Below are positions 1-53,717 of a DNA stretch of 53,717 nt, piece by piece. The notes below the pieces were generated by a model, which was not told the DNA's origin, searched no databases, and saw only the letters and a list, made by a program, of their open reading frames with translations. The stretch spans positions 62,001 to 115,717 of the forward strand of contig CAUYUJ010000293.1 of assembly GCA_963575745.1 (NCBI GenBank). Reading direction: 5' to 3'. The number at the start of each line of letters is the position of its first letter. Within the stretch, counting starts at the first letter, position 1. Made by a program: the position numbers and the translations under genes. The DNA is from Prorocentrum cordatum (taxonomy: Eukaryota).

Positions 1-1942
1 CTCCTGCGACTTCCCCGCCGGCCTGCCGAGCAGGCTTCGGTGGCCCCGTAGGAGACAGGCTTTTTCCCACCCTGGATGCACCTTTTTATTTTCGACGTGA
101 CTTGGTGAAGTTAACTGCGCTGCAGAGGTCCGATAGAAAGAAAAGAAGTCTGATGTCTCCGAATCGATTCCTGTGATTGCCAGCCCTGCAGCCCCACTAC
201 AGCCCGAGTTAAGTGCAGAAAACCAACAGCAGCTCTCAGGATGACTCGAACAATACGAATAGTTTCGCAGACCTAGTTCAGGCAGCAGACCGAGTTCTGA
301 GCTCTGGATTCGACAGACGGACGCGCCTGATGTCTTCAAATAGGCAAACTTACTTTTTTTCATGTCGACATGAAGTTGGTTTCCCCAAGTGTTTTGATAG
401 TCGCCATATAGATGTCACCATAAATATGATTGCTCCAAGTGTTTTGATAGCAAGAGTGCGCCTACAGAGCTCATATTAAGACGGAGAGGCCCTCATAGTC
501 GGTTACAGGTGCGAAAAATCTGCTTTCTGAAAATAATTGGACAAATATGCTTCAAATATTGCAAAATCGCCCAAAAGTTACCACATTGTCCTGTCTGGTC
601 GGGTCGACCAACTAGCTCCAGCCCGCGCCGGAATTCTTCTGGCTCATCGATGCCGAAGAGCTCCGAGGTATTTTCAACCGACCAAAAATCAGCAAAAGGT
701 CCGTCGATATTTTTCTTGCCAACTCGCTCTCCAGCGCCCCGGAATTACTCTTAAGCTTCCAGCAATAACTTTCTAAGGGAAGCTCTACGAGTTACTATTT
801 GTTTTGTTCGAGTCATCTTGAGAGGTGCTGTCGATTTACGCGCGTAACTCGGGCTGTAGGAGAGCTACAGAGCCCGTACAGAAAACAATCCAGAAGCATC
901 GGGGGCGTTCGGCTGTTCCATGAGAGGTCTGAAATCGGTTGGGCTGAAAAACTATTCGTACCTCGTGGAGCTCTTCGACATCGATGAGCCAGAGGCATTC
1001 CGGCGCGGGGTGGAGCTAGTACCTCGTAGAGCTCTTCGTCGACGATGAGCTCGAGGAATTCTGGCGCGGGGTGGAGCTAGTTCTTGGGCCCGACCTGAAA
1101 GGACAAAGTGGTAACTTTTGGGTGGTTTTGCGAATATTTGAGATATTTGACCATTTATTGCAGATTTTTCGCACCTGTGAAAGGTTATGAGCTCTCTAGG
1201 CGCACTTTTACTACCGAAGCACTTGGGGGAACCAACTTCATTCAGATTTGAAAAAAATCAATGTTCAATTTTTCGAGAAATGCCTCCAGAAGCCCTCTCT
1301 TTCGACTCTGAGCTCTCTCGCGCGTGAAAGGAGCTCTACGAGGTTCCCGGCGGTGACTAGGTTGACGGTTCACCGCCGGCGCCAGTTGGCCGACCCGGCC
1401 CCGACGGACAAAGTGACAACTTTTGGGTGGTTTTCCGAATATTTGAAAGATACTTGGCCATTTATTTTTAGAAAGCAGATTTTTCGCACCTGTAGACGAC
1501 TGTCAGGACCTCCGCGTCTTGATATGAGCACTCTAGATGCACTTTTACTATCAAAACACTTGACCAAACCAACTTTATGCCGACATAAAAAAATCATGTT
1601 TCCTCTTTTTCGAGAAATGCTTTCAGAAGCCCTCTCTGTTAATGCTGAGCACTCTTACGCGAGCTAGGAGCTCTATGAGGTTTTCTGGCGCTGACCAGGT
1701 TGACGGTTCACCGCCGGCGCCAGTTCTCTGCATGTTTTCCAACATTAAATTTTCTCAGGAAGCTCTACGAGTCTCCCGGCGGTAAGAAAGGTTGACGGTT
1801 TACCGCCGGCGCCCAGTTGGTCGAGCCGACCAGAAAGGACATGTGGGTGATTTTGCAAATATTTGAAAGATATTTGACCGTTTATTTTAAGAAAGCAGAT
1901 TTTTCGCACCTGTAAACGATTATGAGGGCCTCTCTGTCTTAA

Positions 1943-2340
1943 TACCTCGTAGAGCTCTTCGGCATCGATGAGCTAGAGGAATTCCCGCGCGGGGTGGAGC
2001 TAGTTGGTCGAGCCGACCAGAAAGGACACAGTGGCAACTTTTGGGTGACTTTGCAACTATTTGAAAGATATTTGACCATTTATTTTGAGAAAGCAGATTC
2101 TTCGCACCTGTAAACGATTATGAGAGCCTCTCCGTCTTAATATGAGCTCTGTAGGCGCACTTTTACTATCAAAATACTTGGCGGAACCAAGTTCACGTCG
2201 ACATGGAAACAATTATTTTTGCCTTCTTCGAGAAATGCCACCAGAAGCTCTCTCTTCCGACTCTGAGCGCTCTCGCGCGTGAAAGGAGCTCTACGAGGTT
2301 CCCGGCGGTGACCAGGTTGACGGTTCACCGCCGGCGCCAG
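1943..2340 (+). mobile_element. Complete ~400-bp Helentron-like non-autonomous element (family A)
   Basis: Starts TACCTCGTAGAGCTC and ends GAGCTCTACGAGGT (14-bp inverted partner) + CCGGCGGTGACC/GGTTCACCGCCGG hairpin + CGCCAG, followed by T. Confidence 0.7.
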
Positions 2341-3126
2341 TTGGCCGACCCGATCAGAAGAGACAATGTGACAACTTTCGGTTGGTTTTCCTAAGATTTC
2401 AAAGATATTTGACAATTCATTTTCAGAACTCAGATTTTCCGCACCTGTGAACGACAATGAGCTCTGTAGGCGCACATTTACTATTAAAACATTTGGCGGA
2501 TGCAACTTCATGTCGATATGAAAAAAAAAGCAATGTTCAATTTTTCTAGAAATGCCTCCAGAAGCTCTCCCTTCCGACTCTGCGCACTCTCACGCGTGAA
2601 AGGAGCTCTACGAGGTTCCCGGCGGTGACCAGGTTCACGGTTCACCGCCGGTGCCAGTCGATGAGCTAGAGGAATTCCGCCGCGGGGTGGAGCTAGTTGG
2701 TCGACCCGGCCAGAAAAGAAGATGTGATAACTTTGGGTGGGTTTTTCGAAGATTTGAAAGGCATTTGACAATTCATTCTGAGAAACCAGATTTTTCGCAC
2801 CTGTAGACGATGAGAGCGGCTGCGTCTTAATATGAGCTATGTAGGCGCATTTTTACTATCGAAACACTTGGCGCAACCAACTTTATGTCGACATGAAAAA
2901 AAATGAATGTTCAATTTTTTGAGAAATGCCTCCAGAATCTCTCTCATTCGTTTCTGAGCACTCTCACGTGTGGAAGGAGCTCTACGAGGTTCCCGGCGGT
3001 GACCAGGTTGACGGTTCATCGCCGGTGCCAGTATATTGGACCATTCATTTTGAGAAAGCATGTTTTTCGCACCTCTAAACGACTATGAGGGCCTCTGCGT
3101 CTTAATATGAGCTCGGTAGGCGCAAA

Positions 3127-3529
3127 TACCTCGTAGAGCTCTTCGACATTGATGAGCTAGAGGAATTTCGGCGCGGGCTGGAGCTAGTTGGTCGACCCGG
3201 TGTCAAGAGACAAAGTGGTGACTTTGGGTCGGTTTTGTTAAGATTTAAGAGATATTTGACAATTCATTTTGAGAAACCAGATTTTTCGCACCTGTAATGG
3301 GTTATGGCGCGTGCGCCTGTAAAATTTTCAGGCCCGTAGGTACAGTATTACTACCAAAGCACTTGGAGCAACCGACGTTGGACAAAATCAGAAAAAAACG
3401 TATTTTTTCGAGTTTTTTGGGCCTCGCCCCAGAAGCTTCCTTCATGTGTTCCGAGCAGCGCGGTGTGAGAAAATAGCTCTACGAGGGTCCCGGCGGTAAC
3501 CTGGTTGACGGTTCACCGCCGGTTCCCAG
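3127..3529 (+). mobile_element. Complete 403-bp Helentron-like element (family B), clean insertion without TSD
   Basis: The flanks GGCGCAAA and TTTACTATCAAAACACTTGG rejoin to the uninterrupted motif seen at ~4385-4411 (GACGCAAATTTACTATCAAAACACTTGG). Asymmetric inverted repeats and 3' hairpin are present. Confidence 0.8.
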
Positions 3530-3744
3530 TTTACTATCAAAACACTTGGGGGAACCAACTTCATGTCGACATGAAAAAAATAATGTTCAATTTTTCGAGA
3601 AATGCCTCGAGAAGCTCTCTCTTTCGGCTCTGAGCACATCTGGCGTGGGAGGAGCTCTACGAGGTTCCCGGCGGTGACCAGGTTGACGGTTCACCGCCGG
3701 CGCCAGTTGATGAGCCAGAGGAATTCCGGCGCGGGGTGAGCTAG

Positions 3745-4069
3745 TTCCCGGAGAGCTCTCTGAGGGCTAGAGGGTTTTAGATTAGAGGCCGGACGGTGGT
3801 GGTGCCCGCCAGCAGCCCATCTCCGCCGGTCCACGATCCCCGCAGCGGCTCGCCCGAGCCGGCAGCGTGACCGGGATAGCTTCCGGCAAGCTTCCACGCG
3901 TGCCCTCACGCGTGCAGGCGCGCGTGGAAGCGTTTATGGCAGCGCCTCAGAAGGGCTGCAGGGGGGCCCCCCAGAACCCCAGAAGCGCCTCACGAGACCG
4001 TCCGAGGGCTCGCCAGAAAAACTTTCCGGTATGTGTTCCTTTGGTCTCCGGGTATTGGACGCTACCGAG
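3745..4069 (+). mobile_element. ~325-bp GC-rich Helentron-like element (family F)
   Basis: Starts TTCCCGGAGA and ends TCTCCGGG + TTGGACGCTACCGAG small hairpin. It is inserted at the GAGCTAG^(T)TGGTCGA site of a family A/B 5' module and contains an internal CACGCGTG palindrome cluster. Confidence 0.65.
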
Positions 4070-6439
4070 GTGGTCGATCCGGCCAGAAAGGACAAAGTGA
4101 TAATTTTGGATCGGTTTTGCTAAGATTTGAAAGATATTCGACCATTCATTTTGAGAAACCTGATTGTTCGCACCTCTAGACGACTTTAAGGTCCTCTGCG
4201 TCTTAACATGAGTTCTGTAGGCGCACTTTTACCATCGAAACACTTGTGGGAAACAACTTCATGTCGACATGACAAAAAGAATATTCAATTGTTTGAGGAA
4301 TGCCTCCAGAGGCACTCTCACGCGTGGAAGCAGCTCTACGAGATTCCCGGCGGTGATCACTCTGATCGGCTCACCAGCTCAGTAGACGCAAATTTACTAT
4401 CAAAACACTTGGCGGAACCAACCTCATCTCGACATGAAAAAATGAATCATCTTTCGAGAAATACCTCTAGAAGCTCTCTCTTTCGACTCTGAGCACTTTA
4501 CGCGTGGGAGGAGCTCTACGAGGTTCCCGGCGGTGACCAGGTTGACGGTTCACCGCCGGCGCCATTGGTCGACCCGAGCAGAAAGGACAATGTGGCAAGT
4601 TTTGGTCGGCTTTGCTAAGATTTGAGATATTTCATTATTCATTTTGAGAAAGCAGGTTCCCAGCGATGACCAGGTTGACGGTTCACCGCCGGTGCCAGTC
4701 TAGACAGATGAGCTATAGATCTACAGCAATGAGATATCACTAGCGCGTAGGATCAGTCTGGTATCAGCGCTCGGGCTGAAAAAATATGCGTTCTCTGCTC
4801 ATTCTTTTGACATAATATTTGGTTAGGAAGCTCTACGAGTCCCCCGGCGATAAGAAAGGTTAAGGGTTTACCGCCGGCGCCCAATCGATGAGCTAGAGGA
4901 ATTCCGGCGTGGGGTGGAGCTAGTACCTTGTAGAACTCTTCGGCGTCGATGAGCTAGAGGAATTCTGGCGCGGGATGGAGCTAGTACCTCGTAGAGCTCT
5001 TCGGCATCGATGAACCAGAGGAATTCTGGCGCGGGGTGGAGCTAGTTGGCCGACCCTGCCGAGGCGGACAAAGTGTTAACTTTTAGTCGGTTTTGCTTCC
5101 ACCTCGTACAGCTTTTCGTCATCGATAAGCTAGAGAGATTCCGGCGCGGGGTGGAGCTAAATGGTCGACCGACGAGAAGAGACAATGTAACAAACTTTGG
5201 GTCGGTTTTTCTACGATTGAAAGATAGTTAACCATTGATTTTGAGAAACCTGATTTTTCGCACCTGTAGTGGGTTATGTCGCGTCTGCGAGTCCAATTCT
5301 CAGGTCCGTAGGTGCAGTATTACTGTCAAAACATCTGGAGCAACCCACTTTGGATGAAAGCCGACACATTCTGATTTTTCGAGTTTTTCGGCTCTCGCTT
5401 CAGAGGCTTCCTTCATGTGTTCCGAGGAGCGCTGTGCAAGAAAAGAGCTCTACGAGGTGCCCGGCGGTGACCTGGTTGACGATTTACCGCCAGTTCCCAT
5501 ATTTGAAAGATATTTGCCATGTGTTTTAAGAAAGGAGATTTTTTACGTTGAGCATTTGCATATAAGCTTTACTCTGAGAGCAGCTCAGCCTTCCCGATGC
5601 ATTCTAGTATGAGTTGACTTCCAGGAACCGAGCTTATAAACATCGAAAAACATTTCAAAATCAAGATTTTAAGAAAATCTTCATTTTAATTCTCTACTTC
5701 GATTCTCAGCACTCTTACTGGTGCCAGGAGCTCTAGGAGGTTCCCGGCGGTGACCAGGTTGACGGTTGACCGCCGGCGCCCGTTTGCCGACCCGACCAAA
5801 AGAGACAATGTGGCAACTTTGGGTTGGTTTTGCTTTGATTTGGAAGATGTTTGACCATTCATTGTGAGACACCAGATTTTTCGCACCTGTAGTGGCTTAT
5901 GCCGCGTCTGCCAGTCAAATTCTCAGGTCCGTAGGTGCAGTATTACTATCAAAACATTTGGAGGAACCGACTTTGAATGAAAACCGAAAAATAGTGTTTT
6001 TTTCGAGTTTTTCGGCTCTCGCTTCAGAAGCTTCCTTCATGTGTTCCGAGGAGCGCTGTGCAAGACAAGAGCTCTACGAGGTGCCCGGGGGTAACCAGGT
6101 TGACGGCTTACCGCCGGTTCCCAGTTGGCCCACCCGGCTCGGGCGGACAAAGTGATAACTTGTGGTTTGTTTTGCTAAGATTCGAAAGATATGTGACCAT
6201 TTATTTTGAGAAAGCAGATTTTTGAGTTAAGCATACGCATTTAAATTTTGTTCCCCAGCAGCTCAGCTCTCTAGAGCCAGTTTCAGTACTAGTTCACTTC
6301 CGGAAACCGACTTTATGTTGATTCCGAAATATCTCACTTTGACGTTTTCCTAGAAAAGCTCCCAGAATCTCTCCGCTTCGATCCTGAGCTTTCTTATGGG
6401 TGCAAGGAGCTCTACGAGGTTCCCGGCGGTGACCAGGTT

Positions 6440-7684
6440 GCTGCTGTCCCTCCTCGGGGATCTCAGCGGTGGCCTGGCCCGTCGGTGGCTTCCTCAAGCC
6501 TGTCTCCTCAGGCTGCCCCCTGGGCGGCCGTGTGCGCGCGGGCGGGCCGTGCAATAAATTCGGGTACTTCGTCGGCTGCGACGACCTTCTCTCCTTGGGC
6601 CTACAGATGATAGGTGCTGGAGGCCAGCTCTGTTTGGCATCAGAAGTGGGACTGACTTCAACGCATAGGCCGCTGTCGTCGCTTTGTACTTGTTTGTACT
6701 GCCTGCTTGCGCTTTCTCCATTATTGCTCTTGCACACGTGTGTATTCTTTGACATTGAGGTACTTTGACAGTTCTGTGACATTGGAGTATCTTGAGATTG
6801 ATGTTCTCTGCATTGTATCGGCGTGCCTGTTTCCATTCTTTCTTTCTTTGAATCGTATCGATCAGAATTCAAGATACTTGAGTGCGTTATCAGACACTCA
6901 GTTATGCAGGTGATTCAAGATACTGAGTCCGTTATCAGACATACAGTTATCCGAGAGTTACTTCTTGAGTGCGTTATCAGACATTCAGTTATCACACATT
7001 TGACGTGAGCATACGACTCTTGTCTTACCGCGGGTTGTTACGACATATTTCGGACTTTGTGTTTGCGTTTACTCTTGCCATGCTGTCTGTGTGTGTGTCG
7101 GACATGCGCGCATGTTGGTATAAGAGCTCCGCGTGATCTTCACTTTGTTCGGAACAAGAGTTTTGCATGTGCCCACTCCCGCTCGAAGAGTGGTGGGTGT
7201 CTTGCCTGACTCTGTGCACAGTCGACCGCAAATTCGTTGTGTTTCACGTGCATGGTCTTTCAGTGGTGCTGAGACGGTAATCGCTATATGTGGTTACTGC
7301 ATGGTCTCGCATTACTTTGAAGTGTACTCGTCATTTTAGTTGTTAGTTTTGTGTTTGTCTCAGTGGTGTTGAGACGGTAATCGCTGTATAAACCAGTGGT
7401 TACTGTATGGTCGTTCACTGCTTCTATTCTCAGTGGTGCTGAGACGGTAATCGCTCTATGTGGTTACTGCATGGTCTCGCATTGCTTTTACTTCCTCTTT
7501 ATATTTTAGTTGTATTCTCGTGTATTGGCAGATTGTGCATATCTGTGCAGCTTCGCTGTTTGATGCACCTCTGCTTCAATCTTTGCAGCTTCGCTGTCTT
7601 CCTGTACAGCTTCGCTGTTTAGGTTCTCTGTGTTTAGGCCTGCTCCCATGGGAGCTCGAACCGGCCTTCGCAAAAGACGCAAAA
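6440..7684 (+). mobile_element. Site-specific retroposon-like insertion 1 (non-coding, ~1.25 kb) in a Helentron 3' hairpin loop
   Basis: Splits the hairpin at ...GACCAGGTT^GAC..., with a degenerate 9-bp TSD GACCAGGTT (6431-6439)/GAGTAGGTT (7685-7693). It has a 3' stem-loop GCTCCCATGGGAGC and a CGCAAAAGACGCAAAA tail, plus internal short repeats. Confidence 0.7.
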
Positions 7685-10333
7685 GAGTAGGTTGACAGTT
7701 CGCCGCCGGCGCCAGTTGGCCGACCCGACCAGAACGGACAATGTGAGAACTTTTGTTCGGTTTTGCTAAGATTCGAAAGATATTTGACCATTCATTTTGA
7801 AAAAGCATATTTTCACGCGTGGCATTTGCATATAAGCTTCGCTTTCAGAGCAGCTCAGCTCTCCCGAGGGAGTTTTACTATGGGTTCTTTTCCGGGAACC
7901 CAGCTCGTATTGACATCGAAAAATACCAGAATTGAGATTTCTTAAAAATTCATCAGCGAAGCTCCTGCTTCGATTCTGAGCACTCTAGTGCGTGCAAGGG
8001 TCTCTACGACGTTCCCGGCGGTGACTAGGTTGACGGTTCACCGCCGGCGCCAGTTTTGGACGCTACCAAGTTGGTCGACTCGGCCCGGACGGACATTGTG
8101 ATAACTTTTGGTCGGTTTTGCTGAGATTTGAAAGATATTGAACCATTTGTATTGAGAAACCAGATTTTTGCGCTAAGCATGCGCATGTAAACTTTGTTCC
8201 CAGAGCAGCTCAGCTCTACCAAGGGAGTTTTACTATAGGTTCACTTCCGGGAACCGAGCTCGTATTGATATGGAAAATTACAGAAATGAAGATTTTAAGA
8301 AAATCTTCTCCGAAGCTCTGTGCTTCGATTCTGAGCACTCTATTGCGTGCCAGGAGCTCTATGAGGTTCCCAGCGGTGACCAGGTTGACGGTTTACCGCC
8401 GGCGCAGTTGAGATTTTGAGAAAATCTTCTACAAAGTTCTCTGTTTCGATTCTGCTAGTGTGTGCGAGGAGCTCAACGAGGTTCCTGGCGGTGACCAGGT
8501 TGACGGTTTACCGCCGGCGCCAGTAACTTTGGGTTGGTTTTGCTAAGATGTGAAAGATATTTGACCATTCATTTTGAGAAACCAGATTTTTCGCACCTGT
8601 AGTGGGTTATGACGCGCGCGCCTGTGAAATTCTCAGGCCCGTAGGTGCAGTATTGCTATCAAAACACTTGGAGCAACCGACGTTGGATAAAAACAGAAAA
8701 ACGTGTTTTTTCCCCCCCCGAGTTTTCCGACTCTCGCTCCTGCACGTGTTCCGAGAAGCGTCATGCGAGAAAAGAGCTCTACGAGGGTTCTGGCGGTAAC
8801 CTGGTTGACGGTTTACCGCCGGTTCCTGGTCTAAAACCTTCGAGCTCTCAGAGAGCTCTCCGGGAATTTCTTCACTTAACTCGATCTGCCGATGAGTTCG
8901 AGAGCTCTTCCGCACCTGAATCAGAGGAAACTCATGAGGCGCGCCAGTCGAAGTTTCTAGACGCTTGCCTTGGGTCTGTTATGAGCGCAAACGTCAAATA
9001 ACTAGTCATACTTGTGTATTTTCTTGTAATGGAATTCGTTTCCTGGGCAGAGATCGACGTGCAGATGAGCTGGAGAGCTCTGAGGCACTGGAATGGGAAG
9101 ATAATCGTCTTGCGCGCTATTTGAAACTATGTAGACACCCGCGCTCAGTCTGCTGTGAGCGATCCCGCCGGAGTGTTTTTTGGCAGTACAAAGTGCCCGA
9201 TCGAGCGGAGATTAAGACGGCGAGCGGGAATGAGATCGAATATCAAGGGCAAAAAAACCTCGTAGAGCTCTTCGACATCGATGAGCTAGAGGAATTCCGG
9301 CGCGGGGTGGAGCTAGTTGGCCGACCCGGCCCGGGCGGGCAATGTGACAACTTTTTGTCGGTTTTGTTGAGATTTGAAAGGTATTTGACAATTCATTTGG
9401 AGAAACCAGATTTTTGCGCCAAAGAGACAGTGTGGTGACCTGGGGACTGTTTTCCTAAGATTCCAAAGATATTTGACCACTCATTTTGAGAAACCAGATT
9501 TTTCGCACCTGTAGTGGGTTATGCCGCGTCTACCAGTCAAATTCGCAGGTTCGTAGGTGCAGTATTATTATTATGACACTTGGAGGAACCGACTCTGGTT
9601 TGAGTCATCTTGACACGCGTTGACGGTTTTCTGTACTTATCTCGAGATTTAGGAGAGCTACAGAGTTTTTACTTGCAGAAACTGATCCAGAATCATCAGT
9701 CGTGTCTGTTGTATCCAGATGTCTGAACGCGGTGCTACTCGAGCCTGGCCCGCAAAACTAGTCCTATTCTTCGAGTCATTTTGACGAGAGCTGTCGGTTT
9801 TCTGTACTTAACTGAAGATTTAGAAGAGCTACAGAGCTGCAGCAGACGCGTTCGTCTGTTGCATGGAGAGTTCTGAACTCGGTCTGCTACTCGATCTAGG
9901 TCCGCGAAACTATTCGTATTCTACATATTCAATTTACAGGCGCTGTCGTTGTTCTGTACTTAACTCGAGCTGTAGCAGAGCTACAGAGCTGGTACGCAGA
10001 GAAGCCGATCCATAATCATCAGTTGCGTTTGGCTGAAGCATCTAGAGCTCTGAGCACAGTCTGCTACTCGAGCTAGGTCCGCAAACCTATTTGTATGCGA
10101 CTGTTTGTTTCTCGAAATGATGGTGTTTTTTTCACTTAACTCGAGCTGCAAATGAGCTTGAGAGCTCTTCTGCACAGAAATCAGACGAAAATTATCAGGC
10201 GCGATGGACTGAAGTATCTAGACACTTGACTTGGGTCTGTTATGAGCACAGACGCCGAAGAACTATTATTATTTTGCTATTTTTCGACTTGGTCTATTTA
10301 GAGCTCTACGAGGGTCCCGGCGGTAACCTGGTT

Positions 10334-10558
10334 AGTAGGGCCTCCTCTCTTTGTCCAATTATATGGGAAGTAGTAGGGCGTTGTGCACAGGCACTCCCCT
10401 CCCATAGCAGTATCACTGACGCTGAGCTTTCGGGCCTCGAGGGCCTCTTGCGGGCCGCAGCCCAGGTGGCCCAAGACCTCCAGCTGCAGAGAGACTAGGT
10501 AGGCACTTAACGGGCGCTGGGGCGCTCGGTGCCTGGTCAGCCTCCCCCCCAAAAAAAA
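10334..10558 (+). mobile_element. Site-specific retroposon-like insertion 2 (225 bp, probably 5'-truncated)
   Basis: Perfect TSD AACCTGGTT (10325-10333 and 10559-10567), A-tail, and 3' stem-loop AGGCAC..GGGCGC-TGGG-GCGCTC..GTGCCT. Same hairpin-loop position as insertions 1 and 3. Confidence 0.8.
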
Positions 10559-11776
10559 AACCTGGTTGACGGTTTACCGCCGGCTCCCAGTTTTCAACCG
10601 AGCAAAAGTCAGCAAAAGTTCCGTCGAGATTTTTCTTGCCAACTGGCTCTACAGCGCGTTCGAACTGGCGCCGACGGTGAACCGTCAACCTTCTCACCGC
10701 CGGGAACCTCGTGAAGCTCCTTGCACGCGTAACAGTGCTCAGGATCGGAGCATGGAGCTTCTCAGGTTATTTATAGAAAAACGTCAAATTAACATTTTTT
10801 GGTGTCAACATGAAGTCGGTTCCTGGAAGTGAACTGATACTAATCTGGATTAGAGCTCTAGTCTTCTTTCCCATAATATTCGATCTGATTTCCGCTCGCC
10901 ATCTCAGATCGCCGGGGTATCTATTACTGCCAAAAAGCACTGGGGCGGGATCGGCTGTTTCGAGTTATCTCGAGAGCTGCTGTCGTTTTGCTGTGCCCGC
11001 GCTGTAGGAGAGCTACAGAGCTGATGCTCACAAAAACCGATTCAGAATCATCAGGCACTTTCATCTGCAGCATCCAAGAGGTCTGAAATCAGTCTGCTAC
11101 CCGAGCTAGGTTATTCGTATTTTACCGACTTTTTGGCCAGATGCTGTCGATTTTCGGTAGAGAGCTAGAGAGCTGGTGAGCACACGCAATCGATCCAGCA
11201 TCATCAGGTGCGTTGGTGTGAATCATCCACAGGTCTGAATCCGGTCTACTACTCAAACTAAGTCTGCGAAACTATTCGTATGCTGAGTTTCTTGGAGATG
11301 GTATGGGTTTTCTTGGTATAACTCGCGCTGCAGATGAGCTACAGAGCTGTCCAGCACAGCAATCGGAAGGGAATCATCAGAGGCGCTAGCGCTAGAGAGC
11401 TAGTTGGCAAGAACAATCTCGACGGACTTTTTGGTGACTTTTGCTCGGTTGAAAATTATGTTCTCGCAATTCAACAAGTCGTTAGAGCTCTAGTTTTTTT
11501 TCGGACCATATTCGATCCCATTCTCGCTCACCGTCTCAATCTCAGCTCGATTGGGTACCTATTACTGCTAGAAAGCGTCGCGGCGGGATCGGCCCTTCCG
11601 AGTCATCTTGACAGGCGCTGTCGGTTCTCTGTACTTAACTCGAGCTGTAGGAGAGCTACAGAGCTGGTGCTCACTCAAACCGATTCAGAATCATCAGGCG
11701 CTTTCATCTGAAGCATCTAGAGGTCTGACCTCACTCTGCTCCCGAGCTAAGTCCGCAACGCTATTCGTATTCTACC

Positions 11777-11777
<1 letters not shown>

Positions 11778-11852
<75 letters not shown>
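11778..11852. repeat. Poly(T) tract, 75 nt
   Basis: Direct reading; lies inside a ~180-bp repeat unit. Confidence 0.9.
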
Positions 11853-11853
<1 letters not shown>

Positions 11854-12549
11854 GTTGTTGCAAGATGCTGTCGATTTTCGGTACTGAACTCGAGCTGTAG
11901 AAGAGCTGGAGAGCTGGTACGCCCACGTAATCGATTCAGAATCAGCAGGCGCGTTCGTTCGAAGCCTCTAGAGGTCTGAACTCGGTCTACTACTCGAGCT
12001 AGGTCAAAGCTCTCCAGTGTGCGTGCCTCTTACCTCGTAGAGCTCTTCGGCGTCGATGAGCTAGGAATTCCGGCGCAGGGTGCAGCTAGTTGCCAACCCC
12101 CGCCCGGGCGAACACTGACAACCTGGTGTCGGTTTTTGAAGATTTTGAGATATTATCTCGTAGAGATCTTCGTTATACCCCGTGGAGCTCCTCGGCGTCG
12201 ATGAGATAGAGGAACTCTGGCGCGGGGTGGAGCTAGTTGGTCGACCCGACCAGAACGGACAACGTGACAACTTTGGGTCGGTGTTGCTAAGATTTGAAAG
12301 ACATTTGACAATTCATTCTGAGAAAGCAGATTCTTACGCCGAGCATTGGCATATAAGCTTTGTTCCGAGAGCAGCTCAGCTCTCTCGAGGCAGTTTTACT
12401 ATTGGTTCACTTCCGGGAGCCGACCTCATATGAACATCAATTAGCCTGACGAAAGACCCAACCATACGTAGTTGTGAATACCGCAATTGTGCATATCGTG
12501 GGGGCTCCTTCTCCTCCTCCTCCTCCTCCCTCCCTCTGGGACCGCGATT

Positions 12550-13890
12550 CGTGTGAGGGGTGTGCCAAAAGGGGGCGGCGGCGCCATGCGAGTTGCGCCA
12601 CTTGGACCTGAGATGGAGCTCCCTGTGGGGCCACGGAACGTGTGAGGGGTGTGCCAGAATGGGGCGGCGGCGCCATGCGCACTGCGCCACGGGGACCTTA
12701 GGTGGAGCTCCCTATGGGGCCACGAAACGTGTGATGGGGTGTGCCGAAATGGGGCGGCGCCGCCTATGGGGCCACGAAACGTGTGAGGGGTGTGCCGAAA
12801 CTGGGGGTGGAACCGCATGCGAGCGCAGCCACTGGGGCCTTCGGTGGAGCTCCCTGTTGGGCCACGAAACGTGTGAGGGGTGTGCCAGAATCAGGGGTGG
12901 AACCGCATGCGAGCGCAGCCACTGGGGCCTTCGGTGGAGCTCCCTATGGGGCCACGAAGCGTGTGAGGGGTGTGCCAGAATGGGGGGTGGAACCGCATGC
13001 GAGCGCAGCCACTGGGGCCTTCGGTGGAGCTCCCTCACCGTGTGAGGGGTGTCCCGAAAGGTGTGACGGGTGTGCCGAAATGGGGGGGTGGAACGCATGC
13101 AGCGCAGCCACTGGGGCGTTCGGTGGAGCTCCCGTGGGGCCACGAAACGTGTGAGGGGTGTGCCGAACTGGGTGCGGTGGGCGCATGCGAACGCAGCCAC
13201 GGGGCCTTCGGTGGAGCTCCCTATGGGGCCACGTCACGTGTGAGGGGTGTGCCGAAATGGGTGCGGTGGGCGCATGTGAACGCAGCCACTGGGGCCTTCG
13301 GTGGAGCTCCCTGTGGGGCCACGAAACGTGTGAAGAGTGTGCCGAACTGGGTGCGGTGGGCGCATGCGAACGCAGCCACTGGGGCCTTCGGTGGAGCCCC
13401 ATATGGGGCCACGAAACGTGTGAGGGGTGTGCCGAACTGGGTGCGGTGGGCGCATGCGAACGCAGCCACGGGGGCCTTGGGTGAGGCTCCCTATGGGGCC
13501 ACGAAGCGTGTGAGGGGTGTGCCGAAATGGGTGCGGTGGGCGCATGTGAACGCAGCCACTGGGGCCTTCGGTGGAGCTCCCTGTGGGGCCACGAAACGTG
13601 TGAGGGGTGTGCCGAACTGGGTGCGGTGGGCGCATGCGAACGCAGCCACGGGGGCCTTCGGTGAGGCTCCCTATGGGGCCACGAAACGTGTGAGGGGTGT
13701 GCCGAAATCGGTGCGGTGGGCGCATGTGAACGCAGCCACTGGGGCCTTCGGTGGAGCTCCCTGTGGGGCCACGAAACGTGTGAGGGGTGCGCCGAAATGG
13801 GTGCGGTGGGCGCATGCGAACGCAGCCACAGGGGCCTTCGGTGGAGCTCCCTATGGGGCCACGAAGCGTGTGAGGGGTGTGCCGAATTTG
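12550..13890. repeat. 90-bp tandem minisatellite (~15 units)
   Basis: GGGGCCTTCGGTGGAGCTCCC... recurs at 13201, 13291, 13381, 13471, 13561, 13651, 13741 and 13831. More diverged units lie upstream. Confidence 0.95.
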
Positions 13891-14010
13891 GTGATGACGA
13901 TGACGATGATGATTGTGGTGATGATGACGTCGATGATGTCGATGATGATCATGGTGATGACGATGGCGATGATGATGATGCTAATGATGATAATGATGAT
14001 GATGATGATG
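13891..14010. repeat. (GAT)n degenerate microsatellite
   Basis: Direct reading. Confidence 0.95.
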
Positions 14011-15179
14011 GGAGGGGGGAGGAGGGAGGGAGGAAGGAGGCGGGAACGCGGGACACCGTCTCTTCAAAATGAGGACCCAACACCACAGGATGGTTGTAAA
14101 AAAGCAAAAAGTGCAGATTTTAAGAAAAACCTTTGCGGAGCTCTCTGCCTCGATTCTCTGCATTCTCACGGGTTCAGGAGCTCTACGAGGTTCCCGGCGT
14201 TGATCAGGTTGACGGTTCACCGCCGGCGCCAGTTTTCTGACTTTTGCTCGGTTGAAAATGATGTTCTCGAAATTAAAAAATTCGCTTGAGCTCTAGTATT
14301 TTCTCCGTGATATTAGATCTGATTCCCGCTCGCCGTTTCAATCTCCGCTCGATCGGGTACCTATTACTGCCAAAAAGCATGTGGGCGGGATCGATTGTTT
14401 GACGGTAACCAAGGTAGACGGTTTACCGCCGGCGCCCAGTCTCGACGGACTTTTTTGTGACTTTTGCTCGGTTGAAAAGTATGTTCTCGAAATTCAACAA
14501 TTCGTTAGAGCTCTAGTATATTTTCTTGTGATATTCGAGTTAACACCCGCTCGCCGTCTTAATCTCAGCTCGATCGGGTGCCTATTATTGCCAAAAAGCA
14601 TCCAGGCGGGATCGGTCGTTTCGAGTCATCTTGACACGCGTTGACGGCTTTCTGTACTTAACTCGAGATTTAGGAGAGCTACAGAGCTACAGAGCTTCAG
14701 AAACCGATTCAGAATCATCAGGCACGTTGATCTGGAGCATCTAGAGGTCTGACCTCAGTCTGCTACTCGAGCTAGGTCCGAGAAGCTATTCGTATTCTAC
14801 CGATTTTCTTGACATATGTTTTCGATTTTCGGTGCTGAACTGGAGCTGTAGGACTACAGAGCTGGTGCGCCCACGAAACTGATCCAGAATCATCAGATGC
14901 GTTCGTCTCAAGCATCTAGAGGTCTGCACTCGGTCCACTACTCGAGCTAGGTCCGCGAAAATATTCGTATTGTAGGCTACTCGTATTCTACAGATTTTTT
15001 TTGTTCGAGACTAGTTGTTCGGCGTCTGCGCTCATAACAGACCCAAGCCAAGCGTCCAGATACTTCAGACTCGCGCGCCTGATGTTTTTCTTCTGATTTC
15101 TGTGCCGAAGAGCTCTCGAGCTGATCTGCAGCTCGAGTTAAGTGAAGAAATCCACCATCATGTCGAACAAATCGGTCGA

Positions 15180-18100
15180 ATACGAATAGTTTTGCGGACC
15201 TAGCTCGAGTAGCAGACTGAATTCAGAGCTCTAGATGCTTCAGCCGAACGCGCCTGCTGATTCTGAATCGATTACGTGTGCGTACCAGCTCCGTAGCTAT
15301 GCTACAGCTCGAGTAAAGTACAGAAAACCAACAGCGCCTGTCAAGATGACTCGGAGAATACGAATAGTTTCGCGGACCTAGCTCGAGTAGCAGACCGAGT
15401 TCAGACCTCTGGATGCTTCAGACGAGCGCGACTGATGATTCTGAATCGCTTACGTGTGCGTACCAGCTCTATAGCTATCCTACAGCTCGAGTTAAGTACG
15501 GAAAACTGACAGCACCTGTCAAGTGAACTCGAAGAATACGAATAGTTTCGCGGACTGAGCTCGAGTAGCAGACCGAGTTCAGACCTCTAGATGCTTCGGA
15601 CGAACGCGCCTGATGATTCTGAATCGATTACGTGTGCGTACCAGCTCTGTAGCTTCCCTACAGCTCGAATTAAGTACAGAAAACCGACAGCACCTGTCAA
15701 GATGACCCGAAACAGTCGATCCCGCCCACATGCTTTTTGGCAGTAATAGGTACCCGATCGAGCGGAGATTGAAACGGCGAGCGGGAATCATATCTAATAT
15801 CACGGAGAAAATACTAGAGCTCAAGCGAATTGTTCAATTTCGAGAGCACCATTTTCAACCGAGCAAAAGTCAGAAAACTGGCGCCGGCGGTGAACCGTCA
15901 ACCTGATCAACGCCGGGAACCTCGTAGAGCTCCTGAACCCGTGAGAGTGCAGAGAATCGAAGCAGAGAGCTCCGCAGAGGATTTTCTTTAAATCTGCATT
16001 TTTTTTGATGTTCATATTAGGTCGGCTCCCGGAAGTGAACCAATGGTAAAACTGCCTCGAGAGAGCTGAGCTGCTCTCGGAACAAAGCCTATATGCCAAT
16101 GCTCGGCGTAATAATCTGCTTTCTCAGAATGACTTGTCAAATGTCTTTCAAATCTTAGCCGACCCAAAGTTGTCACGTTGTCCGTTCTGGTCGGGTCGAC
16201 CAACTAGCTCCACCCCGCGCCGGAATTCCTCTATCTCATCGATGCCGAGGAGCTCCACGGGGTATAACGAAGATGTCTACGAGATAATCTCTCAAAATCT
16301 TCAAAAACCGACACCAGGTTGTCACATTGTTCGCCCGGGCGGGGGTTGGTAACTAGCTGCACCCTGCGCCGGAATTCTTCTAGCTTATCGATGCCGAAGA
16401 GCTCTACGAGGTACTAGCTCTCCAGCGCGCCAGAATTACTCTTAAGCTTCCAGCAACTGGGAACCGGCGGTAAACCGTCAACCAGGTTACCGCCAGGGAT
16501 CTCGTAGAGCTCTTTTCCGCACGGCGCTCCACGGAACACATGAAGGGAGCTTCTGAAGCGAGAGCCGAAAAACTAAGAAAAACACGTTTTTCTGTTTTAT
16601 CGAACGTCGGTTCCGCCAAGTGTTTTGATAGTAATACTGCACCTAGGGCCTGAGAGTTTCACAGGCACGCGCGTCATAACCCACTACAGGTGCGAGAAAT
16701 CTGGTTCCTGAAAGGAATTGTCAAATATCTTCCAAATCTTCGCGAGACCGACCCAAAGTCGTCACGTCTTCTTCTCTGGTCGGGTCAACCACCTGGCGCC
16801 GGCGGTGAACCGTCAACGTGGTCACCGCCGGGAACTTCGTAGAGCTCCTTGCACACGTAAGAGTGCTCAGAATCGAAGCAGACAGCTTCTCGGAGCATTT
16901 GTAGAGCAACGTCAAATTAACATTTTTCGGTGTCGACCTCATGTCAGTTCCTCTCAACATTTCCATAGTAAAACTCTCTCTAGAGAGCTGATTCTTGCTC
17001 AGAATGAAGTTTGGACACCTATGCTGGACGTCAAAATCTGGTTTCTCAAAATGAATTGTTGAATATCTTTCAGATCTTAGCAAAACCGACCAAAAGTTGT
17101 CACATTGTCCCTTCCGGTCGGATCGACCAACTGGGCGCCGGCGGTAAACCGTCAACCTTGGTTACCGCCGGGGGACTCGTAGAGCTTCCTTGCCATATAC
17201 CATCTCTAAAGAATAAGGAGAGTACGAATAGTTGTTCAGTCCGAGCGCTAATAGCAGACTGATTTCATGATTGTCTGACTGCTCTGCCTAGGAGCTCCGG
17301 AGCTCATCTGCAGCTCGAGCTTAGTCAGAAAAACCATTCCATCACCAGGAAAAAACATAATATGAATAGTTGTTCGGCTTCAGTGCTGAGAACAGGCCGA
17401 ATCCAAGCGTCTGGATACTTCAGATTAGCGCGTCTGATAATTCCCTCCCGATTTCTGTGCCCAAGAGCTCTGAAGCTTAGATGCAGCGCGACTTTAGTCA
17501 AGGAGCTGACCATCATCTCGAACAAAAATCGGTAGACATCGAATAGTTTCGTGAACCCAGCTCGAGTAGCAGACCGAGTTCGGACCTCTAGATGCTTGAG
17601 ACGAACGCGCCTGATGACTCTGAATCGAGTACGTGTGCGTATCAGCTGTGTAGCTCTCCTACAGCTCGAGTTAAGTACGGAAAACCGGCAACAGCTGTCC
17701 AGAACATTCGTACAATACGAATAGTGTTGCGGACCTAGCTCGAGTAGTGGACCGAGTTCAGACCTGGATGCTTCAGACGAACGCGCATGATGATTCTGAA
17801 TCGATTACGTGGGCGTACAAGCTATCTATCAAATAGCGCGCCTCATGATTGTCTTCCGATTGCTGTGCCTGAGAGCTCGGAAGCTCATCTGCAGCTCGAG
17901 CTTAGTCAGAAAAACCATTCCATCACCAGGAAAAACATAATATGAACAGTGTTCGGCTTCAGTGCTGAGAACAGGCCGAATCCAAGCGTCTAGATACTTC
18001 AGACTAGCGCGTCTGATAATTCCCTCCCGATTTCTGTGCCGACGAGCTCTGAAGCTTAGATGCAGCTCGACTTCAGTCAAGGAACTCACCATCATCTCGA

Positions 18101-18720
18101 AAAGAATCTGTTTAATACGAGTAGTTTCGCGGACCTTGCTCGAGTAGCAGACCGAGTTCGGACCTCTAGATGCTTCAGACGAACGCGCCTGATGATTCTG
18201 AATCGAGTACGTGTGCGTATCAGCTCTGTAGCTCTCCTACAGCTCGAGTTTAGTACAGAAAACCGACAACAGCGTTCAGGAAAATTCCTACACTAAGAAT
18301 AGTTTTAGGGACCTAGCTGGAGTAGTAGACCGAGTTCAGACCTCTAGATGCTTCAGATGAACGCGCATGATGATTCTGAATCGATTTCGTGGGCGTACAA
18401 GCTATGTAGCTCTCCTACAGTTCGAGTTAAGTACAGAAAACCGAGAGCACCTGTCAACAAATTTCGTAGAATACGAATAGTTTCGCGCACCTAGCTCGGG
18501 TAGTGGAGTTCAGACCTAGATGCTTGAGACGAACGCGCATGATGATTCTGGATCGATTACGTGGCGCACCAGCTCTGTAGCTCTCCCTCAGCTCGAGTTA
18601 AGTACCGAAATTCGACAGCATCTGTCAATAAAATCGGTTGAATACGAATAGCTTCCCGGATCTATCTCGAGTAGCAGACTGAGTCCAGACCTCTAGATGT
18701 TTCAGATGAACGCGCCTGAT
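15180..18720 (-). repeat. ~180-bp tandem subrepeats of long Helentron-like family C, reverse orientation, interrupted by nested elements
   Basis: Repeated CTAGCTCGAGTAGCAGACCGAGTTCAGACCTCTAGATGCTTCAGACGAACGCGCCTGATGATTCTGAATCG units; reverse complement of the units at 39380-39920. Confidence 0.85.
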
Positions 18721-19319
18721 GATTATATAGGCTTGCGCCACATCCGCCGACCCCTACATAAACTACTGCGCCTCCTGGACTGCATTTCACGAGGCTTGTC
18801 GGAATCATGGCACGGCGCTCGACATCGTTTTTGTTGCTTCGTTGTTGTTATCGTATCTCTTGGTGCTCTTCTGTGCCCTTTGGGTGGCATCTTGGCCTGT
18901 CTGCAGGCCACATCCGGCCGCCTCGAGGCTTGGGCCATCTTGGTTGCCTTGGTTGCCTGCCTGGGCTGTCTTGGAAGCTCGGGACGCGGACGCACAAACT
19001 TCCAGCGAAGGACCGTGGCCTCGGGAGTGCGGCTCCCATGTTAACAAAATGCCAGGGCTCGTGGCCTCGGGGACAGGGGGCATGGCATGGGCTAGTCTGG
19101 CCGCAGAGGTGGGGAAGGGGTCCGAATTAGAACGCGCTACAGAGCAGCACTTGGCATTCTAACACGCCCACGTCGTGCAGGCACGATGGCGGATTTTTCG
19201 TAGGGCCTGGTTAGGATGTTGAGTCGTTGTTTGACGGTCCCGGGGCTTGTCGAGGGCCCAAAGGGCCGAACATCGTCGCACATGTCCCCTTAGCTCCTGA
19301 GGGCGCACCCCTGAGATTT

Positions 19320-20513
19320 GAATGAGCGTGTTCTACCGCTGCTGGCGGAAAACCGGGGGGGGTCACTACCGGTTCGAACCCCTCCCCCCCCCCCCCCCTC
19401 CGGAAAACCGGGGGGGGTCACTACCGGTTCGAACCCCTCCCCCCCCCCCCCCCCCCTGCTCATCGTGAAAAGGGGGGGGGTCACTACCGGTTCGAACCCC
19501 CCCCCCCCCCCCCTCCGGATCCGGAAAACCGGGGGGGGTCACTACCGGTTCGAACCCCCCCCCCCTCGAAAACCGAGTGGGGGTGCGGACAGTGGTGGGG
19601 ACGGTGTTGGTGGGGACAGTGGTGAGGGGATAGCGGGACAGTGGTGGGGACAGTGGGACAGTGGGACAGTGGTGGGGACGGTAGTGGTGGGGACAGTGGT
19701 GGGGACAATGGTGGGAACAGGGGGGGACAGTGGACAGTGGTGGTGACGGTGGTGGTGGGGACAGTGGTGTGGGGACAATGGGAATGAGGTGGAAACAGTG
19801 GGACAGTGGAGGGTACAATGGTGGTGGGGACAGTGGTGAAGGCGGTGGCGAGGACGGCGGTGGGACAATGGGACAGAGGTACAGTGGGGACAGTGGTGGG
19901 GACAGTGGGGACAGTGGTGGGAACAGTGGGACAGCTCAGTGGGACAGCGGAGGAGTCAGTGGGACAGTGGGGACAGTGGGGATAGTCGGGCAGTGGTTGG
20001 GGCCGTGGAGACAGTGGGGAGAGTGGAACCGTGGTGGGAACAGTTCTGGGGACAGCGGGGACAGTGCGACAGTGGTGGGGCCACTGGTGGGGACAGTAGG
20101 GGCGGTGGTGGAACCAGTGGGGACAGCGGTGGTGAGGACAGTGGTGCTGGGAACACCAGTGGGGGATGTGATGCGGACGGTGGTGGGGACCGGGAGTCGT
20201 TTGCTGGCGGAGAGTAGGGGGGGGGGGGGGGGGGGGGGGGGGGGTTCGAACCGGTAGTGACCCCCCTCGGTTTTCCGGATCCGGAGGGGGGGGGGGGGGG
20301 AGGGGTTCGAACCGGTAGTGACCCCCCGGTTTTCGAGGGGAGGGGGGGGGGGTTAGGGGAGGGGGGGGGTTTTGCCGGGGGAAGGGGTGGGGGGGGGGGA
20401 GGGGTTCCAGCAGGGGGGGGGGATTTTCGGAGGGGGGGGGGGGCGACCCCCGGGTTCCGGAGGAAAAGGTTGGCAATTTTCCACAGTAAAGCGGCGGTGG
20501 ATCACGCTCTCTC
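19320..20513. mobile_element. Non-autonomous foldback/MITE-like DNA transposon with TIRs, 1194 bp
   Basis: 8-bp TSD TGAGATTT (19312-19319, 20514-20521; 9 bp if the C is counted). Empty sites exist at ~23615 and ~29490. Imperfect TIRs GAATGAGCGTGTTCTACCGCTGCT / AGCGGCGGTGGATCACGCTCTCTC, inverted subterminal GTCACTACCGGTTCGAAC repeats, and a GGGACAGTGGT core. Confidence 0.85.
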
Positions 20514-20959
20514 TGAGATTTTCATCGCGTCTGGGCTTCCTTGGGGGCTCTCGGGGGCCTCTTGGGGGCTTCCTGGGGGCTTCTTGGAGTCCTTTGAGGT
20601 TCTCTTGCGGGTCCCTCAAGGCCTCTTGGGGTGTTCTTGGGTCAGGCTGGGGGCGTCTTGGGGCCGAAGGCTCGAAAAGGTGCCCCCTGGACTCCCTCTT
20701 GGAGCCGTCTGGGGGCCCTCTTGGGCTGTCTTGGGGGCTTCGTGGGCTGTTTGGGACCCTCTTCGACCCCTCTTGGGGACCCCTTCGGCCGTCCGGGGGC
20801 GATATTGAAGGTTTCTGTACTCTGTACCCGTCTTGGACGTTGTGAAGGCCGAAAAGGCGAGTATGCGAAAAATGTTGTTTTTTCACCAAATAGCTTGCTG
20901 AACGGCGAACGGGATGCTGTTGTGATAGAAGCTAACTCCGGCCGAGGGAAGTCGGAGCA

Positions 20960-23187
20960 GAGACATCCTCACAAGAATTTGATGGTCCGGGCCGTTTCGC
21001 TTGAGACATCCTCACAACTCTCGTTTCTGAGTTGGCCGGGATTGGCCGTTGCGCCTGAGACATCCTCGAAAAGTTGCGCTCCGGGACGCCGCGCGAGAGG
21101 TGGTCCGGGCCGTTTCGCTTGAGACATCCTCGAAACTCTGAGTCCCGAGGTGCCGTGCGAGAGGTGGTCCAGGCCGTTTCGCCTGAGACATTCTCGAAAC
21201 TCTGAGCTCTGCGATGCCTTGCGCGAGGTGGTCCGGCCCGTTTCGCCAGAGACATCCTCGAAACTCTAACCTCGGAGATGCCGCGCGAGAGGTGGTCCGG
21301 GTCGTTTCGCCTGAGACATCCTCGAAACTCTGAGCTTTGAGATGTCTTGCGCGAGGTGGTCCGGCCCGTTGCGCCTGAGACATCCTCGAAACTCTGATTT
21401 CGGAGATGCCGCGCGAGAGGTGGTCCGGCCCGTTTCGCTTGAGACATCCTCGAACTTCTGAGCTCAGAGATGCACTGCGCGAGGTGGTCCAGCCCGTCTC
21501 GCCTGAGACATCCTCGCAACTCTGAGCTCTGAGATGCCGTGCGCTAGGTGGTCCGGCCCGTCTCGCCTGGGACATTCTCGCAACTCTGAGCTCTGCCGCG
21601 CAAGAGGTGGTCCAGCCTGGGGGCCCAGAAGACCACATGTTACATATCCTCCCTGGGACCCTGGGAGCCCGCCTGAGACATCCTCGAACTTCTGAGCTCT
21701 GAGATGCCCTGCGCGAGGTGGTCCGGCCCGTCTCGCCTGAGACATCCTCGCAACTCTGAGCTCTGAGATGCCGTGCGCAAGGTGGTCCGGCCTGTTTCGC
21801 ACAAGACATTCTCGCAACTCTGAGCTCTCAGATGCCGCGCAAGAGGTGGTCCAGCCTGGGGGCCCAGAAGACCACATGTTACATATCCCCCCTGGGAGCC
21901 CCAGGAGGCCCCAGAGAGCTCCAGGAGGCCGCAGGACGCCCAGGACAGGCCCCAGGGGTCCGCAGGAGATTCCCAGGAGGCTCCCAGGAGGCCCCAGGAG
22001 GCCCCCTATCAGAACGTGTCAAGTTCATAAACATCCGGTGTCGATTCGTTGATTTTTCCTGCTCTTGTGCCCCCCCCCGCCATTTTGAAATGCCCAAGCG
22101 GCCTCAGGTTAGATATCCCCCCTGGGAGCCCCAAGAGGCTTCAGGAAACCCCAGGTGGAGTTCAGGAGGCCGCAGGAGGCCCAGGAGGAAGCCCCAGGAG
22201 GTCCCCAGGAGGCCCCAGGAGGCACCAGGAGGCCCCCGCAACTCGGAGCTCTGAGACGCCGCGCTCGAGGTGGTCCGGCCCGTTTCGCCTGAGACTTCCT
22301 TGCAGCACGTTTCGCCCGAGACACCGGCCCGTCTCGCCTGAGACATCCTCGCAACTCTGAGCTCTGAGATGCCGTGCGCAAGGTGGTCCGGCCCGTTTCG
22401 CACAAGACATTCTCGCAACTCTGAGCTCCCAGATGCTGCGCAAGAGGTGGTCCAGCCTGGGGCCCAGAAGACCACATGTTACATATCCCCCCTGGGACCC
22501 TGGGAGCCCCAGGAGGCCCCAGAGAGCTTCAGGAGGCCGCAGGACGCCCAGGACAGGCCCCAGGGGTCCGCAGGAGATTCCCAGGAGGCTCCCAGGAGGC
22601 CCCAGGAGGCCCCCTATCAGAACGTGTCAAGTTAATACACGTCTGGTGTCGATTCGTTGATTTTTCCTGCTCTTGTGGCCCCCATTTTTGGGGGCCCCGA
22701 CGGCCACATGTTAGCTATCCCCCCCTGGGAGCCCCAAGAGGCTTCAGGAAGCCCCAGGTGGGTCCAGGAGGCCACAGGAGGCCCAGGAGGAAGCCCCAGG
22801 AGGTCACCAGGAGGTCCCAGGAGGCCCCAGGAGGCCCCCGCAACTCGGAGCTCTGAGACGCCGCGCTCGAGGTGGTCCGGCCCGTTTCACCTGAGACTCC
22901 CGCGCAGCACGTTTCGCCCGAGACATCGTTGCAACTCTGGGGTCCGAGATACCGCGCGCGAGGTGGTCCAGCCCGTCGCGCTGGAGACATCCTCGCAACT
23001 CTGGGCTCCGAGATGCCCTGCGCGAGGTGGTCCGGCCCGTCTCGCCTGAGACATCCTCGCAATTCTGAGCTCTGAGATGCCGTGCGCAAGGTGGTCCGGC
23101 CCGTTTCGCACAAGACATTCTCGCAACTCTGAGTTCTCAGATGCTGCGCAAGAGGTGGTCCAGCCTGGGGGCCCAGAAGACCACATG
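20960..23187. repeat. ~61-62 bp tandem repeats plus CCCAGGAGG runs, with a ~600-bp higher-order duplication
   Basis: GAGGTGGTCCGGCCCGTTTCGCCTGAGACATCCTCGAAACTCTGAG units; the block at ~21725-22325 is repeated at ~22325-22925. Confidence 0.9.
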
Positions 23188-24916
23188 TGGCATCTTGGCC
23201 TGTCTGCAGGCCACATCCGGCCGCCTCGAGGTTTGGGCCATCTTGGTTGCCTTGGTCGCCTGCCTGGGCTGTCTTGGAAGCTCGGGACGCGGACGCGCAA
23301 ACTTCCAACGAAGGACCGTGGCCTCGGGAGTGCGGCTCCCATGTTAACAAAATGCCAGGGCTCGTGGCCTCGGGGACAGGGGGCATGGCATGGGCTAGTC
23401 TGGCAGCAGGGGTGGGGAAGGGGTCCGAATTAGAGCACGCTACAGAGCAGCACTTGGCATTCTAACACGCCCACGTCGTGCAGGCACGATGGCGGATTTT
23501 TCGTAGGGCCTGGTTAGGATGTTGAGTCGTTGTTTGACGGTCCCGGGGCTTGTCGAGGGCCCAAAGGGCCGAACATCGTCGCACACGTCCCCTTAGCTCC
23601 TGAGGGCGCACCCCTGAGATTTTCATCGCGTCTGGGCTTCCTTGGGGGCTCTCGGGGGCCTCTTGGGGGCTTCCTGGGGGCTTCTTGGAGTCCTTTGAGG
23701 TTCTCTTGGGGGTCCCTCAAGGCCTCTTGGGGTGTTCTTGGGGGCGGGCAGAAGTACCAGCAAGGTCCACTCTCGAAAAAGGTTGCCCCCTGGACTCCCT
23801 TTGGAAGCCGTTCCTGGGGGCCCTCTTGGCTGTCTTGGGGCTTCGTGGGCTGTTTTGGACCCTCTTCGACCCCTCTTGGGGACCCCTTCGGCCGTCCGGG
23901 GGCGATATTGAAGGTTTCTGTGCCCGTCTTGGACGTTGTGAAGGCCGAAAAGGCGAGTATGCGAAAAATGCTGTTTTTTTCAAATGGAATGGGACGGTTT
24001 TTGTTTCTTGGGACCCTCTTGGGATGCATCTTGGGGGGCCTTTGGGAGCGTCTTGGCAGCTTCGGAGGCCGTCTGGAGGCCATCGTGGGCGTCAAGGAGA
24101 GATATTTCGGCGACTCGTTGCCCTCTGGGACTCTGGGACCGTCTGGGGAGCGTTTTGGTGCCTTCTCGGTCCGTTTTGGAGCCCTCCGCTTCCCCATGAC
24201 GCGTTCGGTCCGGGGTCATCCCTGGCCAGGGGGGGGGGTCGAATTGCCGGTGTGGGTGTCCCTGGGGGGGGGGGATTAGGGTGGGGGGAGAATCTCACAC
24301 GCCTAGAGACCCACGAGGGGTCGGCGGATTTCGCAAGTGCAGTGTCAGCTAACCCATATCGAGTGGCACCATGTGGGCCACGCGCACGCACATGTCAACG
24401 TCTTCCCAGAAGCAATGGTGCACACATACTTTTACAGCCAACAACCATCCTTCACCTTTCATTTTCAAAACCAATGCGCGCGCACTAGCTGAAATGATAA
24501 GACATCATCGCGTTTGCTTTGCCACTCTGTCAAGTGAGACGATGCGGGCAACGCGCGTGCGCATGTCGAAACCATTCAACAGTCATCGCGCACCTCCGCC
24601 GACTCTGTTAGATATCACCATGCGGGCCACGCGCATGCATCCCCGCGAACGCATGCCAAAATCATTTCACAGTCATCGCGCACCCGCCAACTCTGTCAAA
24701 TGATGCAATGCGGACCACACGAGCGCGTCCCCACGGGCGCATGTCGAAGTCATTTCAAGACCACTCTGGTGTTCATGCATGGTTCTCATATAACCGGAAG
24801 CCTGGCCTGGAGGGGGCCCGGGGCTGCAACACACAGGGCACCAGAGTAAACCCGCTTTTTTTGGGGGCCTTCCCCGGAGATTGAGAAGCTCATGAGGTCC
24901 ACCCTGAAAAGATTAT

Positions 24917-24937
24917 GCAACCCACATGTGGCTCAAG
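24917..24937 (+). other. Degenerate relic DinoSL upstream of protease copy 1
   Basis: GCAACCCACATGTGGCTCAAG; paralogue of 30778-30796 with two extra bases. Confidence 0.45.
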
Positions 24938-25027
24938 CAAACATCTCTCCATTCGGCGCGCTGGCTCAGGGCGAGCTCTATGGATGGTTTACACTGGTAC
25001 CGCTGGCAGATTACACCTGGCGGCACA

Positions 25028-27367
25028 ATGAAAGTGGCCTCCGCGGCATTCACTTGCATAGCGATGGCTCAGCTCGGTGCGGCATCGTCTTGTGGTGCGA
25101 AGGGTGCCGACAGCACTCCCTGGACATCGCGCAGCCAGCGCATCGTGGGGGGGCAGCAAGCCACAAGTGGAGAGTGGCCGTGGCAGGTCTCCCTCCAGAC
25201 CTCTAGTGGGCACTTCTGCGGAGGAACGCTCATCGCCCCGAACTGGGTCTTGACGGCTGCCCATTGCTTTCCTCGTTCCTCGTTCTGGGTCGTGGCGGGC
25301 CTTCACCAATTGTCCCAGTCGGATTCGGTGGGGGTGCGACTGGAGGTGCAGCAGATGCACACTCATCCAAACTACGTCTAATGGGATCAGGGCTACGATT
25401 TTGTCCTCCTGGAGTTGGCCGAGGCGGCGCCCTTGAGCGACAACATCGGCCTTGCCTGCCTGCCGTCGGAGGACATCGGTGCTGGTGAAGAGTGCTGGGC
25501 CACTGGGTGGGGGAAGGTCGCCGGAGGCAGCATCCCTGACGTGCTGCAGGAGGGCGCTGTCACCTCCTGGACCAATGCAGACTGCCAGTCTTACTGGGGC
25601 CTCTCAGGGATGACGATCACCGATGACATGCTGTGCGCGCAGGGCTCAAACGCTGGGGAGGTAACCGATATCTGTCAGGGAGACAGCGGAGGGCCGATTG
25701 TCTGCGAATCAGGCGGCAGCTACTTCCTTCACGGCGTCGTGTCGTGGGGAGCTGCTTCTTGTGGCGTGGAAAATTTCCCTGGAGTTTGGAGTCGGATCAC
25801 TTATGGACGCGAGTGGATGGACGGGGTGATGGGGGACTGGACGGTGCCCCCGACGCCATCGCCCGCACCGACGGCTGCGCCGACAGCTGCGCCGACCGTT
25901 TCCCCAACAGCAGCACCGACTGCTGTGCCGACGGCAGCGCCGACGATGGCGCCAACCGCATCCCCTACAGATGCACCGACAGCCGCGCCGAGTGCAGCAC
26001 CTACAGCTGCACCGACCGCTTCCCCAACGGCTGCACCGACAGCTGCGCCGAGCGCAGCACCGACAGCTGCACCGACCGCTTCCCCAACGGCCGCTCCGAC
26101 AGCTGTGCCGAGTGCAGCACCAACGGAGGCACCGACCGCGTCCCCAACGGCAGCACCGACAGCCGAGCCGACAGCATCGCCGACCGCTTCCCCAACAGCA
26201 GCACCGACTGCTGTGCCGACGGAGGCGCCGACTGTTGAGCCGGGTGTGCCGACTGCAGTACCCACGGAGGCACCGACCGCTTCCCCAACAGTTGAACCGA
26301 CAGCCGCGCCGACTGCAGCACCGACGGCGGCGCCGACCGCTTCCCCATCAGCTGCACCGACAGCCGTGCCGACAGCAGCACCGACGGAGGCACCGACCTA
26401 TTCCCCATCAGCTGCACCGACAGCCGGGCCGACAGCAGCACCGACCGCTTCCCCGACAGCAGCACCGACGACTGCACCGACGGAGGCACCGACCGCTTCC
26501 CCAACGGCTGCACCAACAGCTGCGCCGACTCTTGCGCCGACTTCTTCGCCGACCGCTGCGCCGACGCCCAGTTCTGTGCACATGTGGGCGGCCATTTCGG
26601 GCCCGTGCACGTTGGACGGCGCCTGTGTGCAGAGCGCGAACTATCCGCAGGCTTATAATAACAACGAGGCGTGCACGATTGAGATCGACGCGGAGAACGC
26701 AGCACCGATCGTCGTGGAGGCTTTCAATGTAGAATGGTACTTCGACTACATCGTTATCGACGGATGGAAATATTACAGCGGAAGTTCGGGTCCGTCTGGA
26801 TTCACACCGTCATCCAGTATCGTGTGGTCGTCCGATTTCAGCGTTACGAGGAGTGGATGGAAATTTTGCGTACCAGTGTCAACACCTGCACCCCCTCCGA
26901 CAACAGCACCAACGCCTGCACCGACCTCTGCGCCGACTCCCGCACCGACAGCTGCGCCGACTCTTGCGCCCACTCCTTCGCCAACCGCTGCGCCGACGCC
27001 CGGTTCTGCGAGCATGTGGGGGGCCATCTCAGGACCGTGCACGTTGGACGGCGCTTGTGTGCAGAGCCCGAACTATCCTCAGTACTACAGCAACAGCCAG
27101 GCTTGCACGATCGAGATCAACGCGGCGAACGCAGCACCGATAGTTGTGGAGTACTTCAATGTGGAGTCGTACTTCGACTACCTCCTCATCGACGGCTGGA
27201 AGACCTTTAGCGGCAGGCGCCGCCGTCCGTCTGGGTTCACACCGTCATCCAGTATCTTCTGGTCATCCGACTTCTCCGTGACGAGGCGCGGTTGGAGGTT
27301 GTGCGAGCCAGATCGCCGCCTTCTGGAGGAGGCCCCAGCGCCCGACGAGCCAGCCTTCCTGATTTAG
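25028..27367 (+). pseudogene. Trypsin-like protease gene copy 1, premature stop (or base-call error)
   Basis: Same length and frame as copy 2, but has TAA at 25379-25381 where copy 2 has TAT (Tyr). The stop falls between the catalytic His and Asp. Confidence 0.75.
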
Positions 27368-28901
27368 CAAGTCCGTCAGCACAGGACGCTCTGGTCGTTT
27401 GCCGTTTTCCGCGCCGGCTTAGTGGACGAACCAGCCGCACACGGCTTCGATAGCTCTGTCAAAAGACTTCATCAGCTTTAACTTCGATTAACCTCGATAG
27501 TTAGTCTTGACGTCGATAGCTTCGATAGGCGATGTTCTTTACACCGACCTCCCAGAGAGCGGATGGCTCCTTCTCTGCCGTGTCGGCACGGCGAGGAGTC
27601 CATGGGAGCGTCGCAGCGTCGTTCGAGGATGCGTAGACGCGAGACTACCTCATCCTCTGCCAGCCGACGATGGTGCATTTTCGATCTGCTCGCGACAGTG
27701 CTGTTTTTGTTTTCCGCGCTCGTGGGCGCCAGTCAAGTTCACTGAGCCTCGGGGCTATTCCCCCCTCCTTCCTGTGCCCCTCTCCTTCCCTTCCCCATGG
27801 TCAGGGGCTGCGGTGCCTGATCCGGGGTGTGCTCGCGTTGTTGGGTGTGTAGCTCGGCCCCTCGGGCATGGCCAGAACGTGCCTTCTCTTCCCCATCCTG
27901 ACGCCTGCGGCGGCTGGGGCGCGGCTCGGGAGCAGTAATTCTGGTTTGTCAGTTGCTCGCGACTCGCGCTGCAGTGCCAATGCAGGAGAACATCTGGCCC
28001 GCAGGCTTTTTCCTGTTTGGTGGCCACCCGCCGGTGGACACCGCAGCGAGTGCGCTCCTACCGCTTGCTGGGCGGGGATGGAGCCGCACTGGCGTCCTGC
28101 CTCTTGCGTGTTGCAAGGATGGCGTGTCGAGCGGAGCCGTCTTGGAAAAGCATGAGAGAAAGAGGGTCCCGCGACAGCCCAGGGGGCCCGCGAGGGCCTC
28201 AAGACGGTCCACGGTGGTCCCGAGACGGCTCAAGGGCGCCCGAGGACGTCCAAGATCGCCCCAAGGTGGCCCAAGAGTTTTCCGAGACGGCCCAAGAGGG
28301 CCCTAAGAGGTCTTCAAAAGGGCCCCGACAGGCCCCAGGGGGCTTGGAGGGGGACCTGGAGGGGAGAGTGGAGAGGGGCGTGGAGGGGGGGGGAGGGTCT
28401 GTTGGAGGGGGGGGGGGGGCAGACTCCAGGGGAGAGGGTAGGGAGAAGGGTTTGATTCAGAAGATGGGAGAGGAGATGCCCTAGACCACCTCCGCCCAGA
28501 GGGCTAGTGGGGTTATCTGCTGCCCATCACTTGCACGCGAAGATTACACCACAGAGACTGCACGACATAATTCGAGCCACATATATTCTGCCACAAGTAC
28601 TGCAGAGGCCAGCCTGCAGTATGTAGCTGGCACTACATAGTTTGCAGATTGCGCCACCTAAAACGAATAATTCACCACGCAAATATGATACACCACGCTG
28701 GATCACGCTGTTTACCTTCTCTCCTACGAGGAGTCGGATCTATCCCCTGCCTGGAGGCCGCGGCTAGCGCCCCCCTCCGCATATAATGTGTCCGTGTTGT
28801 TCGTGCCGATGTCAATCTTGCAGAGTAGTTCACGCCAGTCAGCTCGCGGACACCTCCCTCCTCCCGGTAAAATAACGAGATTCGGAGCACTCGCTTTGAT
28901 T

Positions 28902-30193
28902 ATATAGGTTTGCGCCACATACGCCGACCCCTACATAAACTACTGCGCCTCCTGGACTGCATTTCACGAGGCTTGTCAGAATCATGACACGGCGCTCGAC
29001 ATCGTTTTTGTTGCTTCGTTGCTGTTATCGTACCTCTTGGTGCTCTTCTGTGCCCTTTTGGTGGCATCTTGGCCTGTCTGCAGGCCACATCCGGCCGCCT
29101 CGAGGTTTGGGCCATCTTGGTTGCCTTGGTTGCCTGTCTGGGCTGTCTTGGAAGCTCGGGACGCGGACGCGCAAACTTCCAACGAAGGACCGTGGCCTCG
29201 GGAGTGCGGCTCCCATGTTAACAAAATGCCAGGGCTCGTGGCCTCGGGGACAGGGGGCATGGCATGGGCTAGTCTGGCAGCAGGGGTGGGGAAGGGGTCC
29301 GAATTAGAGCACGCTACAGAGCAGCACTTGGCATTCTAACACGCCCACGTCGTGCAGGCACGATGGCGGATTTTTCGTAGGGCCTGGTTAGGATGTCGAG
29401 TCGTTGCTTGACGGTCCCGGGGCTTGTCGAGGGCCCAAAGGGCCGAACATCGTCGCACACGTCCCCTTAGCTCCTGAGGGCGCACCCCTGAGATTTTCAT
29501 CGCGTCTGGGCTTCCTCGGGGGCTCTCGGGGGCCTCTTGGGGGCTTCCTGGGGGCTTCTTGGAGTCCTTTGAGGTTCTCTTGGGGGTCCCTCAAGGCCTC
29601 TTGGGGTGTTCTTGGGTCAGGCTGGGGACGTCTTGGGGCCGAAGGCTCGAAAAGGTGCCCCCTGGACTCCCTCTTGGAGCCGTCTGGGGGCCCTCTTGGG
29701 CTGTCTTGGGGGCTTCGTGGGCTGTTTTGGACCCTCTTCGACCCCTCTTGGGGACCCCTTCGGCCGTCCGGGGGCGATATTGAAGGTTTCTGTGCCCGTC
29801 TTGGACGTTGTGAAGGCTGAAAAGGCGAGTATGCGAAAAATGCTGTTTTTTTCAAATGGAATGGGACGGTTTTTGTTTCTTGGGACCCTCTCGGGATGCA
29901 TCTTGGGGGGCCTTTGGGAGCGTCTTGGCAGCTTCGGAGGCCGTCTGGAGGCCATCGTGGGCGTCAAGGAGAGATATTTCGGCGACTCGTTGCCCTCTGG
30001 GACTCTGGGACCGTCTGGGGAGCGTTTTGGTGCCTTCTCGGTCCGTTTTGGAGCCCTCCGCTTCCCCATGACGCGTTCGGTCCGGGGTCATCCCTGGCCA
30101 GGGGGGGGGGGTCGAATTGCCGGTGTGGGTGTCCCTGGGGGGGGGGATTGGGGGGAGAATCTCACACGCCTAGAGACCCACGAGGGGTCGGCG
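28902..30193 (-). mobile_element. ~1.3-kb Helitron-like non-autonomous element (family H)
   Basis: Left end GATT|ATATAGGTTTGCGCCACATACGCCGACCCC, right end CTCACACGCC...GGGGTCGGCG|GATT. Same termini as 18725/24326 and 34957/35830. Strand inferred from the terminal architecture. Confidence 0.6.
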
Positions 30194-30777
30194 GATTTCG
30201 CAAGTGCAGTGTCAGCTAACCCATATCGAGTGGCACCATGTGGGCCACGCGCACGCACATGTCAACGTCTTCCCAGAAGCAATGGTGCACACATACTTTT
30301 ACAGCCAACAACCATCCTTCACCTTTCATTTTCAAAACCAATGCGCGCGCACTAGCTGAAATGATAAGACATCATCGCGTTTGCTTTGCCACTCTGTCAA
30401 GTGAGACGATGCGGGCAACGCGCGTGCGCATGTCGAAACCATTCAACAGTCATCGCGCACCTCCGCCGACTCTGTTAGATATCACCATGCGGGCCACGCG
30501 CATGCATCCCCGCGAACGCATGCCAAAATCATTTCACAGTCATCGCGCACCCGCCAACTCTGTCAAATGATGCAATGCGGACCACACGAGCGCGTCCCCA
30601 CGGGCGCATGTCGAAGTCATTTCAAGACCACTCTGGTGTTCAAGCATGTCTCATATACCGGAAGCCTGGCCTGGGGGGGCCCGGGGCTGCAACACACCAG
30701 GGGCACCCAGAGTAAACCCGCTTTTGGGGCCTCCCCGGAGCATGAAGAAGCTCCAAGAGGGTCCACCTGAAAGATTT

Positions 30778-30796
30778 GCAACCACTGTGGCTCAAG
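30778..30796 (+). other. Relic DinoSL upstream of protease copy 2
   Basis: GCAACCACTGTGGCTCAAG matches the last 19 nt of DinoSL (GTAGCCATTTTGGCTCAAG) at 15/19, ending 88 nt before the ATG. A weaker second remnant (TGGCTCAGG) follows. Confidence 0.6.
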
Positions 30797-30883
30797 CAAC
30801 ATCTCTCCATTCGGCGCGCTGGCTCAGGCGAGCTCCGCGGAAGGTTTACACTGGTACCGCGGCAGATTACACCTGGCGGCACA

Positions 30884-33223
30884 ATGAAAGTGGCCTCCGC
30901 GGCATTCACTTGCATAGCGATGGCTCAGCTCGGTGCGGCATCGACTTGTGGTGCGAAGGGTGCCGACAGCACTCCCTGGACATCGCGCAGCCAGCGCATC
31001 GTGGGGGGGCAGCAAGCCACAAGTGGAGAGTGGCCGTGGCAGGTCTCCCTCCAGACCTCTAGTGGGCACTTCTGCGGAGGAACGCTCATCGCCCCGAACT
31101 GGGTCTTGACGGCTGCCCATTGCTTTCCTCGTTCCTCGTTCTGGGTCGTGGCGGGCCTTCACCAACTGTCCCAGTCGGATTCGGTGGGGGTGCGACTGGA
31201 GGTGCAGCAGATGCACACTCATCCAAACTACGTCTATTGGGATCAGGGCTACGATTTTGTCCTCCTGGAGTTGGCCGAGGCGGCGCCCTTGAGCGACAAC
31301 ATCGGCCTTGCCTGCCTGCCGTCGGAGGACATCGGTGCTGGTGAAGAGTGCTGGGCCACTGGGTGGGGGAAGGTCGCCGGAGGCAGCATCCCTGACGTGC
31401 TGCAGGAGGGCGCTGTCACCACCTGGACCAATGCAGACTGCCAGTCTTACTGGGGCCTCTCAGGGATGACGATCACCGATGACATGCTGTGCGCGCAGGG
31501 CTCAAACGCTGGGGAGGTAACCGATATCTGTCAGGGAGACAGCGGAGGGCCGATTGTCTGCGAATCAGGCGGCAGCTACTTCCTTCACGGCGTCGTGTCG
31601 TGGGGAGCCGCTTCTTGTGGCGTGGAAAATTTCCCTGGAGTTTGGAGTCGGATCACTTATGGACGCGAGTGGATGGACGGGGTGATGGGGGACTGGACGG
31701 TGCCCCCGACGCCATCGCCCGCACCGACGGCTGCGCCGACAGCTGCGCCGACCGTTTCCCCAACAGCAGCACCGACTGCTGTGCCGACGGCAGCGCCAAC
31801 GATGGCGCCAACCGCATCCCCTACAGATGCACCGACAGCCGCGCCGAGTGCAGCACCTACAGCTGCACCGACCGCTTCCCCAACGGCTGCACCGACAGCT
31901 GCGCCGAGCGCAGCACCGACAGCTGCACCGACCGCTTCCCCAACGGCCGCTCCGACAGCCGTGCCGAGTGCAGCACCGACGGAGGCACCGACCGCGTCCC
32001 CAACGGCAGCACCGACAGCCGCGCCGACAGCAACGCCGACCGCTTCCCCAACAGCAGCACCGACTGCTGTGCCGACGGAGGCGCCGACTGTTGAGCCGGG
32101 TGTGCCGACTGCAGTACCCACGGAAGCACCGACCGCTTCCCCAACAGTTGCACCGACAGCCGCGCCGACTGCAGCACCGACGGCGGCGCCGACCGCTTCC
32201 CCATCAGTTGCACCGACAGCCGTGCCGACAGCAGCACCGACGGAAGCACCGACCTTTTCCCCATCAGCTGCACCGACAGCCGGGCCGACAGCAGCACCGA
32301 CCGCTTCCCCGACAGCATCACCGACGACTGCACCGACGGAGGCACCGACCGCTTCCCCAACGGCTGCACCAACAGCTGCGCCGACTCTTGCGCCGACTTC
32401 TTCGCCGACCGCTGCGCCGACGCCCAGTTCTGTGCACATGTGGGCGGCCATTTCGGGCCCGTGCACGTTGGACGGCGCCTGTGTGCAGAGCGCGAACTAT
32501 CCACAGGCTTATAATAACAACGAGGCGTGCACGATTGAGATCGACGCGGAGAACGCAGCACCGATCGTCGTGGAGGCTTTCAATGTAGAATGGTACTTCG
32601 ACTACATCGTTATCGACGGATGGAAATATTACAGCGGAAGTTCGGGTCCGTCTGGATTCACACCGTCATCCAGTATCGTGTGGTCGTCCGATTTCAGCGT
32701 TACGAGGAGTGGATGGAAATTTTGCGTACCAGTGTCAACACCTGCACCCCCTCCGACAACAGCACCAACGCCTGCACCGACCTCTGCGCCGACTCCCGCA
32801 CCGACAGCTGCGCCGACTCTTGTGCCCACTCCTTCGCCAACCGCTGCGCCGACGCCCGGTTCTGCGAGCATGTGGGGGACCATCTCAGGACCGTGCACGT
32901 TGGACGGCGCCTGTGTGCAGAGCCCGAACTATCCTCAGTACTACAGCAACAGCCAGGCTTGCACGATCGAGATCAACGCGGCGAACGCAGCACCGATAGT
33001 TGTGGAGTACTTCAATGTGGAGTCGTACTTCGACTACCTCCTCATCGACGGCTGGAAGACTTTTAGCGGCAGGCGCCGCCGTCCGTCTGGGTTCACACCG
33101 TCATCCAGTATTTTCTGGTCATCCGACTTCTCCGTGACGAGGCGCGGTTGGAGGTTGTGCGAGCCAGATCGCCGCCTTCTGGAGGAGGCCCCAGCGCCCG
33201 ACGAGCCAGCCTTCCTGATTTAG
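30884..33223 (+). CDS. Secreted trypsin-like serine protease (peptidase S1A) with Pro/Thr/Ala-rich stalk and two CUB-like domains, 779 aa
   Basis: Hydrophobic N-terminus [19 protein letters not shown], activation site [36 protein letters not shown] (Asp in the S1 pocket), (PTAA)n stalk, and two C..S[AP]NYP..Y.N...C...F.VE..FDY...WSSDFSV..GW repeats. Uninterrupted ORF. Confidence 0.93.
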
Positions 33224-34426
33224 CAAGTCCGTCAGCACAGGACGCTCTGGTATTTGCCGTTTTCCGCGCCGGCTTAGTGGACGAACCAGCCGCACACGGC
33301 TTCGATAGCTCTGTCAAAAGACTTCATCAGCTTTAACTTCGATTAACCTCGATAGTTAGTCTTGACGTCGATAACTTCGATAGTCGATGTTCTTTACACC
33401 GACCTCCCAGAGAGCGGATGGCTCCTTCTCTGCCGTGTCGGCACGGCGAGGAGTCCATGGGAGCGTCGCAGCGTCGTTCGAGGATGCGTAGACGCGAGAC
33501 TACCTCGTCCTCTGCCAGCCGACGATGGTGCATTTTCGATATGCTTGCGACAGTGCTGTTTTTGTTTTCCGCGCTCGTGGGCGCCAGTCAAGTTCACTGA
33601 GCCTCGGGGCTATTCCCCCCTCCTTCCTGTGCCCCTCTCCTTCCCTTCCCCATGGTCAGGGGCTGCGGTGCCTGATCCGGGGTGTGCTCGCGTTGTTGGG
33701 TGTGTAGCTCGGCCCCTCGGGCATGGCCAGAACGTGCCTTCTCTTCCCCATCCTGACGCCTGCGGCGGCTGGGGCGCGGCTCGGGAGCAGTAATTCTGGT
33801 TTGTCAGTTGCTCGCGACTCGCGCTGCAGTGCCAATGCAGGAGAACATCTGGCCCGCAGGCTTTTTCCTGTTTGGTGGCCACCCGCCGGTGGACACCGCA
33901 GCGAGTGCGCTCCTACCGCATGCTGGGCGGGGATGGAGCCGCACTGGCGTCCTGCCTCTTGCGTGTTGCAAGGATGGCGTGTCGAGCGGAGCCGTCTTGG
34001 AAAAGCATGAGAGAAAGAGGGTCCCGCGACAGCCCAGGGGGCCCGCGAGGGCCTCAAGACGGTCCACGGTGGTCCCGAGACGGCTCAAGGGCGCCCGAGG
34101 ACGTCCAAGATCGCCCCAAGGTGGCCCAAGAGGTTTCCGAGACGGCCCAAGAGGGCCCTAAGAGGTCTTCAAGAGGGCCCCGACAGGCCCCAGGGGGCGT
34201 GGAGGGGGGCCTGGAGGGGAGAGTGGAGAGGGGCGTGGAGGGAGGGGGGAGGGTCTGGTGGAGGGGGGGGGGGCCAGACTCCAGGGGAGAGGGTAGGGAG
34301 AAGGGTTTGATTCAGAAGATGGGAGAGGAGATGCCCTAGACCATCTCCGCCCAGAGGGCTAGTGGGGTTATCTGCTGCCCATCACTTGCACGCGAAGATT
34401 ACACCACAGAGACTGCACGACATAAT

Positions 34427-34952
34427 CCCACCAGCCCTTTAGGGCGTAGGTGGTCTAGAGCGTTTCCTCTGCCAACACACTTCTTTCCCTTCGGGGAGGG
34501 GTTTACCCCTCCCCTTACCCCTCCCCACCGACCTGGACGAGGGGTTCCGCGGGTCGTTGGGACGTCCAAGATGGCCCAAGACGGCTCCAAGAGCGAAAAA
34601 GCGAAAAAACACAAAACATTGATTTTCTGCAGGTGTTGGAAGGATGTTGGCCTTTTGGGGTGCCCAAGAGGCGATTCGAGGCACTCTAGAGGGGCAAGGC
34701 TAATATACGACCCCCCCTTCTTTGATAGATCTCCTCCAACATGGCCCCAAGAGCGTCCCGAAGGCTCCCAAGAGCGCCCCAAGGGCGCCCCAAGAGGGCC
34801 CCAAGAGGCCCCAAGAGGCCCCCAAGAGGCCTTCAAGAAGCTCCCAAGAGACCCCCAAGAGGCCCCAAGAGGCTCCCAAGATGGCCCAAGGCGGCTCCAA
34901 GAGTGAAAAAGCGAAAAAGCACAAAACTTTGATTTTCTGTAGGTGTTGGAAG
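34427..34952. mobile_element. Repeat element truncating the second tandem unit
   Basis: Begins exactly where unit 2 departs from unit 1 (CATAAT^). Its start CCCACCAGCCCTTTAGGGCGTAGGTGGTCTAG is the near reverse complement of the terminus at ~28481-28512 and ~34336-34367. Contains CCCAAGAGG runs. Confidence 0.6.
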
Positions 34953-34956
34953 GATT

Positions 34957-35830
34957 CTTAGGCTTACGCCACACCGCCGACCCCTTGTTTATGCCAATCT
35001 GGGGGTAGTAGAAGCTGCGAAGGGGTGAAAAGGCGAGTGATATTTGTTTGGTGTCTGTTCGCCGCCACCGCCAGAGGGTCTCGGGCAGTTCCGCGGGGAG
35101 GTCCGAGCGGACAGCGACACTGCGAGTTTTGGAGCCACTCGGGGGCCGTTTCGGAGCCTCTGGGGTGCTTCTTGGGGGTTCCTTGGGGCGTCTGGGCGGC
35201 CTCGTGAGGGCCTCTGGGGGCCTCTTGGGGCACTCTTGGGGCCCCCTGGGGCTCCTGGGGGCAGAAAGCTAGAGTTTCAACATGTTTGGTCGCCCTCTTG
35301 GGCCCCTCGTGGTGCCGTCTTGGAGCCCTCTTGAACCGTCTTGGGGACCTCTTGGGCCGTCTTGGGGCCGTCTTGGGCCGTCTGGAGGCCGTCTTGGGGG
35401 CCTCTTGGGCCATCTCGGGGCTATCTTTGGGGCCTCTTTGCCCGTCTTGGAGCGTCGGGAAGCCGGAAAGGCGGAAAAGCAAAAAACATCGAAAAACACT
35501 CTGGAAAATCAGCAATTTTTGACTCTTTGGGCCCTCTTGGGAGGCTCATTTGGGACCTCAGGGGCCGTCTTGGAGACCTCTTGGCCCGTCTTGGGGCCAT
35601 CGTGGGCGTCTTGGAGCGGTCGTTTGGCTTCTCGGAGCCTTCGTGGGCCGTCTTGGAGGCCTCTTGGGGGCTTCGTGGCCCGTCTTGAAGCCCTCTTGGG
35701 CCAGGAAAAGCCCCGTGGAGCGCTCGTCCCGGACCCCCCCCCCCTCCAAATCGACTGGACCGGGCTCCCGGGGGAGGGGTTTGGGGAGGGGGAAGCATCT
35801 CACACGCCGATGATCCCCAAGGGGTCGGCG
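34957..35830 (-). mobile_element. Family H-related element supplying the right end of the composite block
   Basis: GATT|CTTAGGCTTACGCCACACCGCCGACCCC ... CTCACACGCCGATGATCCCCAAGGGGTCGGCG|GATT; TCTTGGGGCC repeats inside. Confidence 0.65.
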
Positions 35831-36860
35831 GATTCTGGATCTGTTTCTGTGCGTACCAGCTCTGTAGCTCTCCTGAATCTCGAGTTAAGTACAGAAAACC
35901 GTCAACGCGTGTCAAGATGACTCGAAACAGCGAATCCCGCCGGGAGACCAAATCCAAGCGTCTAGATACTTCAGACTAGCGCGTCTGATAATTTTCTCCC
36001 GATTTCTGTGCCAAATAGCTCTGAAGCTTAGATGCAGCTCGACTTCAGTCAAGGAGCGTCATACTCTGCTATTTTTCTGGTGCTGGAATTGGTTTTCTTG
36101 ACTGAACTAGAGGTGCAGATGAGCTTCAGAGCTCTTAGGCACTGCAATGGGAAAATAATCATCAAGCGCGCTATTTGAAAGTATCTAGACACCTGAGCTC
36201 AGTCTGCTATTAGCGCTAGGGCTGAACACGTATTCGTACTCTGCTACTTTCTTGGCAATGGTGTTAGGTTTCTTGGTTTTACTCGTGCCGCAGATGAACT
36301 ACAGAGCAATGGGAAGGGAATCAGCAGGGGCGCTAGTGAACTGTATCTGGACGCCTGAGATCAGTCTGCTATCAGCGCTCGGGCTGAAAAACTAATCGTT
36401 CTCTGCTAATTCTTTGGAGATAATATATGGCAAGGAAGCTCTACGAGTCTCCCAGCGGTAACCAAGGTCGACGGTTTACCGCCGGCGCCCAGTTGACCCA
36501 CCCGGCCCGGGCGGACAATGTGTGAACTTTGGGTCGGTTGGGCGAACATGGTGAAAGATTTGAACATTAGTTATAAGGACCGGTATTCTTCGCACCTGTA
36601 GTGGGTTATGCCGCGTCCGCCAGTGAAATTTTCAGGTCCGTAGCTGCAGTATTATTAGCAAAACATTTGAATGAGCCGACTTTCGGGGAAAACTGTAAAA
36701 CGTAATGTTTCAAGTTTTTCAGCTCACGCGTAAGAAAGCTTCCCCATGTCTTCCGAGCAGTGCCATGCGAGTTAAGAGCTCTACGAGGCTCCCGGCGGTA
36801 ACCTGGTTGACGGTTTACCGCCGGCTCCAAGTTGCTCTCCGGATTTTGGACGCTACCAAG

Positions 36861-39110
36861 TTCCCGGAGAGATCTCTGAGAGCTATAGGGTATTAGATTA
36901 GAAGCCGGACGGTGGTGGTGCCTGCCAGCAGCGCTTCAGAAGCGCTTCAGGAGAGCCCCCCAGAGCTCTTCAGGAAACCTTTCCAGAGTATTCCCGGAGA
37001 GCTCTTTGAGAGCTATAAGGTTTCACAATAGAAGCCGGACGGGGGTGGTGCCTGCCATCAGCTCATCCACGGCGGTCCAGAGTCGTCGCAGAAACTTGTA
37101 AAAGTTCGCAGCGTGTCCTGGAGCGTCTCCGGCACGCGTCCACGCGCGCCTGCACGCGTGGAGGCGTGCCTGGCAGCGCTTCAGAAGCGCGTCAGGAGAG
37201 ATCCTCACAGTTCTTCAGAAAAGCTTTCCAGTGTGAGTGCCTCTTCGCTCTCCAGGTTTTGGGCGCTACCAAGTGCATCTTTGCTGTCCGGGTTGTGGAC
37301 GCTACCAAGTTTTACAAGTAAAACTCTCTGAGAGCTATAGGGTTTTAGATTAGAAGCCGGACGGTGGTGGTGCCTGCCAGCAGCCCATCTTCGCCGGTCC
37401 AGAATCGTCGCAGCGACCTGTGTAAGGTTGCAGCGTTTCCGGGAGCGCCTCCGGCACGCGTCCACGCGTGCCTGCACGCGTGCAGGCGCGCGTGGGAGCG
37501 TGCCTGGCATTGCTTCAGAAGCGCTTCAGGAGAGCTCCCCAGAGCTTTTCAGTTCCGGGGGAGCTCTTTGAGAGCTATAGGGTTTTAGATTAGAAGCCGG
37601 ACGGTGGTGGTGCCTGCCAGCTGCTCCTCCACAGCGGTCCAGAATCGTCGCAGCGACCTGTTTGAGGTCGCAGCGCGTCCGGGAGCGCATCCGGCAGGCG
37701 TCCACGCAAGCCTGCACGCGCGCAGGCACGCGTGGAGGCGTGCCCGGCAGCGCTTCAGAAGCGCTTCAGGGGAGCTCCCCAGAGCTCTTCAGGAAAGCTT
37801 TCGAGTGTGAGTGCCTCTTTCCCCAGATAGCCTCTTGAGCTACATCGGGTTTTTCGAAGAGAAGCCAGCGGGTGCGCGTGCATCGCCGCACTCCCACGCT
37901 CCCCGCTCCACGATCCCCGCGCCGACTTGCCGGGGCCGGCAGCGTGTCCGGGAGCGCTCCAGGTGCGCCGCGCAGCGTGCCCCCACGCGTGCAGGCACGC
38001 GTGGAAGCGTCGTTGTCAGCGCTTGAGGAGCGCTTCAGGAGAGCTTTGCAGCGACCTTCGAGCCCCGCCGCGCGAGGTTTCCAGCGCCACCACGCACGTT
38101 TAACGCATGCGTCCAAAACCCGGAGAGCAAAGAGGCACTCACACTGGAAAGCTTTCCTGGCGAGCCTTGGGAAGCGCTTCTTGAAGCGCTGCCAGGCACG
38201 CTTCCACGCGTGCCTGCACGCGTGCAGGCCCGCGTGGACGCGTGCCGGAAGCGCCCCCGGACCAGCTTCTGGGTCCAGCAAGTCGGCGACGAGTGGAGCG
38301 CCGTGAAGAACCTGCTGACAGGCTCTCAGATTCCCGGAGAGCTCTCTGAGAGCTATAGGGTTTCAGATAAGAAGCCAGACGATGGTGACTGGGAGCCGGC
38401 GGTAAACCGTCAACCAGGTTACCGCCGGGAGCCTCGTGGAGCTCTTGTCTCGCGCAGAGCTGCTCGTAACACGCGGACGAAGTTTTCCACGCGTAAGCGG
38501 AAAAAACAGAAAAATACGTTTTACGTTTTTCATGCAGGGTCGGTTCCCCCAAGTGTTTTGATAGTAATACTGCAGCTACGGACCTGAGAATTTCATTGGC
38601 AGACGCGGCATAACCCACTACAGGTGCGAAAAATACCGGTTTTCAAAACGAATGTTTAAATCTCGCACAATCTTCGCCCAACCGACCCAAAGTTCCCACG
38701 TTGCCCGTCCGGGCCGGGTGGGTCAACTAGCTGTGCCCCGCGCCGGAATTCCTCTAGCTCATCGATGCCGAAGAGCTCTACGAGGTATGCCTGCCAGCAG
38801 CCCATCTTCACCGCTCCAGAATCTTCGCAGCGACTTGTAAAACGTCGCAGCGGATTCGGGGGCGCTTCCGGCACGCGTCCACGCGAGCCTGCACGCGTGC
38901 AGGCGCGCTAGGAAGCGAGACTGGCAGCGCTTCAGAAGCATTTCAGGAGAGCCCCCCAGAGCTCTTCAGTTCATCAGGAAAGCTTTCGAGTGTGAGTGCC
39001 TCTTTGCTCTCCGGGTTTTGTTCCCAGAGAGCTCTCCGAGAGCTAGAGGGGTTTAGATAAGAAGCCGGACGGTGGTGATGCTTGCCAGCAGCCCATCTTC
39101 GCCGCTCCAG
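36861..39110. repeat. Cluster of nested family F modules
   Basis: Repeated TTCCCGGAGAGCTCTCTGAGAGCTATAGGG..AGAAGCCGGACGGTGGTGGTGCC heads and GGACGCTACCAAG tails, with CACGCGTG palindromes. Confidence 0.8.
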
Positions 39111-39112
39111 AA

Positions 39113-40575
39113 TAACTCGTAGAGCTTCCCTTAGCTAGTTGCTGGAAGCTTAAGAGTAATTCCCGCGCGCTGGAGAGCTAGTTGGCAGGACAAATCTCGA
39201 TGGATTTTTTTCTGACTTGCTCGGTTGAAAATCTATGTTTTCGAAATTCAACAATTCGTTTGAGCCCTAGTATTTTTTCCCGTGATATTCGATCTGATTC
39301 CCGCTCGCCGTCTTAATCTCAGTTCGATCGGGTACCTATTACTGCCAAAAAGCGTTGCGGCGGGATCGGCTGTTTCAAGTCATCTTGACAGGTGCTGTCG
39401 GTTCTCTGTACTTAACTCGATCGAGCTGTAGGGAAGCTACAGAGCTGGTACGCACACGTAATCGGTTCAGAATCATCAGGCGCGTTCGTCTGAAGCATCT
39501 ATAGGTCTGAAATCGGTCTGCTACTCGAGCTAGGTGCGCGAAACTATTCGTATTCTTCGAGTTCTCTTGACAGGTGCTGTCGGTTTTCTGTACTTAACTC
39601 GAGCTGTAGGGAAGCTACAGAGCTGGTGCGCACACGTAATCGGTTCAGAATCATCAGGCGCGTTCGTCTGAAGCATCTAGAGCTCTGAACTCGGTCTGCT
39701 ACTGGAGCTAGGTCCGCGAAAGTGTTCGTATTCTTCGAGTCATCTTGACAGGCGCTGTCGGTTTTCTGTACTTAACCCGAGCTGTAGCATAGCTACAGAG
39801 CTGGTGCGCACACGTAATCGATTGAGAATCATGAGGCGCGTTCGGCTGAAGCATCTAGAGCTCTGAACTCAGTCTGCTACTCGAGCTAGGTCCGCAAAGC
39901 TATTCGTATTCGACCGTTTTTTTTTTTTTGTTTTTTTTTCTCTTCTTCTTTCTTTCTTCTTCTTCTTTTTTTCTCTTCTCTCGAAATGATGGTGCATTTC
40001 TCCACTTAACTCGAGCTGCAAATGAGCTTCAGAGCTCTTCGGCACAGAATTCAGAAGAAATCATCAGGCGCGCTAGTCTGAAGTATCTCGCTTGGGTCTG
40101 TTATGAGCGCAGACGCCGAACAACTAATCATACTCTGTTATTTTTCTGGTAATGGAATTGGTTTTCTTTGCTGAACTCGAGGTGCAGATGAGCCTCAGAG
40201 CTCTTAGGCATTGGAATGGGAAAATAATCATCAAGCGCGCTATTTGAAAGTATCTAGACACCTGAGCTCAGTCTGCTATTAGCGCTAGGCCTGAACACCT
40301 ATTCGTACTCTGCTACTTTCTTGGAAATGGTATTGTTTTTCTTGGTTTTACTCGTGCTGCAGATGAGCTACAGAGCTGTTCAGCAGAGCAATGGGAAGGG
40401 AATCGTCAGGGGCGCTAGTGAAATGTATCGAGACGCCTGAGATCAGTCTGCTATCAGCGCTCGGGCTGAAAAATTATTCGTTCTCTGCTAATTCTTTGGA
40501 AATAATTATATGGCAAGGAAGCTCTACTAGTCTCCCGGCGGTAACCAAGGTCGACGGTTTACCGCCGGCGCCCAG
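39113..40575 (+). mobile_element. Complete 1.46-kb Helentron-like element (family C) with internal ~180-bp tandem repeats
   Basis: 5' TAACTCGTAGAGCTTCC; 3' GGAAGCTCTACTAGT + CCGGCGGTAACC..GGTTTACCGCCGG hairpin + CGCCCAG^T. Subrepeats start at ~39378, 39559 and 39738. Confidence 0.75.
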
Positions 40576-42683
40576 TCCCTGCAGGAGCGCTTCCAGCACG
40601 CGTTCACGCGGGCCTGCACGCGTGCAGACACGCGTGGAAGCGTGCCTGGCAGCACTTCAGAAGCGCTTCAGGAGAGCCCCCAGAGCATTTCCGGAAAGTA
40701 CCTCGTAGAGCTCTTCGGCATCGATGAGCTGGAGGAATTCCGGCGCGGGGTGGAGCTAGTTGGCCCACCCGGCCCGGGCGGGCAATGTGATGACCTGGCG
40801 TCGGTTTTTTCAAGATTGAGAGAGATTTGAAAATTCGTTTTGGGAACCACTGTTTTTGTAACGTGAACTGTTAAAAAAAACGTGGAGGAACCGTCTGCGG
40901 TCGGGGTGTACTTCCCAAAGTGAGAATAGTCTCGTGCATTTGACAGGATAGAAGCAAGCTGCGCAACTGTAGTGTTCTCTGCACGTGTAGTAGGTGATTG
41001 CGCGTCGATCTGTTCAACTCTGCGGTCTTTAGCTGATATATCCGTAATAGAAATGCGGAATCAGTGAAATTTTGTTCGAATTATTTTTGAGTTTATATTG
41101 GCTTGATTTCTTCTCGGCATTTCAAGAATATCTTGTGAGTCCAGAGCTCTACAAGGGTCCCGGCGGTAACCTGGTTGACGGTTAACCGCCGGCTTCCAGT
41201 TCTCCGGGTCCTGGAGCGCCTCTTACCTCGTAGAGCTCTTGGGCATCGAGGAGCTAGAGGAATTCCGGCGCGGCGTGCAGCTAGCTAGTAACTCGTAGAG
41301 CTTCCTTCAGCTAGTTGCTGGAAGCTTAAGAGAAATTCCGGCGCGCTTGAGAGCTAGCAAGAAAAATATCGACGGACTTTTTTCCGAGTTTTGCTTGGTT
41401 GAAAATTATGTTCTCGAAATTCAACAATTCGTTTGAGCTCTAGTACTTTTTCCCGTGATATTCGGTCTGATTCCCGCTCGCCGTCTTAATCTCAGCTCGA
41501 TCGGGGACCTATTACTGCCAGAAAGCGTTGCGACGTGGTCGGCTGTTTCAAGTCATCTTGACAGGTGCTGTCGGTTTTCTGTATTTTTCTCGATCTGTAG
41601 GGAAGCTACAGAGCTGGTACGCACACGTAATCGATTCAGAATCATCGGGCGCGTTCGTCTGAAGCATCTAGAGGTCTGAACTCGGTCTGCTACTCGAGCT
41701 AGGTCCGCGAAACTATTCGTATTCTTCGAGTTCTCTTGACAGGTGCTGTCGGTTTTCTGTACTTAACTCGAGCTGTAGGATAGCTACAGAGCTGGTACGC
41801 ACACGTAATCGATTCAGAATCATCAGTCGCGTCCGCCTGAAGCATCCCGAGAACTGAACTCGGTCTGCTACTGGAGCTAGGTCCGCGAAACTATTCGTAT
41901 TCTTCGAGTCATCTTGACAGACGCTGTCGGATTTCTGTACTTAACTCGAGCTGTAGGATAGCGACAGAGCTGGCACGCACACGTAATCGATTCAGAATCA
42001 TCAGGCGCGTTCGGCTGAAGCATCTAGAACTCTGAACTCAGTCTGCTACTCGAGCTAGGTCAGCAAAACTATTCGTATTCGACAGATTTTTTCGAAATGA
42101 CGGTGCATTTCTTAAACTCAGCTGCAGATGAGCTTGAGAGTTCTTCGGCTGAGAAGTCAGAAGAAAATGATCAGGCTCGCTAGTCTGAAGTATCGAGACG
42201 CTTGGCTTGGGTCTGTTATGAGCGCAGACGCCGAACAACTAGTCATACTCTGCTTTTTTTTCTGGTGATGGAATTGGTTTTCTTGACTGAACTCGAGGTG
42301 CAGATGAGCTTCAGAGCTCTTAGGCACAGCAATGGGAAGATAATCGTCATGCGCGCTATTCGAAAGTATCTAGACACCTGAGCTCAGTCTGCTATTAGCG
42401 CTAGGGCTGAACACTTATTCGTACTCTGCTACTCTGCTACTTTCTTGGAAATGGTATTGTTTTCTTGGTTTTACTCGTGCTGCAGATGAGCTACAGAGCT
42501 GTTCAGCACAGCAATGGGAAGGGAATCGTCGGGCGGTAGTGACATGTATCTAGACGCCTGAGATCAGTCTGCTATCAGCGCTCGGGCTGAAAAACTATAG
42601 GTTCTCTACAAATTCTTTGGAGATAATATATTGCAAGGAAGCTCTACGAGTGTCCCGGCGGTAACCAAGGTTACCAAGGTGTC

Positions 42684-42704
42684 CCGTAGCCATTCTGGCT
42701 CAAG
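42684..42704 (+). other. Dinoflagellate spliced leader (DinoSL) exon, retro-inserted
   Basis: CCGTAGCCATTCTGGCTCAAG versus DinoSL (D)CCGTAGCCATTTTGGCTCAAG: 20/21. It is not followed by a GT donor or SL intron, so it is not an SL RNA gene. Confidence 0.92.
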
Positions 42705-43113
42705 AGTTCTACGAGGGTCCCGGCGGTAACTTGGTTGCAGCAGAGTTTACCTCCTGCTCAGCCAGGCCTCACCGCTGGGGTCCCCCTCGTCTCGAGCTGC
42801 ATTGTGCAGTAAGGAGTCTTTGGTTCCTCATACTGTACGCGGTGCTGCAGTGTCTGTTTTGCCTGAGTACCGTACACGTTCATTGATTGTCGGAGTGCGC
42901 ATTGACTGTTCAGTTTGTCGGAGTACCGTACGCTTTCATTGAGTGTCGAAGGCCTGTGCACATTCTTCGTCGTCGGATTACACATTGACGATCCAGATCG
43001 TCGGAGTACCGTTTACATTCATTGAGCTCTACAAGTATCGTACTCAACTGTCCATCTTGTATTGCCTGTGATTTGCCTTCTTCTTGTTGAGCGAATCCAC
43101 GTTTTATATATAT

Positions 43114-44277
43114 ATGGAGTTTGTTTCATCTGAATTGTCAGGCACGGATTTTGTTGCTTCAGATTGGACAGATACGGCGTTGTTTACTTCCGAGTTTCTC
43201 GCTGCTCGTTTGTCTACGCTCGAAGTGTGTGTTAGTGATCTATATTGCCGTGTTCGCCCTTCGTACGGAGGTGAGTCCCGCCTGCATGAGGGAGACCAGC
43301 TGTATGGGCATGGTGACAAAGTTTCTCAATCGAAATTGCGCCGCCTGCGGGCGAAACGTACCAGGTATCGTTTGTGGTCCACGGCTCGGGGGCCAGATTC
43401 GTCGTGCCTTGTTCGCGCGGGTATTTGCGCGCCGAGATATTATCGGAATTTCTTCTCGGACGATGCTGAGGAAGAGGAATGGGTTGAGCACCTTTGTGGA
43501 ACACAGACTGATATGGATGCTGTTGAATTGGCTGGCAACTCTTTGCGTTCGCAGTGTTCCGATTGTGGGGCTCAGACAGATCCCTGGGTTCACATTGCGT
43601 GTGGGACTCAGACTGATCGTTGTGTTCTCTTTGTTGGTGAGGAGGAGAAGGAGGAGTGTCATCGAGTGCGCGTTGATCGGGGTGATGCCTCTCTCAGAAT
43701 GAAGAGATATTGTTTCAAACGAGCGGAGACTATCGAGAGTTCAAAGTTGCGCACTTCAGAATGGCATGCGACCAACGGGAGTGCGGTGGAGAGTACCGCT
43801 GTTTGGAGTTCAGTTGATGCAGTCGGGAGTTCCAGTGCAGTCGGGAGTTCAACAGTTCGGAGTGCAGTAGGAAGTTCCACAGTTCGGAGTTCCGCTGATG
43901 CAGTTGTTGATGCAGTTGGGAGTTTAACAGCTGGGAGTTCTGCAGTTGGGAGTACCGCGGTTTGGAGTTCAGCTGATGCAGTAGGGAGTTCCATGAATGG
44001 GAGTTCTGCAGATCGACCAAGTGAGACACGCTCTGAGTGTCAAGCTGCCAGGGGCTGGGCCCTTGTCGGTGTCGATGTAAGTGCTCTTTGGCGTGAGCTA
44101 CACCGGCTCCCGAGACAGGAGCTTCAACGTAGGATTGAGGCTCTTAATGCATACAGGCTGCAAATGGGAATTGGAAGTTCCGAGGAGGAGGATTCGCAAC
44201 AGGGGGGTCCTCAGAGTTCTACTTCCAGGAGTGCATTGACGCGGAGCGGCAAGAAGCATCGGAAACGGCACAGATGA
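43114..44277 (+). CDS. Hypothetical 387-aa retroposon-borne protein (3x CG[TA]QTD, Ser/Ala/Val/Gly repeats, basic C-terminus)
   Basis: Single long ORF, sense to the SL and A-tail, flanked by UTR-like segments. ATG at 43114. No RT or nuclease motifs recognised. Confidence 0.6.
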   Translation: MEFVSSELSGTDFVASDWTDTALFTSEFLAARLSTLEVCVSDLYCRVRPSYGGESRLHEGDQLYGHGDKVSQSKLRRLRAKRTRYRLWSTARGPDSSCLVRAGICAPRYYRNFFSDDAEEEEWVEHLCGTQTDMDAVELAGNSLRSQCSDCGAQTDPWVHIACGTQTDRCVLFVGEEEKEECHRVRVDRGDASLRMKRYCFKRAETIESSKLRTSEWHATNGSAVESTAVWSSVDAVGSSSAVGSSTVRSAVGSSTVRSSADAVVDAVGSLTAGSSAVGSTAVWSSADAVGSSMNGSSADRPSETRSECQAARGWALVGVDVSALWRELHRLPRQELQRRIEALNAYRLQMGIGSSEEEDSQQGGPQSSTSRSALTRSGKKHRKRHR

Positions 44278-44470
44278 CATATTCATTGCTTGTCGGTGCA
44301 CAGTACACTTTCATTGACTGTCGGAGGATACGTCCGTTGACTGTTGGAGTACGCATTCATTGATTGTCGGAGTACACATTCATTGACTGTTGGAGTATGC
44401 ATTCATTGATTGTTGGAGGTCCATGACTATTGGAACATACACTCATTGATTGATAATTGATAATTCATTG
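44278..44470 (+). repeat. ~22-bp tandem repeats in the 3' UTR of insertion 3
   Basis: ATTCATTGA[CT]TGT[CT]GGAGTA units; related copies in the 5' UTR at ~42878-43030. Confidence 0.8.
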
Positions 44471-44720
44471 CATGGGGTCTTACCTGTGATAATTGTTAAT
44501 TTCATTGCATGAGGTCTAACTTCAACTGCATTGATGCTCTCTCTCGTTGCTCTTCGCTTCATTTGTAGCGGCGACGTGAGGCGTAGTAGATACTTCAAGA
44601 GTATCACGTTTTTCAGGGTACATCCAGCCCACAGGGGATCCCGACCGCCCTTGTAGGGCCCCGTGGTCGGACCGCAAACCGCAAAAAAACCAAGGTTGAC
44701 GGTTTACCGCCGGCGCCCAG

Positions 44721-45123
44721 TACCTTGTGGAGCTCTTCGGCATCGATGAGCTAGAGGAATTCCGGCGCGGGGTGCAGCTAGTTGGCCGACCCGGCCCCGA
44801 CGGACAATGTGTGAACTATCGGCTAGTTGGGCGAATATCGTGAGATATTTGAACATTCGTTTCAAGAACCAGTATTTCTCGCACCTGTAGTGGGTTATGG
44901 CGCGTCTGCCAGTAAAATTCTCAGGTCCGTAGCTGCAGTATTACTATCAAAACATTTGAAGGAACCGACTTTGGTTTAAAAGCCGAAAAACTTGTTGTTT
45001 CGAGTTTTTCAGCTCACGCCTGAGAAAGCGCCCTCCGTGTGTTCCGTACAGCTCCGCGCGAGAGAATGAGTTCTACGAGGCTCCCGGCGGTAACCTGGTT
45101 GACGGTTTACCGCCGGCTCCCAG
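44721..45123 (+). mobile_element. Complete family B element abutting the 3' end of the family C copy
   Basis: TACCTTGTGGAGCTC ... GAGTTCTACGAGG + hairpin + CTCCCAG; 403 bp, like 3127-3529. Confidence 0.7.
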
Positions 45124-46185
45124 ACGGCGCGCCCGGCCCGGGCGGACAATGTGGGAACTTTGGGTCGGTTGGGTGAAGATTGTGAGAGATTTAAAAGTTT
45201 GTTTTGAGAGCGGGTATTTTTTGCATTTGTAGTGGGTTATGCTGCGTCAGCTAGTGAAATTCTCAGGTCCGTAGCTGCAGCATTTCTATTAAAACACTTG
45301 GGAAACCGACGTTTGATGAAACCGAAAAACGTGTTGTTCGAGTTTTTCACTTCACGCTTAAGAAAGCTTCCTCCGTGTGTTACGATCAGCGCCGCGCGAG
45401 GAAAAAGCACTACGAGGCTCCCGGCGGTAACCTGGTTGACGGCTTACTCCCGGCTCCCAGTTGCTCTCTAGGTTTATCTCGTAGAGCTCTTCGGCATCGA
45501 TGAGCTAGAGGAATTCCGGTGCGGGGTGCAGCTAGTTGGCCGATCCGGCACCGACGGACAATGTGGGATTTTTGGGTCGGTTGGACAAACATGCCTCGTA
45601 GAGCTTTTCGGCAAGATGAGCGGAGAGGAATTCGGGCGCAGGGTGGAGCTAGTTGGCAGACCCGACCTAAAGAGACAATGTGGGAACTTTGGGTCGGTTG
45701 GACAAGTATTCTGAGAGATTTGAACATTCGTTTTAAGAGCCGGTATTTTCCTCACCTGTAGTGGGGTATGCCGCGTCTGCTAGTGCAATTCTTAGGTCGG
45801 TAGCTGCAATATTATTATTATTAAAACACTTGCAGGTACCGACTTCGGAAAAAGCTGAAAGTTGTAATTTTCCGAGTGTCTCAGATCACCTTGAGAAAGC
45901 TTCTTCCATGTGTTTCGAGCAGCGCCGCGCGATTAAAGAGCTCTACGAGGTTGCCGGCGGTAACCTGGTTGACGGCTTACCGCCGGCTCCCAGTTGTGAG
46001 AGATTTGAACATTCGTTCTGAGAACCAGTATTTTTTCGCACCTGTGGTGGGTTGTGCCGTGTCTGCCAATGGAATTCTCAGGTCCTTGGCTGCAGTACTA
46101 CTATCCAAACACTTGGCGGAACCGACGTTCGGTGAAAACCCAAAAACGCGTAGAGATGCCGAAGAGCTCTACGAGGTATTTTCAA

Positions 46186-47287
46186 CTGGGCGCCGGCGGT
46201 AAACCGTCAACCTTTCTTACCGCCGGGGGACTCGTAGAGCTTCCTGACGATATATAATGTGGAAAAGAATTTCAGATAACGACTAGTTTTTCAGCCCAAG
46301 CGATTATAGACCTCTCAAGATGACTCTAACTAAACAAACGGACAGTTTCCCAATCGAGCTCGAGTATGAAACCCAGTTCAGACCTCTGAATGCGACAGGC
46401 GTGCGCGTCTGATGTCTGCGGATCGATTCCTGTGATTACCAGCTCTGTAGCCCCCCATACAGCCTGAGTTCAGTGCAGAAAACCGAGGGTATCTCTCAGG
46501 ATGACTCGAATAATACAACAGTTTCGCGGATCTCGTTCGAGCAGCAGACCGAGTTCCGAGCTCTCGGTTCGACGAACGGACGCGCCTGATGTCTCGAAAT
46601 CGATTCCTGTGACCAGCAGCACTGTAGCACTCCCCCAGCACGATTTAAGTACAGAAAACCGAGAGCACTTCTCAAGATGACTCGAACAATACCAATAGGT
46701 TCGCGAACCGAGTTCAGAGCTCTTGATCCACCAGACGAACGCGCCTGATAATTCTCAATCGATTTCTGTGATTATCAGCTCTGTGGTTGCCCTACAGATC
46801 GAGTAGGAACGAAAAAACCGAGAGCGTCTGCTACAATGACTCGAATAATACGAATAGGTTTGCGACCCTAGCTCGGCTAGCAGACCGAGTTCGGACCTCT
46901 GGATTCAACAGGCGAAGGCGCCTGATCATTCTGGATGCATTAGCTGTGCTCATCAGCTCTGTAGGCGTCCTCAAGCTCGAGTTATCTTGAGAAAACCGAC
47001 AGCGCGTATCAAGATGACTCGAAACGGCCGTTCCCGCCTGCCTGCTTTTTGGCCTTCAAAGTTACCCGATCGAGCTGAGATCAAGATGGCGAGCGGGAAT
47101 AACATCGAATATCATGGGAAAAATACTAGAGCTCTAACGAATGGTCAAATTTTGAGAACAAAATTTTCAACCGACCAAAAGTCACCAAAAGGTCCGTCGA
47201 GATTTTTCTTGCCAACTAGCTCTCCAGCTCCCCAGAATTACTCTTAAGCTTCCGGCAATAACTTGCTAAGGGAAGCTCTAGGAGTTA
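46186..47287 (-). mobile_element. Complete ~1.1-kb family C-related element, reverse strand, clean insertion
   Basis: The flanks TTTTCAA and CCGACCAAAAGTC rejoin as in the intact motif at ~47164-47183. Inverted pair ACTCGTAGAGCTTCC / GGAAGCTCTAGGAGT. Paralogues at ~47406-48340 and ~49383-50310. Confidence 0.75.
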
Positions 47288-50200
47288 CCGACCAAAAGTC
47301 ACCAAAAGTTCCGTCGAGATTTTTCTTGTCAACTAGCTCTCCAGCGCTCCCGAATTACTCTAAAGCTTCCAGCAGAAACTTGCAAGGGGAGGCTCTACGA
47401 GTTACTGGTCGCCGGCGGTAAACCGTCAACCTTTCTTACCGCCGGGGGACTCGTAGAGCTTCCTGAGAAAATATAATGTGGAGAAGAATTTCAGAGAACG
47501 ACTAGTTTTTCAGCCCAAGCGATTATAGACCTCGCAACATGACTCTAACTAAACAAACAAACAGCTTTCCAATCGAGCTCGAGTATGAAACCCAGTTCAG
47601 ACCTCTGAATGCGACAGGCGGACGCGTCTGATGTCTGCGGATCGATTCCTGTGATTACCAGCTCTGCAGCCCCCCATACAGCCTGAGTTAAGTGCAGAAA
47701 ACCGAGAGCACCTCTCAGGATGACTCGAATAATACAACAGTTTCGCAGATCTCGTTCGAGCAGCAGACCGACTTCCGAGCTCTCGGTTCGACAAACGAAC
47801 GCGCCTGATGTCTCGGAATCGATTCCCGTGACCAGCAGCACTGTAGCTCCCCCAGCACGATTTAGGTAGAGGAAACCGAGCGCACTTCTCAAGATGACGC
47901 GAACAATACCAATAGGTTCGCGAGCCTAGCTCGGGGAGCAGGCCGAGTTCAGAGCTTTTGATTCGACAGACGGACGCGGATGATAATTCTCAATCGATTT
48001 CTGTGATTATCAGCTCTCTGGCTGCCCTACAGATCGAGTTAAGTACGAACAACCGAGAGCGTCTGCTACAATGACTCGAATAATACGAATAGGTTTGCGA
48101 CCCAACCTCGGCTAGCAGACCGAGTTCGGACCTCTGGATTCAACAGGCGAACGCGCCTCATCATTCTGAATGCATTCGCTGTGCTGACCGGCTCTCTAGT
48201 TGTCCTGAAGCTCGAGTTATCTTGAAAAAACCGACAGCGCGTATCAAGATGACTCGAAACGGCCGTTCCCGCCTGCCTGCTTTTTGGCCTTCAAAGTTAC
48301 CCGATCGAGCTGAGATCAAGATGATATAGAGCTCTAACGAATGTTCAAACTGGCGCCGGCGGTGAACCGTCAACCTGCTCACCGCCGGGGGACTCGTAGA
48401 GCTTCTTTCCCTTAAGAGCGCCCATAATCGAAGCAGCGAACTTCGCAGTAGATACGTTTCAATCTTTAATTTCTTATTTTTTAATGATAATCTGGAGTCT
48501 GGTTTCTGGCTTCACTGAGAAGATTTTGTCTACGGAATAAGCTGAGAATTTCAGGGGCAACGTCTGTGGTGCAAAGCTTTGGTCTGCGCAATCATCAGCC
48601 CAAACGAAGGGTTAGAACTTGAAAATCGGCTGAGCCAGGCCGCGGATGGTATGATTCTGTCTCTTGTCGAATTTTCGCCAACTAGCTCCATCTGTCGCGG
48701 AATTCCTCTATCTCTCATACCATGAGAGCTCTACGAGGTATTTTAAGATGAAAATGTTTAACCGACCAAAAGTCATCAAAAGGTCAGTCGAGATTTTTCT
48801 TGCCAGCTAGCTCTCCAGCTCCCCGGAATTACTCTTAAGCTTCCAGCAACTTGTAAGCATCCAAAACTCGGATAGCGAAGCCAAGCGCGGAACGCCGCAC
48901 GGGGACCTCGGCCAGGCCGCCTGAAACGATGCGCGGGACGCTGGAAACCTCGCAGGAGACGCTCGCAGGGGCGCCGTTTACGATGCGTGGGGCTCGTCAA
49001 AGCGCGCAAGGAAGATCTGCCTAAGAGCGTGCGAGCGTCGTTTACGATGCGTGGGGTCCTGGAAAGCGCGCAAGGAAGATCCGCCTAGGAGCCTGGAAGA
49101 ACTGCCGACGCTCTTCCGAAGCTCTGCCGAAGCGCTTCGCGCACCCTGGAGCCACGCGTATTGGGAAACGCTGGGAAGCCACGCTCCCGGACCCGCTGCG
49201 AACTCCGGCGAGTTGCTCTGGCGAGCGTGGACCGGCGAGCGTGGGCGTGTCCTCCTCACCACCCACAGCGGGCTTCTAATCTGAAACGCTCAGCTCTCCA
49301 GGGAGCTAACCGGGAAAAACCCGGATAGCAAAGCAAAGCGCGGAACGCTGGACGGAGACCTCTGCCAGGCCGCCTGATGAAACTGGGCGCCGGCGGTAAA
49401 CCGTCAACCTTTCTTACCGCCGGGGGACTCGTAGAGCTTCCTGACAATATATAATGTGGGAAAGAATTTCACAGAACGACTAGTTGTTCAGCCCAAGCGA
49501 TTATAGACCTCTCAAGATGACTCTAACAAAGGATGACTCGAATAATACAACAGTTTCGCGGATCTCGTTCGAGTAGCAGACCGAGTTCCAAGCTCTTGGT
49601 TCGACGAACAGACGCGCCTGATGTTTCAAAATCGATTCCTGTGACCAGCAGCACTGTAGCCCTCCCCCAGCACGATTTAAGTACAGAAAACCGAGAGCAC
49701 TTCTCAAGATGACTCGAACAATACCAATAGATTCGCGAACCTACCTCGGGGAGCAGGCCGAGTTCAGAGCTCTTGATTCACCAGACGAACGCGCCTGATA
49801 TTTCTCAATCGATTTCTGTGATTATGAGCTCTGTGGCTGCCCTACAGATCGAGTTAAGTACGAAAAACCGAGAGCGTCTGCTACAATGACTCGAATAATA
49901 CAAATAGGTTTGCGACCCTAGCTCGGCTAGCAGACCGAGTTCAGACCTCTGGATTCAACAGGCGAACGCGCCTGATCATTCTGGATGCATTAGCTGTGCT
50001 GACCAGCTCTGTAGTTGTCCTGAAGCTCGAGTTATCTTGAGAAAACCGACAGCGCGTATCAAGATGACTCGAAACGGCCGTTCCCGCCCGTGTGCTTTTT
50101 GGCCTTCAAAGTTACCCGATCGAGCTGAGATCAAGATGGCGAGCGGGAATAAGATCGAATATCATCGGGAAAAAATACTAGAGCTCTAACGAATGGTCAA

Positions 50201-50650
50201 ATTTCGAGAACAAAATTTTCAACCGACCAAAAGTCAGCAAAAGGTCCGTCGAGATTTTTCTTGCCAACTAGCTCTGGGACGCGCCGGAATTACTCTTAGC
50301 TTCCAGCTGTAACTGGCGCCGGCGGTGAACCGTCAACCTGGTCACCGCTGGGAACCTCGTAGAGCTCCTTCCACGCGAAAGAGTGCTCAGAGTCGAAAGG
50401 GAGAGTTTCTCGAAGCATTTCTTAACAAAAGAGAATAATTGATTTTTTCGTGTCGACATGAAGATGGTTGCTCCAAGTGTTTTGATAGTAAAAGTGCGCC
50501 TACAAAGCTCATACTAAGACAGAGAGACCCTCAAAGCTGTTCACAGGTGCGAAAAATCTGCTTTCTGAAAATAAATGGTCAAATATCTTTCAAAAAATCG
50601 CAAAACCACCGAAAAGTTACCACTTTGTCCGCCTCGGCCGGGTCGACCAA

Positions 50651-51089
50651 CTGGGCGCCGGCGGTAAACCGTCAACCTGGCTACCGCCGGGGACCTCGTA
50701 GAGCTCCTAGCCCCGTGTCATAAGTCCACGCGTATCTCTGGAGTGCGCACGGTAAAAAAATATTTCCAATTATAAAAAGGACACACACATGTATGAGTTT
50801 TAGCGCGTCTTTCAGCGCGCGAGAGCGATGCTGCCGCGGCAGCGAACATGTATGTAGACATGTACAGATGGACAAGTATGCGAAAAAACGATCGACGTCA
50901 GCAGGCGCGGCAACGCACCGGGCACGAGCGCGCGCACGCACATGCGCTCGCACGCGAATACATACACAATCTCACGCGCGCACGCACTCACAACCACGCG
51001 CGCTCACTCGCGCGCGGGCACCCCCTCACGCCCACACACACACGCACACACACACACACGCACAAGCACACACACACACACGCACCAAA

Positions 51090-51128
<39 letters not shown>

Positions 51129-51537
51129 GCGCGCATACAGACACGAACACAGACACAGACACAGACACACCCGCACGCACACGCACACACACACACACAC
51201 AGACGCGGCCACACACACGCACACACACACACACCTGCCTGCCAGACAAACACACAAAAACGCAAACATCTACAGATACAGACGGACCGACGCCTTCGCA
51301 CTCACAAACCGATCCCCCGCTGCTCAGCGCTCTCATTCCCCCGCGAAATCCTCGCGAGCCCGCGCACCCCGCCCCCCCCCTTTTCCGCCGGCGCTCCGGG
51401 GGGGGGAGGCACCACCCCATGTCGGGGCCGGCCCTCCCTCCACTCCATCCACTCCGCCCTCGCGGAGCGCTGGGGGGGGGGGTGGGGTGGAGGGGGCGCG
51501 GGCGGCGCCTGCACCGCGCGCGCACACACGCACACAA

Positions 51538-51573
<36 letters not shown>

Positions 51574-51629
51574 GCACACACACGCACACAGACACAAACA
51601 CACACAAACAGACAAACGCAGACACAGCC

Positions 51630-51677
<48 letters not shown>

Positions 51678-52257
51678 GCCCCCACACACACCACCTGCCA
51701 GACACGCACACGCACACGCACACACACACACACGCACACAGACACACACACACACACACAATCCACAGACACGGACACACTGACGACGTCGCACTTACAC
51801 ACCCATCCCCACACTGGTCAGCGCTCTCCGCCCCCGCCACCCCCCTGCCGCCCCTGCGCGCCCCGCCCCCCCTGCTCTTCCCGCCGGCGCTCCGGAGGGG
51901 GGAGGCGCCGCCCCATGTCGGGGCCGGCCCTCCCTCCACTCCACCCACTCCGCCCTCGCGGAACGCCCGGGGAAAGGGCGGAAGGGGGGGGGGAGGAGGC
52001 GGGCGCAGGCGGCGCCAGCACCGCGCGCGCACGCACACACACACACGCACACCCACGCACACACAAGCACACACACACAAACACACACACGCACACACAC
52101 ACACACACATACACACACACGCGCACACGCACCCGATCACACACAAACACACACACGCACACACGCAAGCAAGCACATGCGCATACACGCACACGTAAAC
52201 ACGCACACACACACACACACACACATATGCACATACACGCAAACATAAACACACCCG

Positions 52258-52288
<31 letters not shown>

Positions 52289-52787
52289 GCGCACAAACAC
52301 ACGAACCCACATACACACACGCACAAACACACGCACACACACATATACGCACACACATGCACACAGACGCACACATACACACGCACACCCACGCACGCAC
52401 ACACACACACACACACACGCACACACACACACGCACACGCACCCGAACACACACACACACACACGCACACACGCAAGCACATGCGCATACACGCACACGT
52501 AAACAAGCACAGACCCACATGCACATACATGCAAACATAAACACACACGCACACACACAGAGCGCACAAGCAAACACACATACACACACGCACAGACACA
52601 CGCTCTCACACACACACACACAAACACACATACACACACGCACACACATGCACTCACACGCACACATGCACACGCAGACACACACACACGCGCGCACACA
52701 CACAAAACACACATACACACATACACACGCACACACACATGCACATCAACGCACACAAAGACAAGCACACACACACACACATACGCA

Positions 52788-52822
<35 letters not shown>

Positions 52823-53227
52823 GCACACAAACGCACACACACACATACACGCACGCACACACACACACACATACACACACGGACAAAGACAGACACACAC
52901 ACACACGAGCACACAAACACCAGACGCACAACACACACAGACACACACAGACACACACACACACACAACCACGGACACGGACACACTGATGACGTCGACC
53001 CTACGAACCGATCCCCACGCTGGTCAGCGCTCTCCGCCCCCGCGCCCCTCTGCCGACTCTGCGCGCCCCGCCCCACCGCCCTCCCTGCCGGCGCTCCGGA
53101 GGGGGGAGGCACCGCCCCATTTCGGGGCCAGCCCTCCCTCCACTCCAACCACTCCGCCCTCGCGGAGCGCCAAGGAGAAGGGCGGAAGGGGAGGGGGGGG
53201 GGGGCGCGGGCGGCGCCAGCGCCGCGA

Positions 53228-53277
<50 letters not shown>

Positions 53278-53286
53278 CCACACACA

Positions 53287-53317
<31 letters not shown>

Positions 53318-53411
53318 GCCCACACACACACGTACACACACGCACACACACGCACACACACACAGAGACGCACACACACACACACACACACAAACACAAA
53401 CACGCACAGAC

Positions 53412-53448
<37 letters not shown>

Positions 53449-53717
53449 CACATTACACGGGCAACGCCGCTGGATTCAGCCAATTCTTCCCCATCTCCGC
53501 GCTGACTACTGCCATGCGCCACTGGATCGGCGCCGCGGCGTGGGGATCCAGCCCTTCCAACCAACGCACCCCCCCCAGCGAGCCAGCGCTCCAAAGGAGG
53601 GAGGGGCCGCCGCACTACGGGGAAAGCCATCCCTCCGCTCCAGTCCGTCGCAACTCGCATTACAGCCTTGCTTCGTTCAGCCCCCCCCTCCGCCCCCCCA
53701 TCGCCCCCCCCCGCCCC
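50651..53717 (-). mobile_element. Probable Helentron-like element with microsatellite body, running off the window
   Basis: A reverse-strand 3' module CTGGGCGCCGGCGGTAAACCGTCAACC..ACCTCGTAGAGCTC is inserted at GACCAA^(CTAG) and followed by unique sequence and (CA)n tracts. The other end is not visible. Confidence 0.45.
50925..53452. repeat. Degenerate (CA)n/(TG)n microsatellite interleaved with three GC-rich ~220-bp modules
   Basis: Modules at ~51310-51520, ~51790-52030 and ~52990-53230 share CCGGCGCTCCGG.GGGGGAGGC.CC.CCCCAT.TCGGGGCC.GCCCTCCCTCCACTCC. Confidence 0.92.

Follow-up and report, generated by a model that had tools for sequence, protein, structure and literature searches.

Three different sequences interrupt copies of a terminal hairpin in a stretch of dinoflagellate DNA, and all three do so at the same bond, which raises the question of what brought them there. 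The stretch, called the window below, comprises 53,717 nt from Prorocentrum cordatum (GCA_963575745.1, contig CAUYUJ010000293.1, positions 62,001-115,717, forward strand). The answer matters because dinoflagellates are known to form retrogenes on a massive scale, and a landing site for retroposition in one of them would be defined to the base; the literature that we searched yielded no description of a dinoflagellate retroposition landing site or of the responsible element. After comparing the sequences, we consider it likely that target-specific LINEs, of one or more lineages, nick the 3′ hairpin of an abundant Helentron-like transposon and also mobilise other RNAs.

The host hairpin and its element

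About 40 copies of the hairpin were found in the window (33 right halves at no more than two mismatches, plus about 10 degenerate ones recognised by eye). A broken hairpin at 4346 proved to be a mutated copy with no insertion. An intact, unoccupied host 3′ end serves as an example:

36781..36833, + strand: subterminal inverted repeat block GAGCTCTACGAGG, hairpin and CCAAGT terminus, from the DNA fold

When folded as DNA, this end reached -12.7 kcal/mol, and none of 200 shuffles was as stable. The host element carries subterminal inverted repeats, with CTCGTAGAGCTC at 14 5′ ends versus GAGCTCTACGAG ahead of the hairpin. Helentrons and their non-autonomous HINE/DINE-1 partners are recognised by such repeats and by a 3′ palindrome a few bases from the end, and comprise many families that are alike only at their termini, as set out in Thomas et al. 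2014 (PMC4067079); the host element has the same repeats and palindrome, and its many families are likewise alike at the termini only. The likeness to Helentrons is one of termini, and no Rep, helicase or endonuclease ORF of an autonomous Helentron partner was found in the window. Replitrons were rejected as a host type, since that family has terminal direct repeats according to PMC10288648.

Within the window, the host elements are amplified in clusters. The hairpin is very abundant: its contigs in the DNA-type run X4 have depths of 1e4 to 1e5, and its 20-nt right half occurs exactly in at least 124 marine metagenome contigs. Viral contigs gave no matches to either the full hairpin or the right half. 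Prokaryote genomes gave seven hairpin matches, which we read as chance plus two contigs of one bin stemming from a marine metagenome.

Three inserts at one bond of the hairpin loop

The split hairpins, by junction reading, are as follows:

6412..6439, + strand: left half of a family A hairpin (insert 1), from the CTACGAG block through GGTT, containing the 5′ target copy GACCAGGTT (6431-6439)
7685..7709, + strand: 3′ target copy of insert 1, GAGTAGGTT (7685-7693), then a worn right half, GACAGTTCGCCGCCGG
10306..10333, + strand: left half of a family B hairpin (insert 2), containing the 5′ target copy AACCTGGTT (10325-10333)
10559..10583, + strand: 3′ target copy of insert 2, AACCTGGTT (10559-10567), then the right half GACGGTTTACCGCCGG
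42644..42672, + strand: left half of a family C hairpin (insert 3), containing the 5′ target copy AACCAAGGTT (42663-42672)
44688..44713, + strand: 3′ target copy of insert 3, AACCAAGGTT (44688-44697), then the right half GACGGTTTACCGCCGG

All three inserts (6440-7684, 10334-10558 and 42673-44687) begin directly after the GGTT of the loop, which ends at 6439, 10333 and 42672, respectively; the bond is the same and the orientation is that of the host in three of three cases. The target duplications measure 9-10 bp, and each starts directly after GGCGGT. The two copies are identical at 9/9 positions for insert 2 and at 10/10 for insert 3, the first two A of each being ambiguous against the A-run, and they are imperfect for insert 1 (7/9). 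The duplication is one base longer where the loop is one base longer; therefore, both cuts appear to be anchored on sequence and not on spacing. Rebuilt empty sites aligned across the junction with intact hairpin copies. The initial annotation had reported the common start after GGTT, the common orientation and the 9-10 bp duplications; its junction coordinates were correct in all three cases and the duplications are present in all three, with the one at insert 1 degraded as described. Each insert has a 3′ tail that is A-rich or made of short repeats and is flanked by a duplication, as expected of LINE retrotransposition by target-primed reverse transcription. Independent insertions into a repeated target at one position and in one orientation are also a mark of target-specific LINEs of the Tx1 and R1 clades.

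The inserts have no common body sequence, and each is unique in the window, as had been claimed in a weaker form (largely unrelated bodies). In a self-BLAST, no other long segment of the repeat zones was unique (the window as a whole has 13 unique segments of at least 120 bp, a count that includes the three inserts). Three short unique segments in the repeat zones (40858-41133, 48454-48676 and 48925-49180) showed neither an A-tail nor a duplication by inspection. The assignment of the host hairpins to three families, A, B and C, also held, as they differ in loop, stem and 3′ flank. Given the clustered amplification of the host elements, one ancient insertion might have been spread by duplication or transposition of an occupied element, so that the three cases would not be independent; however, three inserts without a common body, three host families with different flanks and three different duplications make this barely conceivable.

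Repeated targeting of the hairpin by LINEs, our preferred reading, draws support from the odds of such hits. Under uniform insertion, the chance of three insertions at about 40 such bonds in 53.7 kb is about 1e-9 (the computed value of 6e-10 used an inflated bond count of 46). The motif GGTTGAC occurs 38 times in the window, 34 of them as GGTTGACGG, and is thus nearly confined to hairpins, so that preference for a short motif and true hairpin recognition are indistinguishable in this window.

GC stem-loops ahead of the A-rich tails had also been proposed as a common feature. The stem-loops exist, but the last 100 nt of inserts 1, 2 and 3 fold no better than shuffles (z of -1.6, +1.1 and -1.0), and we rejected them as a signal. 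SINE identity was likewise rejected: Rfam searches at E up to 1 gave no matches in 6000-11000 or in 42300-45000, and hence no ribozyme and no tRNA, 7SL, 5S or snRNA head in either insert region.

The identity of the inserts

Insert 2 is the shortest of the three and has the following parts:

10334..10558, + strand: insert 2, 225 bp, read as a 5′-truncated LINE from a frame open from the first insert base and from relatives by protein comparison
10334-10495, + strand: the last 54 codons of ORF2, with the stop at 10496-10498
up to 10558, + strand: 3′ end, with a 3′ UTR of about 50 nt, then C7, then an A-run, by sequence reading

Protein comparison identifies insert 2 as the 5′-truncated 3′ end of a LINE and not a passenger; such truncation is expected of LINE retrotransposition. 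Its peptide shares 87% identity with the C-terminus of P0022 and 62% (E 8e-15) with residues 1406-1450 of P0024, a 1455-aa reverse-transcriptase protein; this LINE family matches the window at insert 2 only. A search for longer named relatives of P0022 gave only two short unnamed proteins, and a cluster look-up gave no names. The long relatives P0024, P0031 and P0064 carry RVT_1, and the family profile matched LINE-1 ORF2p (1.3e-6) and an R2 protein (4.4e-6) in the PDB. At their N-terminus, Exo_endo_phos was matched below threshold (E 0.0011, 19.2 bits versus a cut-off of 24.5), and 29 of the 30 nearest named Atlas clusters, which are language-model look-alikes, carry Exo_endo_phos (top score 0.95). 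GLQE, D..E, LDY and SDHA are invariant in all three long sequences, and we take them to be the APE catalytic motifs; PDB sequence searches gave no match for an endonuclease in these relatives. The LINE relatives probably carry an APE-type N-terminal endonuclease. Downstream of the reverse transcriptase lies an RNase H-like domain (a weak RVT_3 match, and PDB RNase H at E 0.15). With this domain in that position and an EEP-like N-terminus instead, a LINE of the restriction-like-endonuclease type (R2, NeSL, CRE/SLACS) was rejected.

These findings bear on the earlier proposal of an unseen autonomous non-LTR element that targets the hairpin and mobilises several passengers. Its core is supported, but the element is not wholly unseen, as insert 2 is its 5′-truncated 3′ end, and insert 2 drops out of the passengers. 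Besides the imperfect duplication of insert 1 and the sub-threshold endonuclease match, two observations count against our explanation: the tail of insert 2 is C7-A10 and not CGCAAA as in inserts 1 and 3, and no full-length LINE within a hairpin was seen in this analysis.

Insert 3 is composite at its 5′ end:

42673..42682, + strand: extra, imperfect third target copy ACCAAGGTGT at the 5′ junction (TRF row 42660-42680)
42683..42704, + strand: dinoflagellate spliced-leader relic (42684-42704 versus the 21-nt leader core, 1 mismatch)
42705..42736, + strand: a 32-nt piece of a further hairpin (left half, family B-like, loop AACTTGGTT), which matches other left halves in the window (insert 3 query positions 27-86)
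42737..44687, + strand: body, with a 5′ UTR with 28-nt repeats, ORF, 3′ UTR with 23-nt repeats and tail, from repeats, homologues and RNA-library contigs
43114-44277, + strand: uninterrupted 387-aa ORF with 20 homologues
3′ end, to 44687, + strand: tail of ACCGCAA x2 and an A-run, by sequence reading

The first 64 nt of insert 3, made up of the first three of these features, do not belong to the body. The spliced-leader match, made with the consensus printed in PMC2606063, is the sole one in the window and was given by none of 100 shuffles; inserts 1 and 2 have no leader. Among the 20 homologues of the 387-aa ORF, the best, which bears the label Prorocentrum cordatum, shows 93% identity across the full length, and a transcriptome entry is 91% identical. 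Pfam assigned no family to the ORF and 12 relatives, and no likeness to LINE proteins was detected. RNA-library contigs cover the body. The spliced-leader relic shows insert 3 to be RNA-derived; it is a reverse-transcribed, spliced-leader-capped mRNA. The hairpin left half that follows the leader shows that the source copy also sat in a hairpin: trans-splicing at the AG just before the host GAGCTCTACGAGG block, at 32 nt ahead of the landing site, left the 32-nt hairpin half in the source RNA as its 5′ UTR, and the piece arrived with that RNA.

Insert 1 comprises two features:

6440..7684, + strand: insert 1, a 1245-bp non-coding retroposed sequence, unique in the window, with no long open frame and no Rfam match
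7669-7686, + strand: tail of two copies of the 9-nt unit CGCAAAAGA (TRF)

The insert strand contains no long open frame, and insert 1 is a copy of a non-coding RNA with a tail of the same kind as that of insert 3. The ends of these two inserts had been described as similar at both sides. The tails bear this out, as the window, on either strand, has two CGCAAA within 12 nt nowhere but at the ends of these two inserts. The starts (GCTGCTG / GCAGCAG) do not, as 191 of 500 shuffles scored as well, and the 5′ likeness was rejected. The 3′ modules are weakly alike, with 21 of 500 shuffles scoring as well. We infer that inserts 1 and 3 may have been copied in trans by hairpin-targeting LINEs.

Further copies exist outside the window. 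A relative of insert 3 in run X1 (three rows of common depth 434.4, taken as one contig) differs by an 11-nt insertion behind 44639 and by the loss of one base each from the A-run and, at 44692, from the loop, and it is another insert-3 copy in another hairpin. The 11-nt insertion was also seen in single contigs of X4, X6 and X10, and the shorter A-run in single contigs of X4 and X6. RNA-type contigs from two studies (X6 and X10) contain a different sequence, ending in CGCAAAGCCGC and an A-run, joined to the same right half. In the marine metagenome, none of 113 left halves in 120 loci was split, and about 9 of 133 right halves had no left half recognisable by eye, none of them with an A-tail and a duplication. 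The sample is biased, as it consists of short contigs that were chosen for their right half and mostly hold other loop variants; therefore, its lack of split hairpins is no evidence against targeting. The 32 longest ORFs of the metagenome loci contained no reverse transcriptase.

Inserts 1 and 3 might not be chance processed copies; they might be specialised non-autonomous retroposons whose CGCAAA tail and 3′ module are read by a stringent partner LINE, with the 387-aa ORF as an element gene comparable to that of an ORF1-only element. The common tail signature, with a third case in the RNA contigs, the weakly similar 3′ modules, the multi-copy ORF family and the two or more further copies or relatives in hairpins agree with this, whereas the ORF has neither a Pfam family nor a detected likeness to LINE proteins, the 5′ ends are unlike, and no partner LINE with a CGCAAA tail was seen. 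We regard it as a tentative possibility. It refines the explanation by hairpin-targeting LINEs and is not opposed to it.

A putative mechanism and its relation to known systems

We propose that one or more LINE lineages land in the hairpin at the 3′ terminus of a very abundant Helentron-like transposon. Their ORF2 would combine a reverse transcriptase with a probable endonuclease of the APE type and, at the C-terminus, an RNase H-like domain. The endonuclease would nick the bottom strand opposite GGCGGT|RACC, and the freed 3′ end would serve as the primer for reverse transcription of an RNA from its A-rich or repeat tail. A top-strand cut at the loop apex, GGTT|GAC, would then yield the 9-10 bp duplication and the fixed orientation.

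Alternatively, the palindrome may be a fragile or often nicked spot, through cruciform extrusion or nicking by the Rep protein of the host element, where any reverse transcriptase uses the break; the LINE machinery would not be site-specific, and the abundance of the hairpin would do the rest. The site does sit where a stable DNA hairpin has its apex (-12 to -14 kcal/mol, equalled by 0 to 4 of 200 shuffles), the hairpin is extremely abundant both in the window and in X4, and the endonuclease type, drawn from a sub-threshold Pfam match, language-model look-alikes and motifs, is not firm. However, the priming nick would lie 9-10 nt from the apex, in the stem and on the other strand, at the same base in three of three cases, and a nick in the top-strand loop would prime the opposite orientation, which was seen in none of the three. 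Break-primed insertions usually have no regular duplications, which are present here. We consider a fragile spot improbable.

We also speculate that landing in the hairpin is an expression strategy as well as a safe haven, in which the conserved host block just upstream acts as a trans-splice acceptor and the read-through transcripts of every insert are leader-capped 32 nt before its first base. This is rather unlikely, but if true, promoter-less LINEs and the whole gene family of the 387-aa protein could persist by moving from one hairpin to the next, as a dinoflagellate counterpart of the elements that live in the spliced-leader genes of trypanosomes and nematodes.

R1 and R2, which occupy rDNA, and the elements of spliced-leader genes belong to the site-specific groups. 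Such groups, early-branched restriction-like-endonuclease elements among them, are listed in PMC4640811. As with R1/R2 and the spliced-leader-gene elements, a conserved multicopy sequence would be targeted strictly and in a fixed orientation, with dependence on transcription that reads through the target, but here the target is a selfish element and not a host gene. It also departs from the R2 type in its domain order, an EEP-like N-terminus, reverse transcriptase and RNase H-like domain in place of a reverse transcriptase followed by a restriction-like endonuclease.

The targeting of another transposon by a LINE is already known from Tx1L in Tx1D and, with passengers, from Tx1-Mar with SINEU. 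Tx1L of Xenopus laevis inserts into Tx1D, a non-autonomous piggyBac element, and thus likewise has another transposon as its natural target, but the target class and the lineage differ, and passengers are absent from the description of Tx1L in the introduction of PMC4494074. In crocodilians, the Tx1-Mar LINEs and SINEU share a target in Mariner-N4_AMi, with trans-mobilisation inferred (Kojima 2015, same source). There, LINEs of the APE type favour particular positions within a DNA transposon, as LINEs with a probable APE-type endonuclease would here; in both cases, the target is shared by non-autonomous elements, and 5′ extensions and template jumps occur at junctions. In contrast to Tx1-Mar/SINEU, the host here is a dinoflagellate, the target is one exact bond in the terminal-hairpin loop of a Helentron-like element, and one passenger is a spliced-leader-capped, protein-coding mRNA. 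What is new from this window is the presence of passengers at the hairpin bond and the spliced-leader fossil.

One selfish element would have specialised on the most conserved part of another. The use of the same bond by a LINE, a non-coding RNA and a spliced-leader-capped mRNA would tie the origin of retrogenes to a LINE lineage that can be defined. As the target is a defined sequence of 33 nt, the endonuclease can be assayed in vitro, and thousands of hairpins, each either occupied or empty, could provide a marker system.

Retrogenes that bear a DinoSL, a phenomenon also called "mRNA recycling", have been described in dinoflagellates (PMC6050394 and PMC5585692). Like them, insert 3 is intronless, with a spliced-leader relic first, an uninterrupted ORF and an A-run last. 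Unlike them, its landing site is known to the base and is common to a LINE, and its 5′ UTR records a parent copy in the same kind of site.

Insertion site within the host hairpin

The abundant Helentron-like transposon of the window ends in the hairpin block GAGCTCTACGAGG-N3-CCCGGCGGT[AG]ACC[AT](A)GGTTGACGGTT[CT]ACCGCCGG-CNCCAGT, and a window scan for both palindrome halves recovered approximately 40 copies (33 right halves at ≤2 mismatches and approximately 10 worn copies recognized by eye). Exactly three hairpins in the window were split.

Junctions of the three inserts (forward strand)
6439/6440: insert 1 junction, splitting the hairpin behind GGTT
10333/10334: insert 2 junction, splitting the hairpin behind GGTT
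42672/42673: insert 3 junction, splitting the hairpin behind GGTT

The initial annotation had described three inserts with largely unrelated bodies, beginning behind GGTT of the hairpin loop and duplicating the preceding 9-10 bp. This was borne out: all three junctions were located to the base, the duplications measured 9, 9 and 10 bp, and within the window each insert was unique and unrelated to the other two. The reconstructed empty sites aligned with intact copies across the junction. In 3/3 inserts, the target duplication starts directly 3′ of GGCGGT and ends at GGTT, the 10-bp case being the hairpin with one additional base in its loop. Because the duplications share their start and end, and the longer loop gives the longer duplication, both cuts look anchored on sequence. 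Uniform insertion would place three hits on approximately 40 such bonds in 53.7 kb with a chance of about 1e-9 (6e-10 was computed with an inflated bond count of 46). Inserts 1-3 occupy the same bond in the same orientation, with anchored duplications. A self-comparison of the window identified them as the only long non-repeated segments of the repeat zones; three short unique pieces inspected from these zones were variable interior stretches of host elements and had neither A-tails nor duplications.

Likeness among host copies stops a few bases past the hairpin, at CCAGT(T), and an inverse block, CTCGTAGAGCTC, opens a conserved 5′ module at 14 places in the window. With this block at the 5′ module and the hairpin at the 3′ end, the host therefore has subterminal inverted repeats and a 3′ palindrome, thereby displaying what PMC4067079 gives as structural hallmarks of Helentrons and their non-autonomous partners. 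DNA folding of the palindrome yielded -12 to -14 kcal/mol, with 0 to 4 of 200 shuffles equally stable, and the bases that differ between families (G/A and C/T) compensate each other across the stem. Since no Rep or helicase gene was found within the window, 'Helentron-like' stays a structural label. The CCAGT end of the occupied element is separated from the usual GTTGGCCGACC continuation by a short 5′ module of host type (ACCTTGTGGAGCTCTTCGGCATCGATGAGCTAGAGG..., 44714-44780); the very 3′ end of one host element seems to be where another inserts. One host-element family carries a 75-T run (11778-11852), located homologously after ...ctattcgtattc[gt]accg; compared with the 8 to 13 T of other copies (related positions 39917-39939, 14995-15002 and 42254-42261), this homopolymer tract has greatly expanded.

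Beyond the window, the 20-nt right half matched at least 124 marine metagenome contigs exactly, and the copies in these contigs shared only a block of approximately 60 nt. The block had 7 hits in prokaryote genomes, where it is essentially absent, and 0 in viral contigs. In the 120 metagenome loci, 0/113 left halves were split, a biased sample that we did not count against targeting. These AT-richer contigs carry the end block with the loop variant GGAAACCAGGTT (e.g., L039 1040-1100 and 1441-1452; L045 142-161), adjoined by ordinary genes such as those for pyruvate kinase, Glu/Gln-tRNA synthetase, RNase HII and MOSC; L039 additionally has the CTCGTAGAGC 5′ block. This host transposon type is therefore widespread in marine protists, with the termini alone conserved. 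Two related contigs, L075 and L112, have a long A-rich run in place of the CTACGAG block just upstream of the hairpin; the run abuts GTCCACCCGGCGG and may mark another insertion point, immediately 5′ of the hairpin.

Insert 2 and its reverse-transcriptase relatives

The first frame of insert 2 is open from the first base for 54 codons and is followed by a stop, approximately 50 nt of UTR, C7 and an A-run. The encoded peptide shares 87% identity with the C-terminus of P0022, a 228-aa metagenome protein; a full scan with P0022 returned 119 proteins with E values up to 0.001. In the three long proteins among them, the matching domain is C-terminal, and the insert 2 peptide aligns with residues 1406-1450 of one of them, the 1455-aa P0024 (62% identity, E 8e-15). 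All three contain Pfam RVT_1, and a family profile matched LINE-1 ORF2p structures (1.3e-6) and an R2 protein (4.4e-6) in the PDB. Judged by these sequence relationships, insert 2 is a LINE, with no match to its family in the rest of the window. An unseen autonomous non-LTR element mobilizing passengers had been postulated; the non-LTR element stands, but it is not wholly unseen, and insert 2, consisting of a LINE ORF end, UTR and A-run, is no passenger.

The N-terminus of the long relatives matched Pfam Exo_endo_phos under threshold (E 0.0011), a domain present in 29/30 of its nearest named Atlas clusters, and contains invariant GLQE, LDY and SDHA, which we take to be the catalytic motifs of an APE-type endonuclease. 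PDB sequence searches found no endonuclease, and we therefore grade an APE-type endonuclease as probable. The C-terminal domain gave weak RNase H-type matches.

Insert 3 as a retroposed spliced-leader mRNA

Order of parts in insert 3 (forward strand)
42673-42682: first after the target GGTT, 10-nt imperfect extra (third) target copy, between the 5′ duplication and the leader relic
42684-42704: spliced-leader relic, one mismatch to the 21-nt core
Third: 32 nt from the left half of a hairpin with another loop (AACTTGGTT)
Fourth: body

The relic is the sole match in the window to the dinoflagellate spliced-leader consensus taken from PMC2606063, and 0/100 shuffles matched. Insert 3 is a processed-mRNA copy of RNA origin, and its parent copy likewise sat in a hairpin. 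From the order of leader relic, left half and body, it follows that the parent RNA was trans-spliced at the AG before the host block, continued through the hairpin left half into the element, and terminated at the tail of the element itself. The extra target copy may reflect a template jump or an additional generation spent in a hairpin of family C. The body contains an intact 387-aa ORF without a Pfam family; among its 20 homologues, one is a transcriptome entry, and the best is 93% identical over the full length and carries the source label Prorocentrum cordatum. Ten members show almost no variation in the N-terminal two thirds.

We compared contigs of four public runs with positions 36400-46100, using contig depth as a rough guide only. 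Contigs of X10, a poly(A) RNA-seq library, and of the RNA-like runs X1 and X6 covered the insert 3 body and gave little cover of the flanking host repeats, whereas the DNA-type run X4 showed the reverse. In X1, three rows with a common depth of 434.4, read as one contig, hold a relative of insert 3 with an 11-nt insertion behind 44639 and with an A-run and a loop each one base shorter; going by these differences, it is another copy in another hairpin. The 11-nt insertion recurred in single contigs of X4, X6 and X10, and the shorter A-run in single contigs of X4 and X6. In contigs of X6 and X10, from two studies, the same right half is joined to another sequence, which has ...CGCAAAGCCGC and an A-run at its end.

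Insert tails and a putative cleavage mechanism

For insert 1, neither a long ORF on the insert strand nor an Rfam match was found. Its tail consists of two CGCAAAAGA units, and the tail of insert 3 of two ACCGCAA units followed by A. Across both strands of the window, two CGCAAA within 12 nt occur only at these tails, while single CGCAAA occurs 17 times on the plus and 14 times on the minus strand. The 3′ modules of inserts 1 and 3 are weakly alike (21/500 shuffles score as well), and their 5′ ends are not (191/500). The similarity of ends proposed for this pair thus held for the tails but not for the starts; likewise, of the GC stem-loop plus A-rich tail described for the inserts, the tails stood, but stem-loop stability was not above shuffles.

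We propose that a sequence-specific APE-type endonuclease would nick the bottom strand at GGTY|ACC, within the stem, and that this nick would prime reverse transcription, with the top strand cut at the apex of the loop, GGTT|GAC. Inserts 1 and 3 would be copied in trans, probably by a LINE lineage with CGCAAA-repeat tails, distinct from that of insert 2. A hot spot arising from cruciform breakage or from the host element's Rep fits poorly, because the priming nick sits in the stem of the opposite strand, and a nick in the loop would not give the orientation shown by all inserts.

Target-specific non-LTR elements form three groups in PMC4640811. Among described cases, the nearest are Tx1L in Tx1D and, in a Mariner element, Tx1-Mar with SINEU, for which trans-mobilization was inferred from shared target preference (PMC4494074). 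Such targeting in dinoflagellates, or a Helitron-type hairpin as the target, was not found in the literature accessible to our search. Systems of this kind are already known; the novelty lies in the target, the lineage, the passenger mRNA and the spliced-leader record.

Elsewhere in the window, 50900-53717 is GC-rich and contains long microsatellites of the (CA)n type; both of its strands carry overlapping open frames, among them a 569-aa frame without a Pfam match. The GC-rich middle contains two tandem genes with trypsin, PT-repeat and CUB domains (25415-27367 and 30776-33223), with identical sequence contexts recurring at 28028 and 33883, a spacing of approximately 5.85 kb, as expected of a dinoflagellate tandem gene array.

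Follow-up and report, generated by a model that had tools for sequence, protein, structure and literature searches.

A probable retrocopy of a spliced-leader-capped mRNA at a hairpin-loop site shared with a LINE in Prorocentrum cordatum

Several non-LTR retrotransposons insert at a defined target: R2 in the 28S rDNA, Tx1L in the DNA transposon Tx1D, and NeSL, SLACS and CZAR in spliced-leader genes. At the locus that we describe here, a multicopy target has likewise been entered more than once at a single nucleotide, and this target is, as for Tx1L, another transposon; in our case, however, it is the loop of the 3' hairpin of a rolling-circle-type element. Among works on target-specific non-LTR retrotransposons and Helitrons, judged by their titles, none dealt with such a hairpin target. 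In LINE-1 retrogenes, a cellular mRNA is copied by target-primed reverse transcription, which leaves an A-tail and a target duplication. The insert under study, called e1, presents both marks; however, L1 targets are loose, whereas e1 is placed at one hairpin-loop bond and its tail has only 7 A.

Dinoflagellate retrogenes that conserve a relict spliced leader (DinoSL) have been described (Song et al. 2017, PMC5585692; Slamovits and Keeling 2008, as cited there; PMC12014239). As in those genes, a DinoSL encoded in the DNA stands directly before the intact gene of e1, which marks a copy from a mature trans-spliced mRNA. It differs from them in that both ends, the tail and the duplication are visible, together with a defined bond that a LINE also used. 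The agent of reverse transcription behind these retrogenes is given as unknown in the relevant passages of two sources (PMC5585692, where "direct evidence is still lacking", and PMC12014239), and a passage of the latter mentions LINE-1 as a maker of processed pseudogenes and retrogenes in trans.

We consider, with a probability of about 0.7, that e1 is a processed retrocopy of a DinoSL-trans-spliced, A-tailed mRNA at the hairpin-loop target of a LINE, and that its 5' UTR records the upstream sequence of the donor. What is new is a leader-capped retrocopy at a hairpin-loop site that a LINE uses.

The insert and the elements that house it

In the window, that is, the whole stretch of 53,717 nt of P. 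cordatum DNA analysed, the host elements carry 12-nt subterminal inverted repeats, with AGCTCTACGAGG some 56 nt before the 3' end, and the complement CCTCGTAGAGCT 1-2 nt from the 5' end. Their 3' palindrome has a 12-bp stem and, folded as DNA, gave z values of -3.6 in a B-type copy, -2.8 in an A-type copy and 0.14 in a mutated C-type copy. TA precedes 18 of the 21 free 5' repeats and 23 of the 26 matched 3' termini read ..AGTT, both counts being readings of the flanks only. Helentrons and HINEs, in the criteria consulted from Thomas et al. (2014, PMC4067079), have subterminal inverted repeats of 12-15 bp near both ends, a palindrome close to the 3' end and insertion within TT. Our elements resemble them in the repeats, in a palindrome placed 8-9 nt before the 3' end, in tandem and nested arrays, and perhaps in a T on both flanks. 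Rep, helicase and endonuclease families were found in none of the 30 ORFs scanned (the window has 156 ORFs of 110 aa or more), and the name Helentron-like is applied here by anatomy. The word "Helitron" does not occur in the texts, supplements aside, of the P. cordatum genome paper and of a 2024 review, and our literature search for dinoflagellate Helitrons with a spliced leader returned no related work.

Insert e1 is of about 2 kb (42673 to 44687 or 44689) and lies within the loop of one such 3' hairpin, of type C, between two copies of AACCAAGGTT (Table 1). The left copy constitutes the last 10 nt of the C-type left half (42663-42672); the right one, (AA)CCAAGGTT, occupies 44688-44697 and is followed by the C-type right arm and terminus (44698-44721). 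Intact C-type hairpins, which read GGTAACCAAGGT[C/T]GACGG, are present at about 36440-36493 and 40523-40575 and, on the minus strand, at 17183-17130, and serve as empty sites; since they are uninterrupted, the insert and its duplication are real. In addition, 42601-42671 is 93% identical to 36398-36468. The body of e1 (42737-44687) is single-copy within the window, and Rfam gave no match at E <=1 on 42400-44900.

The leader was searched with the canonical DinoSL as given in the part of PMC5585692 that we used. The 21-mer at 42684-42704, with 1 mismatch, is the sole match of the window at 3 mismatches or fewer, and 0 of 100 shuffles gave any. It is preceded by a C, itself after GT, so that the 5' end of the leader is slightly non-canonical. 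An earlier, sequence-only reading had listed the components of e1 in order, from the target and the leader to the A-tail and the rest of the C-type hairpin. All of them are present, but the piece of B-type hairpin is more than the left half that it was taken for, and the 3' stem-loop folds like shuffled sequence (z -0.86; 36 of 200 fold as well). One part of that reading, retroposition of a DinoSL-capped RNA into a C-type hairpin loop, agrees with the target duplication and the A-tail observed.

The extra ACCAAGGT between the target and the leader counts against our preferred explanation, which leaves it unaccounted for. It would be explained if the leader relic were one generation older, that is, if a leader-first copy had been placed before in another C-type loop and an RNA that started in the ACCAAGGT of that loop had been copied into the present one. 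The extra 8 nt are the exact C-type loop-left sequence and stand where the sequence upstream of a leader-first insert would stand; furthermore, the leader has one mismatch and an odd 5' end, yet the duplication is perfect. However, the extra 8 nt agree just as well with a 5' junction at which part of the target was copied twice, and R2 and L1 are described as giving irregular 5' junctions of that sort; we regard an older leader as quite improbable.

No contig among those listed spans 42672/42673, a junction given by the assembly alone, and the best run holds 0.41 of the sampled words, as might be the case for an assembly artefact or a cDNA joined to genomic sequence. Such an origin is hardly credible: a duplication around a leader and a tail, inside one otherwise colinear hairpin, is unlike a misjoin, and the same geometry is present in two further inserts.

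Table 1. Features of e1 and of the other loop inserts, in window positions
Feature	Position	Strand	Basis
Left half of the C-type Helentron-like 3' end: subterminal repeat, left arm of hairpin, left side of loop	42640..42672	+	compared with intact C-type hairpins
Extra ACCAAGGT, partial third target copy	42673..42680	+	missing from intact C-type hairpins
DinoSL relic of e1: GTC, then 21-mer	42681..42704	+	20/21 matched
B-type Helentron-like 3' end, complete but diverged, within the retrocopied RNA of e1	42705..42765	+	sequence match
Inverted left half or 5' subterminal repeat lookalike in e1	42769..42798	+	folding and shuffle match
Repeats of ~28 nt in e1 5' UTR, related to 3' UTR repeats	42865..43030	+	repeat search, BLAST
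Intact ORF of 387 aa	43114..44277	+	ORF translation
Repeats of 23 nt in e1 3' UTR	44302..44419	+	repeat search
3' end of e1, CGCAAACCGC, then A7	44673..44689	+	A run 44683-44689
Right copy of target duplication, then C-type right arm and terminus	44688..44721	+	97-100% identity to four other right halves
e3: 5'-truncated LINE 3' end, A10 tail, duplication (AA)CCTGGTT, in B-type hairpin loop at the same bond	10334..10560	+	peptide comparison
e2: older insert lacking an ORF, in an A-type hairpin at the same bond, A-rich tail	6440..7687	+	hairpin right half resumes at 7688

A loop position shared with a LINE

Among 35 genomic left halves, three are broken at one bond, after GGTT (6410, 10304 and 42642). 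This repeated use sustains the claim that e1 entered the equivalent loop site. Of the two other A-tailed inserts at this loop position, e3 corresponds to the 3' terminal part of a LINE ORF2-like gene. It encodes a 54-aa peptide with 87% identity to the C-terminus of protein P0022, a domain located C-terminally in proteins of 1299-1455 aa; of these, P0024 and P0031 exceed the Pfam cut-off for RVT_1, and P0064 falls just short of it (25.3 against 29.6 bits). The window holds only the last 227 bp of the LINE to which e3 belongs. Because e1, e2 and e3 occupy the same loop position and e3 is a LINE, e1 is read as a processed retrocopy made at a LINE-specific target. Cleavage at GGTT would follow from the duplications; Exo_endo_phos scored below the cut-off in P0024 (E 0.05, 13.8 bits), and a PDB search gave no relative by sequence.

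A metagenome scan yielded one relative among 157 candidate stretches. In this contig (L001), the same site contains a LINE tail with CCTGGTT and, directly after it, a second element; L001 joins a leader that is 86% like that of e2 (143 nt) to an ORF start that is 89.5% like that of e1 (373 nt). We also considered whether the leaders of e2 and of the L001 element could hide a decayed left half with a spliced leader, and this was rejected, as 291 of 1000 and 799 of 1000 shuffles, respectively, reach the score.

The ORF of e1 matches no Pfam family, and an ESM Atlas search gave no usable match. Its family is multi-copy and was seen in P. cordatum records, in one MMETSP transcript and in environmental contigs, and nowhere else; the best identity to a paralogous protein is 93%. 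Relatives at least 90% alike of 42738-44691 are present in contigs of the polyA RNA run X10 and of the probable RNA run X6. These contigs, together with the MMETSP transcript product, establish that the gene family of e1 is expressed.

Could e1 be instead a dedicated non-autonomous retroposon with an ORF, whose 3' end is common to the hairpin-specific LINE and of which the leader-capped copy is an unusual full-length product? We regard this as doubtful, although several observations point in that direction. Three related units are found at loop sites, and the L001 element joins an e2-like leader to an e1-like ORF start. Repeat arrays flank the ORF on both sides, and contigs of the DNA run X5 and of X10 join 42893 to 44355, which indicates forms without the ORF. 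As a strict pattern, the tail motif CGCAAA..CAAAA has a single occurrence in the window (shuffle mean 0.28, a weak test for so short a motif); with wider spacing, it is present in e2 and in the L001 LINE tail. This motif, and a tail of 7 A despite a perfect duplication, would be more in keeping with a dedicated partner element than with a random mRNA. On the contrary, BLAST found no match between e1 and e2, nor between the 3' end of e1 and the LINE end e3; the 5' leaders vary among the paralogues (loose ends at 42831 in X6 and X10), and no retroelement domain was recognized in the ORF.

The hairpin carried in the RNA and its candidate splice acceptor

Behind the leader, e1 carries a B-type hairpin composed of the left half AGTTCTACGAGGGTCCCGGCGGTAACTTGGTT (42705-42736), an enlarged loop (42737-42744), and a right arm, GTTTACCTCCTG, with the terminus CTCAGCCAG (42745-42765). 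Over 42745-42765, 17 of the 19 aligned positions are those of a B-type right arm plus terminus, a score that 0-1 of 2000 shuffles reach; the stretch scores best with the B type, above C/D and A, and has the right-arm TTT bulge and the B-specific CTC. BLAST alignments of e1 to intact B copies extend to 42759. Thus, the B hairpin in the RNA of e1 is whole, and not a left half interrupted by an insertion. The left half and the inverted stretch at 42769-42798 form a 96-nt imperfect palindrome, with an MFE of -59 kcal/mol where shuffles give -40.5 (z -5.4; none of 200 folds as well); the inverted stretch compared with the inverted A-type left half gave a match score reached by 15 of 1000 shuffles. 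An inverted module common to e1 (42761-42785) and the start of e2 is a real match (2 of 1000 shuffles).

It had been proposed that the donor of e1 sat after GGTT in a B hairpin, was transcribed by read-through, was trans-spliced at an AG of the host element and was then retroposed into the family-C hairpin, which makes two loop insertions. The B left half does end at GGTT, where e1, e2, e3 and the L001 element all entered their hairpins, and the loop exceeds that of intact B copies by 5 nt. Furthermore, an X5 DNA contig joins 42672 to 42740 with GG between them (depth 27.3), that is, a C-like left half followed by the same downstream sequence. Nevertheless, the right arm and terminus described above are present, whereas the true inserts (e2, e3, the L001 element), tested in the same way, show nothing of the kind at their starts, with scores that 139-498 of 500 shuffles reach, and after GGTT there is neither a leader relic nor a mark of truncation. 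We therefore give this proposal little credence. The placement of the donor within a family-B hairpin is not supported, given the complete right side, and, with that hairpin, e1 documents neither two successive insertions nor a target that acts both as landing site and as 5' processing signal. The likeness to R2 that co-transcription of the target at the RNA 5' end would have given is not shown either, since the B hairpin continues beyond the GGTT bond with its right arm and terminus instead of an RNA 5' end that stops at the bond.

As regards the splice site, the expectation that the leader was joined just after the AG of family B held: AG|AGCTCTACGAG is present in 8 of the 11 B-type copies of the window, while A-type copies have GG and C/D-type copies GA at the same place, and the leader of e1 is joined exactly where the family-B copies have AG. 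This coincidence suggests that the AG before AGCTCTACGAG is a candidate DinoSL trans-splice acceptor, and that a Helentron-like element may supply the acceptor for the mRNA of a neighbouring gene. If the acceptor is used, RNAs in which DinoSL is joined to AG[CT]TCTACGAGG would be expected. In X6, which is guessed to be RNA, and in X10, the contig depth was 0 over 42560-42737 and the body was covered; as these contigs show presence only, the zero depth is no argument against the splice. A run of uncertain kind (X1) has low depth on the hairpin arm, which is uninformative given a hairpin depth of 24,000-296,000 in the DNA run X5. The viral contigs, searched for the leader-arm junction pattern, gave 0 stretches.

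Origin of the copy and its meaning

In our preferred explanation, the source of e1 would be a mature mRNA of a multi-copy gene family known only from Prorocentrum. Within a family-B Helentron-like element, this RNA would start at the AG just ahead of the 3' subterminal repeat and cross the whole 3' end of the element (repeat, hairpin and terminus) before the gene. With such a start, the 5' UTR of e1 would be the upstream sequence of the donor, and no earlier hairpin insertion is called for. The copy would have been inserted by target-primed reverse transcription, most likely through the enzyme of a LINE whose endonuclease would cut both strands just 3' of GGTT in Helentron-like 3' hairpin loops, with the two cuts 9-10 bp apart, which would give the duplication AACCAAGGTT. 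Both the identity of this LINE and the geometry of its cuts are what we infer from the shared bond and the duplications. The donor is expected as a genomic AG|AGTTCTACGAGG...GGTTGCAGCAGAGTTTACCTCCTGCTCAGCCAG contiguous with the gene, with neither leader nor hairpin right half behind the A-tail site.

A broader and rather unlikely prospect is that the hairpin elements act as ready-made expression sites. The family-B AG lies 32 nt upstream of the LINE bond, so RNA copies placed in or behind the hairpin might be read through, capped with the leader and copied again; one LINE lineage and one abundant rolling-circle-type element might in this way account for a large share of the retrogene turnover in this dinoflagellate.

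Dinoflagellate genomes abound in gene copies derived from leader-capped mRNAs, and e1 bears on the enzyme behind such copies. With its tail and target duplication, its location at the very bond of a LINE fragment is direct evidence, from a single case, that a site-specific LINE makes leader-capped copies.

Helentron-like hosts and their setting

Short repeat units form a mosaic over roughly two thirds of the window. The motif AGCTCTACGAG..TCCCGGCGGT.AC, loop, GGTT.ACCGCCGG is present in it dozens of times: one 23-mer pattern gave 34 matches, and 36 left halves of the hairpin were counted by regular expression. The units end about 8 nt past the right arm, in ..CCAGT and then T (..AGTT at 23 of 26 matched termini), and the new ones start with ACCTCGTAGAGCTCTTCGG; its core and the 3' repeat are reverse complements of each other. 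By our own reading of the repeat listing, TA precedes 18/21 free 5' repeats; the free 5' subterminal repeat at 9258 has an A run before it (..GGGCAAAAAAA directly before CCTCGTAGAGCTC) and not TA. As DNA, the intact hairpins fold more stably than their shuffles (z -3.6 for type B, -2.8 for type A). This anatomy is that of Helentrons and non-autonomous HINEs as described in the available text of Thomas et al. (PMC4067079): inverted repeats of 12-15 bp in subterminal position, tandem repeats and, 8-35 bp from the 3' end, a palindrome; their description further includes insertion at TT. Of the 156 listed window ORFs of at least 110 aa, 30 were scanned, and none of these gave a Rep/helicase gene; "Helentron-like" is therefore a name taken from anatomy only.

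Two tandem genes are located in a block of high GC at 19-36 kb, within which there is a duplication of ~5.86 kb. A 75-T run (11778-11852), with no hairpin adjoining, is part of a 178-bp repeat unit whose family has further copies at 15178, 18114, 39374, 41547 and 49533. In addition, there is a tandem array of ~15 copies of 90-bp units (12530-13893; GC 59-65%), and long CA-rich simple repeats are present close to the window end (51033-53446).

Features of the window discussed in the text
Feature	Position	Setting	Description
Leader-headed insert (e1)	42673-44687/9	C-type hairpin loop	DinoSL relic, 387-aa ORF, A7 tail
e2	6440-7687	A-type hairpin	Older; A-rich tail, decayed duplication, without ORF
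e3	10334-10560	B-type hairpin	A10 end, flanks (AA)CCTGGTT
Tandem gene pair	24908-27367 and 30746-33223	GC-rich block	Trypsin, PT-repeat and CUB domains

Anatomy of the leader-headed insert

Intact C-type hairpin copies read GGTAACCAAGGT[C/T]GACGGTTTACC. At e1 the left flank (42601-42671) shares 93% identity with 36398-36468, and the right flank (44688-44721) 97% with 36460-36493; the target duplication AACCAAGGTT is found at 42663-42672 and 44688-44697, and an A7 run stands before its right copy. Since the flanks match intact, uninterrupted C-type hairpins, the 2-kb stretch between them is an insertion flanked by AACCAAGGTT. All the sequence items listed in the sequence-only reading were found where it had placed them. 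Its 3' stem-loop has a folding energy in the range of shuffles (z -0.86). The insert body (42737-44687) has no second copy in the window.

The 21-letter DinoSL core, checked against the canonical sequence in the available text of PMC5585692, has a single match in the window (42684-42704, one mismatch), and 0/100 shuffles matched it. The leader ends exactly where a B-type repeat starts. It had been proposed that the leader was joined at an AG of that repeat, and this agrees with the window copies: AG stands at this very place in 8 of the 11 B-type copies, with GG in A-type and GA in C/D-type copies. The sequence thus supports a clean leader-exon junction at a family-specific AG, the expected product of trans-splicing. 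In the RNA runs no contig covered 42560-42737, while the insert body was covered. These runs do reveal expression of the gene family, with paralogues carrying different 5' leaders upstream of 42831.

The best relatives of the ORF, 93% identical across all 387 aa, are Prorocentrum cordatum records; a single MMETSP transcript product and environmental contigs make up the rest (20 proteins in all, E up to 0.01). The window is accordingly of dinoflagellate origin, probably from P. cordatum or a near relative. Related repeats of 23-28 nt flank the ORF on both sides (42865-43030 and 44302-44419). In contigs of the DNA run X5 and the polyA RNA run X10, 42893 is linked to 44355 through 7 intervening letters, so ORF-less forms exist.

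A complete B-type 3' end behind the leader

The segment 42705-42736 had been taken for a B-type left half cut off by the element body. This could not be maintained, as the right arm and terminus follow: in 42737-42772, compared with intact right halves, GTTTACCTCCTGCTCAGCCAG aligned to GTTTACCGCCGGCTC--CCAG agrees at 17/19 aligned positions and has both the TTT bulge seen only in right arms and the CTC seen only in B-type termini. Its right-half score, highest against B, lower against C/D and lowest against A, was reached by 0/2000 and 1/2000 shuffles for two B copies. In the same test the beginnings of e2, of e3 and of the element in the metagenome contig L001 behaved like noise (139-498 of 500 shuffles reached their scores). 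The BLAST alignment of the insert start to intact B copies also runs through 42759. With a right-half match behind the B left half, the copied RNA thus carried an entire B-type 3' end that is diverged to some degree: its loop is longer by 5 nt and its stem has two mismatches.

Behind this end comes a stretch like an inverted left half or 5' repeat, and 42705-42800 forms a 96-nt imperfect palindrome (MFE -59 vs -40.5 kcal/mol, z -5.4). A module of ~25 nt at the e2 start (6455-6478) is present, inverted, in the 5' UTR of e1 (42761-42785), a score reached by 2/1000 shuffles; it resembles the hairpin left arm. One joint in X5 connects 42672 to 42740 with GG between, and this odd right half follows other left halves too; a hairpin subfamily fits this joint as well as an inserted element does.

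The hairpin loop as a landing site

Among 35 genomic left halves in the window, three are broken directly after GGTT: those of e1, e2 and e3. The e3 frame encodes 54 aa, 87% identical to the C-terminus of the database protein P0022. An exhaustive search with P0022 gave 119 relatives, including proteins of 1455, 1306 and 1299 aa with the P0022 domain C-terminal and RVT_1 in the middle; RVT_1 passes the Pfam cut-off in P0024 and P0031 and narrowly misses it in P0064. As its peptide matches the C-terminal domain of RVT_1-bearing proteins, e3 is a 5'-truncated LINE end. The search of the LINE for an APE-type nuclease gave Exo_endo_phos only below the cut-off (E 0.05), and no PDB relative was found.

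In L001, the sole metagenome relative, the same kind of site was used twice in succession: a LINE 3' end plus tail (1-199) is followed by CCTGGTT and directly by a second element (200-2309), whose leader is 86% like that of e2 and whose ORF start is 89.5% like that of e1. This is stacking at a site regenerated by duplication. The two ORFs have only their first ~130 residues in common. The duplications would imply cuts on both strands 3' of GGTT, 9-10 bp apart.

We propose that a gene of the e1 family sat downstream of a B-type element, and that a transcript begun upstream would have received the leader at the AG before the 3' repeat and then been A-tailed. A hairpin-specific LINE would have nicked the loop of a C-type hairpin, used the A-tail for priming and reverse transcribed the RNA up to its capped end, and an irregular closure of the 5' junction would have left ACCAAGGT plus one or two additional letters.

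The tails at 44673-44689, 7670-7687 and L001 176-192 differ from a simple A run in reading CGCAAA, a few letters and CAAAA; a tail of this type also precedes a hairpin right half in contigs of X10 and of the probable RNA run X6 (loose ends at 44685). On a weak test, it may serve one LINE subfamily as a 3' recognition motif. The copied unit itself may be either a host gene or a dedicated passenger of the LINE. A passenger is suggested by the short tail of e1, the tail motif common to several inserts, the ORF-less forms and the three related units at loops; that the ends of the units lack conservation argues against it.

Site-specific LINEs occur in other organisms, one of them targeting a DNA transposon. 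Our literature search found no LINEs or retrocopies aimed at Helitron-type hairpins, and the P. cordatum genome paper does not mention Helitrons. In dinoflagellates, retrogenes tagged with the leader are a familiar feature, and the agent of their reverse transcription is called unknown in the available text of PMC5585692 and PMC12014239. Our insert is likewise leader-capped and differs from them in its LINE-specific landing site. It falls short of the self-recording system proposed in the sequence-only reading; what is new here is the landing of a leader-capped retrocopy at a site specific to a LINE, both components being of known kinds.
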